Source: a virus (lineage: Duplodnaviria; Caudoviricetes). Taken from it: a stretch of DNA of 64,000 nt. A model generated the notes under the pieces. That model saw only the letters and a list, made by a program, of their open reading frames with translations, was not told the origin of the DNA and did not search any database. Location: the IMG/VR virus record IMGVR_UViG_2775507096_000001, positions 1-64,000 of that record; one strand, given 5' to 3'. Below are positions 1 through 64,000 of this stretch, one piece after another (within the stretch, counting starts at the first letter, position 1; the number at the start of each line of letters is the position of its first letter). The translations under genes were made by a program, and so were the position numbers.

Positions 1-306
1 TTACGTGTTGCTCGTGCCCCAGTCGTCCTCGGTCCTGACGTCGCCGTTGCGGTCGCGCAGGGAGCGCACCCGGTGGGCCACCGACTCCGGGACCCGCTCG
101 CCGACCTTGTCGCTGACCGTGTGGAAGGCCTTGCCCGCGTAGACGCGGCCCTGCTGGGCGGCCGTCTCGGCGGTGTTGCGCACCGCGGGGTTCTGCGCGA
201 CCCGGCGGGCCGACTTCTTCAGCTGCTCGTAGCGCTCTCGACCGGCCCTCGTGCCGAGTACGTAACCGAGGGCCAGTCCGGCGAGGAACGTGAGCCGGTA
301 GCGCAT
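1..306 (-). CDS. YtxH-like small membrane-anchored protein (host gene)
   Basis: MRYRLTFLAGLALGYVLGTRAGRERYEQL N-terminus typical of the conserved actinobacterial family; TAA at 1-3. Confidence 0.75.
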   Translation of the reverse strand: MRYRLTFLAGLALGYVLGTRAGRERYEQLKKSARRVAQNPAVRNTAETAAQQGRVYAGKAFHTVSDKVGERVPESVAHRVRSLRDRNGDVRTEDDWGTSNT

Positions 307-464
307 GGCTGCCACCCTTCCCGTGCGTAGGTTTCTGATGCCGCGCTGGCGCCGGGGGATACCGATTGGCGGAGCACCCCCCTGCTTGCGCTAATGTATG
401 TGTCGCAGCGAGCGCCCGCCCCCTGGCGAATACCCAGGTAGGTACGTTCGATGCAACGAGGCGA

Positions 465-537
465 TCCTCCGTAGCTCAATTGGCAGAGCAGCCGGCTGTT
501 AACCGGCAGGTTACTGGTTCGAGTCCAGTCGGGGGAG
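465..537 (+). tRNA. tRNA-Asn(GTT)
   Basis: Cloverleaf TCCTCCG/CGGGGGA, anticodon loop CTGTTAA, T-loop TTCGAGT; CCA not encoded. Confidence 0.97.
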
Positions 538-543
538 CTTCGG

Positions 544-616
544 TCCTCCGTAGCTCAATTGGCAGAGCAGCCGGCTGTTAACCGGCAGGTTACTGGTTCG
601 AGTCCAGTCGGGGGAG
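544..616 (+). tRNA. tRNA-Asn(GTT), identical tandem copy
   Basis: Identical to 465-537. Confidence 0.97.
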
Positions 617-625
617 CGCTGAACG

Positions 626-648
626 AGGACCCCTCCGGGGTCCTTTTT
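626..648 (+). terminator. Intrinsic terminator after tRNA-Asn pair
   Basis: AGGACCCC-tcc-GGGGTCCT followed by T run. Confidence 0.8.
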
Positions 649-792
649 CATGTCCCCCGGGAACCGCCGCGGCCTGCGGCGCTGTCCTCAAGGTCATGAG
701 CAGCGCGGAAGCCGACCATCCGAGGCAGGAGATCGTATGAGCGGCTATGCTGCGGCAGACGGCGCGCACACTTGTACGCGACACGCCGCTAT

Positions 793-866
793 GGGGCGGT
801 AGCTCAGCCGGTTAGAGCAGCGGACTCATAATCCGTCGGCCGTGGGTTCGAGTCCCACCCGCCCCA
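793..866 (+). tRNA. tRNA with CAT anticodon (probably tRNA-Ile2, else Met); likely prophage attachment site
   Basis: GGGGCGG/CCGCCCC acceptor stem, loop CTCATAA, T-loop TTCGAGT; phage-like genes begin right after it. Confidence 0.92.
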
Positions 867-871
867 CCCCT

Positions 872-913
872 GGCGCTTCGCCGCAGAAACCTTCCCACCT
901 GCGGCGGAGCGCC
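872..913 (+). terminator. GC-rich hairpin after tRNA(CAT)
   Basis: GGCGCTTCGCCGCAG ... CTGCGGCGGAGCGCC. Confidence 0.55.
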
Positions 914-959
914 GAACTGTAGGCACGCTCAGGCGTCACCCGAGCGGTTCAAGATCGCT

Positions 960-980
960 TGCTCGCCCGCTGCTCGCCCG
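960..980. repeat. Tandem TGCTCGCCCG direct repeat, candidate tyrosine-integrase arm site
   Basis: TGCTCGCCCG-c-TGCTCGCCCG about 95 bp from the tRNA 3' end. Confidence 0.5.
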
Positions 981-1104
981 AAGCGTCAGGGCATGAAAAG
1001 GCCCGCGACCTGACCACCCGGTCGGTGTGCCGGGCGTGCAGGGCGCGGGCCTGAGGATGAGCGGCTGTCCCGCTCCGCGGGCCGTCGCTGCCGCTCCCAG
1101 CGCG

Positions 1105-1554
1105 CTACTCCACGACGGTGAGGAAACGCTGGTGGGCGACCTGGGAACTACTGTCGGCGGACTCGGTCGTCTGCTCGTCCGTGGCCGGCTCGCTGGTCTT
1201 CGAGGCCGGCGGGATGGTGGTCCGGGCGGCCGAGCGCTTCGGCGTCCCCGTCTCGGCCGGGCCGGGGTGGCGCGGCGCGGCGACCCGGCGGACGCGCCCT
1301 ACGCCGTGGATGAGGGCACGGGCGGCGAGTCGACAGCGCCGGAACGAGATGCGGTGCCGCCGCTGTTTGCCTGGCCGGCCGTCACTGCCCGGGTCGGCGG
1401 CGGCGTACCTTGGGCCGGAAAGCGCGGCCCTCTGGGCTGCCAGTTCGGCCTGGAGCTGCGTGATCAGCGCCCTGTTTCTCCGGTATCCCTGGAAGAGAAG
1501 CACCACCGCGAGGAGTGCGGCTCCCAGTACGCCCGCTAGGACGATGTCGATCAC
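1105..1554 (-). CDS. Membrane-anchored coiled-coil protein
   Basis: N-terminal TM then QLQAEL; paralogous to 1793-2695. Confidence 0.65.
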   Translation of the reverse strand: MIDIVLAGVLGAALLAVVLLFQGYRRNRALITQLQAELAAQRAALSGPRYAAADPGSDGRPGKQRRHRISFRRCRLAARALIHGVGRVRRVAAPRHPGPAETGTPKRSAARTTIPPASKTSEPATDEQTTESADSSSQVAHQRFLTVVE

Positions 1555-1792
1555 GTCTGCCCCCTAAGGCTCAGGTCAAACAGTCGTTCTCATCGTTGAT
1601 TGCCGTAGGCATCGAAGGCTAGTTCGACAAGGGTTTGTTGTCCTTTCGTGACAGGAGTAATCAGCCGAACACTCATGGTGTGGCGCAATGTATGAGACAT
1701 CATCAGATGCCGCGACCGCGTGACTGGTAGTCAAGTGCGGGCGAAGCGGACTATGTCTGGGTCTCTTCCGGCCATCTCCGCGAGCACCTGCG

Positions 1793-2695
1793 TCAAATGC
1801 AGATGTCGATGGGCGGCACGTGGATGTGGATGGTGCAGCCCGGGTCGTGACCGCTGTCGGGCGGCGTCGGTGGACTCGCCGGGGGCGTGGACGGCGGTGC
1901 GGGCGGCGGCGTGGTCGGTGGCGCGGTCGGTGCGTCCGTCGGCGGCGCGGGCGGGGTCGGGGGTGCGGGCGTGGTCGGCGGCGCCGGTGTGCTTGGCATC
2001 GTTGTCGTAGGCGTGCTCGGTGTGCTCTCGCCCGGTGTCTGATCGCCCGTTGGTGTGCCGCTGCCAGGAGTGTGCTCGCCACCGATGTCCGCGATCGTCA
2101 GAGCGGGCCCGCGGTGGGCGGGCGTTCCGCTCTCTCTCGGCGTGGGCTCGTCGACGCGCACGATGCCGTCGCGGGACTGGGTCTCGGTGTCGGCGTTGTC
2201 GCCGCTCGCGCTGTCCGAGGGTGCGGGGCTGTTGCTGCCACTGGCGCCGGGTATGTGCGGCGCGCTGGCAGGGGACTGAGCGCGGGACCCTGTCTGTGCA
2301 CCGCCGTCCGAGGCGGTGATGTGGTACGCGGCGGCGGCGGTCGCGGCTGTGGCGACGACGACGGCCGAGGCGGTGGCTACGTGGTGGTGTCGCCATGTGT
2401 TCCGTAGCCGGCTGCCAAGCCAGGCGAAGGCGGCGGCGAGCCCGCCCAGGTACAGCGAGAGGTGGCGCTTGCGGCGGACCGGCTCTGGCTCGTCAGCTAA
2501 GCACGTCTCGTCGGCCTCGTCCGGTTCGAGGTCCGCTGTTTGCTGTGCGGCTTGCTGGAGCGCCAGGATTTTCGCCGCCGTGACCTCGGCTTGCAGTTGG
2601 GCGATCTTCGCAGCGTTCCTCCGGTGTCCCCGGTAGACGACGATGATGCCCAGCACTGCGCAGCCGAGGACGGCGGCCAGCAGTATGTCTGTCAC
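1793..2695 (-). CDS. Two-TM protein with Pro/Thr-rich tail
   Basis: N-terminal TM plus coiled coil, second hydrophobic segment, PT-rich C-terminus; TTA codon at 2498-2500. Confidence 0.75.
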   Translation of the reverse strand: MTDILLAAVLGCAVLGIIVVYRGHRRNAAKIAQLQAEVTAAKILALQQAAQQTADLEPDEADETCLADEPEPVRRKRHLSLYLGGLAAAFAWLGSRLRNTWRHHHVATASAVVVATAATAAAAYHITASDGGAQTGSRAQSPASAPHIPGASGSNSPAPSDSASGDNADTETQSRDGIVRVDEPTPRESGTPAHRGPALTIADIGGEHTPGSGTPTGDQTPGESTPSTPTTTMPSTPAPPTTPAPPTPPAPPTDAPTAPPTTPPPAPPSTPPASPPTPPDSGHDPGCTIHIHVPPIDICI

Positions 2696-2791
2696 TCATG
2701 CTCCCTGTCACGTAAAACATAAACAGAGCTATGTGACACACCGTTAACTGCCGCGCACAACAGGTTTTCTGATCACAAGTTGATCAAGTCG

Positions 2792-3265
2792 TCAGCCGGC
2801 GCGTCGACGCCAGCGGTCCCCTTCTTCCGTCTCCTTCTGTGGTGCGGGCTGCTGGGCGAGGCCGACACGTCGCAGTACCTCGTCTTGCGCCTCTGGGGGA
2901 AGGGTTGCAAGGAGGGTGGCGATTGCGTCGATCTGTGGGTTGATCGCGGCTGATCCTGGCGTGCTCGCCGGTGTCGGCGGCGCGGCGAGTTCGTCCAGGA
3001 GGTCGGCGGCGGTGTTGCGATCGACTTGGCGGAGCTGGTCTGAGGTGATGCCTACGGCTTGTGCCACGCGGGCCAGGGTCTCGTCGGGCGCCTGCACAGC
3101 GACGCGTACGCCCTTGATGTCCTGGTAGCCGTTGACGATCTGCCGCCATCGGGTCTCACTCATGCCGGCTCTCCGTGCCGCCTCACGTCCTGATAGGCGG
3201 GATCTGCGGAGAGCCTCCTTGATCAATGCCGCCTCGGGGGGCGGGTTCGGTGTATGCGCGTCCAT
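2792..3265 (-). CDS. Immunity repressor (XRE-type HTH)
   Basis: LSGREAARRAGMSETRWRQIVNG HTH; divergent from the cro-like gene. Confidence 0.8.
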   Translation of the reverse strand: MDAHTPNPPPEAALIKEALRRSRLSGREAARRAGMSETRWRQIVNGYQDIKGVRVAVQAPDETLARVAQAVGITSDQLRQVDRNTAADLLDELAAPPTPASTPGSAAINPQIDAIATLLATLPPEAQDEVLRRVGLAQQPAPQKETEEGDRWRRRAG

Positions 3266-3358
3266 GTCCGCAGGTTCGCATAAGTACGCACAACTTCGCC
3301 ACACGAACTCGCGCACTGGCCAGAAAAGTGCTGCGCACTGTGTGATCGACGTCACATT

Positions 3359-3399
3359 TACTGCGTACTGCGCACACTACGCAGTACTACGCATAGAGT
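3359..3399 (+). promoter_or_regulatory. Genetic-switch operator and -10 of the early lytic promoter
   Basis: TACTGCGTA-N10-TACGCAGTA inverted repeat; TAGAGT at 3394-3399 with ATG at 3406 (leaderless). Confidence 0.6.
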
Positions 3400-3405
3400 G
3401 TGCGT

Positions 3406-3681
3406 ATGTCCACTACCCGCATGCGACGCCGAAATGGCGCGCCCTTCCAGCACTCCCCGGAGGCGGTGAGGAGCGCCCGCGAGAACGCGGCGCTCAGTCA
3501 AAAGGCCTTGGCGGAGAAGTGCGGGATCAGCGCGCAGCTCCTCTGTGACATCGAGGCCGGCCGCAGGAACGCGACGCCGAACCGGCTGCGCGCGATGGCC
3601 CGCGTACTGGGCTGCGAGGTCGCAGACCTGCAACCGCGCAAGGACGAACCGCCTGCGGTCATCGAGAGGCAGGCGTCGTGA
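3406..3681 (+). CDS. Cro-like XRE HTH regulator
   Basis: LSQKALAEKCGISAQLLCDIEAGRR. Confidence 0.85.
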   Translation: MSTTRMRRRNGAPFQHSPEAVRSARENAALSQKALAEKCGISAQLLCDIEAGRRNATPNRLRAMARVLGCEVADLQPRKDEPPAVIERQAS

Positions 3682-3767
3682 ACACGCCCGCATGTGAAGA
3701 GGCCGCCGAGCCGTGCCGGGCTCAGCGGCCTCCATCCCCCGAACGAACCCATGTAGGAGAAGGAACG

Positions 3768-4868
3768 TTGTCTCAACAGGCTACCCACCCGTGGACCCCA
3801 CCAGAGTCCACACCGGATGACCTCGCGTACGGGGCGCCGACCGCACGGCTCATCCTCCCTGCCGGCGACCTGGCCGACCCCGAGTACAAGGCTCGGTGGG
3901 ACAAGGTCCGCCGGACCGGCATCGGCGGGTCCGAGGTCGCGAAGATCCTCGGCCTCAACAAGTACGCGGGCCCCCGCCACGTGTACGAGGAGAAGCACGG
4001 CCGGCCCGTCCCGATGGACGCCCAGCTCAGCGAGTACGCCGAGGTGGGCCAGGAAATCGAGGACTTCATCGCGTACATGTTCACGAGGCGGACCGGCATC
4101 GGTGCAATGCCGACGCCGGGGACGCTCGCGAACGTCGACCGGCCATGGATGCGCTCCAACGTCGACAGGTACGCCCTCGACCCACAGACCAACGAGGTCG
4201 TCGCCCCGATCGAGCTGAAGAACCGCAGCGCCTACCAGCTCGACGACTGGGAGGACGGTGTCCCGGACGGGCCCGCGCTCCAGGTCCACTGGAACCTCGC
4301 GGTCGGCGGCTGGGAGTACGGCTGGGCCGTCGCCCTCGTCGGCGGCAACACCCTCAGGTACCACCGCATCGAGCGGGATGAGGAACTGATCGGGCTCCTC
4401 ATCGACACGTGCGGGCGCTGGTTCCAGCGGCACGTCATCGAGGGCTACCCGCCGCCCGCCGACGGCCTGGACGCGACGAAGGACCTCCTCGGCCGCCTCT
4501 GGCACGTCAAGCCGAAGGACGTCATCGAGGTGCCCCGCGCGAAGGCGGAGAAGCTCCGCAAGCGGCGCGCGGCGCTGCTCGCCCAGATCGAGGAGCTGGA
4601 CGAGCAGAAGACCCAGATCGAGAACGAGATGCGTCTGATCTGCGGCGACAAGGCCAGCATCGCGGAGGTCGAGGGCAAGAAGGCCTGGTCGTACGTCCAG
4701 AACGGCACGTTCGCGCCGAAGCGGTTCGCGGAGAAGTACCCGGAGATCGCCGCCGAGTGCCGGAAGACGGTCGAGGTCCTGGACCCGGACCAGATCAAGG
4801 AGAAGTACCCCGTCGAGTACGAGGCGTGCTGCGCCCGGGTGCTGCGCGTGCCCAAGAAGGAGCTGTGA
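3768..4868 (+). CDS. YqaJ-family viral recombinase exonuclease
   Basis: RRTGIGGSEVAKILG, SNVDR, IELKN, QVHW motifs; TTG start after AGGAGAAGGA. Confidence 0.9.
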   Translation: MSQQATHPWTPPESTPDDLAYGAPTARLILPAGDLADPEYKARWDKVRRTGIGGSEVAKILGLNKYAGPRHVYEEKHGRPVPMDAQLSEYAEVGQEIEDFIAYMFTRRTGIGAMPTPGTLANVDRPWMRSNVDRYALDPQTNEVVAPIELKNRSAYQLDDWEDGVPDGPALQVHWNLAVGGWEYGWAVALVGGNTLRYHRIERDEELIGLLIDTCGRWFQRHVIEGYPPPADGLDATKDLLGRLWHVKPKDVIEVPRAKAEKLRKRRAALLAQIEELDEQKTQIENEMRLICGDKASIAEVEGKKAWSYVQNGTFAPKRFAEKYPEIAAECRKTVEVLDPDQIKEKYPVEYEACCARVLRVPKKEL

Positions 4869-5815
4869 TGGCCCTGACCACCCTGAAGGAACGCGTGCAG
4901 GCGCGGGCGGCGGCGGTCGCCGACGCCGAGGACATCCGGCACGACCGGGCGGACGAGGGCGAGGAGATGCCCGCCGGCCACGGCCACGACGTCGAGCGGT
5001 TCCGTGCCGACATCGAGGCCGCGCTGCCGAAGCACGTCAGCGTCGACCTGTTCCTGGCCTCGCTGCGCCCCGTTCTGCCGAAGCTGCGGAAGTGCACGCC
5101 GGCGAGCGTGCTCCAGGCCGTCATCACGGCTGCCAGGTTCGGGCTGGTCCCCGATGGCCAGCAGGCGGTCATCACCGCCGACGACGGGATCGCGACGTTC
5201 CTCGCCACCTACGAGGGTTACGTCGAGCTGATGTACCGGTCGGGCCTGGTGAAGTCCGTGGTCGCGAACCTGGTGTACGAGGGCGACGAGTACGAGTTCG
5301 TGCCGACGGCCCGCGCCGGTGAGGACTTCGTGCACAAGCCGAACGTCCTCACGTCGAAGAAGAACCTCAAGCCGCTGTTCGCGTACGCGTTCGCGTGGCT
5401 GGAGGGCGGCGCCCGGTCGAACGTCGCGATCGTCACGCTGGAGGAAGCGGAGGAGATCCGCGACGAGCACTCCAGGGCGTACCAGCGGGCGGAGGCGAAC
5501 GGCCAGAAGAACAGCCTGTGGCACACCCGGTTCGACCGCATGCACCTGAAGACGGCGATCCGGCGCCTGGCGAAGCTGGTGCCCAAGTCGGCTGAGCTGC
5601 GGGCGCTGATCGCGGTCGAGCAGGCCGCCGAGGACGGCACGCCTCAGATTCTCACGGCGATCGACCCGGAGACAGCCGCGCTGGAGGGGGAGGCCCGACG
5701 AGCCGCGCGCGCGGCCGAGGCGTCGCAGGACGTCCCGGCGTCCCGCCTGCCGGTGAAGAAGCGGGGCCGGGCCAAGCCGAGGGCCCGCCGTCGTGACAGG
5801 AACAAGAGGCGGTAG
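4868..5815 (+). CDS. recT: RecT-family single-strand annealing protein
   Basis: CTPASVLQAVITAARFGLVPD, YEGYVELMYRSG, VYEGDEY, MHLKTAIRRLAK; coupled to YqaJ. Confidence 0.88.
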   Translation: MALTTLKERVQARAAAVADAEDIRHDRADEGEEMPAGHGHDVERFRADIEAALPKHVSVDLFLASLRPVLPKLRKCTPASVLQAVITAARFGLVPDGQQAVITADDGIATFLATYEGYVELMYRSGLVKSVVANLVYEGDEYEFVPTARAGEDFVHKPNVLTSKKNLKPLFAYAFAWLEGGARSNVAIVTLEEAEEIRDEHSRAYQRAEANGQKNSLWHTRFDRMHLKTAIRRLAKLVPKSAELRALIAVEQAAEDGTPQILTAIDPETAALEGEARRAARAAEASQDVPASRLPVKKRGRAKPRARRRDRNKRR

Positions 5816-5817
5816 CC

Positions 5818-6048
5818 GTGCTGGCCGCCTTGCTGTGCCGGGCCCGCGCGTTGCTCGCGGGCCCGGCCCCCGCCCCGGCCCCCCAGCCGGCCTCGCCGCT
5901 GCCCGCCCTGTGGGCGGCCGGCCACCTCGACATCGCCGACTTCTCTGACTGCCCGCGCGAGAACCGCCGGACCCCGCACGCGATGCGCGCGGACGGCTCC
6001 CGGCGCTGCTTCCGCTGCGGGCACGAGACCCCAGGACAGGACTTATGA
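5818..6048 (+). CDS. Small putative Zn-binding protein
   Basis: C..H..CxxC; translational coupling. Confidence 0.55.
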   Translation: MLAALLCRARALLAGPAPAPAPQPASPLPALWAAGHLDIADFSDCPRENRRTPHAMRADGSRRCFRCGHETPGQDL

Positions 6049-6767
6049 GCATCACCTACAACGAGCCGTTCGGGCCGATGTATCTGCGGCCGGCTCAGGC
6101 TCCCTGCCCCAACTGCCCGTGCTGCTCGGCGCCCCTGTGTGAGAAGGGCGCGAGGAGTGTGATGCAGTGCCACGGCCACGTGTCCGACCCCGAGCTGGTG
6201 ACTGCCGTCTCATCGTGCCCGTGCTCGGCGGAGACGACCCGGGCCACCCACGCGTGGCGGCTGGCCCAGCTCCGCGTCGTGAAGCACGCCACCGAGCATC
6301 CGTTACCGAAGGCCGCCGAGTACGTGCTGCGGGCCCTGGCCGACGGTGACAGCTTCGAGGACCCCACCGACGAGCTGTGCGGGCTGCGCGCCCGCCGCTA
6401 CGTCGACGGTGACGGTGAGGCGTGGCGGATCACGCTGCTCGGCCGGCGGTACCTGCTCGCGCTCGACGAGCCCCGCTACACCAGCGCGGTGTACGTGAAC
6501 ACGGTCGACGTGCCCACGCGGACGGCGCAGGTCGTCGTCCTTGGCTGGCACATGGAGCGGGAAGTGACCGTGCTCGCCGACCAGCTCGCCGCCGCGGCCG
6601 AGCTGGAGCTGGGGGAGCTGCCGGGCTGCTACCTGGAGGCGAAGGTCAACGTCGGCGCGGCCGACCCGGACGACCTGGTGCTAACCCGTATCCAGGTGCC
6701 CGCGCCGATCACCGAGGACTACGTCGCGGTGCGCCCGGTGTGGCTGCGGGACGGCGGTGCTCGGTGA
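6045..6767 (+). CDS. Hypothetical protein with Cys-rich N-terminus
   Basis: CPNCPCC...CPC; ATGA overlaps; TTA codon at 6303. Confidence 0.7.
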   Translation: MSITYNEPFGPMYLRPAQAPCPNCPCCSAPLCEKGARSVMQCHGHVSDPELVTAVSSCPCSAETTRATHAWRLAQLRVVKHATEHPLPKAAEYVLRALADGDSFEDPTDELCGLRARRYVDGDGEAWRITLLGRRYLLALDEPRYTSAVYVNTVDVPTRTAQVVVLGWHMEREVTVLADQLAAAAELELGELPGCYLEAKVNVGAADPDDLVLTRIQVPAPITEDYVAVRPVWLRDGGAR

Positions 6768-7306
6768 GCGAGATGCAGCGGAAGTTCACCGTGGTCGGCC
6801 TCGACCTGTCGCTCACCGCGTCGGGCATCGCCTACCGGGATGGGTCGACCAGCACGGTGCTGACGAAGCAGAAGGACGGCGACCACCGGCTGACGCAGAT
6901 CGAAGAGGCCGTGCAGATCGCCGTCGGCGGCGAGCACCTGGGCCTGGGCCCCGCGGTCGACCTGGTCGTCATGGAGGACATCCCGCAGAACAGCCACGCG
7001 GCGAAACCGATCGCGATGGTCCACGGGGTCGTCCGGAACCTGCTGAACAAGCAGGGCGTTCCGTACGCCGTCGTCGTCCCCGCGACGCTCAAGACGTTCG
7101 CGACCGGCAAGGGCTCGGGCGACAAGGTCCCGATGGCCCTGGCCGCGTACAAGCGGGCCGGTCGCGAGTTTCCCGACAGCGACCAGTGCGACGCCGCCTG
7201 GCTGCGCTGGGCCGGCCTGGACTGGCTCGGCTGCCCCGAGTTCTCCCTGCCCACCGCCCAGCGGGACGCCCTGAAGAAGGCCGAGTGGCCCGAGGTGAAG
7301 CGATGA
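6764..7306 (+). CDS. RuvC-like Holliday junction resolvase
   Basis: VVGLDLSLTASG, VVMED, LKTFATGKG, DQCDAAWL. Confidence 0.85.
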   Translation: MSEMQRKFTVVGLDLSLTASGIAYRDGSTSTVLTKQKDGDHRLTQIEEAVQIAVGGEHLGLGPAVDLVVMEDIPQNSHAAKPIAMVHGVVRNLLNKQGVPYAVVVPATLKTFATGKGSGDKVPMALAAYKRAGREFPDSDQCDAAWLRWAGLDWLGCPEFSLPTAQRDALKKAEWPEVKR

Positions 7307-7749
7307 CCATCATGACCGCCGAGGTCAGCGACGACCAGATCCTGAAGGCGTTGCTCGCCGGGGAAGACGTGTCGAACCGGGCCGTCGCCCAGAGGCTCGG
7401 CATCAGTGACCGGCGGGTCGACGAGGTCCGTAAGAGGGTCGGGCTGCCCACGTACATGCGCGGTCGGCGCGCGGCCTACGGCTCGTGGGCGGAGGCGTTC
7501 ACCGAGCAGTCCGAGTCCGTCGAGGGCGGTCACCGGCGGTGGACCGGCCCGAGGGAGAAGTCCGGGACACCCGTGGTCCGGCATCGGACGAGCATCCAGA
7601 CCGCGTACCGGGTGGCGTTCCGCCTGCACTACGGGCGTGAGCCGGAAGGGAACCTGACCCGGTCGTGCCTGATCCCGGGCTGTGTCGCCGGTGAGCACCA
7701 GCAGGACCGCATCATGCGCGCGGCGGAGAAGGCCGGTGAGCCGACGTGA
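7303..7749 (+). CDS. HTH plus degenerate HNH-like protein
   Basis: SNRAVAQRLGIS HTH; WTG...AYRVAF...CxxxxCVAGEH. Confidence 0.6.
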   Translation: MTIMTAEVSDDQILKALLAGEDVSNRAVAQRLGISDRRVDEVRKRVGLPTYMRGRRAAYGSWAEAFTEQSESVEGGHRRWTGPREKSGTPVVRHRTSIQTAYRVAFRLHYGREPEGNLTRSCLIPGCVAGEHQQDRIMRAAEKAGEPT

Positions 7750-7958
7750 ACAGTCTGCGCGAGTTCAACACCTGGGACCGCGGTGTCGACGTGGTCGCCG
7801 TTGAGCGGGTCCTGAAGGGGTCGTTGCCGCACACGGTGCTGGAACCCGAAGAACTGCGGTACGCGGCCCGGCACTCGAAGGCCTCGGCGCGCAGCGTCGC
7901 GAAGCTCCTCGGGGTCAGCGAGAAAACCGTCACGAGCTGGCGGGAGGCCGAAGCGTGA
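7746..7958 (+). CDS. Small HTH DNA-binding protein
   Basis: SARSVAKLLGVSEKTVTSWR. Confidence 0.7.
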   Translation: MNSLREFNTWDRGVDVVAVERVLKGSLPHTVLEPEELRYAARHSKASARSVAKLLGVSEKTVTSWREAEA

Positions 7959-8185
7959 ACACGGCCTTGGACGTCCTGATCTGGATCGCCGAGAACCTCA
8001 GCTGGTGGTGGCTGCTGATCCTCGCCCCGGGCGTGCTCGGGGGCGGATGGCTGTGGCTGCGGCCGACGGGCAAGCACCGCCGGACGCAGCCCGACCAGCC
8101 GGCCGAGGCCGCCAGGCCCGCCGTCGACGAGGACACGCTGACGTTCCAGCGGGTGACGTACCCGGGCCTGGAGGCCGATAGCTGA
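7955..8185 (+). CDS. Small membrane protein
   Basis: Trp-rich TM segment; coupled overlaps. Confidence 0.6.
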   Translation: MNTALDVLIWIAENLSWWWLLILAPGVLGGGWLWLRPTGKHRRTQPDQPAEAARPAVDEDTLTFQRVTYPGLEADS

Positions 8186-8535
8186 TGCCTCGTCCAAGCC
8201 GTCACGCGCCCGACACCCTCTCGCGGGCATCGCACTGGTCCGACCGGGCCGCCTGCCGCGAGATGGACGACCGCTCGATCTTCTTCCCCGAGGACTTCCC
8301 CAGGGGGCTGGTGCTCCTCGTCACCAGGGAAGCCAAGGCGGTCTGTGCCCGGTGCCCGGTGATCGAGGCGTGCCTGCAAGCCGCGCTCGACCGACCCGAG
8401 CCGAACGGGGTGTGGGGCGGCCTGGACAAGGACGAGAGGCGGGCGTTCCGGCGGCGGCAGCAGCGGCGCCACCGCCGGAACCGGCGGAAGCAGGGGGGTG
8501 GCGATGGCTCGGCAGCGAGGGCCGGGGCCGGATGA
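8185..8535 (+). CDS. WhiB-family Fe-S transcription factor
   Basis: Four Cys (C...CARC-x5-C) and GVWGG. Confidence 0.92.
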   Translation: MPRPSRHAPDTLSRASHWSDRAACREMDDRSIFFPEDFPRGLVLLVTREAKAVCARCPVIEACLQAALDRPEPNGVWGGLDKDERRAFRRRQQRRHRRNRRKQGGGDGSAARAGAG

Positions 8536-8851
8536 CTACCTCCCGGCGAGCGGGGTCCTGGACTGGTCCGACCCCAAGCGGCACTGGGCCCAGCGGCCCC
8601 GGCCGTGCCGGTTCTGCAAGGGGCCGACCTGCCTCCGCGACGAGGGAGGGCGCCCCTCCCACAAGACCTGCGCGGAAGCGCACCGGGCCCGCAAGCAGGC
8701 GCACGCCGAGCAAGCGTACGAGCAGCGGGCCCGGCTCGGAGACCAGCGCGCACTGGACGCGCACACACGACAGGAGCGGATTGATGAAGACGCTGATCGC
8801 AGCGGCCGGGGCCCTGGTGCTCGTCGGCGCCCTGGTCGCGGCCGGCTGTGA
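8504..8851 (+). CDS. Small Zn-finger-like protein
   Basis: CRFC...HKTC. Confidence 0.5.
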   Translation: MARQRGPGPDDYLPASGVLDWSDPKRHWAQRPRPCRFCKGPTCLRDEGGRPSHKTCAEAHRARKQAHAEQAYEQRARLGDQRALDAHTRQERIDEDADRSGRGPGARRRPGRGRL

Positions 8852-9008
8852 ACCGGCAGACGACGGCGACTGCGACGCCCGCGGTCCCGGGATCGAGCTG
8901 ACCGCCATGCACGCCTCGAAGGCCAGCGGCAAGCACAAGCCGACGAAGGTCAAGCGGTCCAGCCGCAGTCGCCGAGCCGGCCATGGCCACCACGACGACT
9001 GCGACTGA
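8784..9008 (+). CDS. Small putative lipoprotein
   Basis: MKTLIAAAGALVLVGALVAAGC signal/lipobox; AGGAG RBS. Confidence 0.55.
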   Translation: MKTLIAAAGALVLVGALVAAGCEPADDGDCDARGPGIELTAMHASKASGKHKPTKVKRSSRSRRAGHGHHDDCD

Positions 9009-9137
9009 CCGCGCCCGCAAGCCACCTTCCCGCGGGCCGAGCCCGGCGCCCCCACGCCACGGACCGCACCGGGGCCCGCCCAGCCCAGCCCCCCACGGGC
9101 GGCCCCCGACCATCTCACAACCACTGGAGCGGACTTG

Positions 9138-9266
9138 ATGTTTCGGAAGTTCATGGTCGGCCTGTCCGCCGGCCTCGCCACCTGGGCCGTCACCTCGATC
9201 ACCCCGGTCATCGGCCCGTGGGCCCCGGTGTTCGGCCTGGCGGTCGCCCTCGTCCTCTGGGTCTGA
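9138..9266 (+). CDS. 42-aa hydrophobic peptide
   Basis: GGAG RBS; MFRKFMVGLSAGLATWAVTSITPVIGPWAPVFGLAVALVLWV (not in ORF track). Confidence 0.55.
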   Translation: MFRKFMVGLSAGLATWAVTSITPVIGPWAPVFGLAVALVLWV

Positions 9267-9335
9267 CCCCTCACCCCTCGCCGGGGCCCCGATCGGGCGG
9301 CCCCGGCCCCACCACCAGCGCAGAAAGGTTTGTTC

Positions 9336-9650
9336 GTGTCCGTGGACGTCGCTGCCCTCTACGAAGAGGGCTTCGGAATCCGCAGCGTGGCGGAGGAGAT
9401 CGGCCGCAGCTACACGACTGCCAGGCGGCAGCTGCTGGCCGCCGGGGTGAAACTCCGCCCGAGCGGCGGCCGACGGCTCCAGGCCGACCCGGTCGCCGAC
9501 TACCTCGCGGGCCTGTACCGGCGCGGCCTGAGCCTGCGCGCCATCGAGGCCCGCACCGGCTACCGGTACTGGTTCATACGGACCCGGCTCCTCGCCGCCG
9601 GCGTCGAGCTGCGCGACCGCAACGGCCGGCCCCGGAAGGCGGTCGTGTGA
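9336..9650 (+). CDS. Tandem-HTH protein
   Basis: Two repeats LY..G.(G/S)(I/L)R......G.SY....R.LLAAGV.LR. Confidence 0.8.
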   Translation: MSVDVAALYEEGFGIRSVAEEIGRSYTTARRQLLAAGVKLRPSGGRRLQADPVADYLAGLYRRGLSLRAIEARTGYRYWFIRTRLLAAGVELRDRNGRPRKAVV

Positions 9651-9955
9651 TGCCCGCACCCTCGCACTGCGGCGTCTGCGGCGCGGCGATCCGGTGGACC
9701 ATCACCGAGGGCAGGAAGCGGCTCGCCGTCGACGCCGAGCCGCACCCGGACGGCAACACGGCAGTCTCCAGGGACGGGCGGGGCACGTGGCTGTCACGCC
9801 GGCCGACGGAAGACCTGCCCCTCGCCCCCTTCGAGAAGCTGCACAAGCCCCACGTGGCCACCTGCACGGGCCGACAGAGCAGCGAGCCGATGACCCGCTG
9901 CCTCGGCGTCATCAACCTCGACGAGCGCCGCCGCGACCGGGGAGGCCGCCGGTGA
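9650..9955 (+). CDS. Hypothetical Zn-binding protein
   Basis: CGVCGAAIRW...HVATC. Confidence 0.65.
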   Translation: MPAPSHCGVCGAAIRWTITEGRKRLAVDAEPHPDGNTAVSRDGRGTWLSRRPTEDLPLAPFEKLHKPHVATCTGRQSSEPMTRCLGVINLDERRRDRGGRR

Positions 9956-10524
9956 AGGACGAGATCACCGGCGTCCAGTACATGGATGCGACCGTCCTGC
10001 GGGTCACCCCGCTCGACGAGGCCGGCACACCGAACCACCCGCGGGCCATGTCCTTCCACCTGGACGAGCCGGTGCAGGTCGGCGTCGGCACGCTGGAACC
10101 CAAGCGGCAGTTCGGGCTGCTGGCGACCGTCCAGGGCCTCGACCTGGCCGTCGGCCTGGTCGCCGACAGAGGGCCGTGGCTGCGCGCCGATGTGCAGGCC
10201 ATCGCGGAGAGCATCTGGCAGGAGCGCCGCACCGGCGCCGCGGTCGAGTGGTGGGCCGAAGCCGACCTGGGGTTCTGGTGGTACACCCTCGTCCCCTGGT
10301 GGCGGCACGAGTGGGACACCGACCGGTGGCCGTTCAAGAACGCGGAGGACCGCCAGGCGTACGCCGTGGGCTACTGCCGCACGGTCGACGCCTACGACTG
10401 GCCGGCCCCGGCCCCGCTGCGGGACCCGCACGGCCTGACCCCCGGCACCCAGCTCGTCTACGCCCGGACGCCGGTCGAGCCGCCCGCGCCCGGCCTGCCC
10501 CCGTACCCGGGAGCCGCCGCGTGA
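9952..10524 (+). CDS. Hypothetical protein
   Basis: GGAGG RBS, GTGA coupling. Confidence 0.65.
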   Translation: MKDEITGVQYMDATVLRVTPLDEAGTPNHPRAMSFHLDEPVQVGVGTLEPKRQFGLLATVQGLDLAVGLVADRGPWLRADVQAIAESIWQERRTGAAVEWWAEADLGFWWYTLVPWWRHEWDTDRWPFKNAEDRQAYAVGYCRTVDAYDWPAPAPLRDPHGLTPGTQLVYARTPVEPPAPGLPPYPGAAA

Positions 10525-10643
10525 TCCTCCTCGGCCTCTACCTGTTCAGCGTCGTGACCTGGACGGCCGGCCTCTTCGGCCACGCGGCAGTCCTGGGACC
10601 CCTCGCGCGCAGCGTCCGCGCACGGCTGCGAGGTGGCCTGTGA
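10521..10643 (+). CDS. Small hydrophobic protein
   Basis: GTGA overlap, TM-like. Confidence 0.4.
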   Translation: MILLGLYLFSVVTWTAGLFGHAAVLGPLARSVRARLRGGL

Positions 10644-10654
10644 TGGCCGCGCGG

Positions 10655-10867
10655 TCACTTCTGCTTCGGCTCAGCCGGGACGGCCGTCAGTCCCAGCGCC
10701 TCCAGTGCCCGCTCGTAGAAGTCCATGGACACGATCGCCCCGACGCGCTTACCGCGGCTAGTCAGGACGGTCGAGTCATTGCCGTACCGGGCACGGCCGA
10801 TGGCGTCCGCGAAGGAGTTACGCACCTCGGCGATCGACTCGACGTGCTCAGTGATCGGTTCTGTCAT
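10655..10867 (-). CDS. Phd/YefM-family antitoxin (orphan)
   Basis: SIAEVRNSFADAIGRARY...TVLTSRGKRVGAIVSMDFYE. Confidence 0.82.
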   Translation of the reverse strand: MTEPITEHVESIAEVRNSFADAIGRARYGNDSTVLTSRGKRVGAIVSMDFYERALEALGLTAVPAEPKQK

Positions 10868-11126
10868 GCCGTCAGTGTACGACGCCGCCTCTATGTACGT
10901 CAGCGGCATTGTGCGCTTTATGTACATGAGAGCTATGATCGAGGTATGCCCAGCAGCCAGGTTCGGCCCGGCGTGGCCACTCCTCCCGTGCCTCGCCACC
11001 TGCCTCTTTGTCGTCTCGACCTGACCCCCGAGGGGTTCCCCCAGCCCGCCCTGCCGCCGGTGCTTCCACCCGAAACGTCCTGAGACCTCGCCCCCTCCAG
11101 CACGACCTGAAAGTGAGCCTCACCCC

Positions 11127-12500
11127 GTGAGCCTGTATCCGATCTTGTGGGCCGTCGAGCACGCTCCGGTGCGCGACGCTGAGGAGCGCGCCATCCTCAT
11201 GGCCCTGGTCGTCAAGGGCGACTTCGACGGGATGAACTGCTTTCGCTCGTACCCGACCCTGGCGAAGGTCGCGCGAGTGGATCCGAAGACCGCTGGCCGG
11301 AAGTGCCGAGAGATGGAGCAGCGGGGCATCCTGCGGCGCCAGACGGAGTTCCTGTCCGAGGTCTGGCTGAGGATCCCTGAGTCGCAGCGGCCGGTGCCGT
11401 GGGAGGTGATGATCCCGGCGTCCTGGTACAGCCGTGCTCAGCTCGCCGAGATCAACCACCAGCGGGAGTCGCTTGGTCGTCCGCCCATCACCCGGCAGAA
11501 CCGGCCCGACTTGCCCGAGGCGCCGCCCAAGGCTGCCCGGTCCGACAAAGGTAAGAAGCGGCCGAAGAAGGAAGATCAGGACGCGGACCCAGGGACTGAG
11601 AGTCCCGGGGCTACTGGCGGTAACCCAGGGACTGAGAGTCCCCGGCCTACCGGAGGTAACCCAGGGACTGAGAGTCCCCACCCCCCGGACTCTGAGTCCC
11701 TGGCCCAGGGACTGACAGTCCCCCAACCTTCTGAGAGACCTTCCGAGATACCTTCCGAGCTGGCGCCTTCGGCGCGTAGCGCCGCTGACGTCCGTAGGAC
11801 TGGTGCAGGTAGTAGCGCGCGAGCGAACGGCGGCTCTGCCGCGACGTCGAAGAAGCTGCGACTGACCCGGGAGCAGGGTGCGGCTGTGCGGGCCGTGGAG
11901 GCCGCGTTGCCTCGCCCGCTGCTGGCTCAGCTGCCTGGGCAGCGGATCCCGAGGAACAACTACCGGGCGGTGCTCGCCGCGCTGGAGTCCCGGACGCCTG
12001 AGCAGATCGCCGCACGGGTCGGCCGCCGCTGGGTCGGCTGGGGCTTCGAGCCCGCCTGCCACGACGGCCTGATCCGCAGTGCGGTCGGTGCGGCGATGGC
12101 TCTGATCGGGCCTACGCCGTACTGCCCCGATCCGTCGTGCGAGGACGGCGTCATGGTCGACACGGGCGCCGAGTGCCGGGTCTGTGTGGAGCGGCGGGCG
12201 CACCGGCGCGCGGCCTACAACCGCGGGGACGATCCGCGCCGGACCAGCCGGGCCGCCGCGCCGCGCCCTGAGTGCATCGACTGCGGTCGCCCGCTCGCCG
12301 GGGACATCCCCGCCGACGGGATGTGCCGCGCATGCCGCGTGACGCCCACTGAAGCCATCGCGGCGCTCAAGGCGCGCTGGGCGGCCGAGGACGCGGCCCG
12401 CGCGGAGATGGAAGCCCTGCACGCCGAGGCCGCCCACCGCCGTGAGCAGCGCGCCGCCAGATCCCAGACCACCCCGCAGGACGGCACCCCGCCGTTCTGA
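11127..12500 (+). CDS. Phage replication initiator (N-terminal wHTH, C-terminal Cys clusters)
   Basis: ERAILMAL...SYPTLAKVARVDPKTAGRKCREME; contains iterons. Confidence 0.8.
   Translation: MSLYPILWAVEHAPVRDAEERAILMALVVKGDFDGMNCFRSYPTLAKVARVDPKTAGRKCREMEQRGILRRQTEFLSEVWLRIPESQRPVPWEVMIPASWYSRAQLAEINHQRESLGRPPITRQNRPDLPEAPPKAARSDKGKKRPKKEDQDADPGTESPGATGGNPGTESPRPTGGNPGTESPHPPDSESLAQGLTVPQPSERPSEIPSELAPSARSAADVRRTGAGSSARANGGSAATSKKLRLTREQGAAVRAVEAALPRPLLAQLPGQRIPRNNYRAVLAALESRTPEQIAARVGRRWVGWGFEPACHDGLIRSAVGAAMALIGPTPYCPDPSCEDGVMVDTGAECRVCVERRAHRRAAYNRGDDPRRTSRAAAPRPECIDCGRPLAGDIPADGMCRACRVTPTEAIAALKARWAAEDAARAEMEALHAEAAHRREQRAARSQTTPQDGTPPF
11587..11722. repeat. Iterons / putative phage origin
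   Basis: ACCCAGGGACTGAGAGTCCC at 11587, 11623, 11659 (36-bp period) plus variants at 11687 and 11704. Confidence 0.8.
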
Positions 12501-12529
12501 ACCACCACACCCAACCAGGGAGGCAGTTC

Positions 12530-12697
12530 ATGGAGATCCGCCGCACCGCCGACACCGTCCATGTCGCGATGACCGTCGAAGAGGCCGCGGCCGTCCGCGA
12601 TGACCTCGGCCAGATCTGGGCCAGCAAGGTCAGCGCGGCCGGGGACCAGATGCACAGCCTGCTGGAGTCCGTCACCGAGGACCAGCCCACCGTCTGA
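12530..12697 (+). CDS. Small hypothetical protein
   Basis: GGGAGG RBS; MEIRRTADTVHVAMT (55 aa). Confidence 0.6.
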   Translation: MEIRRTADTVHVAMTVEEAAAVRDDLGQIWASKVSAAGDQMHSLLESVTEDQPTV

Positions 12698-12719
12698 CCA
12701 CCACGAAGGAGAACCTGAC

Positions 12720-13478
12720 ATGACATGGAACCCGCGGCTCGACGTCGTCGAGCTACTGGAGGCCGCCGGCTGGGTCGGCGACGAGGAGAACCCGCTCGGC
12801 CTGCTCCGCTGCAACGGCGCCATATGGGGCGTGACCAGCGACGGCGGCGACTCCAGCCTGACCGAGCCCGCCGCCGGGGAGACGATCGAGTTCCCCAGCG
12901 GCACCCCGGCCGAGGTCATCGTGGCCGCCTGCCTCGCCGCCGCCGAGCAGTTGGAGGACCTCGTCCACAAGACCGGCCGACTGCGGACCGCCCTGGCCTC
13001 GGCGAAACGCCGCGCGGCGCGTCGGCAGCCGCACGAGCGTGAGGGGCTGATCTTCCACCTGGAGCGGGAGGCCAAGCGGCTGCACGAGTTCGTGGAGATC
13101 GCGAACGCTGCCGCCGAGACGGCGACGCGGTTCTGGGCGGAGTCGAGCGCCGAGGCGCTGAAGCTGCGAGAGGCGAACGAGAAGCTGCGCCGCCGGGTCC
13201 ATGAGCTGGAGGCGCTGACCAGCAGCGCACATGCCGGCGGCTGGAGCGAGCAGCAGGGCGCCGAGATCCGCGCGCAGGTCGGCGCGTTCCTCGCGGCCCC
13301 GCGGATGCACCCGGCCGTGTCTGCGGCGGGGACCGTCAACCATGCCCGTGAGCTGATCGCCGCGCTGCTCGCACAGGTCAATCACCTGACTGCCCAGGCT
13401 GCGGCCGAACGCTCCACGGAGCCGGCCACGGACCCCGAGGGGTGCGGCGATGCCCGCCACGACGAGCCCGCCGCCTGA
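12720..13478 (+). CDS. Hypothetical coiled-coil protein
   Basis: AAGGAG RBS. Confidence 0.7.
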   Translation: MTWNPRLDVVELLEAAGWVGDEENPLGLLRCNGAIWGVTSDGGDSSLTEPAAGETIEFPSGTPAEVIVAACLAAAEQLEDLVHKTGRLRTALASAKRRAARRQPHEREGLIFHLEREAKRLHEFVEIANAAAETATRFWAESSAEALKLREANEKLRRRVHELEALTSSAHAGGWSEQQGAEIRAQVGAFLAAPRMHPAVSAAGTVNHARELIAALLAQVNHLTAQAAAERSTEPATDPEGCGDARHDEPAA

Positions 13479-13548
13479 CCAGGCAGGAGGTCGCCCGCTG
13501 TCGGTAGCAGCGGGCGACCCGCCACCACTCTACGAAGGAGAACCCCCA

Positions 13549-14373
13549 GTGCAGCAGTTTCAGACCCCGGACGTCACGCGTGAGTTCCTGCGTCTCTGCT
13601 TGGACCCCGGCCCCGGCCGCGAGAAGCGCACCCCGGTCCGGTTGCTGGAGGTGCTGCCGCAGCAGATGCACGACGCGGTGATCCGGCACGCCCCGTACCT
13701 GCGCGCGATGCGGGACCGTGTCGACGCGCTCGCCGAGCAGCACCAGGCGGCGAAGCATGAGTACGCCGACGCGCTCACCGCGTGGATCCACGGGGAGGAG
13801 CCGAAGCCGGTCGACGAGCGGTACGTGATCGGCCGGGACGGCGTCTTCGCCACCCTGTACGACCGGCAGGAGCAGCGCCTGGTCGTGGAGAACGCGACCG
13901 AGGAGTACTGCCGCCAGGTGCGGGATGCGCTCCTTGCCACCCAGGGGCGGCCGTGCGTGAAGTGCAGCGCCCTCGCTCCGGATCACATCGCGTGGGCCAA
14001 GGGCCACCTGTATGTGGAGCCCGACGAGCCGCAGCCGGCCCCGGCACCGGCGCGCAGGTCGATGCCGCTGCTGGAAGTGGCCGCAGCCGCGCACGACGCC
14101 GCGGTGACGCACGCCGCGAAGTGCGGCACCTGCTGGCCCGGCATGCGGCTCGCGGAGATGTGCGAGGACGGGCAGCGCGCTGCGCTTGCGGTGCTTGAGC
14201 CTCCTGAGGCGGCGCCGCAGTGCGCGCACGTCGCCTGGGAGGTCACCCACGAGTACCGGAACGGGCTGGGGACCTGGACCAAGCTCCGCAAGTGCTCCGA
14301 CTGCGGTGAGCGTCTCCCCTCGATCGTCGAGCTCGAACCGCACCTGGCCGAGAACGCGGGGGAGCAGCGGTGA
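13549..14373 (+). CDS. Hypothetical protein with CxxC motifs
   Basis: AAGGAG RBS, GTG start. Confidence 0.65.
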   Translation: MQQFQTPDVTREFLRLCLDPGPGREKRTPVRLLEVLPQQMHDAVIRHAPYLRAMRDRVDALAEQHQAAKHEYADALTAWIHGEEPKPVDERYVIGRDGVFATLYDRQEQRLVVENATEEYCRQVRDALLATQGRPCVKCSALAPDHIAWAKGHLYVEPDEPQPAPAPARRSMPLLEVAAAAHDAAVTHAAKCGTCWPGMRLAEMCEDGQRAALAVLEPPEAAPQCAHVAWEVTHEYRNGLGTWTKLRKCSDCGERLPSIVELEPHLAENAGEQR

Positions 14374-14678
14374 GCGGCGAGACCTGGACCTGGGCCGCCC
14401 TCGCCCTGGCCTGCATGTGGATCGGCGGCTACGCCACCGGCCGAGGCCGCCCGATCCGCGAACTCACCAGCTGGGCCGACTGGCAGTTCTGCTACGCCTC
14501 CCGCCGCTCGCCCTGGTTCTGGGTCGCCGTCCCGATCGTGTTCACCGCGGTCGCCGGACTGTTCCTCGTCCGGCCCCGCCGCTCCCTGCACAACTGGCGG
14601 GCGTCCCGCGAACGCGACCGGCAGCGCGGGCGCGACGTGCAGATACCCGCCCGGCTGAACAGGTTCCGCGACCGGTAA
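14370..14678 (+). CDS. Membrane protein
   Basis: Two hydrophobic segments. Confidence 0.6.
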   Translation: MSGETWTWAALALACMWIGGYATGRGRPIRELTSWADWQFCYASRRSPWFWVAVPIVFTAVAGLFLVRPRRSLHNWRASRERDRQRGRDVQIPARLNRFRDR

Positions 14679-14756
14679 GCCCACCACCCCGCCCCTGCGC
14701 CGGCCGCCCCCTGCGGCGGCCGGCCCCACCCGCCAGCACGACCCCGGAGGAACCCG

Positions 14757-15050
14757 ATGAGCGACCGCCCCAACGGACTTGACCGCCTGCTCGGTTACGT
14801 CTCGGCCCACCTGCCCGACGAGTCCAAGAACGAGCCGAAGCGCCTCACTCCCGAGGAGATCGACCGGGTGAGGACCGAACTCAGCAACGACCTGTTGGCC
14901 TTCGCCGAGCTGATGACGCCGGTCTTCGACCACGCCGACGGCATACGCGCCGACCTGGTCCGGCGCCGCTGGTCCCCCCAGGCCGCCGAACAGATCGCCC
15001 TGATCTGGCTCGTGAACACCGTGCAGAGCATCTTCGGGGCGAGGGCATGA
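14757..15050 (+). CDS. Hypothetical protein
   Basis: GGAGG RBS. Confidence 0.65.
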   Translation: MSDRPNGLDRLLGYVSAHLPDESKNEPKRLTPEEIDRVRTELSNDLLAFAELMTPVFDHADGIRADLVRRRWSPQAAEQIALIWLVNTVQSIFGARA

Positions 15051-15331
15051 CCGGCCACAGTCTCCTGCTGGTGCTCGCCTGGCTCGCCGCGGCGGTCGCG
15101 GTCACCGCCGCCTGGTCCGCACGGGCCGCGGTCCGCCGGCTCCGCACCCACAGGGATAACAGGCAGGGTCTCGCGCGGGCCCGCCGCCCGGACGCTCCGC
15201 CGCACGGCGGCTTGCTCTGCTATGGCGACCACGGTGACGTCCTATGCATCCGCCCCGCCGACGACACCCACAGCCGCCACGTGCCGTACCGCCCGACACC
15301 GAAGGACACCCCATGCGCATCACCCGACTGA
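15047..15331 (+). CDS. Small membrane-anchored protein
   Basis: ATGA overlap, N-terminal TM. Confidence 0.45.
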   Translation: MTGHSLLLVLAWLAAAVAVTAAWSARAAVRRLRTHRDNRQGLARARRPDAPPHGGLLCYGDHGDVLCIRPADDTHSRHVPYRPTPKDTPCASPD

Positions 15332-15567
15332 CCCCCGACCAGGCACGTGCGCTCAGCGAGCAACTCGCCTGCACCACCGCGCTCCTGCGCCGCGTCCTCG
15401 ACGGCATCCGCGAGATGGCCCGCCAGGTCACCGAGACGTTCCGCTCGATCACCGCGCACCTGCGGCAGGCAGGCGTCATCCCGCCTGCCAACCGCGGCCT
15501 CCGGTGGCCCAACGACCGGCCAGCCTGGGCCAGCCCATACGGCCCCGACCCGAAGGGACACCGATGA
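15313..15567 (+). CDS. Hypothetical protein
   Basis: AAGGA RBS. Confidence 0.55.
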   Translation: MRITRLTPDQARALSEQLACTTALLRRVLDGIREMARQVTETFRSITAHLRQAGVIPPANRGLRWPNDRPAWASPYGPDPKGHR

Positions 15568-15941
15568 CCGTGCGCACCCACATCGACGACCTCAACAGCG
15601 CCCAGCTCGACGCCCTCTACGACGAACTCGACCGGCTCCGGGCCCTCGTCACCCGCCTCGGCATCACCGGCCCCGAGACCGCCCCACCGGCCCGCCGCTG
15701 GCAGGTCGAAGCCCGGATCAACGGCCGCTACGGCACCCTCATGCGGGACATCACCGACCGGAAACGCGCCGTCGACTCCTACCATCGGCGCCGCAAGCAG
15801 CACCCCGACAGCGGCGTCCGCCTCGTCCAGCGCATCACCATCAGCGCCATCGACGACCCCGACACCGAACCCGCAGAGACCGAAGGGACCGACCGCTGCC
15901 TGTGGTGCGCCGCACCCCACACCGGGCAGGCCACCCGATGA
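15564..15941 (+). CDS. Hypothetical protein
   Basis: IDDLNSAQLDALYDELD start; coupled. Confidence 0.65.
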   Translation: MTVRTHIDDLNSAQLDALYDELDRLRALVTRLGITGPETAPPARRWQVEARINGRYGTLMRDITDRKRAVDSYHRRRKQHPDSGVRLVQRITISAIDDPDTEPAETEGTDRCLWCAAPHTGQATR

Positions 15942-16153
15942 CCGACCAGCCCGACAAGCCCGCCGCCAAGCCGGCGACGCGCACCCTCCTCGCCCACGCC
16001 CTCCAGCAGGACAGGCAACGGCAGGCGAGTGGCGTCCGCGTCGAGTACCGGGCCCGCGTCCCCCGGCACCTGCTCGCCGCCGCCCTCGCCGAAGCGTTCG
16101 CCGTCATCGAACGCGAGACACAGCAGCAGGACACCCCGCCCACCCTCGACTGA
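15938..16153 (+). CDS. Hypothetical protein
   Basis: ATGA overlap. Confidence 0.5.
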   Translation: MTDQPDKPAAKPATRTLLAHALQQDRQRQASGVRVEYRARVPRHLLAAALAEAFAVIERETQQQDTPPTLD

Positions 16154-16168
16154 CCCGGGCACAAGCAA

Positions 16169-16194
16169 AGCCCCCGGCGGCTGCCGGGGGCCTT
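16169..16194. terminator. Hairpin between convergent units
   Basis: GCCCCCGGC-ggct-GCCGGGGGC. Confidence 0.6.
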
Positions 16195-16249
16195 GTTGCG
16201 TGGACGCGCACCATCAGCGTACGGGGTTACCGACAGCGCGTCGACATCT

Positions 16250-16801
16250 TCAGCGCCGCTTGAGTGCCGACTGGTACTCCGCGGCCTGCTTCGGCGTCAG
16301 GTAGTGCGACACCCGCACCAGCACCGGCCCGTCCAGGTAGTGGTACTCAGCCAGCGCCGGCATCGACTTCGTCACCGACTCGATGTACTCAGAGCGCGCC
16401 TTCGCGTCCCCCGCGCTCTCGAACACCTCGATGGCCCCGCCGCGCAGCGAGTCGTCCTTGTCCAGGCCCTCGACGTCAGACCCCGAGATCCGCGAGTCAG
16501 TGAACGTGACCTTCGACGTGTACTGACCCGGACGCCCCAGCAATTTGTTCGGGTCGGTCTCCGCCGTGACCACAGTGCCCAGCTTCGCCGCACCGACTTC
16601 GCCCGACAGCTTCGTGAACACCTCCCGGGCCGTAGCCGGCTGCGACGGCGACGGCCGCGAATCCCCATCGGCCGACGCCGACGCGGCGCTGCCGCCCCCG
16701 GCCGCCGGCTTCGACGAGTCGTCCGATCCCCCACACCCGGCCAGCACGCCCACCGCCAGCACAACGGCAGCAGCCCCCACGGCTAAACGGACCTTGCGCA
16801 T
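16250..16801 (-). CDS. Lipoprotein (candidate superinfection exclusion)
   Basis: MRKVRLAVGAAAVVLAVGVLAGC lipobox; TTA at codon 6. Confidence 0.82.
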   Translation of the reverse strand: MRKVRLAVGAAAVVLAVGVLAGCGGSDDSSKPAAGGGSAASASADGDSRPSPSQPATAREVFTKLSGEVGAAKLGTVVTAETDPNKLLGRPGQYTSKVTFTDSRISGSDVEGLDKDDSLRGGAIEVFESAGDAKARSEYIESVTKSMPALAEYHYLDGPVLVRVSHYLTPKQAAEYQSALKRR

Positions 16802-16924
16802 GATCCCTCGCTCCCTCACACGGGACAGCGCGACCACCGCGCCCCCGCATCCCCATAAACGACCGATGAACGGTTCAGTCGCTCGATGATGCCCTGCCAC
16901 TGCTCGCCGACTGCGCGGTTTCGG

Positions 16925-17436
16925 TCAGGTGCTACCCGCCTGCCGCTTGAACAGAGCGGCGCGTAGTTCCTCGACCAGCTTCGGCCACGCGCCCGACTCG
17001 TCGAGAACGTCGATGTACGCAGCCTCGCCGGCGAGCCAGCGTTGCCTATCGGGAAGGCCAGCGACGCGGCCGGCTTCCCATATCTCGGCGCGCAGCAGCT
17101 CAGCGGCTCGCTTCGAGCGGGCTCGACGAGCGTTGAGTTCATTCCTGCGCCGCACGCCCGGGGTGTCGGGCACACGTACCGAGACGTCTCCATGATGTTG
17201 TGCGGCGGTTCCTCAGTGCGGATCGCCTCCATTTCCGCGATGTACGCGCCCACCCGACTGTCACACCACTCCACCTCGCGGCGCGCAACGTCAGGCCACC
17301 ACGGCTTGTTACGGTGCGCCTCGCACCGTTCGTCCGGGTCGTACGCCGAGCCGATGTAAAGCAGCCGCCCGACGGCGTCATACAGGCGATACACCGCCGC
17401 CGGCCTTGTCGGCGCCGTCGCCTCCCTCGCTCCCAC
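16925..17436 (-). pseudogene. GIY-YIG-like protein, apparently frameshifted near 17170
   Basis: AVYRLYDAVGRLLYIGS..R...H...E..AI..E.P.HN; coding continues in another frame (PDTPGVRRR...). Confidence 0.5.
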
Positions 17437-18025
17437 GCTTCCGCCTCCCTGTCCGTGGTCGGTTCTTCCCCGACCCGCTGTAGCCGCGTTCGATGTCCTG
17501 CACGGTGCTGATCGAGCAACCGAGCGTCTCGGCGATCTCGCGATATGTGACCTTCTTCGCGCGCTGCGCAAGCACCCAGGCCCGTCGCGTCTCCTTGAGC
17601 TTCGGCCCGCTGTCCGACTGCACTTTCAGTACCTCGGTGATCGCCCGCGCCTGCCGGGCCGCATCGTCCATCTGCTCGATGACTTGCAGGGCGTCGAGCA
17701 CCCGCCAGGCCTCGGGGGTTGCCTCGGGCGACGGCACGGGGCGCGGGCGCCACACCTGGTTGAGTTCGGGCTGCTCGGCCACGATCGCCTGCGCTTCAGC
17801 GGTGTACGCCGCCGCCCGGTCCTCGAACCAGTCCAGCGAGTACTCGGCAGCGAGGGGCCACCAGACTGTGCGGCTCCTGTGCTCATGCCACCGCTGCCGG
17901 GGGCGCTCGCTGCTGCCCACATACAGCAGCCTGCCGCCGGCGTTGAAGACCCGGTACACGGCTGAGCGTCCGCCGGTTTCGGCCGGCGGAAGCGCACTGA
18001 TGGGGAACCTCTGTAAAGCGGTCAT
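17378..18025 (-). CDS. GIY-YIG-like domain fused to HTH
   Basis: AVYRVFNAGGRLLYVGSS..R...H...AEAQAI..EQPELN plus TYREIAETLGCSISTVQ; TTA at codon 4. Confidence 0.75.
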   Translation of the reverse strand: MTALQRFPISALPPAETGGRSAVYRVFNAGGRLLYVGSSERPRQRWHEHRSRTVWWPLAAEYSLDWFEDRAAAYTAEAQAIVAEQPELNQVWRPRPVPSPEATPEAWRVLDALQVIEQMDDAARQARAITEVLKVQSDSGPKLKETRRAWVLAQRAKKVTYREIAETLGCSISTVQDIERGYSGSGKNRPRTGRRKRGSEGGDGADKAGGGVSPV

Positions 18026-18357
18026 TCCTCCCTCTCGGCCTTGGCGGCCCGCTCGTTCTTCTTCCGCTGCGCGCCGCTCAGCCCCTTGCCGATCTGCTGC
18101 GCACGCTCGGGCTTGATACCACCGCCGATGATCGCGGCGATCTGCGGCCAAGTGAGCCCCTGGTCCCGCAGCTGAAGGACGCTGTCCTGTCGGATGCTTC
18201 GCAGCTCCGAATGCAGGTCAGGCCACCGACGCAGAGCCTCGGAAGCGACCTTCGTTCGCTCGGCCGGGTCCTCGATGGCTCTGAACGCCTCGATGGCGTC
18301 CACCAACCGGCTCACCTCCTCGGAGTCCTGTCCTGTGGCCTCGGGCTCGTCCGACAC
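18022..18357 (-). CDS. HTH regulator (Kor-like position)
   Basis: GLTWPQIAAIIGGGIKPERAQQI; divergent from the spd-like operon. Confidence 0.7.
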   Translation of the reverse strand: MSDEPEATGQDSEEVSRLVDAIEAFRAIEDPAERTKVASEALRRWPDLHSELRSIRQDSVLQLRDQGLTWPQIAAIIGGGIKPERAQQIGKGLSGAQRKKNERAAKAEREE

Positions 18358-18397
18358 GCCGGCTCCCTTCCTGGCGAGAGCGCAACCGAGGCAGGTC

Positions 18398-18441
18398 AAA
18401 CCCTAGGGCTTGCATCTCGATGAGTACAAGCCCTAGGGTTT
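18398..18441 (+). promoter_or_regulatory. Promoter overlapped by a perfect 15-bp inverted-repeat operator
   Basis: AAACCCTAGGGCTTG-N14-CAAGCCCTAGGGTTT; TTGCAT-N18-TAGGGT. Confidence 0.75.
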
Positions 18442-18556
18442 GGCTCCGCGAGGTCGGCTCCTTCGACTTCGTTCCGTCAAATGAATCGGCGCCGGGCGGT
18501 GTTGTGGAAGGCCCGCCCGGCGCCGGTCGCCCACCTGAGCTACCAGGAGGACGAAC

Positions 18557-18844
18557 GTGTCAAAGGTTAGCCGGGCGCCTGGCGCCCATGAGGAAGAACC
18601 GGCCGAGGCCGGGCAGGTCAGTGAGGCTGTCCGTGCGAAGGTGATCGAGATCGCCGACCTGCTGCGGCAGCAGGACCCCGACCTGCCGGCCGACGAGCGC
18701 GTGCTGTCGGTGTTCATCGCGCGGCAGACGTGGGGTGCCGACGTCGAGTTCTACCGCGCGGTCCTCGCGGTCTTCCCGGACCCCGAGCCGGGTGAGACCG
18801 AGGGTGCGTACGGCGAGCGTGTGCTGAGGCTGGTGCGTCGATGA
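18557..18844 (+). CDS. Hypothetical protein
   Basis: AGGAGG RBS. Confidence 0.6.
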   Translation: MSKVSRAPGAHEEEPAEAGQVSEAVRAKVIEIADLLRQQDPDLPADERVLSVFIARQTWGADVEFYRAVLAVFPDPEPGETEGAYGERVLRLVRR

Positions 18845-19038
18845 GTGCCCGCCGGATCAGCACGAGGACGCCGAACCAGACCGTTGCGGAGCCGGCCACG
18901 GTGCGGACGTGCCGCGGGGACCGGGGCACGCCGAAGGAGCGGGCCGCCCGCGCGGACGCCGCGCTCGGGCAGGTTGAGTCGGCGAGGTTCCACGCGAAGG
19001 AGAGCGTGGAGTCGTGCGGGGGGAGGCGGAGCGCGTGA
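18841..19038 (+). CDS. Small hypothetical protein
   Basis: ATGA overlap. Confidence 0.45.
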   Translation: MSARRISTRTPNQTVAEPATVRTCRGDRGTPKERAARADAALGQVESARFHAKESVESCGGRRSA

Positions 19039-19241
19039 GCGCCTTCGGTCGACTGCGGGAGGCGCTGACCGGGGGTCCGCGCTACTCGCCCGGTGTCAGC
19101 CCGTGCGCGTCGACGCGGGTGCAGGAGAAGGCCGCCAGGCGGCAGGCCCGTGAGGCTGAGCTGGCGGCCGGTCGTCGCGCGCGGCACAGGGCGCGGGTCG
19201 CGCGGCAGGGCGACGAGAAGAAGCGCGGTCGGCGCCGCTGA
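19035..19241 (+). CDS. Small basic protein
   Basis: GGAGG RBS, GTGA overlap. Confidence 0.5.
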   Translation: MSAFGRLREALTGGPRYSPGVSPCASTRVQEKAARRQAREAELAAGRRARHRARVARQGDEKKRGRRR

Positions 19242-19319
19242 CCGCCACCTGATCGGCCGGGCCCTCGACCTTCCCAGGGAGGGCCCGGCCTCCCACAACC
19301 ACCGAGCAGGGGTAGGCCC

Positions 19320-19574
19320 ATGTCAGAGATCACTCAAGAACGCCTCAACGAGGAAGCCGACTACTTCGAGAACGTCGCCGCGCCGCGCGCCGAGGCCGCA
19401 GCGAAGGACGGAGAGCGCGCCGCTGCCCTGACCGGCAGCGATCACACGCGCGCCTGCGCCAGTCGGGCCGCCGCGATCGCCCGAGGCAGGGCGGTGGAGT
19501 ACCGCGCGATCGCCGAGACCCTCCGCGCGGGCGAGATCCCCGACAGCCTCGACCCCGACGCCATCGCCGACTGA
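19320..19574 (+). CDS. Small acidic helical protein
   Basis: ORF with good codon usage. Confidence 0.6.
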   Translation: MSEITQERLNEEADYFENVAAPRAEAAAKDGERAAALTGSDHTRACASRAAAIARGRAVEYRAIAETLRAGEIPDSLDPDAIAD

Positions 19575-19725
19575 CGGACCGGCACCCAGACCGGCCGGGC
19601 CTTGCGTCCCGTCCCCTTGTTCCGCAGGGCCCGGCCTTCCCGGGCCGGGCTCGCCGATCGCCATCCCCCGAGGCGGCGGTGAGTCCGGCCCTTCCCTGGA
19701 CCACACCACGAAGGAGCGCGAGTCC

Positions 19726-20826
19726 ATGTGTGAGCCCGACGTCCGCGAACTCAGCAAGGGACAGGTCGCGGTCATCGCGGTCGCTGCCGTCCCGATGGTC
19801 GTGGCCGGTGTTGTCGGCGCCTGGAGCACGTACGGCAACATCGTGTCGGTCTTCCACCGCAGCACGGCCGCGCTGGGCGTGGTCGGCTTCGGTGAGGGCG
19901 GCACGCTCGTGCTCGCCGTGGTGATGGTCGCGTTGACGATGCTCGGCCAGGCGACGCCGGCTCTCGTCCGGGTCGGGGTGTGGGTGGTGCCCGCTGTCGC
20001 GTCCGCGACGGGCGCCTACGTTGCGCGCAACGCGAGCGAGTCGGCCATCTTCGCGGTGACGCCGCTGACGATGACGTTCGCGGCCGAGGGCCTGGCGCTG
20101 ATCGCCCGCCGCGTCGTTATCTACCGGACCCGCGTCGACGCCGATGCGCAGCGTCGCGCTGCCCGTCGCGCGATGCGCGACGCTGCAACGTTGCACCGCA
20201 TCAGCTGGCACGGGTCGCGGGCCCGGCACCTGAAGTCGGACCGTGCGAAGTGGTGGCACCAGGCTGCGGTGTGGCGGCTAGAGCGTCGCATCCGGCCGAC
20301 GACCGCGACGGCCGCGAGCGAGCTGATCGCAGTGCATGACGAGCGCGTTGTGCGGGGTGCGGCAGGGGTGCTCGACGCGATGTACGGCGACACCCCCGCC
20401 CCGGCGCCCGAGCTGCCCGCAGCGTCGCAGCCACGCGACGAGACGCTGGCCATCGAGCAGGCGCCGGTGCAGGAGCGTCCCGCGCTCGACGTGCACTCCG
20501 ATGACGCGCTGAGCCTGTTCGAGCCCGCCGTACCCGGGGCTCTCCCGGCCGCAACGCCCGCCCCGGCACCGCGTGCGACGCAGCCTGCGGCATCGGTGCA
20601 GCAGGACATCACGCCCGAACTCGCAACCGCGGTCGACGACGCACTCAGGGTCGTCGCGACGGACGACAGCATGCGGCTACTCACCGCCGCAGAGGTCGCC
20701 AAGCAGAAGGGCGTCACGCCCGGCACGGTCCGTTCCTGGGTGCACCGCAACAAGCTCAAGCCCGCACGCCGCGACGACGACGGCCGGCTGCACTTCCACC
20801 CCGCCGACGTCGCAGAACTCGACTAG
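19726..20826 (+). CDS. Spd/DUF2637-like 4-TM protein with C-terminal excisionase-type HTH
   Basis: Four TM segments, linker, LLTAAEVAKQKGVTPGTVRSWVHRNKL. Confidence 0.65.
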   Translation: MCEPDVRELSKGQVAVIAVAAVPMVVAGVVGAWSTYGNIVSVFHRSTAALGVVGFGEGGTLVLAVVMVALTMLGQATPALVRVGVWVVPAVASATGAYVARNASESAIFAVTPLTMTFAAEGLALIARRVVIYRTRVDADAQRRAARRAMRDAATLHRISWHGSRARHLKSDRAKWWHQAAVWRLERRIRPTTATAASELIAVHDERVVRGAAGVLDAMYGDTPAPAPELPAASQPRDETLAIEQAPVQERPALDVHSDDALSLFEPAVPGALPAATPAPAPRATQPAASVQQDITPELATAVDDALRVVATDDSMRLLTAAEVAKQKGVTPGTVRSWVHRNKLKPARRDDDGRLHFHPADVAELD

Positions 20827-20948
20827 CCACGACGGGCCCCGCAACGGCCCTGACCAGCGTTGCGACGGGCGTTGCAACGCGCAACGCAACGCCCGTCGCG
20901 CCACACCCGGCAACGCGCCCGGACCGAACGAGAGAGGCAGAACCCGCG

Positions 20949-21794
20949 ATGACCGACCACACTGACCTCGACCAGGGCGAGACGGCGGTCCGTGCGATGC
21001 TCCGCAAGCTCGGCGCCCGCCCCGCCGGCCACGCCGCCGCCGACGACGAGCAGCCCGCGCCCGCGCCCGCCGTCGTGATCCCGCCCCGCCCCGACTACGC
21101 CCCGCACGTTCCGGTACCCGCCCCGCGCCGGGGGAGTGGCCGCCTGCCCGACTGGTGGGCGAAGGACAAGCCGCAGCTCGGCGACGAGCCCGCCCCGCTG
21201 GCCCCGGCCGCCGAGGAACCCGCCACCGACGACCAGCCGGACCAGGAGCCCGCCGAGCAGCCCGCCCCGCGGCCCCAGCCCCGCCTACGCACCGTCGAGA
21301 AGCCGGCTGCCCCCGACGACGAACTCGGCGAAGAGGACGAAGAGGACCCCGGCGACTACGACCAGCCGGTGGAGGAGAAGCGGCGGACGAAGTGGGTCGC
21401 ACGGGTGCGCCGCCCGGACCGCGAGCCCACCCGGCCGCCGTTCGGGACCGCCGCCCCGCTGTACTACCAGCGAGAGAAGAAGTCCCTCGCCGAGCTGGTT
21501 CGCGAGATCCCGGCGCACAGAAAGTGGCTGCTGTACGCAGGCAGCGGCTTCGCGGCCGGCTGGTACTTCCATATCCCGCAGTTCGTCCGCGACGCAACGG
21601 CAAGCGTTGCACAGCACGGCGGCCCGTTGCGGGACAACCCCGATGTCTACTTCTGGGGCGTTGCGGCGGCCGTTGCGCTCAGCCTCGACCGCGCCACCCG
21701 CCGGTCCTGGTTCCTGATCGCCTGGGCGACCCGCGGCCTGACCGTCTGCTTCGTCGTCGGCGCGCTGCTGTACGGCAACGCCATACAGACCTGA
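20949..21794 (+). CDS. Spd-like membrane protein
   Basis: Acidic/Pro-rich N-half, three C-terminal TMs. Confidence 0.65.
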   Translation: MTDHTDLDQGETAVRAMLRKLGARPAGHAAADDEQPAPAPAVVIPPRPDYAPHVPVPAPRRGSGRLPDWWAKDKPQLGDEPAPLAPAAEEPATDDQPDQEPAEQPAPRPQPRLRTVEKPAAPDDELGEEDEEDPGDYDQPVEEKRRTKWVARVRRPDREPTRPPFGTAAPLYYQREKKSLAELVREIPAHRKWLLYAGSGFAAGWYFHIPQFVRDATASVAQHGGPLRDNPDVYFWGVAAAVALSLDRATRRSWFLIAWATRGLTVCFVVGALLYGNAIQT

Positions 21795-21827
21795 CCAGCC
21801 ACCCCTCACAACGCAAAGGACAAACCA

Positions 21828-22247
21828 GTGAAATCCGTGATCCCTCCGGTCGGGATCGTCTCCTTCGCTCTGGTGCTCACCGCCGTGCTGATCATCGCCA
21901 CGAAGGAGCAGAAGGTCGGCAAGGCGAAGCCGCTCGGCTGGTGGTGGACGCTCGGTCTGAGCATGCTCGCCGGTGCCTCGTACACGGCCGCTGGCTGGCC
22001 GTTCAACGTGGTCCCGCAGCTCATCATGGGTGACCTCGTCGGCCTGGTCCACGCCGCCATGCCCGGGGTCACGCTGCCGGGTCTCGCTCTGCTGTTCCTG
22101 GTGCTCCTGGCATGGCTGGGCCTCACCCGCAGGCAGGTCGCCGTGATCGGCATCATCCTGGTCCACATCATGGCGGGCGCAGGCGGAGGCTTCGGCATCC
22201 TCGCCCAGCGAATCCACGCCATCGCGATGCACTTCGCCGGCTCATGA
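21828..22247 (+). CDS. Small 4-TM membrane protein
   Basis: Highly hydrophobic; AAAGGA RBS. Confidence 0.75.
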   Translation: MKSVIPPVGIVSFALVLTAVLIIATKEQKVGKAKPLGWWWTLGLSMLAGASYTAAGWPFNVVPQLIMGDLVGLVHAAMPGVTLPGLALLFLVLLAWLGLTRRQVAVIGIILVHIMAGAGGGFGILAQRIHAIAMHFAGS

Positions 22248-23455
22248 CGACCAGGACGCAGGCGCCCGGCCCGGACAGTGAGACGGCTCAGCTCACCGCC
22301 GGGCTCACGGCCGACCACGCCCCGGCTCACACCCCCCGTGAGCCTGAGCCCGCCCGCGAGCATGAGCCGCCCGCTGATCCCGAGCCGGTCGACGACTTCG
22401 ACCCCGACGATGAGCCCGAGCCGGGGGAGAGGCCCGCGCGGCTGCGCGCGCTCGCGATGCCGGACCTGCGTCCGTACGCCGACCCGAAGGCCGTTGCAGG
22501 CGTTGCACGGCAGGGCATCGCAGCGAGCCGCAAGCCGGCGGCCAGCGTTGCGCGTCGCACCGCGGCGGGCATCGCGGCCGTCGCGCGGTGGTTCTGGGCC
22601 GGGACGCGGACACTCGTCGGCGTGCTCTACGGGTGGCTCAACGGCAGCTACGGCGAGAAGTGGTCGATCCCCGCCCGGCTCGGGGGAGTGGTCCTGGTCC
22701 TCCTCGTCGCCGTCCACACCGTCCAGCAGTTCGGCACTCTCGCGCTGATGGGCATGGCCTGGGCGTGGGTCCAGGCTGCGGTCATGACCGGCCGGGGCCT
22801 GTTCGACCGGTTCCTGGGCAAGGCCAAGCCCGAGCAGCCTAAGGCCTCCGAGGAGGCCCCCGGGAAGGGCGAGGACACCGCCCCGGCGAGTCGCCGCAAG
22901 GGTCTCGCCCGACTGCTCCGCCGCACCCCCAGCAAGCCCCCCGCCGAACCCGTCGACCAGGCCCCCGCCGAGCCCTCCACAGAGCCCCCGCTGACGGCCC
23001 TGATCCGGGAGCTGATCGGCGACGACAACGGGGTCCACCTGAGCGTCCTCCGACCGGCCATGCGGGAGCGTCTCCCCGGCCTTGCAGAGGCCGACGACAA
23101 GCAGCTGAGGAAGGTGCTCGTGGCGGCCGGCTTCGACCCCTCCCAGACCTTCCGGGCGAGGGGTGTCGCCGGGCGCTCCGGTGTGCACCGCAGCCAGCTG
23201 CCCCCGCTCCCCTCCCCTGGAAGCCGCCAGGAGGACTCTCCGGGCCACTCTCCGCTACCGGAGAGTGGCCTTGACCTGCGGAAATCTTCGGTTGTGGAGA
23301 GTGCGGAGAGTGGCCCGGAGAGTGATCGGAGAGGCCGACGGAAGCCCCCGGAGGGGTGGACGGAGGAGGAGTTCGCCAAGGGTGAGCGGTGGGTGAACGA
23401 CCCCAGCCGCGGCCCGAACGCGTGGATCAGGCAGCGCCTCGAAGACGTCGAATGA
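22244..23455 (+). CDS. Membrane protein with possible C-terminal wHTH
   Basis: TMs then LIRELIGDDNGVHLSVLRPAM; no Walker A seen. Confidence 0.6.
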   Translation: MTTRTQAPGPDSETAQLTAGLTADHAPAHTPREPEPAREHEPPADPEPVDDFDPDDEPEPGERPARLRALAMPDLRPYADPKAVAGVARQGIAASRKPAASVARRTAAGIAAVARWFWAGTRTLVGVLYGWLNGSYGEKWSIPARLGGVVLVLLVAVHTVQQFGTLALMGMAWAWVQAAVMTGRGLFDRFLGKAKPEQPKASEEAPGKGEDTAPASRRKGLARLLRRTPSKPPAEPVDQAPAEPSTEPPLTALIRELIGDDNGVHLSVLRPAMRERLPGLAEADDKQLRKVLVAAGFDPSQTFRARGVAGRSGVHRSQLPPLPSPGSRQEDSPGHSPLPESGLDLRKSSVVESAESGPESDRRGRRKPPEGWTEEEFAKGERWVNDPSRGPNAWIRQRLEDVE

Positions 23456-23509
23456 CCGGCCGGCGCAGGGAACCGAACAGCTCGTACGAGGTGTGAAAGG
23501 GAGAGAACC

Positions 23510-23827
23510 ATGGGCCAGCCGAGGGACGAGTCCTCCATCATGAGCGGTGACGAGTCGCGAGTGAGGAGGGCGCCCGTGGGCGGGCCGTACGCGTACCGCT
23601 GTCCGCTGTGCCGGACGACGTCGTTGCCGGTCGAGACGAAAGCGGCAGCGCAAGCCGAGGGCCACGTCCACCGGCGTAAGTTCCACGGCGGTCACCGCCC
23701 GGACGGCGAGGAGATCATCCGGGTGCAGTACGCGCCGAAGGGGTGGAGCGACATGGAGACCTGGGAGAAGGTGGCGTCGGTCGCGATCGTCCTGGCGCTG
23801 CTGATTGGGGTCTGGGTCAAGTTCTGA
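23510..23827 (+). CDS. Zn-finger protein with C-terminal TM
   Basis: CPLC...HVH...H; C-terminal hydrophobic helix. Confidence 0.6.
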   Translation: MGQPRDESSIMSGDESRVRRAPVGGPYAYRCPLCRTTSLPVETKAAAQAEGHVHRRKFHGGHRPDGEEIIRVQYAPKGWSDMETWEKVASVAIVLALLIGVWVKF

Positions 23828-23851
23828 CTGCGCGCCGCGTGGGGAACGACG

Positions 23852-23883
23852 AAGGGCCGCACCGGCGCTCCGGTGCGGCCCTT
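23852..23883. terminator. Hairpin between convergent genes
   Basis: AAGGGCCGCACCGG-cgct-CCGGTGCGGCCCTT. Confidence 0.7.
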
Positions 23884-23949
23884 GGCGTTGTGGGCTCTGG
23901 GCGTGGGGTCATCCCCGGCGAGTGAGCCATGAGCCGTGAGCCGGCTGGC

Positions 23950-24264
23950 TCAGGACGAGGGCTCATCCTTGGCTCGTGAGCCCCGGTTAGCCCAGGCCTT
24001 GTTGGGCTGCCGGGGCGGGACGGCGTACTTCTTGCCCACGATGCGAAGTGTCGCCTCGGTCCATGGCACGCGCGGGTGCGCGGCCACGGCTGCGAAGGGA
24101 AGGTCGGTGTCGGCCTTCAGCTCGTCCATCAGCGCCTTCTGAGCGGCGTGGCGCGTCTCCTCTTCCCGTTGGACGGCATCCTCCCAAGCCTTGATGGTTT
24201 CGAGTGTCTCCGGACTGGGCTTGTATTCGGGCAGCGGCTGCTTGCCGAAGTAGGGCTTGGGCAT
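23950..24264 (-). CDS. Small putative HTH regulator divergent from the repeat array
   Basis: Helical; LPFAAVAAHPRVPWTEATLRIVGKKY HTH-like; half-site of the array repeat upstream. Confidence 0.6.
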   Translation of the reverse strand: MPKPYFGKQPLPEYKPSPETLETIKAWEDAVQREEETRHAAQKALMDELKADTDLPFAAVAAHPRVPWTEATLRIVGKKYAVPPRQPNKAWANRGSRAKDEPSS

Positions 24265-24321
24265 GGCATCAGTCTTTCACGAGCCGATTTGCATAAACCG
24301 AGTGGGGGTGCCAGTCAGCGC

Positions 24322-24402
24322 TGATCCTTTACTTTTTCTTTGTCAAATCCATTTGTTAAAACTGGCTAGGGCAAGCTGATTTGGGAAGAATATGGATAGC
24401 AC
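24322..24402 (+). repeat. Array repeat R1 (promoter/operator)
   Basis: CAAATCCATTTG-TTAAAACTGGCTAGGG-CAAGCTGATTTG-GGAAGAAT. Confidence 0.85.
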
Positions 24403-24434
24403 CACAAACAGCCCCAGAACAGGAAGGACCGTCC

Positions 24435-25127
24435 GTGAGCAGCAGCTACATCGAACGCCTCGCCCAGGGCACCCCCCAGGCCGGCGCCGCCCTCCAGCTC
24501 GCCCAGATCGTCGACGCCGTCGACACCGCCCGGGAGGTTGCCGAGGCGGCCAAGCCGACGGTGTGGCACTTCGCCAGCACCGCCGACGCCCGCGCGGCCG
24601 TCGAGCAGGACCAGGTCGCCGACGGTGATGTCCTGGTCGTCGCCTCCGAGCGCGCCGTCGCGTTCGTCGTCGGCGTCTGGCCCGTCGCGATCACCCAGGA
24701 GCACGGCACCTTCCACGCATACGCGAAGCTCGGGAAGCCGGCCCGCGAGTACGCCCGGGGCCTCTACATCCCGAGCGTCGAGCGGGCCGAGCAGGTTGCC
24801 GTCGAGGCGGGCTTCGCGCTCGCCGACCCGGCCGCCGCCCAGGCCGCCCGGATCGCCGTCGGCGAGCCCGCCCCGATCGAGGTCCCGCGCATGCTCGTCG
24901 AGCCCGGCGACGTCCTCCACGCGTTCGGCGCCCGCCTGCGGATCGTCGACACCGGCACGCGGATCGCCGACACCGGCCAGGCCGAATGGTGGGCGCTCGT
25001 CCAGGGCGCCACCGAGGAGGACAGTCGACGCACCTACCGCGGCCAGTGGGCGCTCGCGGTGCCCGTCGAGACCGCCGCGTGGGACGTCGTGACCGTCGAG
25101 CGCGTCCTGCCGACCCCGGCCGCCTGA
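24435..25127 (+). CDS. Hypothetical protein (unit 1)
   Basis: AGGAAGGA RBS, GTG start. Confidence 0.7.
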   Translation: MSSSYIERLAQGTPQAGAALQLAQIVDAVDTAREVAEAAKPTVWHFASTADARAAVEQDQVADGDVLVVASERAVAFVVGVWPVAITQEHGTFHAYAKLGKPAREYARGLYIPSVERAEQVAVEAGFALADPAAAQAARIAVGEPAPIEVPRMLVEPGDVLHAFGARLRIVDTGTRIADTGQAEWWALVQGATEEDSRRTYRGQWALAVPVETAAWDVVTVERVLPTPAA

Positions 25128-25146
25128 ACAGAACCGGAGGGCACCG

Positions 25147-25323
25147 ATGAGCCGCGAACAGCGGGAGAAAGCCATCGCGCGTGCGAGCTTCCTCGACGAC
25201 CTGGAGCTGGAGCTGACCGGAGGCTGCGGACTGTGCGGCCTGGAGGCCGACTGGATGTGCGCCGCCTGCGGCCTGTGCAACTGCCACCGGCACGACCACT
25301 GCAAGCGGCCGGCCGGCCAGTAG
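25147..25323 (+). CDS. Small Cys/His-rich protein
   Basis: GGAGG RBS; CGLC...CAACGLCNCHRHDHC (not in ORF track). Confidence 0.65.
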   Translation: MSREQREKAIARASFLDDLELELTGGCGLCGLEADWMCAACGLCNCHRHDHCKRPAGQ

Positions 25324-25343
25324 GCGAGGGAGCCGCAGTGCTG

Positions 25344-25436
25344 TGACCTGCGGTTTTCTTTGCCCCTTCTTTATTGAATCGGCTTGTTAAAACTGGCTAG
25401 GGCAAGCTGATTCGGAAAGAATGAAAGTAGTTCAAA
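25344..25436 (+). repeat. Array repeat R2
   Basis: TGACCTGCGG...GAATCGGCTTG-N16-CAAGCTGATTC-GGAAAGAATGAAAGTAGTTCAAA. Confidence 0.9.
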
Positions 25437-25462
25437 CCACCACGACACGACAGGAGCGGGAC

Positions 25463-25807
25463 ATGTGCGGCACCACGGCCACCACCGAGCACGGCAGGTG
25501 CCTGAAGTGCCGCCGCCCGCTCCGTAAGCCGTCCCCCGACGGCTACGGCCCCAAGTGCCGCGCCAAGCTCCGCCGCAACGCGCGCACCGACACCACCCAC
25601 CCGAAGTGGCAGGTCGCCAAGGCCCTCGAAGCGCTGGAGCTGGGCGCGGTCGTCCCGCTCCGCCAGAACCGCATCTTCCTCGTCGTCTCCGACGACGGCT
25701 CCGAGGTCTACCGGACCGCAGCGACCGGCCAGTGCAACTGCCCGGCCGGCCTGCGGTCCGTCCGCTGTTACCACTCGCTGGCCGCCCGCTATGTCGCCGC
25801 GGCCTGA
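25463..25807 (+). CDS. Double Zn-finger protein with SWIM motif
   Basis: CLKCRRPL...GYGPKC and CNCPA...CYH. Confidence 0.75.
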   Translation: MCGTTATTEHGRCLKCRRPLRKPSPDGYGPKCRAKLRRNARTDTTHPKWQVAKALEALELGAVVPLRQNRIFLVVSDDGSEVYRTAATGQCNCPAGLRSVRCYHSLAARYVAAA

Positions 25808-25825
25808 TCGCGAAGGAGAACCGTC

Positions 25826-26350
25826 ATGTCCGCCTACCTCGCCAGCGCCCGCCGCCTGATGGCCCTCGCCACCGTCGTGCGCGGCCGGGCCTACCACCCG
25901 CAGCGCTACATGATCGAGACGCTCGCCGGGGCCATCGAGGACGCCGCGATCGCCCTCCAGACGTGCCCCGTGGACGAGCCCGGCCAGATCCCCCAGCCGG
26001 CGGCCGACGCCGTGCGGGAGGCCACCGACCTGCTCACCCAGCACGACTTCATGATCCCGGCCGCGATCCTCGGCTACGCCACCTCCCCGATCACCGGGAC
26101 CGTGCCGTCGATGCAGCCGCTGACTGCGGTCAGCCTCCAGCTCGCGCGGCAGGACATCGACCTGCGCGCCCGCCGCCTCGCCATCGTCGAGCACGGCCAC
26201 CTCAACAGCCGCGACGACGAGGTCCTCGGCGCCGCCCTCGCGGGGCTGATGGTCCTGCACCGCAAGCACGAGCGCCTGGCCGCCGCCGTCGCCGCCGACA
26301 ACGAGCGGCCCTGCAACCGCGGCAAGGCCCCCGCCTACCGCGCCCACTGA
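25826..26350 (+). CDS. Hypothetical protein
   Basis: AAGGAG RBS. Confidence 0.7.
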   Translation: MSAYLASARRLMALATVVRGRAYHPQRYMIETLAGAIEDAAIALQTCPVDEPGQIPQPAADAVREATDLLTQHDFMIPAAILGYATSPITGTVPSMQPLTAVSLQLARQDIDLRARRLAIVEHGHLNSRDDEVLGAALAGLMVLHRKHERLAAAVAADNERPCNRGKAPAYRAH

Positions 26351-26378
26351 CCACCCCAGTCCGGAAGAGGAGTGAACG

Positions 26379-26735
26379 ATGACCTTCGACTACACGATCC
26401 ATGTCGACCAGCTGCCGAGCTGGTTCACGATGCCCTGCATCGCGTGCGAGATCGCCGGCCAGACCGGCCAGGCCAGCAGCGTCGTCGAGGCCAGCAGCGG
26501 TCTCGGCCTCGGCTCGTGCACCGACCACATCGAGGTGACCTCCCGGGTCCTGCGCCGACTGCGCAGCTACGAGGCCGCGCTGCGCGCCTCGTTCCTCACG
26601 GCCGGGATCATCCCCGCCCCGCAGCATGACCGCGGCCCCGGCGAGGGCGTCGTCTACGGCAACCTCCCCGGCTCCGGAGCCCGCGACCACGCCCCCTCGG
26701 CCACCGACGTCATGTTCGGACGCCTGCCCCGCTGA
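26379..26735 (+). CDS. Hypothetical protein (CxxC, CxxH)
   Basis: GAGGAG RBS. Confidence 0.65.
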   Translation: MTFDYTIHVDQLPSWFTMPCIACEIAGQTGQASSVVEASSGLGLGSCTDHIEVTSRVLRRLRSYEAALRASFLTAGIIPAPQHDRGPGEGVVYGNLPGSGARDHAPSATDVMFGRLPR

Positions 26736-26790
26736 ACGGCCACCGCCCGGCCCCACGGGGCCGGGCCCCGACAAACAGAAGGGAACCGCC

Positions 26791-26964
26791 ATGCCGGTCT
26801 ACCTGACCGAGTACGTGCTGCGCGAAGCCGACGACCCGGTGAAGACCGACCTGGAGCTGGTCCACACCCGCTGCGGCATCCACCTGTGCGACGCCGAGCC
26901 CGGCGACCGCCTGGAGACCCTGTTCGGCGTCGTCGTGGACCACGTCGCCACCTGCCCCGCCTGA
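26791..26964 (+). CDS. Small hypothetical protein
   Basis: AAGGGA RBS. Confidence 0.55.
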   Translation: MPVYLTEYVLREADDPVKTDLELVHTRCGIHLCDAEPGDRLETLFGVVVDHVATCPA

Positions 26965-26982
26965 CCGACGAGAGGACCGGAC

Positions 26983-27870
26983 ATGCCGATCTACCTGCCC
27001 GCACCCAAGGCCCCGGCCGGCGGACCCGACGGGAAAGGCTGGAACAGGCTCAGCCTCAACTCCCACGGCGGCTTCCCGGCCCAGTGCGCGCTGCGGCCCC
27101 GACGCTGGGGTGCGCTGCTGGAGTCCCACGACACGCGACGCGCCCGCTGGGGCGGGTTCGGGCCGTGCGTGAACCGCGGCAACTGCGACGACTGCCCGGT
27201 GCGGGCGGCGCTGCGCGAGCAGTGCACGCTCGTCCCGGTGAACGCCCCCAGGGTCCTGGTGCGCTGCGAGCCGGTGTTCGCCTCGAAGGCCCTGTTCGGC
27301 GGCCCGGACGGGTGGCGGCTGTGGGTGACGACCGGCCCGGACGACCAGGGCTACCGCGAGCGGCAGAAGCGGCCGTGGTCCTGGGAGGACGCCACCCGCG
27401 TCCACGGCTGGGACCTCGGCCGCCCGTACCTCGACGAGCACGGCGAGGGCTTCTGGTTGGAGCGCACCACGCGTATCCCCGCCTGGGGCTGCGCCATCAC
27501 GACCCGCACTCGGCCATCCTCGGTCCGGCACGCGTTCCGGGTGAGCGGGACCAGGGTCGCCCTCCTGCACCACCACGGTGGGTGTGCGCACGGCGAGGAG
27601 CTGCTGAACGCGATCTCCCACGCCTGCCCCGGCCCGGACGGCGCCGACGAGAACCGGGTGCCGGTCCACTGGCGGCAGGCGGCGGAGATGACGCCCCCGG
27701 CCGCCGGGGACCTCCGCTTCGGCGTCGACGTGCGGACCATGAGCGTGAAGATCGTCGCCGTTGACGGCCCGAGGCGCGAGCTGGCCCGGCTCACGCTGAC
27801 CGGCTCGGGCTGGACCGCCGACCGCGTGCGAGCCGCCGGTGAAGCGCTCCGCACCTACCTTGACCACTGA
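26983..27870 (+). CDS. Hypothetical protein
   Basis: GAGGA RBS, 295 aa. Confidence 0.7.
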   Translation: MPIYLPAPKAPAGGPDGKGWNRLSLNSHGGFPAQCALRPRRWGALLESHDTRRARWGGFGPCVNRGNCDDCPVRAALREQCTLVPVNAPRVLVRCEPVFASKALFGGPDGWRLWVTTGPDDQGYRERQKRPWSWEDATRVHGWDLGRPYLDEHGEGFWLERTTRIPAWGCAITTRTRPSSVRHAFRVSGTRVALLHHHGGCAHGEELLNAISHACPGPDGADENRVPVHWRQAAEMTPPAAGDLRFGVDVRTMSVKIVAVDGPRRELARLTLTGSGWTADRVRAAGEALRTYLDH

Positions 27871-27898
27871 CCGGCCCCGACCAGGACAGGAAGACGCC

Positions 27899-28078
27899 AT
27901 GCCCAAGAAGCCCTGCCCGATCTGCTCCACCGGAGGCGAGTGCCTCCAGTGTGACGGCTGCGATGCCCACGAGCACGAGCCGTGCAAGCCCTGGTGCGAG
28001 CACTACGAGGACGGCCGGTACGAGATCGGACCGGAAGTCCCGTCGCCGTTCGAGGACCCGGTGCTGCCCGGCTGGTGA
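27899..28078 (+). CDS. Small Cys-rich protein
   Basis: CPIC...CLQCDGC...CKPWC. Confidence 0.55.
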   Translation: MPKKPCPICSTGGECLQCDGCDAHEHEPCKPWCEHYEDGRYEIGPEVPSPFEDPVLPGW

Positions 28079-28145
28079 CAGTGCCACCCGACAGCCCGGG
28101 GCCGCCCGCACCGGAACTGCCCCCAACGAGAACAGGAAGACGAGC

Positions 28146-28661
28146 ATGAACGAGCAGCACATCGAGACCCCGCAGCGGTTCGGCAGCGAGCCCCTGTACC
28201 GCGGCTTCCGCGACGACTACAGCGAGCAGGCCCGCGGTTTCACCGTGACCATCGCGGGCGCCGAACGGCACGACGGCGAGAAGCCTTGCACGTACGTGGT
28301 GGACGGCCACGACACGGAGTCCGCGTGGGCGCAGGCCCTCGCCTACCACCTGACGGACACGGGGATGCTCGACTGCTACGTGGTCGCCGGCGAGTCCTTC
28401 GAGGGCACCCCGGACGCCGACTACGGCAAGGAGTGGACCGACCTGCGGCCCGAGCCGAAGCGGAAGCGTAACGACGGGCGTGCCCCGGTCCCGCTCAACG
28501 GGATCCTCTACCGGGTGCGGCTGGCCTGGCCGGACGCCGGGTGGGTGCTGCGGGAGCCGCCGACCGGGAAGCCGTCGCTGACTTGGCGGGGCGGGCCGAC
28601 CGTCGAAGAGGTCGGCGAGGAGCTGCGCTGGCCGGACATCGACATGCAGCGCACCGCCTGA
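28146..28661 (+). CDS. Hypothetical protein
   Basis: AGGAAG RBS. Confidence 0.65.
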   Translation: MNEQHIETPQRFGSEPLYRGFRDDYSEQARGFTVTIAGAERHDGEKPCTYVVDGHDTESAWAQALAYHLTDTGMLDCYVVAGESFEGTPDADYGKEWTDLRPEPKRKRNDGRAPVPLNGILYRVRLAWPDAGWVLREPPTGKPSLTWRGGPTVEEVGEELRWPDIDMQRTA

Positions 28662-28667
28662 CAGCCC

Positions 28668-28761
28668 TCCGCCTGCGGGTTTCTTAGAAGTTCTTTTACT
28701 GAATCAGCTTGCTAAAACTGGCTAGGGCAAGCCGATTCGGAAAGAATGAAAGCAGTTCAAA
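28668..28761 (+). repeat. Array repeat R3
   Basis: Arms 28701-28711 and 28728-28738. Confidence 0.9.
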
Positions 28762-28793
28762 ACACCCCACCCCGCCAGGAAAGGGAGCCCGCC

Positions 28794-29051
28794 ATGGACG
28801 CCGCCACGATCACCGCCGTCTTCACCGCAGCCGCCACCGCCCAGAGCTGGACGCGCACGAACCTCGGCCTTACCACCCAGGTCAGCGCCGAGGACGGCTA
28901 CCGGTACACGGTCCGGCTCCCCAAGGACAGCGGCAAGGCGTTCATCGCGGGCCGCGACGGACACGCCGGCGACGAGCTGCTCGACATCGAGGCCACCTGG
29001 GGCCTGACCCTCCCGATCGTCGAAGCGGCCATGGCCGCCACCCGCATCTGA
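28794..29051 (+). CDS. Hypothetical protein
   Basis: AAGGGAG RBS. Confidence 0.65.
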   Translation: MDAATITAVFTAAATAQSWTRTNLGLTTQVSAEDGYRYTVRLPKDSGKAFIAGRDGHAGDELLDIEATWGLTLPIVEAAMAATRI

Positions 29052-29119
29052 CCCACCAGCCACCACGGGCCCGGTACCAGGCGGTACCGGGCCCCTTCCA
29101 CGCCCATACGGAGGCACTC

Positions 29120-30172
29120 ATGGAACAGCTCGACCTGTTCGCCGAGCTCGGCGAACCCGAAGCGCCGAAGCCGGGGAAGACGATCACCCTGCCGAAGCCG
29201 ACCGCCGGCCAGTACGCCACCACAGTGGCCAAGCCGTCGCAGCCGCAGCAGCCGGCCCTCATCCCGCAGGCCCCGCCCCGCCCCCGGCCGGAGTTCAGCA
29301 TCCGCCCCGCCGACGGCCCCACATTCGGTGAGGCCGTATCCACGGCCTGGCATCGGGCGCACGGCGGGAACCGCATGGAGATCCCACTCGGCATCGTCGC
29401 GACCCTCGCCCTGTGGCCACTGAAGGGACACCCGCGGACCCTCGCGAGGTTCTTCAAGGGCCTGGACGCCCAGCAACTCATGTCCTGTGTCCGGGAGGTA
29501 GCCGCCTACTGGTGGATGCGGCGACCCGACCTGATCGACACCGCCTCGGTCCTGTTCCGCTGGGCGGAGGAGGACCGGCACACGCCGAACGAGCTGGCAG
29601 CGATCCGGGCCACGTTCCACGCAGCGCTGGACCACAACGCCCTCGACCGCACCGGGCACGCGGACCCGGAGGCAAACAGCTGGATCGACCTGATGTCGTG
29701 GACGGTCACCAGCCTGCGTCACAACACGGCACGGCAGGGCCTCGGCGAGTACCACACGCCGCCCGAGGTGTGCGACATGATGGCCGCGCAGATCATCGGC
29801 GACGACCGCGAGGCGATCCGCGAGGGCTACTCGATCCTCGACCCGTGCGCCGGCACAGGCGGCATGGTCCGCTCCGCCGCCCAGCACCTGCGGGGCATGG
29901 GCCTGGACCCCGCCAAATTCACCTGGTTCGCGCAGGAGATCGACCCTCTGGCCGCAGCCGGGTGCGCCGTCAACATGATCGTGTGGGGGATGGGCCCGAA
30001 TGCCCTGGTGGCCTGCGGTGACACCTTGGCCGAAGGCGACCTCTGGCCCCGCGCCGTCGAGCACCGCCGCATCATGGTCGAGCGCAGGGATGACGCCGCC
30101 GCTCACATGGCCATCGTCCACGCGGTGGGTCGCGTGGAGCAGCTGGTCAACGGGGGCTCCCGGGCTGCCTGA
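29120..30172 (+). CDS. HsdM/N-6 DNA methylase-like protein lacking the NPPF motif
   Basis: GEYHTP, ILDPCAGTGGM, QEID, GDTL present; ends without NPP(F/Y); N-terminal QLDLF. Confidence 0.8.
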   Translation: MEQLDLFAELGEPEAPKPGKTITLPKPTAGQYATTVAKPSQPQQPALIPQAPPRPRPEFSIRPADGPTFGEAVSTAWHRAHGGNRMEIPLGIVATLALWPLKGHPRTLARFFKGLDAQQLMSCVREVAAYWWMRRPDLIDTASVLFRWAEEDRHTPNELAAIRATFHAALDHNALDRTGHADPEANSWIDLMSWTVTSLRHNTARQGLGEYHTPPEVCDMMAAQIIGDDREAIREGYSILDPCAGTGGMVRSAAQHLRGMGLDPAKFTWFAQEIDPLAAAGCAVNMIVWGMGPNALVACGDTLAEGDLWPRAVEHRRIMVERRDDAAAHMAIVHAVGRVEQLVNGGSRAA

Positions 30173-30260
30173 GCTGGGCTTCCTTGTCCGACATTTTACT
30201 GAATCGACTTGTTAAAACTGGCTAGGTCAAGCCGATTCGGAAAGAATGAGAGCAGTTCAA
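30170..30260 (+). repeat. Array repeat R4
   Basis: Starts at the upstream TGA stop; arms 30201-30211 and 30228-30238. Confidence 0.9.
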
Positions 30261-30294
30261 CCCCCACCCCACCCGCGCGAAAGGAAGGCCCCGA

Positions 30295-31842
30295 ATGGCC
30301 GCCGCACCTCACTCCACCGCGATCGCCCGCGTCCTGCGCGGTCTCGGCCTCACCCAGGGCAAGGGCTGCGACTTCCGTGTCACCGGCGACTACCGCAACG
30401 GTGAGCGGATCGGCACGTTCGTCGTCGTCCTCACCCGCCACGCGGAAGAGGTGATCGCCGAGCACGCCGACGAAATTGAGCGCCTGTCGGAAGAGGCCGG
30501 CTGGCCGTTCCATGTGTCGGTCCGCTACCACGACCGCGAGCGCCCGATGGTGACCGTTGCCAACTACGGCAGCCGCGTGCGTGAGGAGCCCCCCGTGAGC
30601 GCTGTGACCGCCGAGCCCGCCGAGGCCGCCGAGGCCGAGACCGTCGAACCCGCGGAGGTGGCCGTCGAGGCCGCGCACGAGGAGACGGCCGTACGGCCGG
30701 CGATCGTACCCGCCGTCCTCGGCTGGCTGTGGGCCGACGACCACGCGGCCACGGTGTCCTCGCCCCTGCGCGACATGATCCGCAGCAAGGAGTGCGACAA
30801 GTACGGGCGCCCGACGAAGGCCGCGTTCGAGCGGATCGCCGCCGAGCTGAACGCGCTCCCCGCCGACCCGGCCGCGCTCGCCCAGCTGTGGGCCGACGAC
30901 CACCGCGCCCCGGTGTGCTCGCCCCTGCGAGACATGGTCCGGGGCGACGAGTGCGACGACGGCGGGCAGCCGACGATGGTCGCGTTCGAGCGGATTGCGG
31001 CCGAGGTGAAGGCGCTGGCCCTCCCCGTGGCGGAGCCCCGCTCTGAGGAGAGCGGGCCGCGCGCGCTGCCCCCGGCCGAATCCGAGCCCGCAGCCGAGGA
31101 GGCACCCGACGACCTGAAGGCGCTGCGCCTGGAGCGGGCGCAGTCGGAGGCGCTGGGCTGGTCGCGAGGGCAAGCCGAGCTGGTCGCCGCCGCGGCGGCC
31201 GGACAGCTGTACCGGGACTTTGGCGCCGTCCTGCGGACCGTGCCCGTGCCGGGGCATCCCGGCCGGGTGGCGTCCATGCACCGGCTCGGGCCGCTGGTCG
31301 ACGCCGGGTTCCTGGCCGTCGACGAGCCCGACCCCACTGGCCGGCGTGCCGTCCGCGTCACCGCCGACGGCCGCCACGCCCTGGCCGTGTGGAAGCGGTG
31401 GCGGCCCTGGCCGGTGGAGAAGACCCGCAGCGAGGAGACCGAGAAGCTGCGTCCTCTCCTGCACGGAGCGCAGGCCAGACGGATCGCCGCCCTCGCCCGC
31501 GAGGAAGAGAAGAATCGGCGACGCGAGAGCGAGGAACTGTGGGCGGCGACGCGGCGGCTGCACGAGTGGGAAGAACGCGAGGAACGTCTGCGGTCGGCGT
31601 GGGCGCGCGTGAACGGCGTCCGGAACCGGTTCCAGCGGCGGCCGGTCGGCTGGGTGCCGACCGACGCGGAGATCGCGGAGTACCGCCTCGCCCCGGATGT
31701 GGTAGCCGAGCTGCGGGCAGACGCCGAGAACCCGAAACCGAAGCCCGAGCTGCCATCCCCTCGGCGGAGCGCGGGCGCGGAGCTGCCACCCCTGGAGGCG
31801 GATGACCAGACACCCGAGCAAACCTCTTTGCCTATCTTTTAA
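30295..31842 (+). CDS. 515-aa hypothetical protein with an internal duplicated domain
   Basis: LWADDH..SPLRDM.R..ECD..G.PT..AFERIAAE twice; stop lies inside R5. Confidence 0.75.
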   Translation: MAAAPHSTAIARVLRGLGLTQGKGCDFRVTGDYRNGERIGTFVVVLTRHAEEVIAEHADEIERLSEEAGWPFHVSVRYHDRERPMVTVANYGSRVREEPPVSAVTAEPAEAAEAETVEPAEVAVEAAHEETAVRPAIVPAVLGWLWADDHAATVSSPLRDMIRSKECDKYGRPTKAAFERIAAELNALPADPAALAQLWADDHRAPVCSPLRDMVRGDECDDGGQPTMVAFERIAAEVKALALPVAEPRSEESGPRALPPAESEPAAEEAPDDLKALRLERAQSEALGWSRGQAELVAAAAAGQLYRDFGAVLRTVPVPGHPGRVASMHRLGPLVDAGFLAVDEPDPTGRRAVRVTADGRHALAVWKRWRPWPVEKTRSEETEKLRPLLHGAQARRIAALAREEEKNRRRESEELWAATRRLHEWEEREERLRSAWARVNGVRNRFQRRPVGWVPTDAEIAEYRLAPDVVAELRADAENPKPKPELPSPRRSAGAELPPLEADDQTPEQTSLPIF

Positions 31843-31904
31843 TGAATCCGCTAGTTAAAACTGGCTAGGGGAAGCCATATCGGAAAGAATGAAAGTAGTT
31901 CAAA
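31812..31904 (+). repeat. Array repeat R5 (degenerate arms)
   Basis: GAATCCGCTAG-TTAAAACTGGCTAGGG-GAAGCCATATC-GGAAAGAATGAAAGTAGTTCAAA. Confidence 0.85.
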
Positions 31905-31936
31905 ACACACCAACTCACCTAGAACGGGAGCAAGTT

Positions 31937-32614
31937 ATGGCCGCCGACCTCGCCCAGGTCTTCCAGTCCCTGTCCGCCACGTACACGCGCCGCGAAGAGG
32001 CCGCCCGCACAAAGCTCGCCGACTGCCTCATGGACCTCGGCGCGGCCGTCGACACCAGCTTGGTCCGCGCCGCCATGGACGCCGCAGCCGAAGCCCTGCC
32101 GTTCAAGATGGTCCTCACGCACGCCGAGACGGCCGGCATCCGCGAGGCCCTGGCCGACATACGGAAGCAGCTGACCCGCCAGCTGCTGACCCGCTCGCCC
32201 GGCTCCAGCACCTGCCAGATCCGCAACGAGGCCGCCCGCATGGAGATCGACGCCGCCCAGCACTTCCTGGCGACCACCGACGGCCTCCTGGAACGGTTCG
32301 ACGACACCCCGGCCGAGGAGGCCACCCCGCAGGCCGAGCCCGAGCCGGCTCCCGCGCCCGCCCCGGTAGACGCCCCGAAGGTGACCCCGGCTCAGAAGCG
32401 GACCCTGGAGGCCATCAGGGACAACGGGGTCAAGCTCCAGGAGATGAGGGTCGGACAGGCGATCGTCCAGGTCACCAACGGCATCAAGCCGCGCAAGGAC
32501 ATGGTCGAGTTCGCCATCAGCCAGGGCTGGGCCACGAAGGACACCTCCACCTCCCTGTACGTCGGCCAGAAGGTCCAGCTGACGGCCCTCGGCGAGGCCA
32601 TCCTGGTCGGCTGA
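31937..32614 (+). CDS. Hypothetical protein, possible C-terminal wHTH
   Basis: GGGAG RBS; VTPAQKRTLEAI...VQLTALGEAIL. Confidence 0.7.
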   Translation: MAADLAQVFQSLSATYTRREEAARTKLADCLMDLGAAVDTSLVRAAMDAAAEALPFKMVLTHAETAGIREALADIRKQLTRQLLTRSPGSSTCQIRNEAARMEIDAAQHFLATTDGLLERFDDTPAEEATPQAEPEPAPAPAPVDAPKVTPAQKRTLEAIRDNGVKLQEMRVGQAIVQVTNGIKPRKDMVEFAISQGWATKDTSTSLYVGQKVQLTALGEAILVG

Positions 32615-32806
32615 CCCGGGCCGGCCGGCCGGGCCTCCGCCCGGCCGGCCCCGCCCCACCCGCCCGGCCGTGCCGGGCCTCGCGCGGGACCGCTCTCCAC
32701 GCAGGCCGAACGCCCCGATCCGGCCACCTCACAGCCCAGTTCACGGAACCGACCACCACAACCACCCGGCAGGGCCCAACGCGCCCACCAGAAGGGACAC
32801 AGCCCC

Positions 32807-33286
32807 ATGACCACCGAACCCACCGACCTCCAGCTGAGGGCCCTCGCCATCATCGCGGCCGGCGACGTCCGCCAGTTCGCGGCCGTACCTCACCCGGTCT
32901 TCATCGACAGCCCCGGCGGCACGATCTCCCCGCCGACCGTCAACGAGCTGGTCCAGGCGGGCTGGGTCCGCGTCGACTCCACGCGCAGCCTCCACGACGG
33001 CCAGGCCGTCGAGATCACCCAGTCCGGCCTGGCCCACCTACCGGGCAACACCGTCCCGGACATCCCGCAGGCCGCTGACGACCCCACCGGCGACCAGGTC
33101 CTCGCCGCCCTCATGCGGACCGTCATCCGCCACGGCCAGGTCGGCGTCGACTTCCACGACGACCTGGTGGAGGTCACCGGCGCCGACGACACGGTCCTGG
33201 CCACCCTCAGGGGTCGTTTCGACAGCCCCGCCCAGCTCGCCCGATTCCTCGACATCGACGAGGACTGCATCACCGACGCCCGCTGA
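32807..33286 (+). CDS. Hypothetical protein, possible N-terminal wHTH
   Basis: TDLQLRALAII...LVQAGWV...VEITQSGLAHL. Confidence 0.65.
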   Translation: MTTEPTDLQLRALAIIAAGDVRQFAAVPHPVFIDSPGGTISPPTVNELVQAGWVRVDSTRSLHDGQAVEITQSGLAHLPGNTVPDIPQAADDPTGDQVLAALMRTVIRHGQVGVDFHDDLVEVTGADDTVLATLRGRFDSPAQLARFLDIDEDCITDAR

Positions 33287-33317
33287 TGCTGGCCGAGAAG
33301 GCGGAGGAAACCGCTTC

Positions 33318-33408
33318 TGGCCTGCGGCTTTTGGAAGTTTCTTTGCTGAACTAGCTTGTTAAAACTGGCTAGGGTAAGCCGATTCGGAAAGAATGAAAGT
33401 AGTTCAAA
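33318..33408 (+). repeat. Array repeat R6
   Basis: Arms 33348-33358 and 33375-33385. Confidence 0.9.
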
Positions 33409-33438
33409 CCACCCCACCAACTAGCGATTGGACGCGCT

Positions 33439-34641
33439 ATGACCACCGCCACCACCCCCAAGGCACCCGCCAAGAAGGCCCCGGCCGCGAAGAAGCCCGC
33501 CAGAAAGGCCCCCACGACCAAGGCGACGCCCGCGAAGAAGACCGTCCCCGCCCCGGCCGGCGACGAGAAGCGGACCCAGTTCCGCACCATCCCCATCGGC
33601 AAGATCGACCGCGACCCGGGCCAGCCCCGCGAGCACTTCGACGAGGCTGCGCTTCAGGAACTGGCCGCCTCCATGAAGAAGCTGGGCCAGCTCCAGCCGA
33701 TCAACGTCCGCTACAACGAGGACACCAAGCGGTACACGATCATCATGGGCGAGCGCCGCTGGCGGGCCGCCCAGATGGCCGGCCTCACCCAGATGAAGGC
33801 CGTCGTCATGCACGGTGTCGGCGACGGCCGCGAGACCTTCGCCATGGCCGTCGCCGAGAACGTCGGCCGCGCGGACATGACCCCCGTTGAGGAGGCGAAG
33901 GCCTTCCACAAGCTGGCCGAGGCCGGGTACACCGTCGACGAGATCGCCGAGCTGGTCGGCAAGTCCGCCGCGTACGTCCAGTGGCGGATCGACCTGCTGA
34001 ACCTGTGCCCCGAGGCGCGCGAAGCCCTGGTGAAGGGGCAGCTCCCGGTCGGCCTGGCCTGGTACGTCGGGAAGCTCGCCAACGCCAACCAGGTCCGGTT
34101 CCTGTCGAAGTGGGTCCGAGGTGACTTCAAGTCGGCCCGGGACGCCGAGAGCTTCGCGCAGGCCCTGCACACCGAGGAGAAGCGGCAGCAGGAACAGGGC
34201 AGCTTCTTCGTCCTGTCCGACGAGGCCGCCGCCTCCCGCAAGGACAAGGGGCAGGACTCGCTGCCCGGTTCCCTCGACCTGCCCGACGAGGAGCGCGACC
34301 GCATCCTGGCCGACCGCTCGAAGCTGGTCGGGAAGATCGAGAAGCTCGGCCAGGTCGGCGAGATCCTCTCGCTGCTCGCCGCATCGGACCCGGAGGAACT
34401 CGCCCTGCTGCTCGCCGGCACGCCCGGTGGCATCGGCGGCCACCGCCTGCGGATCAAGCACCTCCAGGACATCGCGACCAAGGCCATGGCCAACCTGCGG
34501 AAGGCCGAGATGGTGGCCGAGGTCCGCGCGAGCGGCCTGACCGTCAACCCCGACGCCGAGGCCGCCGCCACGGCCGCCGAGGACGACGACGCCGAGGCTG
34601 CCACCCCGGCCGCCGCCGGCGACGCCGAAGCCGCCGCCTGA
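33439..34641 (+). CDS. ParB/RepB/Spo0J family protein with histone-H1-like N-tail
   Basis: QPREHFDEAALQELAASMKKLGQLQPI, GERRWRA, ENVGRADM, HTH; KAPAKKAPAAKK tail. Confidence 0.92.
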   Translation: MTTATTPKAPAKKAPAAKKPARKAPTTKATPAKKTVPAPAGDEKRTQFRTIPIGKIDRDPGQPREHFDEAALQELAASMKKLGQLQPINVRYNEDTKRYTIIMGERRWRAAQMAGLTQMKAVVMHGVGDGRETFAMAVAENVGRADMTPVEEAKAFHKLAEAGYTVDEIAELVGKSAAYVQWRIDLLNLCPEAREALVKGQLPVGLAWYVGKLANANQVRFLSKWVRGDFKSARDAESFAQALHTEEKRQQEQGSFFVLSDEAAASRKDKGQDSLPGSLDLPDEERDRILADRSKLVGKIEKLGQVGEILSLLAASDPEELALLLAGTPGGIGGHRLRIKHLQDIATKAMANLRKAEMVAEVRASGLTVNPDAEAAATAAEDDDAEAATPAAAGDAEAAA

Positions 34642-34695
34642 CACCCACCCCAGCGGCCCCGCCCCGAGGGCGGGGCCCACCCCCAGGAGCAGCGA

Positions 34696-35025
34696 GTGAT
34701 CGACATCGAAGCCAGTCCCCAGCTCACCTCGGAAGAGACCGAGGCAGCCGCCCGCCTGATCGCCCTCGCCGAGGCCCTCGGCCTCGAACCGCTTGACCTC
34801 GACGAAGCGGTACACGACGCCGCCGCCCGCTACGCCAGCGACGAGAGCAACACCGGCTCGTGGGACGACGTCGACTCCGACGCCGCCTACGACGAAGCAG
34901 GCAGGCAGGCCGCCGACCTCAACAACAGCGGCATGGACAACCAGATCCGCTACCTGGTGGCCCAGTGCGGCGCCGACCGTACCGAAGTCCACATCCGGGC
35001 CGCCGCCGGCCAGCACCACGCCTGA
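34696..35025 (+). CDS. Acidic hypothetical protein
   Basis: AGGAG RBS; D/E-rich. Confidence 0.65.
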   Translation: MIDIEASPQLTSEETEAAARLIALAEALGLEPLDLDEAVHDAAARYASDESNTGSWDDVDSDAAYDEAGRQAADLNNSGMDNQIRYLVAQCGADRTEVHIRAAAGQHHA

Positions 35026-35097
35026 GACCCGCCCACAGCGCGGCGCACCGCACCCCTGCGGTGCGCCCCCTTCCACCCCTCCAAGGAGACAGAAGCC

Positions 35098-35397
35098 ATG
35101 AAGGACCCCGTCAGCTTCCACAACCTGGACGTGCCCCCCTTCACTCCGTACGACATCGCGAAGGCCGCCCTGACGTACCTCGGCGACCAGTGGGGGGCAG
35201 ACCCCGGCCCCTGGGCCACCACCGGCCACCTCCGGGCCTGGGACGGCACCCCGTTCACCATCGGCGCCCAGCCGACCGGCGAGCTGTTCCTGCGCAACGA
35301 CCAGCTCGGCGACACGCTCGCGCTGCCGGTCAAGCCGACCGACGACCTCGACACCATCGCCCGCGCGGTCGACGAGACCGTAGGCCACCTCTACTGA
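35098..35397 (+). CDS. Hypothetical protein
   Basis: AAGGAG RBS. Confidence 0.65.
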   Translation: MKDPVSFHNLDVPPFTPYDIAKAALTYLGDQWGADPGPWATTGHLRAWDGTPFTIGAQPTGELFLRNDQLGDTLALPVKPTDDLDTIARAVDETVGHLY

Positions 35398-35447
35398 TCT
35401 AAGCCCCGTTCAGGGGGTCAGACCCCTATCCATCCAGGAGGAGTCCG

Positions 35448-36275
35448 ATGGAGATCCCAAGCGGCGTCTACGACGTCCTCACCGACGAGCGCACGGTCAT
35501 CGCCGGCGACCGCGTGCAGATCCCGTTCGAGCTGGACAGCGCCGTCTACAAGCAGGTGAACAAGATGCTGAAGGAGATCGGCGGCCGGTGGGACGGCCGA
35601 ACTGCGGTCCGCGCTCACGTCTTCCCGTTCGAGGTGGAGGCGTTCATGCGGGCCTGCCTCGCCACCCGCGAGTTCCCCACCCGGTACGAGCAGGGCTGGT
35701 ACCCGACCCCGCCGCGGGTGGTGGACGAGATGCTGGCCCACGCGGGCATCAGCGAGGGCATGAGCGTCCTGGAGCCCTCGGCGGGCACCGGCTCCATCGT
35801 GGGCCCGGCCGCCGAGTGCGGCGCGGTCGTCGACTGCGTCGAGATCGACGAGCGGCGCGTCGCAGTCCTCCGCGAGCAGGACGCCGCCCGCCGTATCGTG
35901 CACGCTGACTTCCTCGACCTGGACCCGCTCGACTGCCCCCACGGCTACAGCAGAGTGCTGATGAACCCGCCGTTCGCGGCGGCCGTGCAGCACGTGAAGC
36001 ACGCGCTGGGCTTCCTCGACGACGACGGCACGCTCGTCGCGGTCATGCCCGAGTCGGTGATGTGGCACAGCGACCGGGCCACCGTCGAGTTCCGTGAGCT
36101 GATCGCCCTCGCCGAGGGCACCTTCGCCCCGCTGCCCGACGACTCGTTCGCGCCGTCCGGGGCGAACGTGCGCACCGTCCTCCTGGTGGTCGACGCCGAG
36201 GCCGGCGGACCGCTGCCCACTCACGGCTGGCACCACAGCCAGCCCCGCCAGCTCGACCTGTTCATCACCCCCTGA
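35448..36275 (+). CDS. Amino (probably N6-adenine) DNA methyltransferase
   Basis: YPTP, VLEPSAGTG, EID, DF, NPPF; C-terminal QLDLF. Confidence 0.85.
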   Translation: MEIPSGVYDVLTDERTVIAGDRVQIPFELDSAVYKQVNKMLKEIGGRWDGRTAVRAHVFPFEVEAFMRACLATREFPTRYEQGWYPTPPRVVDEMLAHAGISEGMSVLEPSAGTGSIVGPAAECGAVVDCVEIDERRVAVLREQDAARRIVHADFLDLDPLDCPHGYSRVLMNPPFAAAVQHVKHALGFLDDDGTLVAVMPESVMWHSDRATVEFRELIALAEGTFAPLPDDSFAPSGANVRTVLLVVDAEAGGPLPTHGWHHSQPRQLDLFITP

Positions 36276-36360
36276 CCAGCGTCTCTTTTGGACTTCTTTA
36301 CCGAATCAGCTTGTGAAAGCTGGCTAGTGCAAGCCGATTCGGGGAGAATGTAAGTAGCAC
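36273..36360 (+). repeat. Array repeat R7
   Basis: Starts at the upstream TGA; arms 36303-36313 and 36330-36340. Confidence 0.88.
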
Positions 36361-36385
36361 TACCCGCAGACCGGAAAGGACGAGG

Positions 36386-36805
36386 ATGGACCTCGCCACC
36401 TGCACCTACCAGGAGTTCACGCCCGAGATGGGCGCTCCGATCCGCACCACCGCAGGCCACCCCAGATTCACGCTCGGCTACGAACTGCGCGGCCACGCCC
36501 GGCTCATCACACCGACTCGGGAACTGCTCGCCCAGAACCTCCCCCAGGACGCGTACGAGTTCAGCTACCGGCGCATCCTGAACGGCCACGGCATCGACCG
36601 CATCTACGCCGAACTGGCCGGCCTCGCCGGCCGCAACGGCGGTGCCCGCCTGGTCCTGCTCTGCTTCGACCGCCTCGACAAGCTGCCCCCGGCGGACGCC
36701 TGGTGCCACCGGCTGCACTTCGCGAAGTGGTGGCTGGAGCAGACCGGCGAGCCGATCCCCGAACTCGGCGCCCAGCGGCCGACCCCGCCGCCCTCCCTCT
36801 TCTGA
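36386..36805 (+). CDS. DUF488-like protein
   Basis: LVLLCFD...WCHR motif. Confidence 0.65.
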   Translation: MDLATCTYQEFTPEMGAPIRTTAGHPRFTLGYELRGHARLITPTRELLAQNLPQDAYEFSYRRILNGHGIDRIYAELAGLAGRNGGARLVLLCFDRLDKLPPADAWCHRLHFAKWWLEQTGEPIPELGAQRPTPPPSLF

Positions 36806-36829
36806 CCACCACCCCACAAGGAGGACGCC

Positions 36830-37009
36830 ATGCCCGGCGCCTACTGCACGTTCTGCCGCCGCCGCTGCTTCGTCTACCGGATCATCCCCGACGGGCCCCG
36901 GAAGGGATGGGCGGGGCACCTCGCCACCTGCGCCCGCGGCATGGCGCACGACCGCGAGCAGACCGGGCACGACCACACGACGGCCATCAACCCGGCCCAG
37001 AGCCACTGA
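36830..37009 (+). CDS. Small Cys/His protein
   Basis: AAGGAGG RBS; CTFCRRRC...HLATC (not in ORF track). Confidence 0.6.
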   Translation: MPGAYCTFCRRRCFVYRIIPDGPRKGWAGHLATCARGMAHDREQTGHDHTTAINPAQSH

Positions 37010-37022
37010 CACAGCCAGCACG

Positions 37023-37353
37023 ACCAGCCGGCCGGAACCCCATGGGGTCCCGGCCGGACCCACACCCGAAAGGAATGAAGCCGTGAGCACAACCCAGGCC
37101 CGACCCGAATCGAACCCGGCCGGTGACGAACTCCTCGCTGGCGTCATCGCCCGCATCGGCTCCTGGGGCGCCCTCGGCGTCATGCGTTCCGCCGTCGAGC
37201 TGTACGGCGAGAACGGCGACCCGAACGACGTCCTGAGCGACACCCAGGTCGAACAGCTCGCCGCGCTCGCCAAGTACTTCGACCAGGCCTGACGACCGCC
37301 ACCAGCCGGCCGGGACCCCACGGGATCCCGGCCGGACTCACACCCGGAAGGAA
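37023..37353 (+). repeat. 53-bp hairpin+RBS direct repeat pair (37023-37075, 37301-37353)
   Basis: ACCAGCCGGCCGGRACCCCAYGGGRTCCCGGCCGGACYCACACCCGRAAGGAA. Confidence 0.8.
37083..37292 (+). CDS. Small hypothetical protein between direct repeats
   Basis: AAGGA RBS, GTG start. Confidence 0.6.
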   Translation: MSTTQARPESNPAGDELLAGVIARIGSWGALGVMRSAVELYGENGDPNDVLSDTQVEQLAALAKYFDQA

Positions 37354-37357
37354 CGCC

Positions 37358-37744
37358 ATGCGCCACCGCGAGGGCTGCAAGGGCCCGCACCTCAACCCCG
37401 GAGAGACCGCCATCCCGGCCGGCGACGTCCGCAAAGGCGACATCGTGCTCGCCGCCACGATCGAGCTGAACGGCCACACCGACCGGCTCGACCACGCCAC
37501 CCCGTACACCGCCGACCCCCGGCCCGACGACCCCGGCTGCGGCTGCGCCGGACACCGCAGCCTCACCGCCGAGGACCGCGCGAAGCCACTCGTCGTCCTG
37601 TACGACGGCCCGATCTGGGACGGAGCGTGCGACGTCGTCCCCGCCGACGCGCTCGTGATCATCCGCGAGCGCGCCGAGGAACGCCCCGCCCCGTCGCGCG
37701 AGCAGAGCGGCATGGATGTGCTCCGCGACCTGCTCCGCCTCTGA
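37358..37744 (+). CDS. Hypothetical protein
   Basis: AAGGA RBS. Confidence 0.65.
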   Translation: MRHREGCKGPHLNPGETAIPAGDVRKGDIVLAATIELNGHTDRLDHATPYTADPRPDDPGCGCAGHRSLTAEDRAKPLVVLYDGPIWDGACDVVPADALVIIRERAEERPAPSREQSGMDVLRDLLRL

Positions 37745-37813
37745 CCAGACCACCACGACGGGCGGGACGCCTCGATGTCCCGCCCGTCGCCCATACCCGG
37801 AAGGAACGAACCC

Positions 37814-38437
37814 TTGAGCGAGATCGAGACCAGAGTCTGCATCGACGACACGCTCGGCCCGTACGACGCGCGGCTGGACCCCGGCCGCCGCTGGAACGGC
37901 TTTCTGATGCCCCGCTTCACCCTCGACACCGTCCGCCGGCTCTCCGTCCGGACGCTGGAACTGGCGGACGAGTACGGCTACGACTCCGTGGAGACGGTGC
38001 ACGTCATCGACGGCTACTCCGACAGCCCGAGCAGCGTCCACTTCATCGAGGGCGGCACCGACCGCGAGGGCAACCCGAGGGGGGCCGTCGCGCACATCCG
38101 CTGGCCGTTCCTCGATGAGGACCCCGACAGGGCCGTGTCGTTCTTCACCGGCCGCCCCGGCGCCCAGGTGAAGCCCGTGGAGCCCGCCGCGGTGGGCGTG
38201 CGCCGCACGGTCGTGTTCACCATGAGCTGGCAGTGGTGGGAGGAAGACCGGGGCGCTGAAGGAATCGCCGACGTCTACCAGCCCGACGATGAGTGCCGCT
38301 ACGGCATCGGCGGCGGCTCGTGGTGCTGGCACTTCGCCGGCTGGTGGTGCGCCTGCGGCAGGGACAACGACTGGCACGTCCTAAAGTGCCCGAGCTGCGA
38401 ACTGCCCCGCGACGCCCAGCCTGCGAAGACCACCTGA
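37814..38437 (+). CDS. Hypothetical protein with C-terminal Zn ribbon
   Basis: WWCACG...CPSC. Confidence 0.65.
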   Translation: MSEIETRVCIDDTLGPYDARLDPGRRWNGFLMPRFTLDTVRRLSVRTLELADEYGYDSVETVHVIDGYSDSPSSVHFIEGGTDREGNPRGAVAHIRWPFLDEDPDRAVSFFTGRPGAQVKPVEPAAVGVRRTVVFTMSWQWWEEDRGAEGIADVYQPDDECRYGIGGGSWCWHFAGWWCACGRDNDWHVLKCPSCELPRDAQPAKTT

Positions 38438-38465
38438 CCTCTCCCACCCCAGCAAGGAGCAAGTT

Positions 38466-38732
38466 GTGCCCATGATCGCCGCCTTTCCGGCCGAGAAGTG
38501 CACCGTCCGGCTCGTCAGCCTCGCCACCGGCGAGGAGATCAAGCCCGGCCAGTTGATCCCCGAGCCGTACGGGCGCGGGCAGATCACCTACCTCGGCCCC
38601 ACCGTCACCCGCGCGGAGGGCGCCAAGAAGGGTCGGCCCGGTCGGGTCGCGGTCGTCCGGTACTCGTCACCGGAAACCGACTGGGTGTTCCTGCCCGCCG
38701 AGCTGAACGCCCGGTACGAAGACCTCGTCTGA
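38466..38732 (+). CDS. Hypothetical protein
   Basis: AAGGAG RBS; stop is the first 3 nt of R8. Confidence 0.65.
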   Translation: MPMIAAFPAEKCTVRLVSLATGEEIKPGQLIPEPYGRGQITYLGPTVTRAEGAKKGRPGRVAVVRYSSPETDWVFLPAELNARYEDLV

Positions 38733-38821
38733 CCTGCGGTTTTCTTAGAAGTTCTTTTACTGAATCGGCTTGTTAAATCTGGCTAGGGTAAGTCGATTCA
38801 GGAAGAATGATCTTGATCCAA
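38730..38821 (+). repeat. Array repeat R8
   Basis: Arms 38762-38772 and 38789-38799. Confidence 0.9.
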
Positions 38822-38852
38822 CCACCACCCCGACCAGCGACCGGGAGACCGC

Positions 38853-39374
38853 ATGCGCGCCAACATCCGCCGCACCACCCTCGACGCCCTCCACGCCGAC
38901 GCGGACGCCGCCCTGGCCCAGCTCAACATCGACGCGGACGCTGCCTACATCTGGACCCTCACCATCTGGCAGCCCGGCCAGCCCACCACCGAGCGCACCG
39001 AACTGGTCCCCGGCCGTGAACTCGCCACGCTGGTCCGCGTCCAGCTCCTCACCTCCATGCACGAGATCGAGCAGGACGAGACCACCGGCACGATCACCAC
39101 CCGCTGGACCCGGCAGAGCAAGCGGAACAACTACCGCACCCAGCAGGCAGTGTTCGCGAAGCTCAGCGACGGCCAGGCCGCCACCCTGACCGCCCGCGCC
39201 GCCTCCACCCCCCACACCCCCGCCCACGCGCTCGACGACCCCGCCCGGTTTGTCAGCCGCCGCGTCCTGGCCCCCGCCCCGGCCGCCCGGCCCCGGGCCA
39301 CCGTCCCCGCCCGCCCGAAGGTCTGCGACCGCTGCTTCCAGGTGCCCGCCGCCAACGGCACCTGCGGCTGCTGA
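38853..39374 (+). CDS. Hypothetical protein with C-terminal Cys cluster
   Basis: GGGAG RBS; CDRC...CGC. Confidence 0.7.
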   Translation: MRANIRRTTLDALHADADAALAQLNIDADAAYIWTLTIWQPGQPTTERTELVPGRELATLVRVQLLTSMHEIEQDETTGTITTRWTRQSKRNNYRTQQAVFAKLSDGQAATLTARAASTPHTPAHALDDPARFVSRRVLAPAPAARPRATVPARPKVCDRCFQVPAANGTCGC

Positions 39375-39446
39375 CCTCCCACCCCGCCCAGCCGGCGCCG
39401 CCCCGACCGGGGCGGCGCCCACCCATGCCAGCAAGGAGAGAACGAC

Positions 39447-41195
39447 GTGCCCTACATAGACGCCACCACGCGCGCCATGGCGGCGGCGTCCACCGCCACC
39501 ACCCCCAGCCCCGCCCGCGCGTACAAGCACGACGGCAGCGTGCTGACCGCCATGAGCTGGTTCTGCGGGGCCGGCGGCGATACACAGGGCGCCGACGCGG
39601 TCCCCGGCGTCCAGGTCACCAGAGGCGCGAACCACTGGGACGTCGCGCTCGCCACCCACGCCTGGAACAACCCGCACTGCGACCTGTGGAAGGGCGACAT
39701 CCGCCGGGCCCCGGTCGAGAAGTGGCCGGTCTGCCAGCTGTTCTGGGCGTCGCCCGAGTGCCCGAAGTGGTCGGCGGCCCGAGGTGTGAAGGTCGACTTC
39801 GACCGCACGCTGCAAGGCGACTTCGACTTCGACGAGCCCGAGTTCAAGAGCGAGAAGGAGCGCCGGGCCGCCGAGGAGCGCAGCCGCGCCCTCATGGAAG
39901 AAGTCCCGATGTACCTGCGGGGCGTCATCAACCGCGGCGGCCTGGTCCTCGGCGGAGTCGTCGAGAACGTCATTGACTGCCGGGGCTGGGACCAGTGGGA
40001 CCGCTGGGTCGGCGAGTTCCACAAGCTCGGGTACCGGACCAAGCTCCTGGCGATCAACTCGATGCACGTCGCCCCCCGCACTCTCGACCGCGTCCCACAG
40101 TCCCGCGACAGGCTGTACTTCGTCTACTGGCACGAGAGCCTGGGCCGAGACCCCGACTTCGACAAGTGGGTGCTGCGGCCGGACGCCTGGTGCTACGACT
40201 GCGAAGAGCAGGTCCGCTCAGTCCAGGTCTTCCGCAAGCCCGGCAAGGACATGGGCCGCTACCGGCAGAGCTACGACTACCGCTGCCCCCGCTCGGACTG
40301 CCGGGCGGTTGTTGAGCCGTACGTCCTCCCCGCGGCGGCTGCCATCGACTTCACGATCCCGGGAACGCCGATCGGCGACCGCGAGAAGACCGACGACTGC
40401 CCCGAGGGCCTGGCCCCGGCCACGATCGCCCGCATCCGGGCCGGCGGCTCCAAGTACTGGGGCTGGGGCGCGGACTTCCACCAGCTGGACGGGCAGGACT
40501 CGCTGTTCGGCGACGTCGACGAAGAACAACTGCCTGAGGCCCCTGGCAGCCCGCTCCTCGTCCCAGCCGGCGGGACCTGGCGGGACAAAGCCATCCACCT
40601 TGGCCAGCCCATGCCGACCAGGACGACGGTCGAGACCGACGGCATCGCCTTCCCGCCCCTGCTGATCCCCTGCGAGGGCCGCACCGGAAAGAAGGCCATG
40701 CGGCTGGAAGACCCGCTGCGCACCCAGACGGCCCGAGCCGAGACCGCCCTCGCCTACCTCCCGTTCGTGGTCCCCATGCGGGGCGGCGGCGACAAGGAGA
40801 AGGCCCGTCACATCGGCCACCCACTCCACACCGTCTCGGCCGGCGGCAACCACCACGGCCTGGTGACCGCCCCGGATCACCTCCTCGTCCCGTACTACGG
40901 CAACGGGCAGGCCCGCCCGGTCACCGACCCGATCGGAGCGCTGCCCACCCGGGACCGCTACGCGCTGGTCAGCCGGGACTTCCGGATCGACGACGTCCTG
41001 TTCCGGATGCTCCAGCCCGAGGAGATCAAGAAGGCGATGGCGTTCAGGGGGAAGTACAAGATCCTGGGCTCCAAGCGGCACCAGGTGCGTCAGCTCGGCA
41101 ACGCGGTCACCCCGGCGGTCGCGGAAGTCCTGTACTGCGCGCTGGTCGAGTGCATCACCGGCGAGGAGATCGACCGGTACGCGATGGTCGCCTGA
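39447..41195 (+). CDS. DNA (cytosine-5) methyltransferase
   Basis: FCGAGG, SPEC (catalytic Cys), ENV, QSRDR, GNAV; internal QDSLF. Confidence 0.9.
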   Translation: MPYIDATTRAMAAASTATTPSPARAYKHDGSVLTAMSWFCGAGGDTQGADAVPGVQVTRGANHWDVALATHAWNNPHCDLWKGDIRRAPVEKWPVCQLFWASPECPKWSAARGVKVDFDRTLQGDFDFDEPEFKSEKERRAAEERSRALMEEVPMYLRGVINRGGLVLGGVVENVIDCRGWDQWDRWVGEFHKLGYRTKLLAINSMHVAPRTLDRVPQSRDRLYFVYWHESLGRDPDFDKWVLRPDAWCYDCEEQVRSVQVFRKPGKDMGRYRQSYDYRCPRSDCRAVVEPYVLPAAAAIDFTIPGTPIGDREKTDDCPEGLAPATIARIRAGGSKYWGWGADFHQLDGQDSLFGDVDEEQLPEAPGSPLLVPAGGTWRDKAIHLGQPMPTRTTVETDGIAFPPLLIPCEGRTGKKAMRLEDPLRTQTARAETALAYLPFVVPMRGGGDKEKARHIGHPLHTVSAGGNHHGLVTAPDHLLVPYYGNGQARPVTDPIGALPTRDRYALVSRDFRIDDVLFRMLQPEEIKKAMAFRGKYKILGSKRHQVRQLGNAVTPAVAEVLYCALVECITGEEIDRYAMVA

Positions 41196-41285
41196 CCTGC
41201 GGTTTCCTTAGAAGTTCCTTTACTGAATCGGCTTGTCAAAACTGGCTAGGGCAAGCCGATTCGGGCAGAATGAAAGTAGTTCAAA
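41193..41285 (+). repeat. Array repeat R9 (perfect 11-bp arms)
   Basis: GAATCGGCTTG 41225-41235 / CAAGCCGATTC 41252-41262; starts at the upstream TGA. Confidence 0.9.
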
Positions 41286-41318
41286 AACACACCAACCTGC
41301 ACAGAAGGGCAGCGAGCC

Positions 41319-41522
41319 ATGAGCATCCGCATCACCCCTACCACCGCGAACACCACCGCGAACCGCACCCCCGAGCCGCGCCCCATACAGCCCGCGACGC
41401 CCACCGTCCCGCCGACCAGCTTCGGCACCTGCAAGGAGTGCACGGCGGAGCTGACGCCCCTGCTCAACGACAAGGGGCAGGTGCGCACGGTGTTCTGCGA
41501 GTACTGCGAGTTCGGCATCTGA
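41319..41522 (+). CDS. Small Zn-ribbon protein
   Basis: CKEC...CEYC. Confidence 0.6.
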   Translation: MSIRITPTTANTTANRTPEPRPIQPATPTVPPTSFGTCKECTAELTPLLNDKGQVRTVFCEYCEFGI

Positions 41523-41658
41523 CCGGCCGGACGGCCCCCGGGCCGTCCCCTGAGCAGGCGGCGTGACGGGCCCCGGCCCGGTGCGCGCCGCCCGCTCAGG
41601 AACCGTCAGCCGCCCCACCCGGGGTCGGCACACCACCACACCCAGAAGGAGCCACCGA

Positions 41659-42672
41659 ATGGCCACCACCGCCCGCCCCACCCGGATCGGCGTCATCGCC
41701 GATGCCGTCCTCACCGAGAGCGGCAACCCCTACAACCTGAAGTTCGCCGTCCTCGACGCCCAGCCGGCCGGCGTCCTGGACGACCTCCCCACGCCGAACT
41801 ACGTGGTCGGCAACGCCCTGTACCGAACCGGCGTGATCGTCGACACCGACGGCCGCGGCCGGGGAGTCGCCTGGCCCGCCCTGCCGTGCGCCGAGTCCCT
41901 GCTGGCCACGGTCTTCCCGAACACCAGTCAGTTCGAGCTGTACGACGGGGAGCCGCGCAAGAACTGCTCGCGCACGGAAGCGGTCGGATTCCTCCGCCGC
42001 CTGCTGACCGCCGGGGTCACGCACCACTGGCGCACGCTGTCCGACTGGGACACCCGCGAAATGCGCCTCGCCTACCCCGGGGACGGCATGTTCGCGGGAC
42101 GCATCAGGGGCATCGTCAAGCCGACCGATGACCCGGCGCCGGCCCCGCGAGAGGCCGCTGAGGGAAGCGCCGTAGCGACCTACACCGCCACCGCCGACCG
42201 CGTCCTCACGGTCACCGCAACCCGCTCGCCGGAGGCCTCCCCTTCGTTCTCCATCGGCGGCCTGCCCGCCTACGCGGCCGAGACCCGCGACCGCATCCGC
42301 GCCGCGATCACCAACGCGGGCCACACCTGGCCCACCGGAAAGAACGCCGTCTACGTCGGTCCGAACTGCACGGCCCCCAGTCCCGCCTTCGACCTGGCCG
42401 CAGCCTGCGCGGTCCTCGCGGCCGGAGGCAGCATCGACCCGGCCGCCCTGAAGGGGGTCGTCCTGATCGGCGAACTCGGACTCGACGGCCGGGTCTTGCC
42501 CGTGGCCGACGTCACCGCCCTCGTCCAGACCGCCCAGGCCGCCGGCTACCGGAAGGTGATCGTGCCCGCCGCGAACTTCGACGAGGCGAGCCGGAACATC
42601 GACGTCACCCCCGTCGGCGCCAACACCCTCGGCGCGGCCCTCGACTTCCTGGAGGAGATGGCCAAGGCCTGA
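41659..42672 (+). CDS. Fusion of an unknown domain with the ComM/YifB N-terminal (ChlI/Lon-like) domain
   Basis: GLP...ETRDRIRAAITNAG...FDLAAACAVL...IGELGLDGRVLPV...VIVPAAN; no AAA+ domain. Confidence 0.75.
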   Translation: MATTARPTRIGVIADAVLTESGNPYNLKFAVLDAQPAGVLDDLPTPNYVVGNALYRTGVIVDTDGRGRGVAWPALPCAESLLATVFPNTSQFELYDGEPRKNCSRTEAVGFLRRLLTAGVTHHWRTLSDWDTREMRLAYPGDGMFAGRIRGIVKPTDDPAPAPREAAEGSAVATYTATADRVLTVTATRSPEASPSFSIGGLPAYAAETRDRIRAAITNAGHTWPTGKNAVYVGPNCTAPSPAFDLAAACAVLAAGGSIDPAALKGVVLIGELGLDGRVLPVADVTALVQTAQAAGYRKVIVPAANFDEASRNIDVTPVGANTLGAALDFLEEMAKA

Positions 42673-42757
42673 CCGCACCGCGGGCCGGGGAGCAGGCAGC
42701 GCCCCCCGGCCCCAGCCCGACCAGCTACCACCAGCACACACGAAGGGACCCACCCGT

Positions 42758-43150
42758 ATGACCGGCAAAGCCTTCTGGACCGAATACTTCGAGGACGCCT
42801 ACCGCGACGCCGCCAAGAAGCGGCGCGAACTCCTCGACCGCGGCCTGCTCCTGATCACCCACCTGATCCGCGAGGAACTGCCAACCGCTACCGCCATCAG
42901 CGTCAACGGCAGCGTCCTGACCACCGTGCACGACGGCGAGACCGTCCTCTGGCGGTTCAACGACGAGACCAGCAGCAAGCTGAACGACGCCACCCGGCGG
43001 CACGTCCGGGACACGCTGCTCGACATGCGTAGCTTCCACACCACGGCATCGCTCCTCGCAGCCGACTGGAAGCAGGTCACGGACCTGCTCGACACGCTGC
43101 GCGTCGACCTTCCCGCCGACCCCGACCGGGACCAGCAGCCCCGCCCGTAG
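42758..43150 (+). CDS. Hypothetical protein
   Basis: AAGGGA RBS. Confidence 0.7.
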   Translation: MTGKAFWTEYFEDAYRDAAKKRRELLDRGLLLITHLIREELPTATAISVNGSVLTTVHDGETVLWRFNDETSSKLNDATRRHVRDTLLDMRSFHTTASLLAADWKQVTDLLDTLRVDLPADPDRDQQPRP

Positions 43151-43225
43151 CCGGCCAGCACACCAGGGCCGGGGAGCAGGCAGCGCACCCCGGCCCCGCC
43201 ACCCAACCCCCGGAAAGGGAAACCT

Positions 43226-43924
43226 GTGAACGACTTCCCGAAGACAGCCGTGATCCGAGCGGCGGCCATCTTCACCGCCGCGTTCAACGCCGTCTACGAC
43301 GAGGACGACTGGCTGACCATCGGCGTCGACAACGGCACCGGCGCCGAGGTCAACGTCACCGGCTCGCTGTACGACGGAGCAATCCGCTTCGACCCAGCCG
43401 ACGTCGTGATGCTCCTGGACTTCCTCACCCGCGTCCTGGCCAAGGACGAGTCCCGGTACAACCCGTACGGCATCGTCGCCGTCACCGTCCCCAACGGCGA
43501 CGGCGAACCCAACGCATGGGCCTGGCACCTGCTGCACATGACCCCCCTGACCCACGACCAGTCCCGCAGCTGGCTCGGCGGCGAGGTCCGCTACAACGAC
43601 GGCCTCACCCTGGCACCCGACCAGGTCCGCAGCCCCGACAACACCGCAGTCACCGAAGAGGTACGCGAGATCCTCCGCGCGCGCGGCCTCACCGCACGAC
43701 GCCTGCCGGAACACCCGATGGAAGACCCCGACCACGACTGCGGCACCTGCTCCGCCGACCACCGGCCGATCGTGCCGCCCATGGTCGGCATCGGTCCGTA
43801 CTGCGCGTGCGGCTGGACCCCCCGCAACGGCTACAGCATCCACGACCACCTGAAGGACCAGGGCGCCTGGCCGCCCGCCCCCATCGAGCACTCGCCGCGC
43901 GGCCACTTCGGTCCCCGCCCGTAG
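43226..43924 (+). CDS. Hypothetical protein
   Basis: AAAGGGA RBS; C-terminal Cys/His. Confidence 0.7.
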   Translation: MNDFPKTAVIRAAAIFTAAFNAVYDEDDWLTIGVDNGTGAEVNVTGSLYDGAIRFDPADVVMLLDFLTRVLAKDESRYNPYGIVAVTVPNGDGEPNAWAWHLLHMTPLTHDQSRSWLGGEVRYNDGLTLAPDQVRSPDNTAVTEEVREILRARGLTARRLPEHPMEDPDHDCGTCSADHRPIVPPMVGIGPYCACGWTPRNGYSIHDHLKDQGAWPPAPIEHSPRGHFGPRP

Positions 43925-44044
43925 CCGGCCAGCACACGAGGGCCGGGGAGCAGGCAGCGCTCCCCGGCCCTCACGCCTGTTCTACCGCCCCACCAGACCG
44001 CAGACCACCACCACCCCCGACCCCGACGAGATAGGACGTCACAG

Positions 44045-44725
44045 ATGGCCACAGGATGGACGATCCGCCCGATCCGCCTGCCCGACGAGCACCTGCCCAC
44101 CGGCACCCGCGAGGGCGACTGGCAGTGCAGGGCCTGCGCCACGCCCTGGCCCTGCGAGACCGCCGGCGAGTTCCTGCGGCAGGGCCGCTGCACCTGCGGC
44201 GCCACCACCTGGTGGGAGACCCGAGGCCCACGGAACTGGCACGTCGGGCCCCGCTGCTACACGGCGACCGACGTCATCGTGCGCCAGGCCGCCGACCTGA
44301 AGGCGTACCGGGAGGCGCACCCGCACTACCCGCCGTCCCACTACTACCCGCCCAAGCCCAGGCGCGTCCGCCGGCAGAAGCCGCCGCACCGGCACCGCCC
44401 GGCCGCGCCCGGCGACATCCGCCCCGGCACCTGGACCTGGGTCAAGCCTGGAGCCCTGCACCCCGGCTGGGGCGACATCCACCAGCACGCCATGATCACC
44501 CGGCCCGGCCTGCCCAAGTGCGAGGTGTGGCTGACACTCGACGGCACCGTGCACGACGTAAAGGCAGACCAGCTCATCCTGGCCGGCAGGCCCCGCAAGG
44601 ACCGGCCCGCCTGGTGGGAATGGACGGTCGCCGCTCACCTCAACCACGACAGACCCGCAGCCCAGGAGAGCGGGAACCATACCGCGGTCCAACTGGACCT
44701 GCTCAGCGGCCACACGGACGTCTAA
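44045..44725 (+). CDS. Hypothetical Cys/His-rich protein
   Basis: CRAC..WPC, CTC; C-terminal QLDLL. Confidence 0.65.
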   Translation: MATGWTIRPIRLPDEHLPTGTREGDWQCRACATPWPCETAGEFLRQGRCTCGATTWWETRGPRNWHVGPRCYTATDVIVRQAADLKAYREAHPHYPPSHYYPPKPRRVRRQKPPHRHRPAAPGDIRPGTWTWVKPGALHPGWGDIHQHAMITRPGLPKCEVWLTLDGTVHDVKADQLILAGRPRKDRPAWWEWTVAAHLNHDRPAAQESGNHTAVQLDLLSGHTDV

Positions 44726-44815
44726 GCAGACCAACCCCCCGAGCCTTCCCCCACTCCAAGACCAGACAACGAGGCCGTCACAGGCGGAACCCCGGACCTC
44801 ACGGCGCGGACAACG

Positions 44816-44882
44816 CCCCCATCTGCCAGCCTTGCAGAAGTCTCAAACAGGCTTATGCAAGGCTGGCAGATGGGGGTACTCT
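44816..44882 (+). promoter_or_regulatory. Perfect 21-bp inverted repeat abutting the -10 of leaderless padR
   Basis: CCCCCATCTGCCAGCCTTGCA-N19-TGCAAGGCTGGCAGATGGGGG then TACTCT, ATG at 44889. Confidence 0.65.
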
Positions 44883-44888
44883 CGTGTC

Positions 44889-45233
44889 ATGGAACAGAAG
44901 GACCTCACGCCCGCGGCGGTGAGGATCGCACAGACCTTCCTGGAAGACCCGACCCGCCGCTTCTACGCCACCGAACTGATGGAAGCCGCCCGCGTCGGCA
45001 GCGGCTCCCTCTACCCCGCCCTCGCCCGCATGCAGAAAGCCGGCTGGGTGGAAGAGGAGGACGAAGACGAGGAGACCGCCCGGCAGAACAACCGAAGGGC
45101 CCGCCGCTACTACTGGATGACCGGCGAAGGCGTCCGGGAAGCGCACTGCGCCCTCGTTGAACTGAGTGAAAGCGTGCGTCCGCCGGCATCCTCGCCGGGC
45201 TGGGGCCTCAACCCGAGCCCCAAGGGGGTCTGA
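44889..45233 (+). CDS. PadR-family transcriptional regulator
   Basis: GSLYPALARMQKAGWV, RRARRYYWMTGEG. Confidence 0.88.
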   Translation: MEQKDLTPAAVRIAQTFLEDPTRRFYATELMEAARVGSGSLYPALARMQKAGWVEEEDEDEETARQNNRRARRYYWMTGEGVREAHCALVELSESVRPPASSPGWGLNPSPKGV

Positions 45234-45238
45234 CCGAC

Positions 45239-45856
45239 ATGCACAACGCGATCGGCGCCAACCTGGCCACCAAGGCCGCCGAGGGAGCAACCTTCCTCGG
45301 CGAGGACTTCAACGGTTGGCGCGTCGCCTTCATCGTCGGAGTCATCGTGCCCATCGTCTGGGAGCTGGGCACTACCCTGACGCGACTGGCCACGCTAAGG
45401 CTCCCGTTCCTCGTGCTCTACGCGGCCCGGCTGAGCACCCCCAAGGAGGACTGGCCCCACCTCTCCCACGCCTGGAAGAACGAGCTGCACTTCATCCTCG
45501 ACGACCCCTCGAAGAACTGGGCGCTCCGCTCCCTTAAGGGCTTGCTCTTCGCACTGCCCCTAGCGATTGGTGCAGCCCGTATCACCGCCAAGGTCGGTCG
45601 GGCCCGGGGTGCTTCCCGCCGCCGGAAACAACGCAAGTTGACCTGGTACGGCGAACGGGCCAGCAGCATCGTGGGGTTCACGGCAGCCGTCGTATCCGTT
45701 GCGCAGTTGATTGGCGTGTCCACTTGGCCGATGATCCTGTTCACCGTACTGGGTTCCTTTGCGGTGCTGGTGATGTTCGCCGTGATGCTGGCCCGGCCGC
45801 GGAAGGTCAAAGGCGGCAGCGGCGACGAGGACTCCGACAAGTCCAGGCTGATGTAA
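45239..45856 (+). CDS. Membrane protein paired with PadR
   Basis: Several TM segments; lower-GC 3' half. Confidence 0.7.
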   Translation: MHNAIGANLATKAAEGATFLGEDFNGWRVAFIVGVIVPIVWELGTTLTRLATLRLPFLVLYAARLSTPKEDWPHLSHAWKNELHFILDDPSKNWALRSLKGLLFALPLAIGAARITAKVGRARGASRRRKQRKLTWYGERASSIVGFTAAVVSVAQLIGVSTWPMILFTVLGSFAVLVMFAVMLARPRKVKGGSGDEDSDKSRLM

Positions 45857-45900
45857 GCTCCAATTCGGACGGTCGTTCGAGCAGCGGCGCGACCGCCCTC

Positions 45901-45974
45901 GCGCTGGTGCGTGTAAGCAACACGGCCCGACTTCCAGTCGGGCGTTCCAGGTGCAAGCCCTGGCCGGCGCTCCA
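45901..45974 (+). tRNA. Atypical tRNA-Gly(TCC) with encoded CCA
   Basis: GCGCTGG/CCGGCGC, U73, CCA; D-stem CGTG/CACG; CCCGA-CTTCCAG-TCGGG; CCAGG-TGCAAGC-CCTGG; no D-loop GG, T-loop TGC. Confidence 0.8.
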
Positions 45975-45975
45975 C

Positions 45976-46010
45976 GAAGGCCCCACCCAAGCCCCCGGGT
46001 GGGGCCCTTC
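45976..46010 (+). terminator. Hairpin after tRNA-Gly
   Basis: GGCCCCACCC...GGGTGGGGCC. Confidence 0.55.
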
Positions 46011-46089
46011 GCATTCCGTCCCACCGCTGACAATGGGCCACCGAACCCGCAGGTGTGCGCACTGCGCAGACGGACTTCAGGAGCGGCCC

Positions 46090-47433
46090 ATGTTCCACGG
46101 CTCGATACCCGCGCCCCTCCGCTCGATCATCTACGAGCACGCCGGGACCTGGCCCGGCGAGGACATCTACGTCGGCTGCTCGGGGAATTTCACGATCGAG
46201 CGGGTGCTGCACGCCCGGTTCGGCGACTCCCGCCGCGTCCACGGCAACGACATCCAGGCGTACAGCTGCGCCCTCGGCTGGTACCTCGCCGGCGACCCGC
46301 TCAACTACACACTGCGCGCGGAGTACGAGGAGTCCCTGGGCTGGCTCAAGCCCTACCTGGAGGACCGCACAGACCTCCTCGCCACCCTGATGCTCGGCAC
46401 CCGGTTCCTCCAGTACGTCGGCAAGGACGGCGCCTACTACCGGCGGATGATGGACGCCACCCGCGACCAGTGGGAGCGGATGCACGACAAGACCGCCACC
46501 AAGCTGCGCGGCCTCCAGACCCGCCTGGGCTCGTTCTTCGCCGGCGACGTCCGCGACTACCTCGACTCCGAGGTGCCCCCGGACGCCCCCGTGGTGATGT
46601 TCCCCCCGTTCTACGCGAAGGACTACCAGGCGCAGTTCGCGAGCATCGACGCCGCGTTCGAGTGGCCCGAGCCGTCGTTCGACGAGCTGACCGAGGACGG
46701 CAAGGAACGCATCATCGAGCAGGTCCAGGACCGGCCGAACTGGGTGCTCGGCCTGCACATCGAGCGCCCCGAGCTGCGGGACAAGCTGGCCGGCGTCGTA
46801 CAGACCGCGAACCGCGGCCTGCCGATCTACGTGTACGCCGCCGCCGGCCCCCGCCGTATCGTCCGGCCCCGGCAGCCCGTCGAGCCGATCCCCATGCCGA
46901 AGATCGGGCAGGACGAGGAACTCGGCGACCGCATGACGCTCCACGTCCTCACCGGCGGCCAGTTCGCGGCGATCCGCTCCCAGTTCATGTCGAAGACCAT
47001 CAAGCCCGGCAGCCCGCTCATCGCGTGCGGTGTCGCGGTCGACGGCAAGCTCATCGGCGCGTTCGCCTACCTGCCGCCCAAGTTCGACCCGAACACCGCC
47101 TACCTCATGTCGGACTTCCCCGTCTCCTGGACCCGGTACCGGCGCCTGTCGAAGCTCATCGTGATGGCCGCCTCCACGAAGGAAGCGCAGCTCCTCGTCC
47201 AGCGCAGCCTGTCCAAGCGGATCGACGGCTGGGCCACGACCGCGTTCACGGACCGGCCGAACAGCGCGAAATACGGCAGGGGCATCCCCGGCGTGAAGCT
47301 CCAGAAGCGCACCGAGCCCGGCGCCGACGGCATCCACCGCTACCAGCTCCAGTACGGCGGCCCCCTCGGCCAGTACGACCTGAACGAAGCCCTCACCCTC
47401 TGGAAGACCAAACACGGCAAGGACATGCGATGA
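46090..47433 (+). CDS. Putative DNA-modification enzyme: adenine-MTase-like N-half plus possible GNAT/Mom-like C-half
   Basis: YVGCSGNF (motif I-like), GNDI, FAGDV, FPPFY (motif IV-like); C-half GVAVDGKLIGAFAY, YLMSDF, RLSKLIV, TTAFTD. Confidence 0.6.
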   Translation: MFHGSIPAPLRSIIYEHAGTWPGEDIYVGCSGNFTIERVLHARFGDSRRVHGNDIQAYSCALGWYLAGDPLNYTLRAEYEESLGWLKPYLEDRTDLLATLMLGTRFLQYVGKDGAYYRRMMDATRDQWERMHDKTATKLRGLQTRLGSFFAGDVRDYLDSEVPPDAPVVMFPPFYAKDYQAQFASIDAAFEWPEPSFDELTEDGKERIIEQVQDRPNWVLGLHIERPELRDKLAGVVQTANRGLPIYVYAAAGPRRIVRPRQPVEPIPMPKIGQDEELGDRMTLHVLTGGQFAAIRSQFMSKTIKPGSPLIACGVAVDGKLIGAFAYLPPKFDPNTAYLMSDFPVSWTRYRRLSKLIVMAASTKEAQLLVQRSLSKRIDGWATTAFTDRPNSAKYGRGIPGVKLQKRTEPGADGIHRYQLQYGGPLGQYDLNEALTLWKTKHGKDMR

Positions 47434-48359
47434 CCACCAGCAGCCAGATCAGGCCCCGCCTCGTCCAGCGCGACCCGCGCCGCCTCACCCGCCTCGCCGT
47501 GAACGCGCACTACCAGACCAAGGAGGAGTACGACCGGCTCGTCGCGAACATCCGCGAGGACGGCTGCCTCACCTCCATCCCGCTGATCTACGGCGCCGGC
47601 GAGTACCCGGAGGGCGAGGAGCTGATCGTCTCCGGTAACCACCGCTGCGACGCCTCGGTAGAAGCCGGCCTGGACGAGATCACCTGCCTGCTCATCGACG
47701 ACCCGCAGAGCCGCGACCAGCTCATCGCCCGCCAGCTGTCCCACAACGCCATCACCGGCAAGGACGACCCGGCCACCCTCCAGCAGCTGTACGACCAGAT
47801 CGAAGACGTGGACTGGCGGGCCTACTCCGGCCTGGACGACGCCCAGCTCCAGCTCCTCGCCGAGGTCAGCCCCGAAGGGCTCTCCGAAGCGAATCTGGAC
47901 TTCGCCACCGTGAGCCTGATCTTCCTGCCGATGGAGCTGGAAGCCGCCCGGGAAGCCTTCGAGCAGGCCCGCCTCGGCCAGAACGAGAGCTGGCTCGCCG
48001 CACGCGCCGACTACCAGCAGACCCTGGACACGCTCGCCTCCACGCACGCCGCGCACAAGGTCGGCAACGTCGCCACAGCCCTCCACGCCATCCTCGCGAT
48101 CGTCGAACGCCACCTGGACGAGCTTCAGGAGGGCTACACCGCCCCCGACGGCACCCACCTCCACACCGGGCACGTCGGCCTGGAGACCGTCCTCGGCGCC
48201 CGCACCCTGCCCGCACCCGCCGCCGTCACCATCAACAAGGCCATCGCAGCCGCAGAAGGACGCGGCGAGATCGAGCAGGGGCAGGGCTGGCGCCTCCTCG
48301 AACGCCTCGCCGGCGAGTACCTGTCCGGCCCGAACCACACCCCCAGCGACCCGGCATGA
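47430..48359 (+). CDS. ParB/Srx N-terminal domain protein
   Basis: NAH...YDRLVANIREDG, IVSGNHR, QLSHNAI. Confidence 0.8.
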   Translation: MTTSSQIRPRLVQRDPRRLTRLAVNAHYQTKEEYDRLVANIREDGCLTSIPLIYGAGEYPEGEELIVSGNHRCDASVEAGLDEITCLLIDDPQSRDQLIARQLSHNAITGKDDPATLQQLYDQIEDVDWRAYSGLDDAQLQLLAEVSPEGLSEANLDFATVSLIFLPMELEAAREAFEQARLGQNESWLAARADYQQTLDTLASTHAAHKVGNVATALHAILAIVERHLDELQEGYTAPDGTHLHTGHVGLETVLGARTLPAPAAVTINKAIAAAEGRGEIEQGQGWRLLERLAGEYLSGPNHTPSDPA

Positions 48360-48571
48360 GCAGCGTCGGCATCCAGTTCATAGGCGGACCAGCCGACGGG
48401 CGAGCCCTCGCCATCCCCGGCGACCCCTGGAACCCACCCCACACCTACGAACTCCGCAATGTGGAAGGCCAGCGACTCTTCTACCGGCGTGAGGTCAACC
48501 CAGGCGACGACGGCCCCCTCTGGCACTACCGCTACGACCGCACCGTGCAACCGGAGGGACGGGCCACATGA
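48356..48571 (+). CDS. Small hypothetical protein
   Basis: FIGGPADG motif; coupled. Confidence 0.6.
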   Translation: MSSVGIQFIGGPADGRALAIPGDPWNPPHTYELRNVEGQRLFYRREVNPGDDGPLWHYRYDRTVQPEGRAT

Positions 48572-49164
48572 GCACCCGCCCACCCATCACCCTCAGCCCC
48601 GAACTCGACCCCTGGGAACGTCAGCCCAACGAGACCCCCCACAAACACGGACAGTTCGCCACCTACCGGGACCTCGGCCGCACCCGCACCCTGACCGAAG
48701 CCGCGCAGAGGCTGACACTCGCGTACGGGCACGTGAGGAACCTCGCCGCCCAGTACCGGTGGCGAGAACGGGTCGAGGCGTACGACCGGCACCTGGACCG
48801 CCAGTACGAGGCGATGTGGCTGGAGGAGCGCCGCAAGGCCGCCGAGACCGACGCGAAGATCCTCGGCGCGGCGATCGGCAAGCTCGCCCAGCGGCTCACC
48901 ACGCTGAACGCGGCCGAGCTGTCCGCCGGCGACTTCATCCGGCTGATGGACGTCGCCATGCGCCACCGCCGGGTGCTGTTCGGCGACCCCACGGAGACCA
49001 TCGCCGTCACCAGCGAGGGCAGCAACGCGCTCGCGCAGCACTTCGCCGACTTCGCGCAGATGAGCCCGGAGCAGCGCCGGGCCCGACTCGGCGAGCTGGC
49101 GGCGTCGGTGAACCAGCGCATCAAGGCCGTCGACGGTGGCGACGACGAGGACGAGGAGGAGTAG
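48568..49164 (+). CDS. Terminase small subunit (putative)
   Basis: PWERQPNET...F..YRDLG..RTL...WRERVEAYD; precedes TerL. Confidence 0.7.
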   Translation: MSTRPPITLSPELDPWERQPNETPHKHGQFATYRDLGRTRTLTEAAQRLTLAYGHVRNLAAQYRWRERVEAYDRHLDRQYEAMWLEERRKAAETDAKILGAAIGKLAQRLTTLNAAELSAGDFIRLMDVAMRHRRVLFGDPTETIAVTSEGSNALAQHFADFAQMSPEQRRARLGELAASVNQRIKAVDGGDDEDEEE

Positions 49165-49167
49165 CCC

Positions 49168-50760
49168 GTGACGACGGCCGTGGACGAGCTGGAGCACCTG
49201 GACGACGCGGAGGTCTACCGGCAGTTGGAGGCCGCGCGCCGCGCGATGAGCGCCGACCTGCTACGGGACCCGGTGACGCTCGCCCGCGGCCTCGACCGCA
49301 CGTTCCGGATGCGCCCGCACCTGAAGCTCATCGGTGAAGCCCTGGCCGAGGTAGGGCACGGCGGCCCGGACCGGCTGCTGATCCTGACCCCGCCCCAGGT
49401 GGGGAAGAGCACGACGGTCGCGGAGTGGTTCCCGTTCTGGTGGCTGTGCACGTACCCGGGCGACAAGGTCGCGGTCACCTCGTACGGCGACGACCTGGCG
49501 CTGCGACGCGGTAAGCGGATCCGCTCGTACGTCGAGGAGTACGGCGAGGAGTGGGAGCTGCGCCTGAAGGGCGGCTCCGGGGCGATGCAGGACTGGGAGG
49601 TCACCAAGGGCGGCGGTGTCCGCTCGGTGTCCGTCGGCAAGGGCCTGACCGGCTTCGACGTGAACCTGCTGATCATCGACGACCCGCACAAGGACCGCGC
49701 GGACGCCGAATCCGAGGCCGCCCGGCGGGCGCTGCACGACTGGTACAGCTCGGCGGCCCTGACCCGTCTCCAGCCCGACCGCAGCGCGGTGGTGGCGATC
49801 CAGACCCGGTGGCACCCCGACGATTTCGCCGGCCGCCGTATCGAGGAAGAGGGCCGGGTCGAGGACGGCGGCCGGTGGAAGGTGATCCACCTGCCCGCGG
49901 TCGCCGACCCCAAGTTCGGCCCGGACCCGCTCGGCCGGGAGGCGGGGGAGCCGCTGCCGCACCCGAAGATCCCCACCCGGGACGTGGCCCGGCTGCGCGG
50001 CTGGTGGGCGCAGAAGAAGGCAACGTCGATCGTCCGGGACTGGCACGCCCTCTATCAGGGCGACCCGCAGCCCGGTGAAGGAGCACTCGTGTCCGAGGAA
50101 CTGCTGCGCCTGCTCCGCGACACCACCACACCGGTGGAGCCGCAGAAGATCGCCGTGTCCATCGACCCGTCCGGCGGCGGCCGGGACACCGCGGGCGTCA
50201 TCGGTGGCTTCCTCGGCGACGACGGCCGCGTCTGGATCACCGACGACGTCTCGGCGCCGATGTCGTCGGCGGAGTGGTCCATGGCCGCGTGCCGGCTGGC
50301 GTACCGCACGAACGCGTCGATCATCTACGTGGAGTGGAACTTCGGCCGCGACATGTGCGTGCTGGCGGTCCAGACGTCGTGGGAGAAGCTCCAGCGGGAA
50401 GGGGAGATCCCGAACCACGTCCTGATGCCGGCGGTCCTCCCGGTGCGCGCGAAGCAGGGGAAGCTGCTGAGGGCGGAGCCGATCGCGCAGCAGATGGTGC
50501 AGGACAAGGTCCGGCTGCGCGGGGTGTTCACCGACCTGGAACGGGAGTGGGCGACCTGGCAGCCGACCGACCCCGACAGCCCCGGCCGGATCGACGCCTC
50601 CTGTGTCCTGGTGTACGGCCTGATCCCCGAGGCCAACGCGGGCGCGATCGTCCACGCTCCGCTCCCACAGGCCCCCCAGCCCAGCGGCGCGCGCACCGGC
50701 ATACCGAGCAGCGTGCAACCGAACCGGCCGGCATCCCCGTACGGGCGTCGTATCGGCTGA
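49168..50760 (+). CDS. Terminase large subunit
   Basis: PPQVGKST Walker A, LLIIDDPHKD Walker B, QTRWHPDD, YQGDP, SIDPS. Confidence 0.93.
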   Translation: MTTAVDELEHLDDAEVYRQLEAARRAMSADLLRDPVTLARGLDRTFRMRPHLKLIGEALAEVGHGGPDRLLILTPPQVGKSTTVAEWFPFWWLCTYPGDKVAVTSYGDDLALRRGKRIRSYVEEYGEEWELRLKGGSGAMQDWEVTKGGGVRSVSVGKGLTGFDVNLLIIDDPHKDRADAESEAARRALHDWYSSAALTRLQPDRSAVVAIQTRWHPDDFAGRRIEEEGRVEDGGRWKVIHLPAVADPKFGPDPLGREAGEPLPHPKIPTRDVARLRGWWAQKKATSIVRDWHALYQGDPQPGEGALVSEELLRLLRDTTTPVEPQKIAVSIDPSGGGRDTAGVIGGFLGDDGRVWITDDVSAPMSSAEWSMAACRLAYRTNASIIYVEWNFGRDMCVLAVQTSWEKLQREGEIPNHVLMPAVLPVRAKQGKLLRAEPIAQQMVQDKVRLRGVFTDLEREWATWQPTDPDSPGRIDASCVLVYGLIPEANAGAIVHAPLPQAPQPSGARTGIPSSVQPNRPASPYGRRIG

Positions 50761-51074
50761 CCCCGGCCGGCTGACCCCTTTGAACCCCCTCGGCATCCGC
50801 CAGGGGGTTCAAGGCTGTCTACGGCCGCTCTCAGCCCGTCCACCGCTGCCGCCTCCCCTTCTCCCCGCCCCTGGGTCACAGGCCCTCACAGGGCCCCCTA
50901 TTCGATTCAGAATTCCTTTCCGGAAATTCCAGAATTCCACTGGATCAAGGGTTGTTTATTGGATAGAAAGTACTTGCACCACTCAACAACTCCCAGTTCC
51001 TTGCCAATTGAATAGCAGAATTCGAAAGCCTTGCCCGGCCAGAATGGCCGGGAAGAACCAGATGGGAATCCGAC

Positions 51075-51491
51075 ATGGAATTCATCAAGGCCGTCGCTGA
51101 CCTCCCCGTCGAGGACCGCCAGCAGCTCCGGAAGGCCGGCTTCGCCGCCTGCCTCCAGTTCGCTGTGGACCACGAGACGGGCTACCTGAAGGACTGCTGG
51201 GTCAGGGCACAGAACGCCGTCAAGGACCTCACCACGGACCTCGACCGCTACCACCGCCTCAGCGACCTCGCATGGGAAGAAGCGGCAAAGCTCCCCGGGA
51301 TCAAGGACAGCAAGGAATACGGCCAGACCGACTACTTCGTCTGGGGAATCCGCTCCATGCTCGAAGACCTCGAACCCGACGACGCCCTCGGCCGCTACTG
51401 GCGCGAAGACTTCGACAGCTACGTCAAGCGCTTCCACGCCAAGTTCGGGGACTGCACGAAGCTCGGCTACTGCCCCTGCAAGAAGAAGTAA
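51075..51491 (+). CDS. Moron-like hypothetical protein
   Basis: Preceded by an AT-rich region, followed by a terminator. Confidence 0.7.
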   Translation: MEFIKAVADLPVEDRQQLRKAGFAACLQFAVDHETGYLKDCWVRAQNAVKDLTTDLDRYHRLSDLAWEEAAKLPGIKDSKEYGQTDYFVWGIRSMLEDLEPDDALGRYWREDFDSYVKRFHAKFGDCTKLGYCPCKKK

Positions 51492-51495
51492 CCCC

Positions 51496-51530
51496 AAAGG
51501 GCCCGGAAGGCACCGCCTTCCGGGCCCTTT
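51496..51530 (+). terminator. Intrinsic terminator
   Basis: AAAGGGCCCGGAAGGC-acc-GCCTTCCGGGCCCTTT. Confidence 0.8.
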
Positions 51531-51692
51531 CCCGTACCGCCGATCCGTCGACCCGCAAACCTCCTCGGACCACCCACGCCGGCCCCGCCGACCCGACACC
51601 GGGGGGCTCGCCGTCGCTCGACACGGCAAGCCGCTCCCCAAGCCGCACAGCCCCTCCTGGGTGACCATCGCCGGGTGTCTACCCTCGGATGT

Positions 51693-52037
51693 ATGAGCAC
51701 GATTCCGGACGCGCAGCCAGCCCGCCCGTGGCGCGAGGAGGACGGCCCCCGGCCCGAGGTGTGGACCTGGCCCAGGGCCGACCGGCCGGCGCTGAAGGTG
51801 ATGTCGGGCGGGAAGTGGCGGCACGCCCCGGTCCTCGCCCGGCAGAACTGGCGCGACGGCACGGTCCGCTACCAGGTCGAGGTCGACCTGCTCGGCGACA
51901 CGACCACCCGGATCGTCACGTACCAGTGGCCACAGCCCGGCCTGCGGGTCGCCCGCCGCAGCAGCTCCGAGCCCACCAGGGGCGTACACGAGGCATGGCA
52001 AGGAGAGATGCCCCACCGCGGCCCCGCACAGGACTGA
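51693..52037 (+). CDS. Hypothetical protein
   Basis: TACCCT -10 just upstream (leaderless). Confidence 0.6.
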   Translation: MSTIPDAQPARPWREEDGPRPEVWTWPRADRPALKVMSGGKWRHAPVLARQNWRDGTVRYQVEVDLLGDTTTRIVTYQWPQPGLRVARRSSSEPTRGVHEAWQGEMPHRGPAQD

Positions 52038-52092
52038 CCTGTCGGGCCGTCGACGGCCCCCGCACCGTAGCGGGCCCGGCAAACTGGTGGGC

Positions 52093-52362
52093 GTGAAAAT
52101 GCCCCGCATCGAGTGCCGGGACTGCGGCCGGCCGATAGCCGCCGGCCCAGTCGCCGGGCGCCTCGCCAAGGGCCGCGTATGGCGGCACGACCCGCCCGGC
52201 CGAGTCCGCGAGCCTGGTAGCGCCCTGGTGTCCTGCCCAGGCTCGCTGGCCATCGTGGACCTGCCGCAGCCCGCCGAACAGCTCTTTGACGACCCCGACA
52301 CCATCGCTGATGCCAGCCCCGCCCTGGACCAGCACGGCATGAACACGGTGCCGCTGTTCTGA
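52093..52362 (+). CDS. Small Zn-binding protein
   Basis: CRDCGR...RH...CPGS. Confidence 0.6.
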   Translation: MKMPRIECRDCGRPIAAGPVAGRLAKGRVWRHDPPGRVREPGSALVSCPGSLAIVDLPQPAEQLFDDPDTIADASPALDQHGMNTVPLF

Positions 52363-52398
52363 CCCGCTGCGCATGGCCCTCGGGGGACGATGCTCGCT

Positions 52399-52722
52399 AT
52401 GACTGCCGACCTGCCCGAACCCATCGCCGCCGTCCACGCCGCCGGCATGGCCGCCGTCGAGCCCGGAACCCGCCTCGGGCCCTTCGACCAGAGCATCTGG
52501 TTCGCGTACCGCCGTCCCAACGGTCCCGCGTTCGGCCTGGCGCTCGTGGAAGGCCCCGTTCGTGTGCCGGACATCGGCGAGACCATCACCTTGTGGACCG
52601 AGCGGGTACCTCTCCGGGTGGTGGGTATCGAGTCCCACTACGGACTTCTGCAAGCCGTCCACCCTGACGGCGTCCGGCGGCCCCACGTCAAGATCACGGT
52701 TTATGTAGACGCGCTGGAGTAG
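52399..52722 (+). CDS. Hypothetical protein
   Basis: ORF with plausible composition. Confidence 0.5.
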   Translation: MTADLPEPIAAVHAAGMAAVEPGTRLGPFDQSIWFAYRRPNGPAFGLALVEGPVRVPDIGETITLWTERVPLRVVGIESHYGLLQAVHPDGVRRPHVKITVYVDALE

Positions 52723-52873
52723 TGGTCCCGGCGGTGGTGCCGCCCGGTCGTGGGGCACGAGCCGTCATGGACGTGCCGCTCACGCCAGTGGCTGAAGCTG
52801 GCCGTCGGCCCGGCCTCGGCCGGTATGCGGCCCGGTACCGCATACCTCGGTACCGGGCCGTCAGTCCGTGCGG

Positions 52874-53125
52874 TTATCGGCGGACGTTGATGATGATGCG
52901 GATGCTGGCGCCGCCGAGGCCGGCGCCCGCCAGGGTTTCCCCTAAGCCTTCCGAGTAGTTCAGGCCGATGAAGACGCCGCAGATGACGCTGGCGGCGCAC
53001 AGGGCGAGCTGCGCCCAGGCGAGAGCGGAGGAGGCCCGGGTAGACCTGTCCGTCTCAGGCGGTCGCGCAGGCTCCGGTGTCGTCGGGTCGGGCACCCGCG
53101 GTGGGGTACCTTCGGTCGTGGCCAC
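52874..53125 (-). CDS. Small 2-TM membrane protein
   Basis: GAGGA RBS; hydrophobic C-half; TTA at 52943-52945. Confidence 0.5.
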   Translation of the reverse strand: MATTEGTPPRVPDPTTPEPARPPETDRSTRASSALAWAQLALCAASVICGVFIGLNYSEGLGETLAGAGLGGASIRIIINVRR

Positions 53126-53606
53126 GCTTTTGTTCCTCTCGATTCTCGAACGGTGGGACCGTGGCACGGCAGGGAAGCTCTCGGTAAAAGGTGCGTGACG
53201 GTGCCACCGAGTGCTTCCCTTTGTCGTTCCACGAATTCGCGGTCACTTCAGAGCCTAGGGCATACATAACCGTGGTAGGGGAGATACAACGCTGTGACCT
53301 GCGGAAACGCGGTTATCGGATCGCAGGGTTCTGTCATTTTTTCGCGTGCGTCTGTCATTTGATCGCAGCCGTTTGGTGTTGTCGCAGGTCGCCTATTTAC
53401 GGGTCTAGCGGCGAGACCGTTACCTAGCCGTTAAGTGGAATTGCCGAGTCCGGTCCCGGACGTCGCCGGCGACCGTCGCGACCCTGGGCGTGGCAGCGCG
53501 GTCCTCTCGTAGCTGGACGCCATTCGGTCCGGTGCGCACTGCGCGCGCACTGATGCGCAGTATCCTTGCCGCCGTTCTGACCTGGGGATCTAGACGGAGG
53601 CGGCCT

Positions 53607-53939
53607 GTGATCTCTCTGCCCATGCTCGCAGTGCTGGGACTGGCGTCGTACAGAGCGACCCAGCTCGGCGTCCACGACTCGATCCTGGACCCTGCAAGGC
53701 AGCGCCTCGGCGCCTGGCACGCCAACAAGATCGACTCCAAGGCGCGCGCGTTCGTCATGCAGCTCGTGAGCTGCATCTACTGTCTCGGCTACTGGCTCTC
53801 CGGTGTGACGCTCCTCGTGTACCTGATAGCCACCGACAGCTGGGGCGATGCCTCATGGATCGTCCACGGCATCGAGTGGTTCGCCGTCGCCGGCATCCAG
53901 GCCCTCCTGAACCGGCGCGATGACACCATGGACGGCTGA
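53607..53939 (+). CDS. DUF1360-like membrane protein
   Basis: LASYRATQL..DSI..P.R...LVSCIYCLGYW; directly before portal. Confidence 0.75.
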   Translation: MISLPMLAVLGLASYRATQLGVHDSILDPARQRLGAWHANKIDSKARAFVMQLVSCIYCLGYWLSGVTLLVYLIATDSWGDASWIVHGIEWFAVAGIQALLNRRDDTMDG

Positions 53940-53942
53940 GCC

Positions 53943-55676
53943 ATGCCCCGGCAGCTCACCGCGGCAGCAGCCCGTTACAGCGTCAAGACGGCCAACCTCC
54001 GCAAGGGCGGCACCAACGCCGGATGGCAGGAAGAGGCGTGGCGGTTCTTCAAGGACGTCCCCGAGGTTCGCTTCGCCGGAACGTGGGTCGGCAACGCCAT
54101 GTCCGGCGCGACCCTGTTCGCGGGCCGGCGTGCCGCTGACGGCACGATCGAACGCGCCCCCGACAACCACCCTGCGGCGGACATCGTTCGGGAGATCGCG
54201 GGCGGCCCCGACGGGCAGTCCACGCTGCTCGGCGACTTCGGTCCGCACCTTGTCGTCGCCGGCGAGGGCTGGATCGTCGTCCGCCCCACCGTCGACAAGA
54301 CGAACACGGTCGACGGCTACGACTGGCGGGTGCTGTCCACCCGCGAGGTGAAGCAGCAGGGCGGCGGGAAGCTGACCGCTGAGATCGACGGCGAGGACGT
54401 GGCGATCCCGCCGTACAACCCGGACGCCGAACCTGATCCGCTGGCACCGATCGCGATACGGGTGTGGGAGCCGTCCCCGGACCGGCACATCGAGGCCGAC
54501 AGCCCCGTGCGCTCCAGCCTCACCCTGCTGGAGGAACTCCAGCTGCTGAACGCTGCCGTCGCCGCCGTTGCCCGCTCCCGGATCACCGGGCGCGGTGTGC
54601 TCCTCGTCCCCAAGGGCACGAGATTCCCCACCCAACCCGGGCAGGGCGCCGACGCAGAGGACGACCTGCTGGAGGTGTTCCTCGACGTCGCCTCGACCGC
54701 GATCCGCGAACCCGACAGCGCCGCCGCGACCGTGCCGATCATCCTCGAAGTGCCCTCCGAGGTCATCTCCGACATCAAGTGGCTGTCGTTCGAGTCGAAC
54801 TTTGACGAGCTGGCGCTGCGACTCCGCGACGAGGCGATCAGGCGCTTCGCCAACGGCCTGGAAGTCCCCGCAGAGATCCTGTTGGGCCTGTCCGACGCGA
54901 ACCACTGGTCAGCGTGGGCCATCAGCGCCGAGGCAGTCCGTCTCGGCGTAGAGCCCCGCCTGGCGATCGTCTGCTACGCCCTGACCACCCAGTGGCTGCG
55001 TCCCCTCCTTGAGGACCAGGCCGTGGAGAACCCGGACGAGTGGCTCGTCTGGTACGACACCAGCCAGCTCCGCGTCCAGGCCAACCGCGCCCAGACCGCC
55101 CTTGAGGCGTACCAGGCCGGTCTGATCTCCGCTGCCGCAGCCCGCCGCGAGACCGGCTTCGACGAGTCCGACGCCCCCAGCCCCGGCGAGACCACCCCCA
55201 GCGACACCGACCCCCGCCAGGACGAGGAGACGCAGAGCAACGTGACGACGCTGCCCGTAGGAGAGACGACCAGCATCCCTGACACCCTGCCCGCCTCCTC
55301 GGCCCCCCGCATCGCTGAGGGCCTCATAGCCGCCGTCGACGTGCTGATCTGGGCGGCGCTGGCGACCGCAGGGGAACGCATCCGGAACAAGCCGGCCTGC
55401 CCGCGCAGCGAACGCGCACGCGCCCGGGAGATCCGCCCCGGCGAAGTGCACACGGTGTACCCGGTGGACACCGCGATGATCGACGCCTGGCACCTCCTCG
55501 ACGGGGCATGGGTTCGCGTCCCCGAGGTCGCCGACCGGTACGGCCTCAGCCCGGACTGCCTGAAGGACGCCCTGGACGACTACGCGCGGGCCCTCATCGC
55601 CGCCCGCATGGCGCACAGCTACGACCAGACCGAGAAGGTGCTCCGCCTGTCGGCCTGCCTCACGGAGGCCGCATGA
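53943..55676 (+). CDS. Portal protein
   Basis: WQEEAW...VPEVRF, GLEVPAEILLG..DANHWSAW; position. Confidence 0.85.
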   Translation: MPRQLTAAAARYSVKTANLRKGGTNAGWQEEAWRFFKDVPEVRFAGTWVGNAMSGATLFAGRRAADGTIERAPDNHPAADIVREIAGGPDGQSTLLGDFGPHLVVAGEGWIVVRPTVDKTNTVDGYDWRVLSTREVKQQGGGKLTAEIDGEDVAIPPYNPDAEPDPLAPIAIRVWEPSPDRHIEADSPVRSSLTLLEELQLLNAAVAAVARSRITGRGVLLVPKGTRFPTQPGQGADAEDDLLEVFLDVASTAIREPDSAAATVPIILEVPSEVISDIKWLSFESNFDELALRLRDEAIRRFANGLEVPAEILLGLSDANHWSAWAISAEAVRLGVEPRLAIVCYALTTQWLRPLLEDQAVENPDEWLVWYDTSQLRVQANRAQTALEAYQAGLISAAAARRETGFDESDAPSPGETTPSDTDPRQDEETQSNVTTLPVGETTSIPDTLPASSAPRIAEGLIAAVDVLIWAALATAGERIRNKPACPRSERARAREIRPGEVHTVYPVDTAMIDAWHLLDGAWVRVPEVADRYGLSPDCLKDALDDYARALIAARMAHSYDQTEKVLRLSACLTEAA

Positions 55677-55867
55677 GTGCCGGCGTGCACCCGCTCGTCA
55701 CCCCGGTCATGGGCGACGCCCACGCGCAGTGGTGCCCGCGCTGCAAGGCATACACGGTGGCGTGCGCGCCCCTGTATCTCCTCACGCCCGCCGGTGTCAC
55801 CCGGGCCCAGTTCTACGCCCTGTGCGAGATATGCGACCTCGACGGGCCGGAGGTGACCCGTGGCTGA
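55673..55867 (+). CDS. Small Zn-ribbon protein
   Basis: CPRC...CEIC. Confidence 0.55.
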   Translation: MSAGVHPLVTPVMGDAHAQWCPRCKAYTVACAPLYLLTPAGVTRAQFYALCEICDLDGPEVTRG

Positions 55868-56057
55868 GCACTTCCACCAGCTCGACCTGTGCCCCCACTG
55901 CGACGGGCTTCGCGTGCTGTCCGCGACTCGGCTGGACGGCGTGAGCATCGACCTGGACGCAGGCCCCTTCAGCTTCCGAGGCAAGGCCACGGTGGTGTGG
56001 CTGACCCCCCTGTCGGACGACTGCCCCAACACGAGTCTGGAGGTGAACCGTGGCTGA
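55860..56057 (+). CDS. Small hypothetical protein
   Basis: GGAGG RBS; CPHC. Confidence 0.5.
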   Translation: MAEHFHQLDLCPHCDGLRVLSATRLDGVSIDLDAGPFSFRGKATVVWLTPLSDDCPNTSLEVNRG

Positions 56058-59000
56058 CGCCGAACAGCAGCTGGCGGCGGCAGAGCAGGCGATAGCCGAA
56101 GAGGTGGCCGCTGTCCTGGATGAGGTAGCGGCCGAGATCAGCAGCGAGCTGCGTGACGCCACGGAGATCGTCGCCGCGCGGTTCTCCCTCGCCGGTATCG
56201 GCCGCATGTGGCGTGCCCGGATGCCGCGCCTCCTGCGGCGTCTCCTCGGCGTCGCCGAGACCGCCGCCGAGCAGGCCGCGGCCGACACCGGCACCGGCCT
56301 GCCGGACGGGTGGGACGACCTTCCCGGCCGGTACGAGCGCGGCGACAGCCTTCCCCCGTCGCTGGGCGCGTACGTCAACGACACCTGGCACCTGCTACGC
56401 GCCGTCGGGGGCCGGCTCACCGCCGCCGCCGTGGCCGAACTCGCCGCCGGCCTCGACGCCGGGGAAGACGTCGCCCAGCTCCGCGGCAGGCTGCGACAGC
56501 TGTTCTCCCGCGAAGGCGAGCAGCTCGGCGTCACCCGCGAGGCGCGGATCGCGCGGACCGAGTCCACCCGGGCGTGGAATGCGGCCACCCTCGCGGCGGC
56601 ACGAGACCTGACCGGCCCCGACCGGCCCCTGGTCAAGCAGTGGATCACGCAGCACGACGCCCGGGTCCGGCACGCCCACGACGCCGTCGACGGGGCGCTC
56701 CGCCTCATCGATGAGGCGTTCACCGTGGCCGGCATCCCCATGCAGTACCCGGGGGACCCGATGGCGCCCGCCGCGCTCACCGTGAACTGCCGCTGCTACC
56801 TGCGATTGGCACCAGAAACCCGCGCGGCGTCCGCAGTATCGAAGGACAGTCCGCGCGCTGGTGTCTTCGGATCGCAGGAACGCACCGCGGCGGCCGTGCA
56901 GCACACCGGCGCGATGATCGCCCTGCTCCCCTCCGAGGAGGACGCGCAGCGCCTGGCCCTCGCCGACGGTGAACCCGCCGACGAGCTGCACTGCACGCTG
57001 ATGTTCCTCGGCAACGGCGACGACTGGACGGCCGAGCAGCGCGCCGCCCTCGTCACGACGATGCGCGAGTACGCCCCCACCCTGCCCATCTCGGCACGCG
57101 CCTTCGGTGCCGCCCACTGGAACCCGCACGGCGACGAACCGGTGTGGGTGTGGAGCATCGGCGACAACCGCGAAGACCGTGACCCGCAGGGCCCCGACCT
57201 GCAAGACGCTCGCGTGGCAGCGGTCTACGCCGTGGAGGACACCCACGAGTTCTGCATCCTGCCCGAGATCCCCGCACAGCACACGCCCTGGCACCCGCAC
57301 GTCACCGCCGTCTACAGCGCCGACCCCGACCGGTTCCACGACCTGGTCGAGAACGTCGGCCCGGTGACCTTCGACAGGCTGCGCGTGGCGTTCGCCGGCG
57401 AGCACTTCGACATCCCGCTCCGCCCCGCAGAGGAGGACCCACCCATGGCCACCCCCGTCCAGGAAGAGGCGGACACCCCGCCGCCGCCCGTCCGTACCTG
57501 GTCCACCCCCGACGTCGACGGCGCAGCGCTCGCGTTCGAGAACCAGCAGACCGGCGACGGCAGAGTCTTCGCGCCGGGCGCCCTGTACTGGGACGGCACC
57601 GGCCCGTGGCCGCTCCAGTACGCGGAGGCGATGGGACAGGGCCACGACGGTGCTGAACTGGCCGGGTCGATCCAGAAACTCGGCCGGGTCGGCGACCGCA
57701 TCACCGGCAGCGGCGTGCTGTACCTGACGCAGCCCGCCGGGTACGACGCCGTCACGCTGCTGGAGCAGCAGGCGCCGCTCGGGGTGTCCGTCGACCTGGA
57801 CGACGTGGACGTGCAGCTCGTCGATACCACCAGCCCCGGCCAGGAAGCGGGGCCGGCGCTGGCCGCGTCGTTCGCGTCCGCGAGCGTCATGCGCCTTGAT
57901 GACGGCACGTGGATGCTCACCGGCCGGGAACGCACCGAGTGGACCGCGTCCGGGATCGAGATGGCGCACAGCTCCCGCTCGGTGATGCTGTTCACCAGCC
58001 CCGGAGGCCGGATCTCCGCCGCGACCGCCCGCCGTGTCTTCGGTAACCAGATCACCGCAGCCGCCGGCGACTCCGACCCGGACGAAGGCGTTGTCTTCCA
58101 CGAGGAGAGGTCCGGGGACTACCTCGTGCGTATCACCCGCGCCCGGCTGCGCGGCGCCACGCTCGTGGCGATGCCCGCCTACGACAAGGCCCGCATCGTC
58201 CTCGACCCGCCCGGCGAACAGACCGCATCCGCGGTGGTGGCCTCGTCCGGCGACGGGCACGAGCGGCTCGTCACCTACGTGCGCAGCTCCCCGACACCGG
58301 TCCGGCCCCGCCACCTGGCCGAGAAGCTCGGCATGTCCCTCGAAACGGTGCACAGCCACCTGGCCCGTGCGTTGGCGGCCGGCACGGTCGTACGGATCGC
58401 CCGGGGCCTGTACGTCGGCGCGTCCACGCTGCCCGAGGGCGACGTCACGGCCGCCGCGTCCGACGACACCGACCTGCCCGTGCACCCGTGGGGCGACGAG
58501 GCGACGGCCGCCGCAGCTCTCGACGCGCTGTACGACGAGCGTGGCGCGCAGATCGTCGCTTCCGCGTGGCAGGTGATGCAGTCGGAGAAGCCCCTCCCCG
58601 CCGCATGGTTCCGCGAGCCCACCCCCGAGGAACTGCCACCGGGCAGCGGCGGCGTCCACATCGTCGACGGCCGCGCCTACGGCTGGGTGGCGCAGGCCGG
58701 CGTACCCCACGCCGTGCACGGCCGGAAGGTGACCATCGAGAAGCTCGCCGCGCGGGGCCTGGACCTGTCGCACTTCCTACGGGCGAAGTTCCGCCTGGAC
58801 GACGGCACCGAGGTCCGCGCGGGCGCGATGACGATGAACGTGGGCCATCACCGCGACGGCTACGAGTGCGAGACCGCCGTGTGCCAGTTCGACGACACCC
58901 GCACCGTCGCGGCGGTGATCACGGTCGGCGTGAACGAGGGCGGCATGTGGTTCTCCGGTGCTGCCGCTCCCTGGCTGTCGCCGTGGGACCGCACTGTGTT

Positions 59001-59445
59001 CGCCGCGTGCCAGCCCTCGTACCACATGACGCAGGGCGACGACGGGCGTTGGCAGCTCCGCGCCGTCCTGTCCGTGCCGGTACCCGGCCACTCCTCGCCG
59101 CTCAGTGCCGCCGCGGTCGTGGACCGGGCGAACCTCGCCCTCACCGCTGCCGCAGCAGTCATCGACGAGACCGCCACCAGCGAGCCGGCCACGGTCCCGG
59201 ACGTGGAACCGGAGCCCGAGCACGCCCGCACCCGCGACCAGGCCCCGGCCCCGGGCGTGGCCGGCGAGGTCACCGCCGCGCTCCTCCAGCCCGCGTTCCT
59301 CGACCAGTTCGCCGACGCCCTCAAGGCCCGCGAAGCCGAGCGTGCCGCCGCCGCTCGCGCCGAACTCGAAGAACTCACTGCCCGACTCGCACCCCTGCGT
59401 GCCGAGATCGCCGCCACCGCCGCCCAGCCCCAGGAAGGGAACTGA
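56050..59445 (+). CDS. MuF/minor head protein fused to a 2H phosphoesterase and head-maturation-like domains
   Basis: IARTE, KQW...DARVRHAH, PGDP..NCRC; HCTL/HVTA; TGDGRVF; internal HTH. Confidence 0.82.
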   Translation: MADAEQQLAAAEQAIAEEVAAVLDEVAAEISSELRDATEIVAARFSLAGIGRMWRARMPRLLRRLLGVAETAAEQAAADTGTGLPDGWDDLPGRYERGDSLPPSLGAYVNDTWHLLRAVGGRLTAAAVAELAAGLDAGEDVAQLRGRLRQLFSREGEQLGVTREARIARTESTRAWNAATLAAARDLTGPDRPLVKQWITQHDARVRHAHDAVDGALRLIDEAFTVAGIPMQYPGDPMAPAALTVNCRCYLRLAPETRAASAVSKDSPRAGVFGSQERTAAAVQHTGAMIALLPSEEDAQRLALADGEPADELHCTLMFLGNGDDWTAEQRAALVTTMREYAPTLPISARAFGAAHWNPHGDEPVWVWSIGDNREDRDPQGPDLQDARVAAVYAVEDTHEFCILPEIPAQHTPWHPHVTAVYSADPDRFHDLVENVGPVTFDRLRVAFAGEHFDIPLRPAEEDPPMATPVQEEADTPPPPVRTWSTPDVDGAALAFENQQTGDGRVFAPGALYWDGTGPWPLQYAEAMGQGHDGAELAGSIQKLGRVGDRITGSGVLYLTQPAGYDAVTLLEQQAPLGVSVDLDDVDVQLVDTTSPGQEAGPALAASFASASVMRLDDGTWMLTGRERTEWTASGIEMAHSSRSVMLFTSPGGRISAATARRVFGNQITAAAGDSDPDEGVVFHEERSGDYLVRITRARLRGATLVAMPAYDKARIVLDPPGEQTASAVVASSGDGHERLVTYVRSSPTPVRPRHLAEKLGMSLETVHSHLARALAAGTVVRIARGLYVGASTLPEGDVTAAASDDTDLPVHPWGDEATAAAALDALYDERGAQIVASAWQVMQSEKPLPAAWFREPTPEELPPGSGGVHIVDGRAYGWVAQAGVPHAVHGRKVTIEKLAARGLDLSHFLRAKFRLDDGTEVRAGAMTMNVGHHRDGYECETAVCQFDDTRTVAAVITVGVNEGGMWFSGAAAPWLSPWDRTVFAACQPSYHMTQGDDGRWQLRAVLSVPVPGHSSPLSAAAVVDRANLALTAAAAVIDETATSEPATVPDVEPEPEHARTRDQAPAPGVAGEVTAALLQPAFLDQFADALKAREAERAAAARAELEELTARLAPLRAEIAATAAQPQEGN

Positions 59446-59448
59446 CTT

Positions 59449-59607
59449 ATGCCGTGCTCCTGCCAGAAGAACAAGACGCAGTACGAGGTCGTCGACGCCG
59501 CTGGGAAGCGGGTGTTCGGGCCCACCCCGTACAAGACGACCGCCGACGCCATGGCCGCTCGCGGCACGGGCCGCACCGTCCGGGAGATCAGCAAGGGCGG
59601 CGTCTGA
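59449..59607 (+). CDS. Small protein (MPCSC start)
   Basis: AGGAAGG RBS; resembles the next gene; not in ORF track. Confidence 0.6.
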   Translation: MPCSCQKNKTQYEVVDAAGKRVFGPTPYKTTADAMAARGTGRTVREISKGGV

Positions 59608-59837
59608 TGGCGTGCGGCTGCAACAAGGGCCGGGCGCGCACCGCTGCCCCGGTGCCGGGCCGGACCCTGTACCGCGTCGTCCTCGACGGCGGTAACGGCA
59701 AGGTCGCCTTCCAGACCCACACCCTGGCCACGGCACAGGCCGTCTCCAGGAACTACCCGGGCAGCGTCATCGACCCCGACCCCGAGGCGGCTGCCGCCGG
59801 GCAGAGCCCGGCACCCGGCACCGCGGGCGGGGCCTGA
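59607..59837 (+). CDS. Small protein (MACGC start)
   Basis: TGATG overlap. Confidence 0.6.
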   Translation: MACGCNKGRARTAAPVPGRTLYRVVLDGGNGKVAFQTHTLATAQAVSRNYPGSVIDPDPEAAAAGQSPAPGTAGGA

Positions 59838-59952
59838 CACCCCGCGCGTACGGCCTGCGGTGACGACCATCGCGGGCCGTACGTGCGGCTAATATGACCT
59901 TCCAGTCGATGGTTTAGGGCCTGACTCCTGCGAAGCATTCAGGAGTCCTGAC

Positions 59953-61605
59953 ATGCCCGAGCCGTTCGAGCTCCCCGAAGACCTCAGCGCCCTGGACGAC
60001 GAGCAGCTTGCCGCCGCCCTTGAGGGCGCCGTCCAGGCATTCGACGCCAAGGCCAAGTCCAACCTCGTCACCCCCGACGACGTCACCGCGCTGCGGGCCC
60101 TCACCACCGGTATCGAGGCGATGCGGCAGGAGCAGAAGGACCGCATCGACGCCGCGAAGGCCACCGCTGCGGAGATCGAGCAGCTCGCCGCGAAGGTGCG
60201 TGGCGAGGACCCGGCGGCGGCCCCGGAGCCGCCGACCGAGCCTGCTGCCCCCGCGGTCGAGGACACCCCGGCCGAGCCCGTGGCGCCGGTCGAGCCGGAA
60301 CCGGAGGTGTCCGCGTCGGCGATCCTGGCGAAGCGGCCGGTCCTCAACCTCGCCAACGTCCGCGCCTCCCAGCCCCGGGTCCTCCCGGAGCCGCCGGCGC
60401 CGGGCACGACCATCACCGCCGCCGTCGACGTCCCCGGCTACACCCCGGGCGCCCCGCTCGACTTCGGGCAGGTCGTCAGCGGCATCATCAGCCGCGCGAA
60501 TGCGCTCAAAACCGCTGGTGGCGGGGTGGGGCAGGTCATCTCGTACCGGCATCCGTTCGCGCAGGACCTGATCGTCACCGACTCCAGCTCGGCGCCCGAG
60601 GGCACCACCGTGGCGATCGCAGCGCAGAACCAGGGGCGGCTGCCGCAGGGTGACCTCGTCGCGAGCGGCGGCTGGTGTGCGCCCTCGGAAACGCTGTACG
60701 ACATCACCGGCGTGGCCTGCCCGGACATGCTGTGGGACGCCCCGGAGATCCAGCTCGCACGCGGAGGGCTGAGGTACTACAAGCCGCTCAGCCTCGACGT
60801 CTCCAGCATGACGTGGGTCCACACCGAGGCCGACGACATCTCCGGTGCGACGAAGCCCTGTTACACGATTCCGTGCCCGGACCCGGTCGAGGTGCGCTGC
60901 GACGCGGTCGGCGTGTGCCTGGAGGCGGGCATTCTCACCCAGAGGCATTTTCCGGAGCTGGTGAGCTGGTACCTGCGCAACGCGATGGTCGCGCACGAGA
61001 TCCGCATCAAGCAGGTCCTGTTCCAGCAGGCCCTGAACACGGCCACCCCGGTCGTCATGGCCCCGACCTTCGGTGCGCTGTCGGCGATCTACGCGGCTGT
61101 CGCGCTCCAGGCCGCCGACATGATCGAGCGGCACTCGCTGTGCGAGACGATCGCGCTGGAGGTCGTCTTCCCCTGGTGGTCGCGGAACCTGTTCCTGGCC
61201 GACCTGGCGCGGCAGAACGGCGTCAACATCTGCGACCTGTCCCCGACCTGCATCCAGGACGTGTTCTCGACGCTGGGTGTGCGGGTGCAGTTCGCGCGCG
61301 GCCTGTCCCCGGCGGTCCCGGTCGACATCGGTGGTGCCAACCCGGCCACCGAGTGGCCGGCCGAGGTCAACTTCCTGGTGTACCCGTCGGGTTCGATCCA
61401 GATCGGTCGCGGCGAGGAGGTCAATCTGGGGGTCGTGCACGATTCGACCAAATTTGTCACGAATGATTACACCGCGTTGTTCGCGGAGGAGTGTGTCGCC
61501 CTCGTCGACAGGTCGGTGGACACCCGCCTCGTCACCGTCCCGGTCTGCCCGGATGGCGCGACCGGCGCCCAGCTCGAACTGGTCTGCGCCGCAGGCAGCA
61601 GCTGA
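59953..61605 (+). CDS. Major capsid (hexamer-type) protein
   Basis: N-terminal scaffold-like coiled coil; LVASGGWCAPSETLYD; NDYTALFAEE. Confidence 0.85.
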   Translation: MPEPFELPEDLSALDDEQLAAALEGAVQAFDAKAKSNLVTPDDVTALRALTTGIEAMRQEQKDRIDAAKATAAEIEQLAAKVRGEDPAAAPEPPTEPAAPAVEDTPAEPVAPVEPEPEVSASAILAKRPVLNLANVRASQPRVLPEPPAPGTTITAAVDVPGYTPGAPLDFGQVVSGIISRANALKTAGGGVGQVISYRHPFAQDLIVTDSSSAPEGTTVAIAAQNQGRLPQGDLVASGGWCAPSETLYDITGVACPDMLWDAPEIQLARGGLRYYKPLSLDVSSMTWVHTEADDISGATKPCYTIPCPDPVEVRCDAVGVCLEAGILTQRHFPELVSWYLRNAMVAHEIRIKQVLFQQALNTATPVVMAPTFGALSAIYAAVALQAADMIERHSLCETIALEVVFPWWSRNLFLADLARQNGVNICDLSPTCIQDVFSTLGVRVQFARGLSPAVPVDIGGANPATEWPAEVNFLVYPSGSIQIGRGEEVNLGVVHDSTKFVTNDYTALFAEECVALVDRSVDTRLVTVPVCPDGATGAQLELVCAAGSS

Positions 61606-61674
61606 CCCCCACCCCATCCGCAGCCCCGGCCCTCTGCCCGGCCGGGGCTGCCCGGATGAGCGGAGGTGAGGCAG

Positions 61675-62508
61675 ATGCCAGCAGCCGGACTCCGTAAGCG
61701 CGTCGACCCGATCCCGGGCAACCCGTCGCCGTACGGCATCCTCGGTGGCTGCGTCGAGATCGTCGACGTGCCTGACGTGCACGAACTTCTCGGCACCGAG
61801 TGGATGCCGCTGTCGTGCGCTGCCGCACATGACTGGGAGTGGTGCCCCGACGGCAGCACCACGCCCGGCCCGGCGACGAAGACGTTCGAGCGGCCCGGGG
61901 TGTGCACTGCCGCACCCATCACGATCTACGCCGGCGTCACCTGCGGCACGATCGGTTGGCCGTACGACGAGGCCGTGCAGCACGCCCGCGAGACCCTGCG
62001 CATGGGCGAACAGCGGGCGCTCGAAGAGTGGTTCATGCGGGACGTCCTCTGCGACATGGCCGTGGACCTCACCCCCGGCGCCGCCGTCCCCGTCGCCCAG
62101 GGCGTGGCCGCACTCGAAGGATGGCTCGCCGAGACCTATGGCGGGCAGGGACTCCTCCACGTCCCGGCCGCCGCAGCGGCGCTGATGGGCTGCTGCAACG
62201 TGGTCACCCGCACCCGAGACGACCGCTGCCCGGAGACCCTCATGGGCAACGGCGTCATCTTCGGCGCCGGCTACGCCCTGAACGTGGGCGGCCAGGACTG
62301 CACGCAGGCCCCGGACGGCGAAGCCTGGCTCTACATCACCGGCCCTATCCGGGTCCGCCGGGAGGCGCCCGAGATCGTGCCCGGCACCGATGCGGAGAGC
62401 TTCCGCATCACGACCAACGACCGTTTCGTCCTCGCCGAGCGCTCCTTCGTCGTCGAAGTCGCGTGCTGCGAGGCAGCAGCCATAAGGGTGTCGCTGTGCC
62501 CGTGCTGA
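61675..62508 (+). CDS. Capsid pentamer-type/minor capsid protein
   Basis: Follows MCP; GVAALE..LA..YGG.G.LH, T..GN.V.FG.GY, WLYITG. Confidence 0.65.
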   Translation: MPAAGLRKRVDPIPGNPSPYGILGGCVEIVDVPDVHELLGTEWMPLSCAAAHDWEWCPDGSTTPGPATKTFERPGVCTAAPITIYAGVTCGTIGWPYDEAVQHARETLRMGEQRALEEWFMRDVLCDMAVDLTPGAAVPVAQGVAALEGWLAETYGGQGLLHVPAAAAALMGCCNVVTRTRDDRCPETLMGNGVIFGAGYALNVGGQDCTQAPDGEAWLYITGPIRVRREAPEIVPGTDAESFRITTNDRFVLAERSFVVEVACCEAAAIRVSLCPC

Positions 62509-62948
62509 TGATCACCGTGGAGCCGGCGCGCGCCATGCGCGTGGAGTTCGCCAAGTGGGCCGTCCGGCAGACGCCGAAGGTCCGCACCTGCTCGCCGAGC
62601 GCGTTCGCGGTCCCGCCCGGCCTGTTCACGCACATGCCCGAAGCACTGCTCATCGGGTCGACCGTCGACGGGCACCCCTACCGGTCCCCCGAGGAAGACG
62701 CGGCGCTCGCCGCAGCCTCCCAGTGGCGCACAGCGGTCCCCGGTGAGCCTCTACCGGAGGTGCCCGAGGCGGCGTACGCCCCGGACGCCGTTCAGCTGCC
62801 GGGACCGGAGCACAGGCCGGCCCCGGCTGAGGCCGCGCCCTCAGAGGGGGAGGGCGCGGCCATCACCTGTGACGTCTGCTCCCGGCCGTTCACCACCGCG
62901 CGCGGCCGTGACACGCACCGCCGACAGGCCCACCCGGAGGCGGACTGA
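62508..62948 (+). CDS. Hypothetical protein with C-terminal C2H2 finger
   Basis: CDVC...H...H. Confidence 0.6.
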   Translation: MITVEPARAMRVEFAKWAVRQTPKVRTCSPSAFAVPPGLFTHMPEALLIGSTVDGHPYRSPEEDAALAAASQWRTAVPGEPLPEVPEAAYAPDAVQLPGPEHRPAPAEAAPSEGEGAAITCDVCSRPFTTARGRDTHRRQAHPEAD

Positions 62949-63679
62949 TGGCAGTAACGCCCACCCCGTGTGCCTGCGGTGGCGGCGGTAGCGGCGAGCC
63001 CGGGGAGGCATGCTGCGCCCCCTCCATCACCTCAACCCTGCTGTGCCGCCCGGACGGCACCACCGTGCTGCTGCTGGCGCGGTCCGGCTGCACCGCCTGC
63101 GGTAGCCCGCCAGCCGAGCCGGAACTGGTCGGCTGGCTCGATCCGGCGAACGGCGAGTTCACGCACGGCCCGGCGCCCGAGGACGCCGGCCCGTGCGGCA
63201 CGGAGGACTGCGCGTCCGTCACGGTGCTGCGCCTGTGCGACCAGGACTGTGTGCCGTTCCTGCGGCACCTGGTCCACGACTGCACCGGCGCCGTCATCAG
63301 CAGCGTGGACACCACCCCCGACGGCGTCACCCCGTACACGCCTGCCGGGACGGTCGGGGACTGCGCGGACTGCCAGCGGTGCGTTCCGGAGCCGATGTGC
63401 CCCGGCTTCGCCGGCCTCACGGGCCCGGAGACGTGGACCATCCCGGCCGCCACCGAGAGCGTCAGCCTCTCCGTGGCGTGCGGGCCGGTCACCGTCTACC
63501 CCTGCGCCGGGGCGACGGACGGCGTGCAGATCAACGAGTGCGGGGTCAGCCTCCAGTGGGTCGCTCCGGGCACGGAATGCCGGCCGGGCGTGCTGTGCGA
63601 CTCCTTCCGCATCGAAGTGCCGGAGGGCAGTGCCGTCTACGTCTCCTGGCTGTCGGCGGGATGCGGTGACGAGTCATGA
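62948..63679 (+). CDS. Cys-rich putative virion protein
   Basis: Very Cys-rich; in the structural operon. Confidence 0.65.
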   Translation: MAVTPTPCACGGGGSGEPGEACCAPSITSTLLCRPDGTTVLLLARSGCTACGSPPAEPELVGWLDPANGEFTHGPAPEDAGPCGTEDCASVTVLRLCDQDCVPFLRHLVHDCTGAVISSVDTTPDGVTPYTPAGTVGDCADCQRCVPEPMCPGFAGLTGPETWTIPAATESVSLSVACGPVTVYPCAGATDGVQINECGVSLQWVAPGTECRPGVLCDSFRIEVPEGSAVYVSWLSAGCGDES

Positions 63680-63695
63680 ACGGAAAGGCGGACTG

Positions 63696-64000
63696 ATGGC
63701 GGTCAGTGGCAACTTCACGAACTGCAACTGCGGGCCGGACGTGCCCGCGTGCGCGAACCCGACGGAGCCGGTTGCCACGGTGGGCCTGTGCCTCACGGAC
63801 GGAACCCCCATCGCTGTCACCGTGGTGCGGGACTGCGCCGGAGCGGTCACCCAAGAGGGCTGGATCGACCTCACCACGGGCCTCTACACGGCCGGGCCTC
63901 CACCGGCAGGGACGGCGGCCTGTGACACCGGCTGTGTCGACACCGTGTGCGTGCAGCGCTGCGACGACACCAACGGCGACGGCGCCGCCGACCAGACTTA
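63696..64000 (+). CDS. Cys-rich putative virion protein, partial
   Basis: AAAGG RBS; LCLTDGTPI...GWIDLTTG resembles the previous gene; runs off the window. Confidence 0.6.
   Translation, partial: MAVSGNFTNCNCGPDVPACANPTEPVATVGLCLTDGTPIAVTVVRDCAGAVTQEGWIDLTTGLYTAGPPPAGTAACDTGCVDTVCVQRCDDTNGDGAADQT

Follow-up and report, generated by a model that had tools for sequence, protein, structure and literature searches.

Genes of unrelated families in the accessory arm of temperate Streptomyces prophages end on one and the same triplet, the TGA near the left edge of an intergenic repeat of ~105 bp. In an alignment of 57 repeat copies from 10 related Streptomyces prophages, whose copies are not phylogenetically independent, the TGA is kept in the same column in 44 copies and the upstream gene ends exactly on it in 29. 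The coincidence between gene end and TGA is far beyond chance. We consider it somewhat probable that the repeats are composite regulatory modules of the PeSL (promoter-early stem-loop) type, that the gene ends collapsed onto them by erosion of the spacer in between, and that general recombination shuffles the resulting units.

The repeat array and its module

The window, which is the whole stretch of 64,000 nucleotides that was analysed, contains nine repeat copies packed within 17 kb of the accessory arm. Their core motifs are co-oriented and lie at 24358, 25389, 28714, 30214, 31857, 33361, 36316, 38775 and 41238 (expectation in shuffled sequence 0.01); in a scan of the whole 98.7-kb provirus the core motif was limited to these nine. 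All copies point the same way as the genes, and the distance from the AG.AT box to the RBS and start codon is 35-45 nt. The copies are as follows.

R1, 24313..24418, plus strand: dyad, core, AGAAT box and leader present, without the TGACCTGCGG left module, which is the sole missing part; the upstream gene is divergent, not co-directional
R2, 25344..25449, plus strand: a complete terminator-like hairpin (CCGCAG..CTGCGG, then a T-run) has the TGA in its loop; the gene upstream ends at a TAG, 23 nt earlier
R3, 28669..28774, plus strand: no repeat TGA; the TGA of the upstream gene (28659-28661) lies 10 nt before the aligned position
R4, 30170..30274, plus strand: TGA (30170-30172) is the stop of the N6-MTase-like gene
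R5, 31812..31917, plus strand: left module degenerate; entered by the 515-aa ORF, which stops at a TAA (31840-31842)
R6, 33316..33421, plus strand: TGG in the TGA column; the upstream 159-aa ORF stops 32 nt earlier, and the repeat heads a ParB-like gene
R7, 36273..36376, plus strand: TGA is the stop of the 275-aa gene with a methyltransferase-like fold (end: QLDLF and three codons)
R8, 38730..38835, plus strand: TGA is the stop of the 88-aa ORF
R9, 41193..41298, plus strand: TGA is the stop of the 582-aa C5 DNA methyltransferase gene

The genes that bear on the argument are the following.

23950..24264, minus strand: divergent 104-aa gene, back-to-back with R1; a lead towards a candidate regulator
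28709..30172 (open frame), plus strand: N6_Mtase-like gene, family f5/F17 (N6_Mtase match, 4e-12); its true start is probably after the 85-aa gene at 28794-29051
30295..31842, plus strand: 515-aa ORFan, family f21, phrog_15616; its unit occupies a different slot in the relative G1
35448..36275, plus strand: 275-aa gene, family f6; sub-threshold RrnaAD/MTS matches only (methyltransferase fold, weak)
38466..38732: 88-aa ORF, stop on the TGA of R8
39447..41195, plus strand: C-5 cytosine DNA methyltransferase, family f7/F8 (C-5 DNA_methylase match, 2e-11)

The ORFs that end on a repeat TGA and the 515-aa ORF have a GC3 of 0.84-0.97 and are thus credible genes. The majority of the genes flanking repeats have neither a Pfam nor a PHROG match; the cargo of the accessory arm consists of methyltransferases, the ParB-like gene and ORFans, and the gene content of the array region varies among 11 relatives.

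The module can be divided into four parts. At the 5' end stands a gene-end relic that reads C-TGA-CCTGCGG and then runs into a T-rich stretch; it is the loop and the 3' half of a terminator hairpin, of which one junction still has the whole. It is followed by an 11-bp dyad with covarying arms around an almost invariant 12-mer (AAAACTGGCTAG), by an invariant AG.AT box, which we read as a -10-like element, and by a conserved C/A-rich leader that reaches the RBS and start codon. The arms of the dyad are paired in 82.6% of cases, and 45 cells were changed on both sides versus 22 in shuffles (reached by 0/500). Among the mismatches G-T (48) and A-C (44) are about equally frequent, without strand bias, and selection is therefore not on a single folded strand. 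The outer stem TTCTTT/AAAGAA is not claimed, since it pairs in two registers, a consequence of a T-rich side facing an A/G-rich one. A scan with the sigma-70 promoter consensus returned 0 sites; the best -35/-10 candidate (TGGCTA, 17 nt, AAGAAT) matches the E. coli consensus at ~7/12 positions, with the AG.AT positions invariant. We infer that the repeats may act as promoters. A phage sigma factor that would read the core was considered and rejected, as only scattered HTH-like r4 matches and no Sigma70_r2 domain were found.

The core could also be the binding site of a regulator. Stoperators of cluster A mycobacteriophages (L5) are repressor-binding sites, and a comparable operator array, to which the phage repressor or the 104-aa protein binds, would leave the TGA stop as a by-product of compaction against an essential binding site. 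The asymmetric, nearly invariant 12-mer with a single orientation relative to transcription agrees with such a role, as do the small divergent gene that adjoins R1, whose product gave weak helix-turn-helix leads (Atlas scores 0.88-0.89), and the genome-wide shifts of the core in one relative, a possible co-evolution with a binding protein. We nevertheless regard an operator array as unlikely: the Atlas scores are leads only and the 104-aa protein matches neither Pfam nor PHROG, a sequence-reading dimer would not select covarying arms, and the length of ~105 bp and the fixed distance to the start codons suit a promoter plus leader.

The array had no megablast match among phage records, and one repeat, compared by distant blastn, was absent from all of 50,697 phage and 72,556 plasmid records. 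A pattern scan of a genome collection gave 120 hits, most of which are chance matches because the pattern is too degenerate; the Streptomyces loci alone were confirmed with nhmmer. Nothing relevant was found in the literature on intergenic repeats in Streptomyces phages, including TurkishDelight.

Gene ends at the repeat TGA

The initial annotation had reported that four genes of the window stop in frame on the first triplet of R4, R7, R8 and R9 (30170-72, 36273-75, 38730-32 and 41193-95) and that the 515-aa ORF stops inside R5. Both observations were confirmed. The description of three of these four genes as MTase-like is clear for the N6_Mtase and C-5 DNA_methylase matches, whereas for 35448-36275 it depends on the sub-threshold matches. 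The TGA lies at -45 from the core in R8 and R9, at -44 in R4 and at -43 in R7, and so falls in a common alignment column only after indels of 1-2 nt. Between R8 and R9 the similarity extends ~36 nt 5' of the TGA, so the start of homology does not always coincide with it. In DNA sequence, the last ~12 codons of the 88-aa ORF resemble the end of the C5-MTase gene (last ~40-100 nt); the proteins are not similar, and the idea that the 88-aa ORF is a truncated C5-MTase was dropped in favour of a DNA likeness of the gene end only.

The claim that unrelated genes end on one nucleotide of the repeat also held outside the window, as the arrangement recurs in 11 related prophages. A prophage of this family (locus L032) is carried by Streptomyces longwoodensis DSM 41677. 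The genes that end on the TGA belong to about 10 BLAST-distinct families. In the window 4 of the 8 repeats with a co-directional gene upstream match one specified triplet as stop, and in the prophage locus L146 the upstream gene ends on the TGA in 4 of 9 copies. Only 3 ORFs read into the repeat, versus 29 that stop in frame 0. Where the repeat TGA is unused as a stop it is mutated in several copies, with the adjacent CCTGCGG kept.

In a second explanation the left module would be a working terminator or attenuator, and the stop would be selected in the loop, so that ribosomes leave the hairpin unmelted and the gene end is fixed. It is in line with the stem-loops of PeSLs, which function as terminators, and with the F19|F2 junction of six prophages, at which a clean hairpin (CCGCAGG..CCTGCGG) with a T-run behind it has the TGA in its loop. 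At the 29 junctions with the stop on the TGA, however, pairing of the last codons with CCTGCGG is no stronger than in control gene ends or codon shuffles (mean -7.15 versus -7.56 kcal/mol for the control gene ends), which indicates that at most copies the left module does not work as a terminator. The idea of a terminator built from the gene end and CCTGCGG was therefore dropped for want of excess stability. Likewise, a terminator scan gave 7 calls against 6.5 in shuffles, leaving most repeats uncalled. Selection of the stop for terminator protection thus appears quite improbable.

Orthologous junctions differ in the distance between gene and repeat. The f5 gene ends in GCT-GCC-TGA, the TGA being the repeat's own in the window (W), G2, G1, L082 and L091, whereas in G3 the same terminal codons are followed by the TGA of the gene, 11 nt and then a separate repeat TGA. 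Similarly, the f9 gene ends in GCG-GCC-TGA directly on the repeat in G1, and with the same terminal codons 12 nt before the repeat TGA in L082. The F20 and F23 junctions have variable spacers of 5-20 nt. Taken over f5, f9, F20 and F23, orthologous genes end 0 to about 20 nt before the repeat. In L091 a change from TGA to CGA lets an ORF continue into the repeat. The left module tracks the upstream gene weakly (identity 0.71 versus a background of 0.68) and the gene downstream slightly better (0.75); the latter would also fit formation of the junction at the left edge.

Exchange of repeat-bounded units

Units bounded by repeats were moved, gained and lost between relatives. The f21 unit precedes the f5 unit in G1 and follows it in W and L082; G3 has an additional single-gene unit between F8 and the next unit; and W lacks a single-gene f30 unit that G2, L051, L091 and L146 have. 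Homology blocks end at repeat positions -9..+13 or +91..+116. At repeat junctions 64% of genome pairs differ in the downstream neighbour, versus 37% elsewhere (p = 0.004; the pairs are not phylogenetically independent), but when all predicted ORFs are counted the enrichment of breakpoints at repeats is not significant (71% versus 61%, p = 0.26). Rearrangement breakpoints are also frequent at gene boundaries without a repeat and inside genes. The initial annotation had named scattered breakpoints, together with a lack of excised units, as the observation that would speak against a defined junction; breakpoints are indeed common away from repeats, close to what it described, yet in the former count they are enriched at the repeats.

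Repeats are slightly more similar within a genome (0.759) than between genomes (0.745), a difference reached by 26 of 2000 permutations, and in G1 genome-specific states are common to 5-6 of its 7 copies. A single crossover point in chimeric copies (for example W_R9 compared with G3_R8 and G3_R9) was sought and not resolvable at about 20% divergence, because the informative sites alternate.

The recombination genes of the provirus are the following.

3678-4868, plus strand: RecE-like exonuclease, part of the RecE/RecT region (3678..5626)
5081-5626, plus strand: RecT match, part of the same region
98040-98615 of the provirus: tyrosine integrase, the single Phage_integrase match, at the far end, about 57 kb from the array

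RecE-like exonuclease and RecT are the phage's own general recombination system. Apart from these and the one tyrosine integrase no recombinase was found in the provirus, and none near the array; a serine recombinase or resolvase-type enzyme was likewise absent from it.

The proposal of a defined junction, as in cassette systems, was therefore sustained in part. Unrelated genes do share their last nucleotide and repeat-bounded units do move, but a fixed, mechanistically defined junction of the integron type is not supported, in view of the variable spacers at the f5, f9, F20 and F23 junctions, the mutation of the unused TGA, the breakpoints away from repeats and the lack of a recombinase near the array. 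The alternative offered in the initial annotation, deletion pressure that halts at the edge of the repeat, fits the data better.

We think it very unlikely that the repeats form an integron-like, site-specific cassette system, in which a dedicated recombinase would recognise the hairpin repeat and join cassettes at one set nucleotide, either in the TGA or beside it. A phage-borne variant of it, given the same low standing, would have hairpin or cruciform sites on which an unrecognised protein or a dyad-guided RecT joins units at C-TGA-C. The contact of unrelated genes with the repeat at the same nucleotide, the covarying arms of the dyad (as in attC), the changes in presence and position of single-gene units and the slightly better tracking of the downstream gene by the whole repeat would all be expected of such a system. 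Against it stand, besides the variable or absent spacers, the decay of the unused TGA, the breakpoints away from repeats and the location of the sole tyrosine integrase at the prophage end, the near equality of G-T and A-C mismatches, which unlike in attC gives no sign of selection on a single folded strand, and the units of up to 5-6 genes, each with its own promoter-like element. If a cassette exchanger did exist, temperate Streptomyces phages would swap self-expressed counter-defence genes (methyltransferases, ParB-like) as single units.

Least probable of the readings is a role of the repeat as RNA: the repeat would be a site between cistrons at which a transcript is processed, or an element in the 5'-UTR of a long read-through transcript to which a protein binds, with the stop directly ahead of the fold. 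The stem covariation and the conservation of the leader as far as the RBS are offset by the missing strand asymmetry of the mismatches, a weak RNAalifold structure (only -2.3 kcal/mol), the lack of a match to the Rfam 15 covariance models at E <= 1 and the many copies with only 5-8 of 11 Watson-Crick pairs around a 16-nt loop.

According to the preferred reading, that of PeSL-like modules with eroded spacers, each module of ~105 bp would head one transcription unit in the hyperplastic accessory arm of temperate Streptomyces phages. Where a short spacer between the TGA of the gene and that of the module is lost, the two TGAs would merge and leave the protein unchanged, because the module brings its own TGA and its left edge resembles a generic high-GC gene end (C-TGA-C). 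Deletions that reach further would damage the module, and out-of-frame fusions would be rare. As spacer loss would be harmless and longer deletions damaging, gene ends would accumulate exactly on the TGA, and we infer that the collapse took this route. The ~100 bp of shared sequence would at the same time provide portable homology for general recombination, by the phage RecE/RecT or the host, so that recombination between repeats is presumably homologous; whole units could be moved, deleted and inserted in this way, as has been proposed for PeSL cassettes.

Comparison with known systems

The PeSL regulatory cassettes of T4-type phages are conserved motifs of ~100 bp (Arbiol et al. 2010, PMC2839356; Comeau et al. 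2014, PMC4122927) that carry an early promoter of sigma-70 consensus and give rise to mini-circles when neighbouring motifs recombine. By analogy, the arrangement in the Streptomyces prophages appears closest to these, and closer to them than to an integron. Both are conserved composite intergenic motifs of ~100 bp, concentrated in an ORFan-rich hyperplastic region, whose left end is the stop codon of the preceding gene, within A/T-rich sequence, and whose right end is the RBS with the start codon. Both combine a promoter-type core (predicted from sequence in the present case) with a stem-loop, both flank indels and replacements between relatives, although breakpoints are here not exclusive to the repeats, and both occur with general phage recombination genes only, without a dedicated recombinase. 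The differences are that the sequences are unrelated, that the host is Streptomyces and the phage a temperate siphovirus-like prophage with 70% GC, that the core does not match the sigma-70 consensus, that a conserved triplet within the module supplies the stop codon, and that the stem has a conserved 16-nt loop and is not a G/C-run terminator.

With the attC cassettes of integrons the array shares co-oriented units separated by imperfect inverted repeats with covarying arms, ORFs that may end at or inside the repeat, and units that are reordered or differ in presence. Unlike an integron it lacks an integrase next to it, an attI and a promoter common to all units; every unit brings a promoter-like element and may hold several genes, a strand-specific folding signal is lacking, and the junction with the upstream gene is not fixed between orthologues.

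Short motifs of actinobacteriophages provide another comparison. In cluster K mycobacteriophages SAS motifs overlap the RBS, and ESAS motifs with imperfect inverted repeats lie upstream of this start-associated motif (PMC3203893). Stoperators and SAS/ESAS motifs resemble the present repeats in being conserved, in one orientation, in short intergenic gaps near stop and start codons; they are of unrelated sequence and measure 13-17 bp, compared with about 105 bp here. We know of no report of a shared stop codon that is supplied by stoperators or SAS/ESAS motifs.

So far, the documented cases of PeSL "mobile regulatory cassettes" come from T4-like lytic myoviruses, and their authors noted that such plasticity was not yet evidenced in other viruses. 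An analogue of unrelated sequence in temperate actinophages of high GC would make portable promoter modules look like a general means, reached by convergence, of shuffling accessory genes in phages. With its built-in stop codon the module could take any upstream gene without an intergenic spacer, and the three methyltransferase-type genes and the ParB-like gene are plausible anti-restriction cargo. About 60 natural junctions form a ready-made set on which these ideas can be tested.

Finally, the closest cultured relative is the Streptomyces phage TurkishDelight (NC_073473), whose major capsid protein is 83% identical. In the equivalent arm of its genome, too, single genes are headed by intergenic repeats, of which there are at least 7, all co-oriented. 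Their sequence is unrelated, and the place of the upstream stop relative to the repeat varies, as judged by the annotated gene ends. They carry a TTGAC-type -35 box overlapped by a palindrome and are the better match to a sigma-70-type promoter.

Genes ending on the stop codon of the repeat

The full provirus record measures 98.7 kb at 70.5% GC, and the window covers its first 64 kb, encoding a RecE-like exonuclease, RecT, a ParB-like protein, N6- and C5-type DNA methyltransferases, terminase, portal and major head proteins. Among cultured phages the nearest is TurkishDelight, a temperate phage of Streptomyces (83% identity in the major capsid protein), and several Streptomyces genomes harbour related prophages. 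The recombinases of the provirus are RecE/RecT and only one tyrosine integrase, located about 57 kb from the array; a serine recombinase was not found in it. The genes between the repeats (24381-39374) are mostly ORFans, without a Pfam or PHROG match. The exceptions in or near the array are three methyltransferase-type genes and:

33439-34641, ParB-like gene
41563-42672, ChlI/Lon-like gene

The 19-nt core of the repeat has nine copies (R1-R9), all on the + strand, against an expectation of 0.01 from shuffles, and no further copy is present elsewhere in the provirus. The copies can be aligned across about 105 nt, with indels needed for a common column since the distance from TGA to core varies between 43 and 45 nt. 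As the initial annotation had it, four ORFs, with ends at 30172, 36275, 38732 and 41195, have as their stop codon the TGA at the head of this alignment, and the 515-aa ORF stops within R5, on a TAA. It had also called three of these four genes methyltransferase-like, which is clear for two; the third has a weak methyltransferase-fold match.

The same repeat was located in three IMG/VR proviruses, in a fourth (L146) and in seven Streptomyces genome loci, but not in the collections of cultured phages or plasmids. Among 57 copies from 10 prophages, L146 being counted separately, the TGA stands in the same column in 44, and for 29 copies it forms the exact end of a long, high-GC3 ORF. In this set 16 upstream genes stop 5-40 nt before the repeat and three ORFs run into it; L146 adds nine copies, four with a gene end on the TGA. 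The genes ending on the TGA form about 10 BLAST-distinct families. The observation is confirmed and holds generally. By these counts the C-TGA-CCTGCGG motif and the following T-rich run belong to the repeat, and they are kept even where the TGA is not used as a stop.

Two observations concern individual gene ends. The similarity between R8 and R9 extends about 36 nt 5' of the TGA, and the 88-aa ORF before R8 (38466-38732), compared with 41063-41195, shows same-frame DNA similarity to the final ~12 codons, or more, of the C5-methyltransferase gene before R9. This DNA similarity suggests a partial duplication that carried gene end plus repeat; BLASTP shows no similarity between the two proteins. 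The 275-aa methyltransferase-fold gene, with orthologues in seven related prophages or loci (G1-G3, L051, L082, L091 and L146), has at its end (36249-36275) a QL(D/G/A)LF motif, separated from the TGA by exactly three variable codons in all relatives seen. A similar motif, QLDLL, ends the f21 gene of G1, f21 being the family of the window's 515-aa ORFan. We take QL(D/G/A)LF to resemble a beta-clamp-binding motif.

Fixed or variable junctions

The exact coincidence of gene end and repeat had been read as a defined junction, as in cassette systems. The modular, repeat-bounded and shuffled units agree with this, but there is no fixed joint, since the spacers at orthologous junctions vary. The N6-methyltransferase-like gene (f5) ends in GCT/GCC-GCC-TGA, the TGA being the repeat's own in five prophages, whereas in G3 the gene's TGA is followed by 11 nt and then a separate repeat TGA. 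Similarly, the terminal GCG-GCC-TGA of family f9 falls on the repeat in G1, while in L082 it precedes the repeat's TGA by 12 nt, and at the F20 and F23 junctions spacers of 5-20 nt differ among relatives. An unused TGA is mutated in five copies (to TGG, TGC or CGA, or lost as in R3) with CCTGCGG retained; in one of these, in L091, the change to CGA lets the ORF continue into the repeat. The orthologous junctions thus argue against one defined joint.

A built-in stop codon combined with spacer erosion explains the exact junctions better than a site-specific joint. Loss of short spacers would bring the TGA of the gene into coincidence with that of the module, a process possibly aided by microhomology in the common C-TGA-C context, and the junction states observed are those to be expected. 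An integron does not fit, given the lack of an adjacent integrase, of a single-strand signal and of a fixed boundary.

At the F20/f15 junction (repeat R3 of G3; L146:5002-5052) three TGAs, 11 nt apart and in frames 0, 2 and 1, precede the repeat, and the first 11-nt unit is similar to the left edge of the repeat itself. Repeated joining at C-TGA-C could have left them as scars, or they could serve as a three-frame stop; G3 and L146 share this orthologous junction, which counts as one event.

Anatomy of the module

The repeat consists, in 5'-to-3' order, of:

left module: TGA, CCTGCGG and T-rich run
left arm: 11 bp
loop: 16 nt, containing an almost invariant 12-mer
right arm
invariant AG.AT box
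conserved C/A-rich leader, and beyond it a variable stretch containing RBS and start codon

The arms are 82.6% paired and covary, with changes on both sides in 45 cells vs 22 in shuffles (0/500 shuffles reach 45). Since G-T and A-C mismatches occur with equal frequency (48 vs 44), the RNAalifold structure is weak and Rfam has no match for the repeats, the symmetry looks like a DNA-level property and not a strand-specific RNA fold.

R1, which lies downstream of a divergent gene, lacks only the left module, which marks this part as belonging to gene ends. At the F19/F2 junction of six prophages the TGA lies within the loop of a clean hairpin, with a T-run behind it, whereas the terminal codons at the 29 junctions with a gene end on the TGA show no stronger pairing with CCTGCGG than control gene ends (-7.15 vs -7.56 kcal/mol). 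In appearance, then, the left module corresponds to the loop plus 3' half of a terminator, intact at one junction only.

Position, orientation, a -10-like box and a constant distance to the start codon make the repeat a candidate promoter; a sigma-70 scan gave no site, and no sigma region-2 domain was found in the phage. The divergent 104-aa gene back-to-back with R1 (23950-24264, - strand) is conserved in G2 and G3. Its product has no Pfam or PHROG match; its Atlas neighbours include a cluster named putative helix-turn-helix protein (score 0.88), which is a lead only.

Unit shuffling and comparison with known systems

The mapping of breakpoints in homologous arrays, proposed in the initial annotation, showed units shuffled at the repeats, but clear breakpoints also at plain gene boundaries and inside f21. 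The f21 unit precedes the f5 unit in G1 and follows it in the window's prophage and L082, G3 has one extra single-gene unit, and a single-gene f30 unit of four prophages is missing from the window's. The R4-R5 interval holds f21 in the window vs four other genes in G2, and homology blocks terminate at repeat edges. With singleton ORFs ignored, 64% of genome pairs have a different downstream neighbour at repeat junctions, compared with 37% at other junctions (p = 0.004); when every ORF is included, the two do not differ significantly. The leader strongly tracks the downstream gene, while the left module tracks neither neighbour strongly. There is slight homogenisation among the copies of one genome, clearest in G1, as would be expected from exchange between repeats or from co-evolution involving a binding factor.

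In G1, 5-6 of the 7 non-orthologous copies carry the same genome-specific core variants (GC to CA immediately 3' of the 12-mer; AGAAT to AGGAT), pointing to concerted evolution or co-evolution with a trans-acting factor.

The closest description of the repeat is the promoter-early stem-loop (PeSL) cassette. PeSLs are conserved motifs of about 100 bp in hyperplastic regions of T4-type phages, in which upstream stop codons come first, then an early promoter and stem-loop, and SD and start codon last; modular shuffling proceeds by homologous recombination, and mini-circles are formed (PMC2839356, PMC4122927). The prophage repeat is PeSL-like in every feature examined except the sigma-70 consensus, but unrelated in sequence, host and phage type. 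TurkishDelight (NC_073473, 74.5-86.8 kb; L013:29478-41789) carries at least seven co-oriented intergenic repeats, each heading a single hypothetical gene, with a 16-bp palindrome that overlaps a TTGAC-type -35 box, and with a -10-like box. This region is an analogous modular arm with promoter-like palindromic repeats, although unrelated in sequence to the window's repeat.

Downstream of the array, one gene is flanked by 58-bp direct repeats (43139-43196 and 43913-43970, 97% identical; also 42679-42712) containing a G+C-rich hairpin, a second repeat family distinct from R1-R9.

What the first reader, a model, noticed from the sequence alone, without database searches (positions are those of the whole stretch)
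29120..44725. Beta-clamp-binding motifs in all three cassette methyltransferases
Seen: QLDLF at the N-terminus of the HsdM-like protein (29126-29140), QLDLF at the C-terminus of the NPPF MTase (36249-36263), QDSLF in a linker of the C5 MTase (40494-40508) and QLDLL at the end of 44045-44725. Weaker variants occur in ParB (QGSFF) and the DUF488-like protein (PSLF). Known: QL[S/D]LF is the DnaN-binding consensus. Inference: the MTases ride the sliding clamp to modify nascent phage DNA, or titrate the host clamp.
Basis: partly seen in the sequence, partly recalled or inferred. Interest (0 to 1): 0.75.

Follow-up and report, generated by a model that had tools for sequence, protein, structure and literature searches.

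The report
Clamp-docking tags on phage DNA methyltransferases
A 99-kb Streptomyces prophage puts the short peptide that replication proteins use to grip the DNA sliding clamp on its DNA-methyltransferase-type proteins and at least three other accessory proteins, which suggests, without any binding test yet, that phage DNA modification is coupled to the host replication fork much as DNMT1 is coupled to PCNA in animals.

Summary
QLDLF, the strongest known beta-clamp-binding peptide, sits at residues 3-7 of an HsdM-like protein and 4 residues from the end of an NPPF methyltransferase. QDSLF sits in a loop of a C5 methyltransferase.

- **Chance:** 0.008 QLDLF are expected in the whole 98.7-kb provirus; 2 are seen.
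- **Conservation:** 97/120 HsdM-like homologs start M(x)Qxx[LI]F (87 QLDLF). 111/120 NPPF homologs end Q-x-x-L-F. Q, L4 and F5 are fixed, position 3 is free and the flanks vary.
- **Add-ons:** proteobacterial NPPF homologs lack the tail, and more distant C5 homologs lack the loop.
- **Disorder:** AlphaFold2 predicts both modelled tag segments to be disordered.
- **Other families:** three more carry terminal tags (30295-31842, the DUF488-like protein, 44045-44725). Sixteen neighbouring families carry none.
- **Replication:** the provirus encodes no polymerase or clamp.

Corrections: the HsdM-like family lacks catalytic motif IV in 0/113 members and is probably not an active methyltransferase. 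ParB QGSFF looks structural.

DnaN binding itself was not tested. I found no paper describing clamp-tagged bacterial or phage methyltransferases. An unchecked scan note (e1-5865049) reports similar tags on other DNA.

The parts
29120..30172 (+). HsdM-like 'half methyltransferase', 350 aa, with N-terminal tag QLDLF (29126-29140, residues 3-7) on a roughly 65-residue disordered Pro/Ala-rich leader
   Evidence: Pfam N6_Mtase 4.2e-12, matching profile positions 20-117 only. 97/120 homologs begin M(x)Qxx[LI]F, 87 of them QLDLF. 0/113 have [NDS]PP[FYW]. In the AF2 model residues 1-65 are coil with pLDDT about 50; the core has pLDDT >90 with 3 Rossmann strands followed by a long helix. The best PDB fold matches are HsdM subunits. 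SD GGAGG lies upstream.
30295..31842 (+). 515-aa protein of unknown function (phrog_15616 N-domain; long homologs carry DUF3560) ending QTSLPIF* (31819-31839), a variant of the family's C-terminal EQL[DGS]LF tag
   Evidence: PHROG hit 1e-36. DUF3560 in the 1019-aa homolog L021. All 23 true homologs in related loci carry Q[LM]xL[FLW], 22 of them within about 10 residues of the C-terminus.
33439..34641 (+). ParB (N-domain + HTH). QGSFF at 34195-34209 is probably structural. A second, weak candidate GQDSLPG lies at 34252-34266 in a variable linker
   Evidence: Pfam ParB_N 1.2e-24 and HTH_ParB 2.2e-12. The alignment of 54 homologs shows QGSFFVL conserved together with its flanks, and the linker motif Q[DE]x[LIM][PFLY]G.
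35448..36275 (+). Stand-alone amino-methyltransferase, 275 aa, with motif I EPSAGTG and motif IV NPPF (35964-35975), carrying a 27-aa C-terminal tail that ends RQLDLFITP* (tag 36249-36263)
   Evidence: PHROG DNA-methyltransferase families. 111/120 homologs end Q-x-x-L-F, 89 of them QLDLF. Q268, L271 and F272 are invariant in A1. Proteobacterial homologs of 245-250 aa stop before the tail. The Leu codon varies synonymously: CTG 24, CTC 11, TTG 2, CTT 1.
36386..36805 (+). DUF488-N3a-like protein, 139 aa, ending PPPSLF* (36788-36802)
   Evidence: Atlas feature match 0.94 to DUF488-N3a clusters; phrog_2450. 31/32 homologs end in LF or LW within the last 8 residues (PPxLF, PPTLFDF, QGGLW, QMSLFDTE, QPALF). 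The same tail occurs on a TraB conjugative plasmid without capsid genes.
39447..41195 (+). C5 cytosine DNA methyltransferase, 582 aa, with QDSLF (40494-40508) in an inserted disordered loop
   Evidence: Pfam DNA_methylase 2e-11. Motifs FCGAGG, SPEC, ENV, QSRDR and GNAV are invariant in A2. The loop GQ[DGE][SAT]LFGD is present only in about 40 closest homologs and absent from more distant ones. 30/36 homologs in related loci keep the tag. In the AF2 model residues 340-366 are coil with pLDDT <50.
44045..44725 (+). Cys-rich 226-aa protein of unknown family with QLDLL (44690-44704) 6 residues from the C-terminus
   Evidence: No Pfam or PHROG hit. 6/6 homologs in related loci carry a Qxx[LM][FLW] motif: five have QLDLF, QEALF or QQALF at or near the C-terminus, while the sixth (L031) has no tag in its last 30 residues. 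Representatives that keep the C-terminus have QGELF, QTGLF, QAELF or QEALF.
24314..41279 (+). Nine copies of an 86-nt AT-rich repeat (starts 24314, 25345, 28670, 30170, 31813, 33317, 36272, 38731, 41194) that split the region into cassettes. Four tagged genes are each the last gene before the next repeat
   Evidence: the repeat finder family D1.

Best explanation
The short Q-x-x-L-F peptides are genuine beta-sliding-clamp (DnaN) binding motifs. A family of Streptomyces temperate phages and phage-plasmids has grafted them, independently, onto at least six unrelated accessory proteins: an HsdM-like half-methyltransferase, an NPPF amino-methyltransferase, a C5 methyltransferase, a DUF488-type protein, a DUF3560-associated protein and a Cys-rich protein.

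The element has no polymerase or clamp of its own, so the host replisome copies it and leaves DnaN rings on the new DNA. The tags sit on flexible leaders, tails or loops. They would dock into the hydrophobic cleft of DnaN and so concentrate the DNA-modifying or anti-restriction enzymes on freshly replicated, still unmodified element DNA. That is a bacterial counterpart of DNMT1-PCNA coupling.

Shown here: motif identity, conservation, position, predicted disorder, independent gain, and the absence of polymerase and clamp genes. Inferred: physical binding to DnaN and its functional consequence.
For: 1. QLDLF is the consensus and the tightest-binding clamp peptide (PMC11139829). It occurs twice where 0.008 are expected.
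2. Conservation across hundreds of homologs follows the measured tolerance of the motif. Q1, L4 and F5 are essentially invariant, position 2 is mostly L, position 3 is free (D/G/A/S/N/H/E), and residues after F vary.
3. The tags are add-ons. The NPPF tail is absent from proteobacterial homologs, and other Streptomyces homologs carry different tails that again end QDGLF, QPTLFDL or EEQLTFDL. The C5 loop is clade-specific.
4. AF2 models place the two modelled tags in coil of low pLDDT: N-terminal residues 1-65 (about 50) and loop 340-366 (<50).
5. Tagged families contrast with 16 neighbouring families that have no such motif in the same loci.
6. Host DinB in three genomes carrying related elements has a single TQEDLFAQ directly after the polymerase core, the same 'dialect'.
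7. No Pol A, B or C and no DnaN domains are found in the CheckV-complete record.
8. The DUF488 tail persists on a capsid-less conjugative plasmid.
9. There is a precedent: phage Mu MuC binds the clamp through an N-terminal QHDLF (bioRxiv 10.1101/2025.01.04.631326).
10. Synonymous codon variation within the motif argues for selection at the protein level.
Against:
- The C5 tag has G, D or E instead of L at position 2.
- The DUF488 tag usually lacks the Gln (PPxLF).
- The window's own copies of two families carry weaker variants (QTSLPIF, QLDLL).
- Close phage C5 homologs without the loop are also orphan prophage genes, so the tag is not required for a phage methyltransferase to work.
- The HsdM-like protein is probably not catalytic, so 'methylating nascent DNA' cannot be the whole story.
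- An unidentified element-encoded hub recognising the same peptide is not excluded.
Confidence: 0.6

Rival explanations
1. The tags do bind DnaN, but their main purpose is to compete for or titrate the host clamp. That could block host clamp clients such as NucS-type mismatch repair, translesion polymerases or regulators of replication initiation, or reprogramme host replication. In this reading the tags do not serve to position the enzymes on DNA.
For: Six or more proteins carrying a near-optimal peptide are expressed from nine repeated promoter-like elements. Over-expressed MuC depletes the clamp and deregulates initiation through its clamp-binding motif. The HsdM-like protein seems catalytically dead, so its tag cannot be there for its own catalysis.
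Against: The element has no polymerase or clamp of its own and needs a working host replisome. A single small inhibitor would suffice for titration, yet the tag is attached to DNA-acting enzymes through flexible tethers, which is the typical layout for recruitment.
Confidence: 0.12
2. The peptide is a docking signal for a different, element-encoded or host partner that merely resembles the clamp motif. Candidates include a scaffold that co-packages or co-transfers anti-restriction proteins with the DNA, as in virion-delivered polyvalent proteins, or a ParB-centred complex.
For: In proteobacterial phages the same NPPF methyltransferase domain sits inside proteins annotated as virion, internal or structural. 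Several unrelated proteins sharing one terminal peptide is also what a sorting signal looks like. ParB is encoded in the same cassettes.
Against: The peptide is identical to the optimal clamp ligand, and its substitution profile matches clamp-binding data. The DUF488 tail is retained on a TraB conjugative plasmid without capsid genes. The tag sits at an N-terminus, at C-termini and in an internal loop, which is unusual for packaging signals. No candidate receptor was identified.
Confidence: 0.15
3. The motifs are chance occurrences or ordinary structural elements of the folds and have no docking role.
For: Overall QxxLF frequency in the record (3 seen, 1.65 expected) is not itself unusual. ParB QGSFF does look structural.
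Against: Two exact QLDLF are seen against 0.008 expected. The motifs are invariant in over 100 homologs each while their flanks drift. They lie in predicted disordered segments that are absent from distant homologs. They are enriched in the element relative to three whole genomes.
Confidence: 0.03

Closest known systems
Bacterial beta-clamp clients with a terminal or internal clamp-binding motif (Pol II QLGLF, Pol IV QLVLGL, UmuC QLNLF, Hda N-terminal QLSLPL, Pol III alpha internal QADMF; consensus QL[SD]LF, Dalrymple 2001; review PMC11139829)
   Same: The pentapeptide is the same. It has the same preference for termini or flexible linkers and the same tolerance profile (Q1, L4 and F5 critical; position 3 free).
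   Different: The known clients are polymerases, repair proteins and replication regulators. The 2024 review lists no DNA methyltransferase (0 occurrences of the word). Here the carriers are accessory proteins of a mobile element, several in one element, and binding is not demonstrated.
DNMT1-PCNA coupling in eukaryotes (PIP box; Iida 2002, cited in PMC9690074)
   Same: A DNA methyltransferase is tethered by a short peptide to the replication sliding clamp, so that newly made DNA is methylated promptly.
   Different: The clamp is different (PCNA against DnaN), the motif is different (PIP box), and the proteins are not homologous. Here the enzymes are phage- or plasmid-encoded orphans that presumably serve anti-restriction, not epigenetic maintenance.
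Phage Mu late activator MuC (N-terminal QHDLF; bioRxiv 10.1101/2025.01.04.631326)
   Same: A temperate-phage protein with a near-consensus N-terminal clamp-binding motif that uses the host clamp. Over-expression titrates the clamp.
   Different: MuC is a transcription factor and a single protein. Here the carriers are methyltransferase-type and other DNA-acting accessory proteins, in Actinobacteria, across six families.
Virion-delivered or polyvalent anti-restriction proteins (P1 DarB type; F116/H66-type internal proteins carrying the same NPPF methyltransferase domain)
   Same: They solve the same problem, getting a protective DNA-modifying enzyme onto element DNA early. The NPPF domain is homologous, at 30-34% identity.
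   Different: Delivery there is by fusion into large packaged proteins. Here the domains are separate small genes, each with its own clamp-type tag.

Membership tests
Beta-clamp (DnaN) binding-motif clients | Pentapeptide or hexapeptide matching Q-[L/x]-x-[L/M]-[F/L] (consensus QL[SD]LF) | tested here: met
   QLDLF occurs twice, with QDSLF and QLDLL. The DUF488 tail PPSLF lacks Q, so it meets the pattern only partly.
Beta-clamp (DnaN) binding-motif clients | Motif lies in an accessible, flexible terminus or linker | tested here: met
   The tags are at residues 3-7 and at 4-7 residues from C-termini. AF2 shows coil with pLDDT about 50 for residues 1-65 of the HsdM-like protein and <50 for loop 340-366 of the C5 enzyme.
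Beta-clamp (DnaN) binding-motif clients | Motif conserved while its flanks diverge (short-linear-motif behaviour) | tested here: met
   111/120 NPPF homologs, 97/120 HsdM-like homologs, about 40 C5 clade members, 23/23 in the 30295 family and 31/32 DUF488-like homologs.
Beta-clamp (DnaN) binding-motif clients | Physical binding to the hydrophobic cleft between DnaN domains II and III | not testable with these tools
Beta-clamp (DnaN) binding-motif clients | Function depends on the motif | not testable with these tools
   This needs LF-to-AA mutants and methylation or restriction-escape assays.
Type I HsdM / N6_Mtase (PF02384), for 29120-30172 | SAM-binding motif I and motif X (xYxTP) | tested here: met
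   GEYHTPP and DPCAGTGG align to HsdM 7vru. Fold matches are to HsdM structures 3lkd, 7vs4 and 2okc.
Type I HsdM / N6_Mtase (PF02384), for 29120-30172 | Catalytic motif IV (N/D/S)PP(F/Y/W) on Rossmann strand 4 | tested here: not met
   0 of 113 family members have it. The model has only three Rossmann strands, followed by helix 309-349.
Amino-methyltransferase (N6A/N4C), for 35448-36275 | Motif I (ExxxGxG) followed by motif IV NPPF | tested here: met
   E109 P110 S111 A112 G113 G115 and N173 P174 P175 F176 are invariant or nearly so in A1. PHROG DNA-methyltransferase families match. DNA rather than RNA as substrate is inferred from context.
C5 cytosine DNA methyltransferase (PF00145), for 39447-41195 | Motifs I (FxGxG), IV (catalytic Cys), VI (ENV), VIII (QxRxR), X (GNAV) | tested here: met
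   F39 G41 G43 G44, S102 P103 E104 C105, E173 N174 V175, Q218 R220 R222 and G551 N552 A553 V554 are invariant in A2. The Pfam hit is above the cut-off. Motif IV reads SPEC rather than the usual PCQ.
DUF488 (N3a subclade), for 36386-36805 | Significant match to PF04343/PF22751 | tested here: inconclusive
   There is no Pfam hit even at E<=5. The language-model feature search gives 0.94 with 221/256 shared features to DUF488-N3a clusters.

The most novel reading that the evidence does not exclude
A whole anti-restriction and DNA-modification toolkit of actinobacterial phage-plasmids is organised around the host sliding clamp. At least six unrelated protein families have convergently acquired consensus clamp-binding peptides. 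DnaN rings left on newly replicated element DNA would then serve as the landing pad that marks 'new, unprotected DNA' for methylation and other protective chemistry. This would be the first replication-coupled DNA-modification system described in bacteria or phages, analogous to DNMT1-PCNA. It would include a catalytically dead HsdM-like clamp rider that may act as a decoy against Type I restriction.
Probability: 0.45. Interest if true: 0.8.

Novelty: new variant of a known kind. Interest (0 to 1): 0.7.

Why it matters
- **Timing of protective methylation.** Bacterial DNA methylation is generally thought to follow replication by free diffusion of the enzyme. A clamp tether would give a mechanism for how a mobile element gets its DNA modified before host restriction enzymes act.
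- **New clamp clients.** It would add an entirely new class of clients, DNA-modifying and anti-restriction proteins, to the beta-clamp interactome.
- **Convergent evolution.** It is a clear case of convergent evolution of a short linear motif: N-terminal, C-terminal and loop insertions in six families.
- **Annotation.** It suggests a simple sequence rule for spotting replication-coupled accessory proteins in actinobacterial mobile elements.
- **Testability.** The idea is directly testable with peptides, Streptomyces DnaN and griselimycin as a cleft-blocking probe. It also bears on side effects of clamp-targeting antibiotics on phage-host conflicts.

Tried and rejected
- **Complex prediction.** It gave no result and counts neither for nor against binding.
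- **Phage collection.** Megablast of the region against deposited phages found nothing. tblastn found only proteobacterial phage homologs without the tail, so no cultured model phage was identified.
- **QKGLF at 9321-9335.** This fourth in-frame QxxLF lies upstream of the only possible start codon, so I dropped it.
- **ParB QGSFF.** I rejected it as a docking peptide because it is conserved together with its flanks. The ParB linker motif GQDSLPG is left as undecided.
- **Host DinB control.** The first attempt, looking at the last 60 residues, found nothing. The motif lies further in, directly after the polymerase core.
- **R-M versus orphan contrast.** I tested the idea that only restriction-modification-associated C5 enzymes lack the tag. 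The loop-less homologs examined are also orphan prophage genes, so the idea was dropped.
- **DNA-level explanation.** I considered that the QLDLF-coding DNA might be a regulatory element. I rejected this because the tag occurs in three different gene positions and its codons vary synonymously.
- **Literature.** Searches for clamp-tagged bacterial or phage methyltransferases found none. The library does not hold most subscription journals.

Full report
**What the DNA is.** The window is 70.5% G+C. It is the first 64 kb of a 98,756-bp IMG/VR provirus record that CheckV rates complete. Its nearest deposited relative is the 103.5-kb circular Streptomyces plasmid pSITFR-21c, which carries phage head genes and is therefore a phage-plasmid. 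Region 24-45 kb is cut into cassettes by nine copies of an 86-nt AT-rich repeat. The cassettes encode ParB, three methyltransferase-type proteins, a ChlI/Lon-like protein and many small proteins without a family.

**The observation.**
- QLDLF is at residues 3-7 of 29120-30172.
- QLDLF is at residues 268-272 of the 275-aa protein 35448-36275.
- QDSLF is at residues 350-354 of 39447-41195.
- QLDLL is six residues from the end of 44045-44725.

The ATG at 29120 is the true start. It has a GGAGG 6 nt upstream, the in-frame upstream stretch looks like out-of-frame translation, and annotated homologs begin MEQLDLF.

**Chance.** In 107 GC3-supported proteins (26,258 residues) of the whole record, 0.008 QLDLF are expected and 2 occur (P about 3.5e-5). 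Only three QxxLF occur in coding frames, and all three are in the methyltransferase-type genes. Three 8-9.6 Mb Streptomyces genomes carrying related elements have only three QLDLF-coding 15-mers each. Five of those nine lie inside the 20-kb element windows. The other four are out of frame or internal to large metabolic enzymes.

**Conservation.**
- *NPPF enzyme.* Of its 120 best homologs, down to 44% identity and spanning Streptomyces, Nonomuraea, Embleya, Kitasatospora, Actinomadura and Streptosporangium, 111 end in Q-x-x-L-F two to four residues before the stop. Of these, 89 are QLDLF and 11 QLGLF. Most of the nine exceptions look like fragments or have frame-shifted ends. Q268, L271 and F272 are invariant in a 55-sequence alignment.
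- *HsdM-like protein.* Of 120 homologs, down to 37% identity, 97 begin M(x)Qxx[LI]F (87 QLDLF). A Pro/Ala-rich segment with no sequence conservation follows.
- *C5 enzyme.* Only the roughly 40 closest homologs (58% identity or more) contain an inserted loop GQ[DGE][SAT]LFGD, with Q, L and F invariant. More distant homologs have no loop or a different one.
- *Substitution profile.* Q1, L4 and F5 are fixed, position 2 is mostly L, and position 3 is free. This is the profile measured for clamp peptides in the 2024 review, which also names QLDLF as the tightest-binding consensus (PMC11139829).
- *Codons.* The Leu4 codon varies synonymously (CTG 24, CTC 11, TTG 2, CTT 1), so selection acts on the peptide.

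**The tags are add-ons to the catalytic domains.** A scan of 185,579 species genomes returned 80 loci. Proteobacterial and other distant NPPF homologs (245-250 aa) stop right after the methyltransferase core. The actinobacterial clade has a 27-residue extension ending in the tag. Divergent Streptomyces homologs have unrelated, longer tails that again end QDGLF, GQPTLFDLLDEAS or EEQLTFDLGEAS.

AlphaFold2 with family alignments puts both modelled tags in disordered coil. Residues 1-65 of the HsdM-like protein have pLDDT about 50 against >90 for the core. Loop 340-366 of the C5 enzyme has pLDDT <50, between helix 324-338 and strand 370-373.

**The tag is not restricted to methyltransferases.** I compared all called proteins of 57 related actinobacterial loci with the window's proteins and found three more tagged families.
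- *30295-31842.* This protein has a phrog_15616 N-domain, and long homologs carry DUF3560. Its family ends ...EQL[DGS]LFxx(x) in 22 homologs, and a 23rd has the motif internally. The window's copy ends QTSLPIF, which resembles the hexapeptide type.
- *DUF488-N3a-like protein 36386-36805*. 31 of 32 homologs end PPxLF, PPTLFDF, QGGLW, QMSLFDTE or QPALF.
- *44045-44725.* Most of its relatives that keep the C-terminus have QLDLF, QEALF, QGELF, QAELF or QTGLF near the end.

Sixteen other families in the same loci have no such motif at all. Further unrelated small proteins in the Nonomuraea, Planomonospora, Planotetraspora and Streptosporangium loci also end in QxxLF.

**Host context.**
- The record has no family A, B or C DNA polymerase and no beta-clamp domain. 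Host machinery, and therefore host DnaN, presumably replicates it.
- In three host genomes that carry related elements, DinB has exactly one such motif, TQEDLFAQ, directly after the polymerase core. I take this to be the expected position for the DinB clamp-binding motif, from my own knowledge of mycobacterial DinB1.
- A DUF488-like homolog on a TraB-type conjugative plasmid without capsid genes keeps the tail (...PAAPALFDTK). This argues against a capsid-packaging signal.

- The HsdM-like protein is not a complete methyltransferase. None of 113 full-length family members has a (N/D/S)PP(F/Y/W) motif. It aligns to HsdM only from motif X to GDTL. Its confident model has three Rossmann strands followed by a 40-residue helix. 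Its best structural matches are HsdM subunits, at a query-normalised TM-score of only 0.35-0.43. It may bind SAM or act as an HsdM decoy; that is speculation.
- ParB QGSFF is conserved as QGSFFVL together with its flanks and looks structural. A second ParB linker motif, Q[DE]x[LIM][PFLY]G, is undecided.
- The loop-less C5 homologs I examined are also orphan prophage genes, so a phage methyltransferase does not need the tag.

**Interpretation.** The best reading (about 0.6) is that these are real DnaN-binding motifs that recruit DNA-modifying and anti-restriction proteins to clamps on newly replicated element DNA.
- A titration or hijack role needs the same binding. Phage Mu MuC is the precedent: its N-terminal QHDLF binds the clamp and depletes it when over-expressed.
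- A different receptor, such as a packaging or transfer scaffold, cannot be excluded. In proteobacterial phages the NPPF domain sits inside proteins annotated as virion or internal.
- Chance is effectively excluded.

Binding itself was not tested.

**Novelty.** Clamp-binding motifs and many of their clients are well known. Full-text searches found no bacterial or phage DNA methyltransferase described as a clamp client. The 2024 clamp review does not contain the word methyltransferase, and the only methyltransferase-clamp pair in the 2022 review is DNMT1-PCNA. I therefore class this as a new variant of a known kind. One unchecked first-reader note of this scan (e1-5865049) reports similar tags on cargo proteins of another genome.

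Noticed in passing
window 29120-30172: The HsdM-like family lacks catalytic motif IV in 0/113 members. Its model shows a half Rossmann fold ending in a 40-residue helix. It may be a SAM-binding or HsdM-decoy protein rather than an enzyme.
   Followed up: partly
window 24314-41279: There are nine copies of an 86-nt AT-rich repeat. The repeat ends in ...GAATGAAAGTAG, which supplies the start of the 'MKVVQNTP' N-termini of several ORFs (25421, 28746, 31889). The tagged genes 29120, 30295, 35448 and 39447 each end at the next repeat, and the QTSLPIF end of 30295-31842 is encoded inside the repeat copy at 31813.
   Followed up: partly
window 11127-12500: A 457-aa protein with a weak N-terminal HTH_36 hit ends ...PQDGTPPF*. 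This resembles the acidic-PPF C-terminal tail of actinobacterial SSB, from my own knowledge. It may be a second kind of replisome-docking tag.
   Followed up: no
window 45907-47433: A protein with Pfam DAM-like-phage1 plus GNAT-phage-like domains (E 2e-106 and 8e-58), probably a DNA hypermodification enzyme, carries no clamp-type tag. Other first-reader notes link it to an upstream tRNA.
   Followed up: no
P0002-P0121 C-termini; L007-L044: After the tag, most NPPF tails end in small hydrophobic residues (FALA, FAAA, DFAA, FAMA). This is reminiscent of ssrA-type LAA ends and might be a protease degron that clamp binding would mask.
   Followed up: no
window 33439-34641 (34252-34266): The variable ParB linker holds a semi-conserved Q[DE]x[LIM][PFLY]G motif: QDSLPG here, and QDRLF, QEPLF, QEGMF in relatives. 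It could be a weak clamp motif.
   Followed up: partly
L032, L037, L039, L040, L044 (Planomonospora, Planotetraspora, Nonomuraea, Streptosporangium loci): Several further small proteins with no homolog in the window also end in QxxLF (VQDALFT, DQPALF, VQTSLFG, AQLDLFVQEVA). This suggests that clamp-type tagging is widespread in accessory genes of actinobacterial mobile elements.
   Followed up: partly
phage records H12-H26 (Pseudomonas phages H66, F116, phiC725A and others): The homologous NPPF methyltransferase domain lies inside proteins annotated as structural, internal virion or PLxRFG-domain proteins. It is delivered as part of large virion proteins rather than as a tagged stand-alone enzyme.
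   Followed up: no

Follow-up and report, generated by a model that had tools for sequence, protein, structure and literature searches.

An atypical phage tRNA-Gly linked to a Dam-like/GNAT fusion enzyme suggests Gly-tRNA-dependent modification of phage DNA

To our knowledge, tRNA-dependent modification of DNA has been shown for only one enzyme family, Mom, which uses a host tRNA. The Mom protein of phage Mu transfers glycine from Gly-tRNAGly to the N6 of adenine in double-stranded DNA, and its HTH-like insertion (residues ~175-209 of Mu Mom) is essential for activity (PMC13219725, Silva et al. 2026). The first-pass annotation of the locus described here had named Gly-tRNA as a substrate of Mom, and the published work bears this out. 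A second informative case comes from Staphylococcus aureus, where extra UCC-type tRNAGly genes keep the glycine identity, deviate in the D-loop, T-loop, and T-stem, and feed a GNAT-fold transferase (FemXAB/FmhB) outside translation; these nonproteogenic tRNAs bind EF-Tu weakly, as the annotation had also held (PMC7826273).

The locus belongs to a Streptomyces prophage, and the window is a 64,000-nt stretch of its 98.8-kb provirus record. On the + strand, an atypical tRNA-Gly is followed by a two-domain enzyme, a ParB-like gene, two small ORFs, and the large terminase gene (49168-50760, + strand; PF03237 Terminase_6N, 2.7e-8), which is the first of the packaging and structural genes and lies just past the module. 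Most related phages carry the tRNA, enzyme, and ParB-like gene as a unit, a recurrence suggesting that phage DNA, and not the ribosome, receives glycine from the tRNA. The reading favored here, with moderate confidence, is a Mom-like, Gly-tRNA-dependent modification of phage-DNA adenine that draws on a private glycyl carrier ill-suited to decoding. The gene layout, the folds, the association of the three components, and the conservation of the tRNA are observed, and every step of the mechanism is proposed. No paper describing a module of tRNA-Gly, Dam-like/GNAT fusion, and ParB-like protein was found in the literature. An origin of the tRNA as an attP site or integration remnant was rejected, because it sits mid-genome, between the early and packaging genes, and is also present in lytic or virion-derived phage genomes.

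The tRNA-Gly(tcc) is 74 nt long (45901-45974, + strand) and was called by ARAGORN, with a score of 73.1 bits from our own covariance model R1. The GlyRS identity set is G1-C72, C2-G71, G3-C70, U73, C35, and C36. Direct reading of the acceptor (all three pairs, U73, and an encoded CCA) and of the anticodon loop (CUUCCAG, with U33 and A37) finds this set intact in the window tRNA, and all four stems are fully paired (7/4/5/5). In these respects, ARAGORN and direct reading agree with the first-pass description of a 74-nt tRNA-Gly with glycine identity, a TCC anticodon, CCA, and paired stems. The fold beats chance (MFE -38.8 kcal/mol, z = -2.95). The D-loop, UAAGCAA, is without GG, and U rather than A occupies position 14; the T-loop, UGCAAGC, places G at position 55; and the T-stem contains an A51-U63 pair, each of these previously claimed deviations being present in the sequence. 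C32-G38 and U33-A37 can pair, and the MFE structure shuts the anticodon loop to a UCC triloop. The tRNA thus departs from a canonical elongator: it has neither A14, G18G19, and U55, all universal tertiary nucleotides, nor an open 7-nt anticodon loop with a non-Watson-Crick 32-38 pair, and it does not reach the RF00005 gathering score. RF00005 gave no match to it in a 2-kb search at E<=1 or in the whole provirus record, a silence that marks it as atypical. Host tRNA-Gly, taken from two related Streptomyces genomes, is canonical (A38, GG, TTCGA, G51-C63).

Statistics for the tRNA family rest on 109 distinct sequences, 98 of them parsed for anticodon-loop positions. G1-C72, C2-G71, and U73 occur in 109/109, G3-C70 in 107/109, and C35C36 in all 98 parsed tRNAs. 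Elsewhere there is considerable freedom. Position 34 is U in 60, C in 23, A in 14, and G in 1; U33 is lost in 22/98 and U8 in 30/109; the D-loop GG is missing from 60/109; 51-63 is A-U in 60; and some copies have anticodon loops of 6 or 8 nt. The T-loop carries TGC in 20 tRNAs, 19 of which are also without GG. Positions 32-38 form a G:C Watson-Crick pair in 87/98, with swaps between C-G and G-C, and are pairable in 95 compared with 74.9 +/- 2.0 in shuffles. Across the family, GlyRS identity elements are kept while decoding and elbow elements are free or lost, as fits a glycyl carrier that can be charged but is unfit to decode. Compensatory changes in 18 of the 22 tRNA pairs (acceptor pairs 1-3 being without variation) indicate that the family tRNA is under selection as a cloverleaf, in line with the earlier view that it is selected rather than decayed. 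In 10 of 20 other loci the tRNA copies likewise do not reach the RF00005 gathering score.

In the proposed mechanism, host GlyRS would charge the phage tRNA-Gly, in which only the elements that GlyRS needs are kept. Because of the changes in the anticodon loop, elbow, and T-stem, EF-Tu and the ribosome would use it poorly, leaving a dedicated glycyl carrier. The likeness to the S. aureus tRNAs has limits. Those tRNAs are cellular and serve peptidoglycan synthesis, whereas the window tRNA comes from a phage and is linked to a fusion that resembles a DNA enzyme. The window family also deviates further, with A34, loss of U33, the G:C pair at 32-38, and anticodon loops of 6 or 8 nt. Rare GGA and GGG codons in a high-GC host would also be well served by UCC and CCC anticodons, an observation that runs against the favored reading.

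Directly 3' of the tRNA CCA lies a G+C-rich hairpin (45977-46008, + strand), a perfect inverted repeat without a U-tract that surfaced as a chance mir-1803 match in Rfam and may act in termination or as a stem for processing; the + strand yielded no consensus terminator or promoter call. Together with the position of the tRNA 18-40 nt 5' of the start codon in many loci and the encoding of CCA in only 60/109 family copies, this hairpin would fit an alternative in which the tRNA-like element is a cis RNA signal, for instance an RNase P/Z site or a transcript end, that controls how the enzyme gene is expressed and is never aminoacylated. A processing signal, however, needs only the acceptor/T-arm shape, while C35, C36, U73, and acceptor pairs 1-3 are invariant and the rest covaries. 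In some loci, moreover, the tRNA is 0.6-2.3 kb off, downstream, or on the opposite strand. A role as a cis signal is considered highly improbable.

The association of the tRNA with the enzyme is broad. A tRNA-Gly lies within 3 kb of the enzyme gene in 133/163 homologous loci, nearly always directly upstream on the same strand. ARAGORN found 115 of these and model R1 added 18 more; R1 was applied only beside the enzyme gene and gives host and family tRNA-Gly equally high scores (53-73 bits), so the R1-only calls rest on position. Of the 24 clusters formed at 60% identity, 15 show the linkage, which extends to Clostridia and Oscillospiraceae contigs (Firmicutes) with identity as low as 35%, meaning that the tRNA association in homologs proposed as a test in the first-pass annotation crosses phyla. 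Almost no other tRNAs occur in the homologous loci, and beside distant homologs there is a Gly-type tRNA or no tRNA, with no non-glycine tRNAs found. Against the favored reading, 30/163 loci, including a 13-member Streptomyces clade, have no tRNA in their flanks, which implies that the private tRNA is dispensable. The gene order that homologous loci have in common with the window is enzyme, ParB-like gene, small ORF, terminase, and portal.

The 447-aa fusion enzyme (46090-47433, + strand; phrog_7858; AF2 pLDDT 92.2) starts 115 nt 3' of the tRNA, with AGGAG 7 nt ahead of its ATG. It carries YVGCSGNF and FPPFY as the annotation had noted. In Pfam, residues 2-272 (46093-46905, + strand) match PF22555 DAM-like-phage1 (356.3 bits, 1.3e-106), followed by PF22559 (both cut-offs 27). 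These are its only Pfam matches, the Dam and N6-MTase families giving none, and no NCBIfam model matches the enzyme. PDB sequence searches with the protein or a 46-sequence profile matched only CaMKII, spuriously, at the FPPF...DWP stretch. The Dam-like domain has a class I methyltransferase fold in which beta2 is followed by a helical insert of the Dam DNA-binding type. VIA-align gives DpnM (2dpm) Z 12.3 over 196 residues, T4 Dam (1q0s) Z 11.8 over 182, and EcoDam (2ore) Z 11.7 over 190; these are the longest alignments, and their Z scores are tied with many other methyltransferases.

The resemblance to the Dam family covers the fold, the helical insert, the motif I loop, the acidic residues, and the PP core of motif IV. 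The motif I-like loop (G29-C-S-G-N33; 46174-46188, + strand) comes directly after beta1 in the AF2 secondary structure and is invariant or nearly so in 46 sequences, and D54 (after beta2) and D153 (after beta3) are invariant at the positions in the model expected for SAM-binding motifs. Motif IV (F171-P-P-F174; 46600-46611, + strand) follows beta4 and sets the family apart, as does the GNAT fusion. Dam enzymes have (D/N/S)PP(Y/F/W), whereas the window family has [F/Y/H]PP[F/T]; the PP core is invariant, and D, N, or S is never first in all 132 distinct homologs listed. Inteins usually sit at functionally critical sites, and in many homologs one is inserted right after FPPFY. The earlier description of an amino-methyltransferase-like N-half stands for the Dam-like fold and motif I. 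Because motif IV never begins with D, N, or S, the N-half probably does not function as an N6-methyltransferase. In the proposed mechanism, the domain would bind DNA and flip out the adenine to be modified; the aromatic [F/Y/H]PP[F] pocket receiving it would have lost the ability to support ordinary methyl transfer.

The public name of homologs with 94% identity, "putative antirestriction adenine methyltransferase," points to a different explanation, in which the enzyme is an ordinary anti-restriction N6-adenine methyltransferase, the GNAT domain has an unrelated, acetyl-CoA-dependent function, and the tRNA, like other phage tRNAs, aids decoding of rare GGA and GGG codons. The Dam-like fold and the conserved SAM-pocket motifs speak for it; with the motif I loop, D54, and D153 retained, the domain may still bind SAM and methylate something, contrary to the favored reading. 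The window anticodon is UCC with U33 and A37, and tRNAs are common in phages. Yet the D/N/S residue needed for N6 methyl transfer is missing from motif IV in every homolog. A decoding tRNA would not remain linked to a single enzyme gene in different phyla and be the sole tRNA there, nor would it tolerate A34, U33 loss, the 32-38 G:C pair, and odd-sized loops alongside an invariant GlyRS set. The absence of a CoA loop, described below, also tells against this explanation, which is judged unlikely.

The C-half (residues 280-443; 46927-47418, + strand) matches PF22559 GNAT-phage-like (4.7e-58, 196.1 bits against a cut-off of 27). A GNAT-like C-half had been set beforehand as a test of the annotation's proposal, and Pfam, AF2, Foldseek, and VIA all show a GNAT fold. 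The AF2 model of 172 residues has pLDDT 92.6, and its Foldseek matches are GNATs. The top VIA Z is 12.2, and Mom (8bv8_B) reaches Z 11.2 with rmsd 3.4 over 142 residues. Mom was not among the top Foldseek matches listed; it appeared on VIA realignment, tied with generic GNATs. The GNAT half is structurally no nearer to Mom than to ordinary acetyl-CoA GNATs, which weighs against the favored reading; structural comparison thus does not set Mom apart. The G-rich CoA pyrophosphate loop (R/Q-x-x-G-x-G/A) is missing, the sequence there being VSWTRYRRLSKL. TTAF and S-x-K-Y-x-R-G are invariant, and the invariant D342, E365, K394, Y395, and R397 are candidate counterparts of the Mom catalytic residues R111, S124, D149, and R151. 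By analogy with Mom, the GNAT domain would move glycyl from the tRNA 3' end to adenine N6, and the product may rearrange to N6-carbamoylmethyl-adenine.

At the sequence level, the Mom and Fem likeness suggested earlier does not extend beyond the fold. No kinship with Mom was detected, either by PF25680, which Mu Mom itself matches at 2.4e-75, or by hhalign of the family profile with Mu Mom (probability 0.7%). Fem-family similarity is likewise missing in Pfam, and PDB sequence searches gave spurious kinases only. The Mom-type HTH-like insertion is absent from the 172-residue GNAT model, which has a 15-residue beta5-beta6 loop. The lack of sequence kinship and of this insertion both count against the favored reading. 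Instead of such an insertion, the window enzyme has a complete Dam-like domain fused to it. Both systems have a GNAT fold, are encoded by phages, and stand in a late or pre-packaging, anti-restriction setting. Gly-tRNA is a proven cosubstrate for Mom, while for the window enzyme the tie to tRNA-Gly is one of genomic linkage. Mu Mom uses host tRNA-Gly, and the window family has a private noncanonical tRNA in about 80% of loci. An adjacent tRNA-Gly(UCC) was found in 3/80 loci sampled from the wider Mom family, beyond the 43 loci of close Mu relatives. No window-type ParB-like protein was found by tblastn in the 80 sampled Mom-family loci, compared with 160/163 in the window family.

That partner gene (47430-48359, + strand; 309 aa) overlaps the enzyme stop with its start (ATGA) and is translationally coupled; it lies directly downstream of the enzyme in 160/163 loci. 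Its product matches phrog_7405 (7.8e-61) and ParB-like phrogs (7e-9 to 1e-8). Pfam ParB_N does not match the window protein at E<=0.01, and homologs have weak or full PF02195 matches; an SGNHR motif is invariant in the family. The coupling to a ParB/Srx-like gene just before terminase is as first annotated, with two small ORFs intervening. The cotranslated ParB-like protein would help bring the enzyme to the DNA not long before it is packaged, and the modified phage DNA would resist host restriction.

A further alternative makes the tRNA itself the target or a regulator, through TacT-like acetylation of Gly-tRNA, methylation of the tRNA by the Dam-like domain, or action as a decoy against a tRNA-directed host defense. 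TacT-type GNAT toxins act on Gly-tRNAGly (PMC13219725), and the top structural neighbors of the N-domain include the tRNA/rRNA methyltransferases Trm14, TrmN, and Erm (Z 12.3-12.5). The longest N-domain alignments, however, are to DNA adenine methylases and include the helical insert, and the ParB-like partner and the site just ahead of terminase point to DNA. Among tRNA adenines in the 109 sequences, none stand out as conserved beyond the universal A58 and A76. TacT, AtaT, and ItaT have the GNAT fold and are each specific for a particular charged tRNA; they use acetyl-CoA to block its amino group and belong to toxin-antitoxin pairs. The window module has no CoA loop, no antitoxin, and a DNA-packaging context, and a constant late-operon gene without antitoxin would be unexpected for a toxin. 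Such a role of the tRNA is judged improbable.

Another alternative accepts Gly-tRNA as the donor and places the glycine elsewhere, on a small molecule, a precursor of the cell wall, or a protein, for example the ParB-like protein or one from the virion. Gly-tRNA is used in the peptidoglycan chemistry of Streptomyces, and one lineage (L310) has the GNAT and ParB-like proteins with no Dam-like domain, a configuration at odds with the favored reading. Aminoacyl-tRNA-dependent GNATs mostly aminoacylate peptides, lipids, and proteins, as do Fem, MprF, and L/F-transferase (PMC13219725). In nearly all members, though, the Dam-like domain is fused or adjacent to the GNAT domain, split forms included, and the invariant PP core of the adenine-binding motif IV and the missing Fem-family similarity also count against a non-DNA acceptor, which is regarded as rather unlikely.

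A fuller version of the favored adenine modification, given about even chances, is that a methyltransferase fold has become the part of an aminoacyl-transferase that reads DNA and flips adenine. The tRNA would be a pure cofactor that keeps its GlyRS identity and has its anticodon arm shut to an NCC triloop, the ParB-like protein would be a loader, and a glycine-derived, possibly further methylated adenine would be present in many actinobacterial and Firmicutes phages. We know of no report of glycine-derived adenine hypermodification in these phages. If this is correct, tRNA-dependent DNA modification would be widespread, given an enzyme family of 1536 representative clusters (50% identity), and would have had an independent origin with another scaffold, in which a Dam-like reader is joined to a GNAT domain. 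The aminoacyl carrier, working outside translation, would be supplied by the phages themselves. Hundreds of "adenine methyltransferases" would need reannotation, along with tRNA genes that standard tools overlook or that are deemed codon-usage helpers. Restriction-resistant DNA would be predicted, which is relevant to phage engineering in actinobacteria. The module is compact, at three genes, and has cultivable SEA-PHAGES carriers (Jeon, Clawz, and Jollymon), making it practical for studying how tRNAs are partitioned from EF-Tu and how methyltransferase sites are repurposed.

The family is distributed over Streptomyces and Micromonospora prophages, Mycobacterium and Gordonia phages, and gut Clostridia. 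Tandem tRNA copies occur in loci L143 and L083, and DUF488 genes lie upstream in L180 and L183.

The Dam-like/GNAT-like enzyme and its ParB-like partner sit in the window beside an atypical tRNA-Gly(UCC), in the arrangement described by the first-pass annotation. The enzyme ORF (46090–47433) has an AGGAG ribosome-binding site and starts 115 nt after the tRNA gene, which ARAGORN calls as tRNA-Gly(tcc) at 45901–45974 (+). Its protein matches PF22555 (DAM-like-phage1) over residues 2–272 (1.3e-106) and PF22559 (GNAT-phage-like) over residues 280–443 (4.7e-58). The ParB-like gene (47430–48359), which matches phrog_7405 and, more weakly, ParB-like phrogs, overlaps the enzyme stop codon (ATGA), and two small ORFs separate it from the large terminase gene (49168–50760). 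The window is part of a 98.8-kb provirus record whose nearest relatives are Streptomyces prophages. Elsewhere it encodes a canonical ParB (ParB_N plus HTH_ParB, 33439–34641), a weak RrnaAD-like methyltransferase candidate (35448–36275), a C5-cytosine methylase (39447–41195) and a YqaJ-like exonuclease (3678–4868), so this is a prophage with several DNA-modification functions.

A search of enzyme homologues for upstream tRNA-Gly genes, as the first-pass annotation had proposed, found the linkage in 133 of 163 loci and in 15 of 24 enzyme clusters (60% identity); the loci include 159 gathered from species-representative genomes and IMG/VR. With ARAGORN, a same-strand tRNA-Gly ends 18–361 nt upstream of the enzyme start codon in 115 of the 163. 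A covariance model of the private tRNA (R1), trained on 69 of these ARAGORN-found copies, contributes 18 further loci, mostly with the tRNA directly upstream of the enzyme. That the tRNA-like element is only a cis-acting RNA signal seems to us highly improbable, and a few of the R1-found tRNAs lie 0.6–2.3 kb from the enzyme, downstream of it or on the opposite strand. Other tRNAs are nearly absent from the 7-kb enzyme loci by ARAGORN. The linkage extends to enzymes of 35% identity in Clostridia, Oscillospiraceae and other contigs, and is again present in more distant representatives (L179, L181 and L182). A ParB-like gene comes next after the enzyme in 160 of the 163 loci. The three genes therefore constitute a module in which tRNA-Gly precedes the Dam-like/GNAT enzyme and the ParB-like gene comes last, usually just before the terminase genes.

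Enzyme homologues are also found in cultured phages, including the Gordonia phages Jollymon, Soos, Sting and Clawz (48–55% identity) and the Mycobacterium phages Jeon, Taptic, D12, PR and others (43% identity). In Jeon, a tRNA-Gly(tcc) is annotated immediately upstream of the enzyme homologue, and the Gordonia phages carry an unannotated tRNA-Gly (GCGCGAC...GUCGCGC U CCA) that was missed by ARAGORN and found with R1.

The chief exception to the linkage is a clade of 13 Streptomyces enzymes at 43% identity (L112–L127, IMG/VR proviruses), where tRNA-Gly was not found in the ~20-kb provirus records. These records open with a tRNA-Asn, tRNA-Asn, tRNA-Met array (469–873 in genome G001), as does the window (465–869), where ARAGORN calls the three as canonical host-type tRNAs and four tRNAs in all. 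The shared array at matching offsets suggests that the clade represents a smaller element, distinct from the window prophage, that occupies the same site in the chromosome. The module also varies in its parts. Tandem private tRNAs precede the enzyme at L143:1478–1626 (CCC and CCC) and L083:2772–2923 (CCC and ACC). The Dam-like and GNAT domains are encoded by separate genes in two loci, L309 (2621–4103) and L311 (2738–4169), and the latter has a tRNA-like element directly upstream. At a third locus (L310:3501–4910), the gene between RecT and ParB_N encodes a 167-aa GNAT-phage-like protein on its own; neither a Dam-like domain nor a flanking tRNA was found. DUF488 genes precede the distant family members of two loci (L180:495–821 and L183:81–509), whose available flanks show no tRNA, non-glycine types included.

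The sequence of the window tRNA (GCGCUGG UG CGUG UAAGCAA CACG G CCCGA CUUCCAG UCGGG CGUU CCAGG UGCAAGC CCUGG CCGGCGC U CCA) bears out what had been claimed for it: G1–C72, C2–G71, G3–C70, U73, the UCC anticodon and the encoded CCA can all be read; G18G19 is missing, U stands at 14 and G at 55; and 51–63 is an A–U pair with all stems paired. It folds better than shuffled sequences (-38.8 kcal/mol, z = -2.95). In the whole provirus record, the three host-type tRNAs score 68–76 bits with the Rfam tRNA model (RF00005); the tRNA-Gly has no match to that model there, and a 2-kb search with the cut-off at E<=1 does not report it either. Because positions 32–38 and 33–37 can pair, ViennaRNA closes the anticodon loop of the window copy down to a UCC triloop.

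Conservation was counted over 109 distinct tRNA sequences, or over 98 copies with a cleanly parsing arm for the anticodon arm, and given the shared ancestry of the sequences these are counts of non-independent events. RNAalifold recovers the cloverleaf, with compensatory changes in 18 of 22 pairs and invariant acceptor pairs 1–3. G1–C72, C2–G71 and U73 are each present in 109/109 sequences and G3–C70 in 107/109, and C35 and C36 in 98/98 parsed copies; these are the glycine identity elements of the tRNA identity literature. Positions needed for decoding are loose across the family. N34 is U in 60 of the parsed copies, C in 23, A in 14 and G in 1, and we know of no bacterial tRNA-Gly that uses A34. 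U33 is substituted in 22/98 and U8 in 30/109, a pyrimidine occupies position 37 in 19/98, and some copies have anticodon loops of 6 nt or 8 nt. Positions 32–38 form a G:C Watson–Crick pair in 87/98 (C–G 79, G–C 8), where host tRNA-Gly combines C32 or U32 with A38. They are pairable in 95/98 versus 74.9 ± 2.0 expected from column shuffles, a test that takes no account of phylogeny, and 33–37 is pairable in 78 of the 98.

The D-loop GG is absent from 60/109 private tRNAs, and the T-loop starts with UGC rather than UUC in 20/109. Nineteen of those 20 also lack GG, which suggests that the elbow contacts were lost jointly. The 51–63 pair, which is known to help determine affinity for EF-Tu (Sanderson & Uhlenbeck 2007, as cited in PMC7826273), is A–U in 60 of 109 and G51–C63 in host tRNA-Gly(UCC). 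The strict U73 fits with control of DTD action on Gly-tRNA by the discriminator base, as stated in PMC6097841, which would be relevant to a Gly-tRNA unshielded by EF-Tu. The overall pattern is the one expected of an RNA selected for glycylation, not decoding. A role for the private tRNA as a target or decoy seems improbable.

The N-terminal half of the enzyme has a class I methyltransferase fold, with its longest alignments to DpnM, T4 Dam and EcoDam (182–196 residues, Z 11.7–12.3). The model includes a helical insert after β2, as in Dam enzymes, which bind DNA through it. The motif I loop GCSGN, D54 (after β2) and D153 (after β3) are invariant. Motif IV is [F/Y/H]-P-P-[F/T] in all homologues, with D, N or S never in first place; in methyltransferases, a D, N or S there is needed to activate N6 for methyl transfer. 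Our reading is that the Dam-like domain may still flip and hold adenine and has probably lost ordinary N6 methylation. An ordinary m6A methylase accompanied by a decoding tRNA, which the Dam-type fold brings to mind, would have to accommodate both this motif and the loose decoding positions, and we consider it quite doubtful. A Hint/LAGLIDADG intein lies directly after motif IV (…FPPFY, then the intein C…HN, then SGDY…) in P0012, P0026, P0137 and about a dozen other ~700-aa homologues from Streptomyces, Planomonospora and metagenomes. Inteins usually insert at functionally critical sites, and the position at FPPFY thus points to a motif IV that is still functionally important.

The AlphaFold2 models are confident, with a pLDDT of 92.2 for the whole enzyme and 92.6 for the C-terminal half, in which Foldseek and VIA-align identify the GNAT fold that had been suspected. 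The top VIA-align row has Z 12.2, and Mom, the DNA-modifying GNAT of phage Mu (8bv8_B), ranks fifth with Z 11.2 and an rmsd of 3.4 Å over 142 residues. Mom is a near structural neighbor, yet level with ordinary acetyltransferases; no sequence relationship between the two was found by Pfam or profile comparison, and Mom's essential HTH-like insertion is missing from the model. The β4–α3 loop is VSWTRYRRLSKL and does not contain the R/Q-x-x-G-x-G/A pyrophosphate-binding motif that goes with acyl-CoA use in GNATs, which argues against acyl-CoA as the donor. Invariant residues include Y338, D342, E365, TTAF (383–386), S392, K394, Y395, R397 and G398. That Gly-tRNA is the donor for an acceptor other than DNA is a reading we think unlikely.

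The ParB-like protein is invariant at an SGNHR motif and at several further positions, and its identity covaries with that of the enzyme across loci. One may speculate that it loads or spreads on DNA, or that it handles the tRNA CCA end. In four loci (L101, L072, L129 and L046), tblastn alignments of the gene cross an in-frame stop close to the C terminus, most likely as alignment extension beyond the true gene end rather than recoding.

The best-supported model, and one we consider probable, is a Mom-like, Gly-tRNA-dependent DNA adenine modification carried out by the three-part module. The private tRNA would be charged by host GlyRS and, once charged, would evade EF-Tu and the ribosome. Choosing and flipping the adenine would fall to the Dam-like domain, and the GNAT domain, like Mom (PMC13219725), would transfer glycine to N6, possibly with later rearrangement of the product to carbamoylmethyl-adenine. 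The ParB-like protein would help on DNA ahead of packaging, and the modified DNA would be restriction-resistant. The use of Gly-tRNA by Mom, mentioned in the first-pass annotation, is indeed published (bioRxiv 2023; Nat Commun 2026; PMC13219725). Phage-encoded tRNAs, methyltransferase fusions and ParB partners are not mentioned in PMC13219725, and full-text literature searches found no description of the tRNA-Gly/Dam-like–GNAT/ParB-like module. Comparative genomics strongly supports its predicted place with tRNA-dependent DNA hypermodification.

Similar tRNA-Gly genes occur in other settings. In the Mom family (PF25680), 3 of 80 sampled loci have a fairly canonical tRNA-Gly(UCC) that precedes mom by 180–270 nt in the same orientation (L240:2749–2822, L243:2755–2828 and L282:2733–2806). 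A Streptomyces prunicolor contig carries a tRNA-Gly(UCC) of the phage-family type, with a UGCGA T-loop and no GG (L171:1501–1571); no Dam-like/GNAT gene was found within 1.5 kb, and the neighboring ORFs have no Pfam match except for a saccharopine dehydrogenase-like gene. The Streptomyces kronopolitis chromosome carries, beside a canonical tRNA-Gly(GCC), a host-side tRNA-Gly(UCC) (L178:1355–1427) whose D-loop lacks GG and whose T-loop is of the UGCAA type, a T-loop deviation shared with the phage tRNA. This tRNA-Gly(UCC) may be a cell-wall (Fem-type) tRNA-Gly of Streptomyces.
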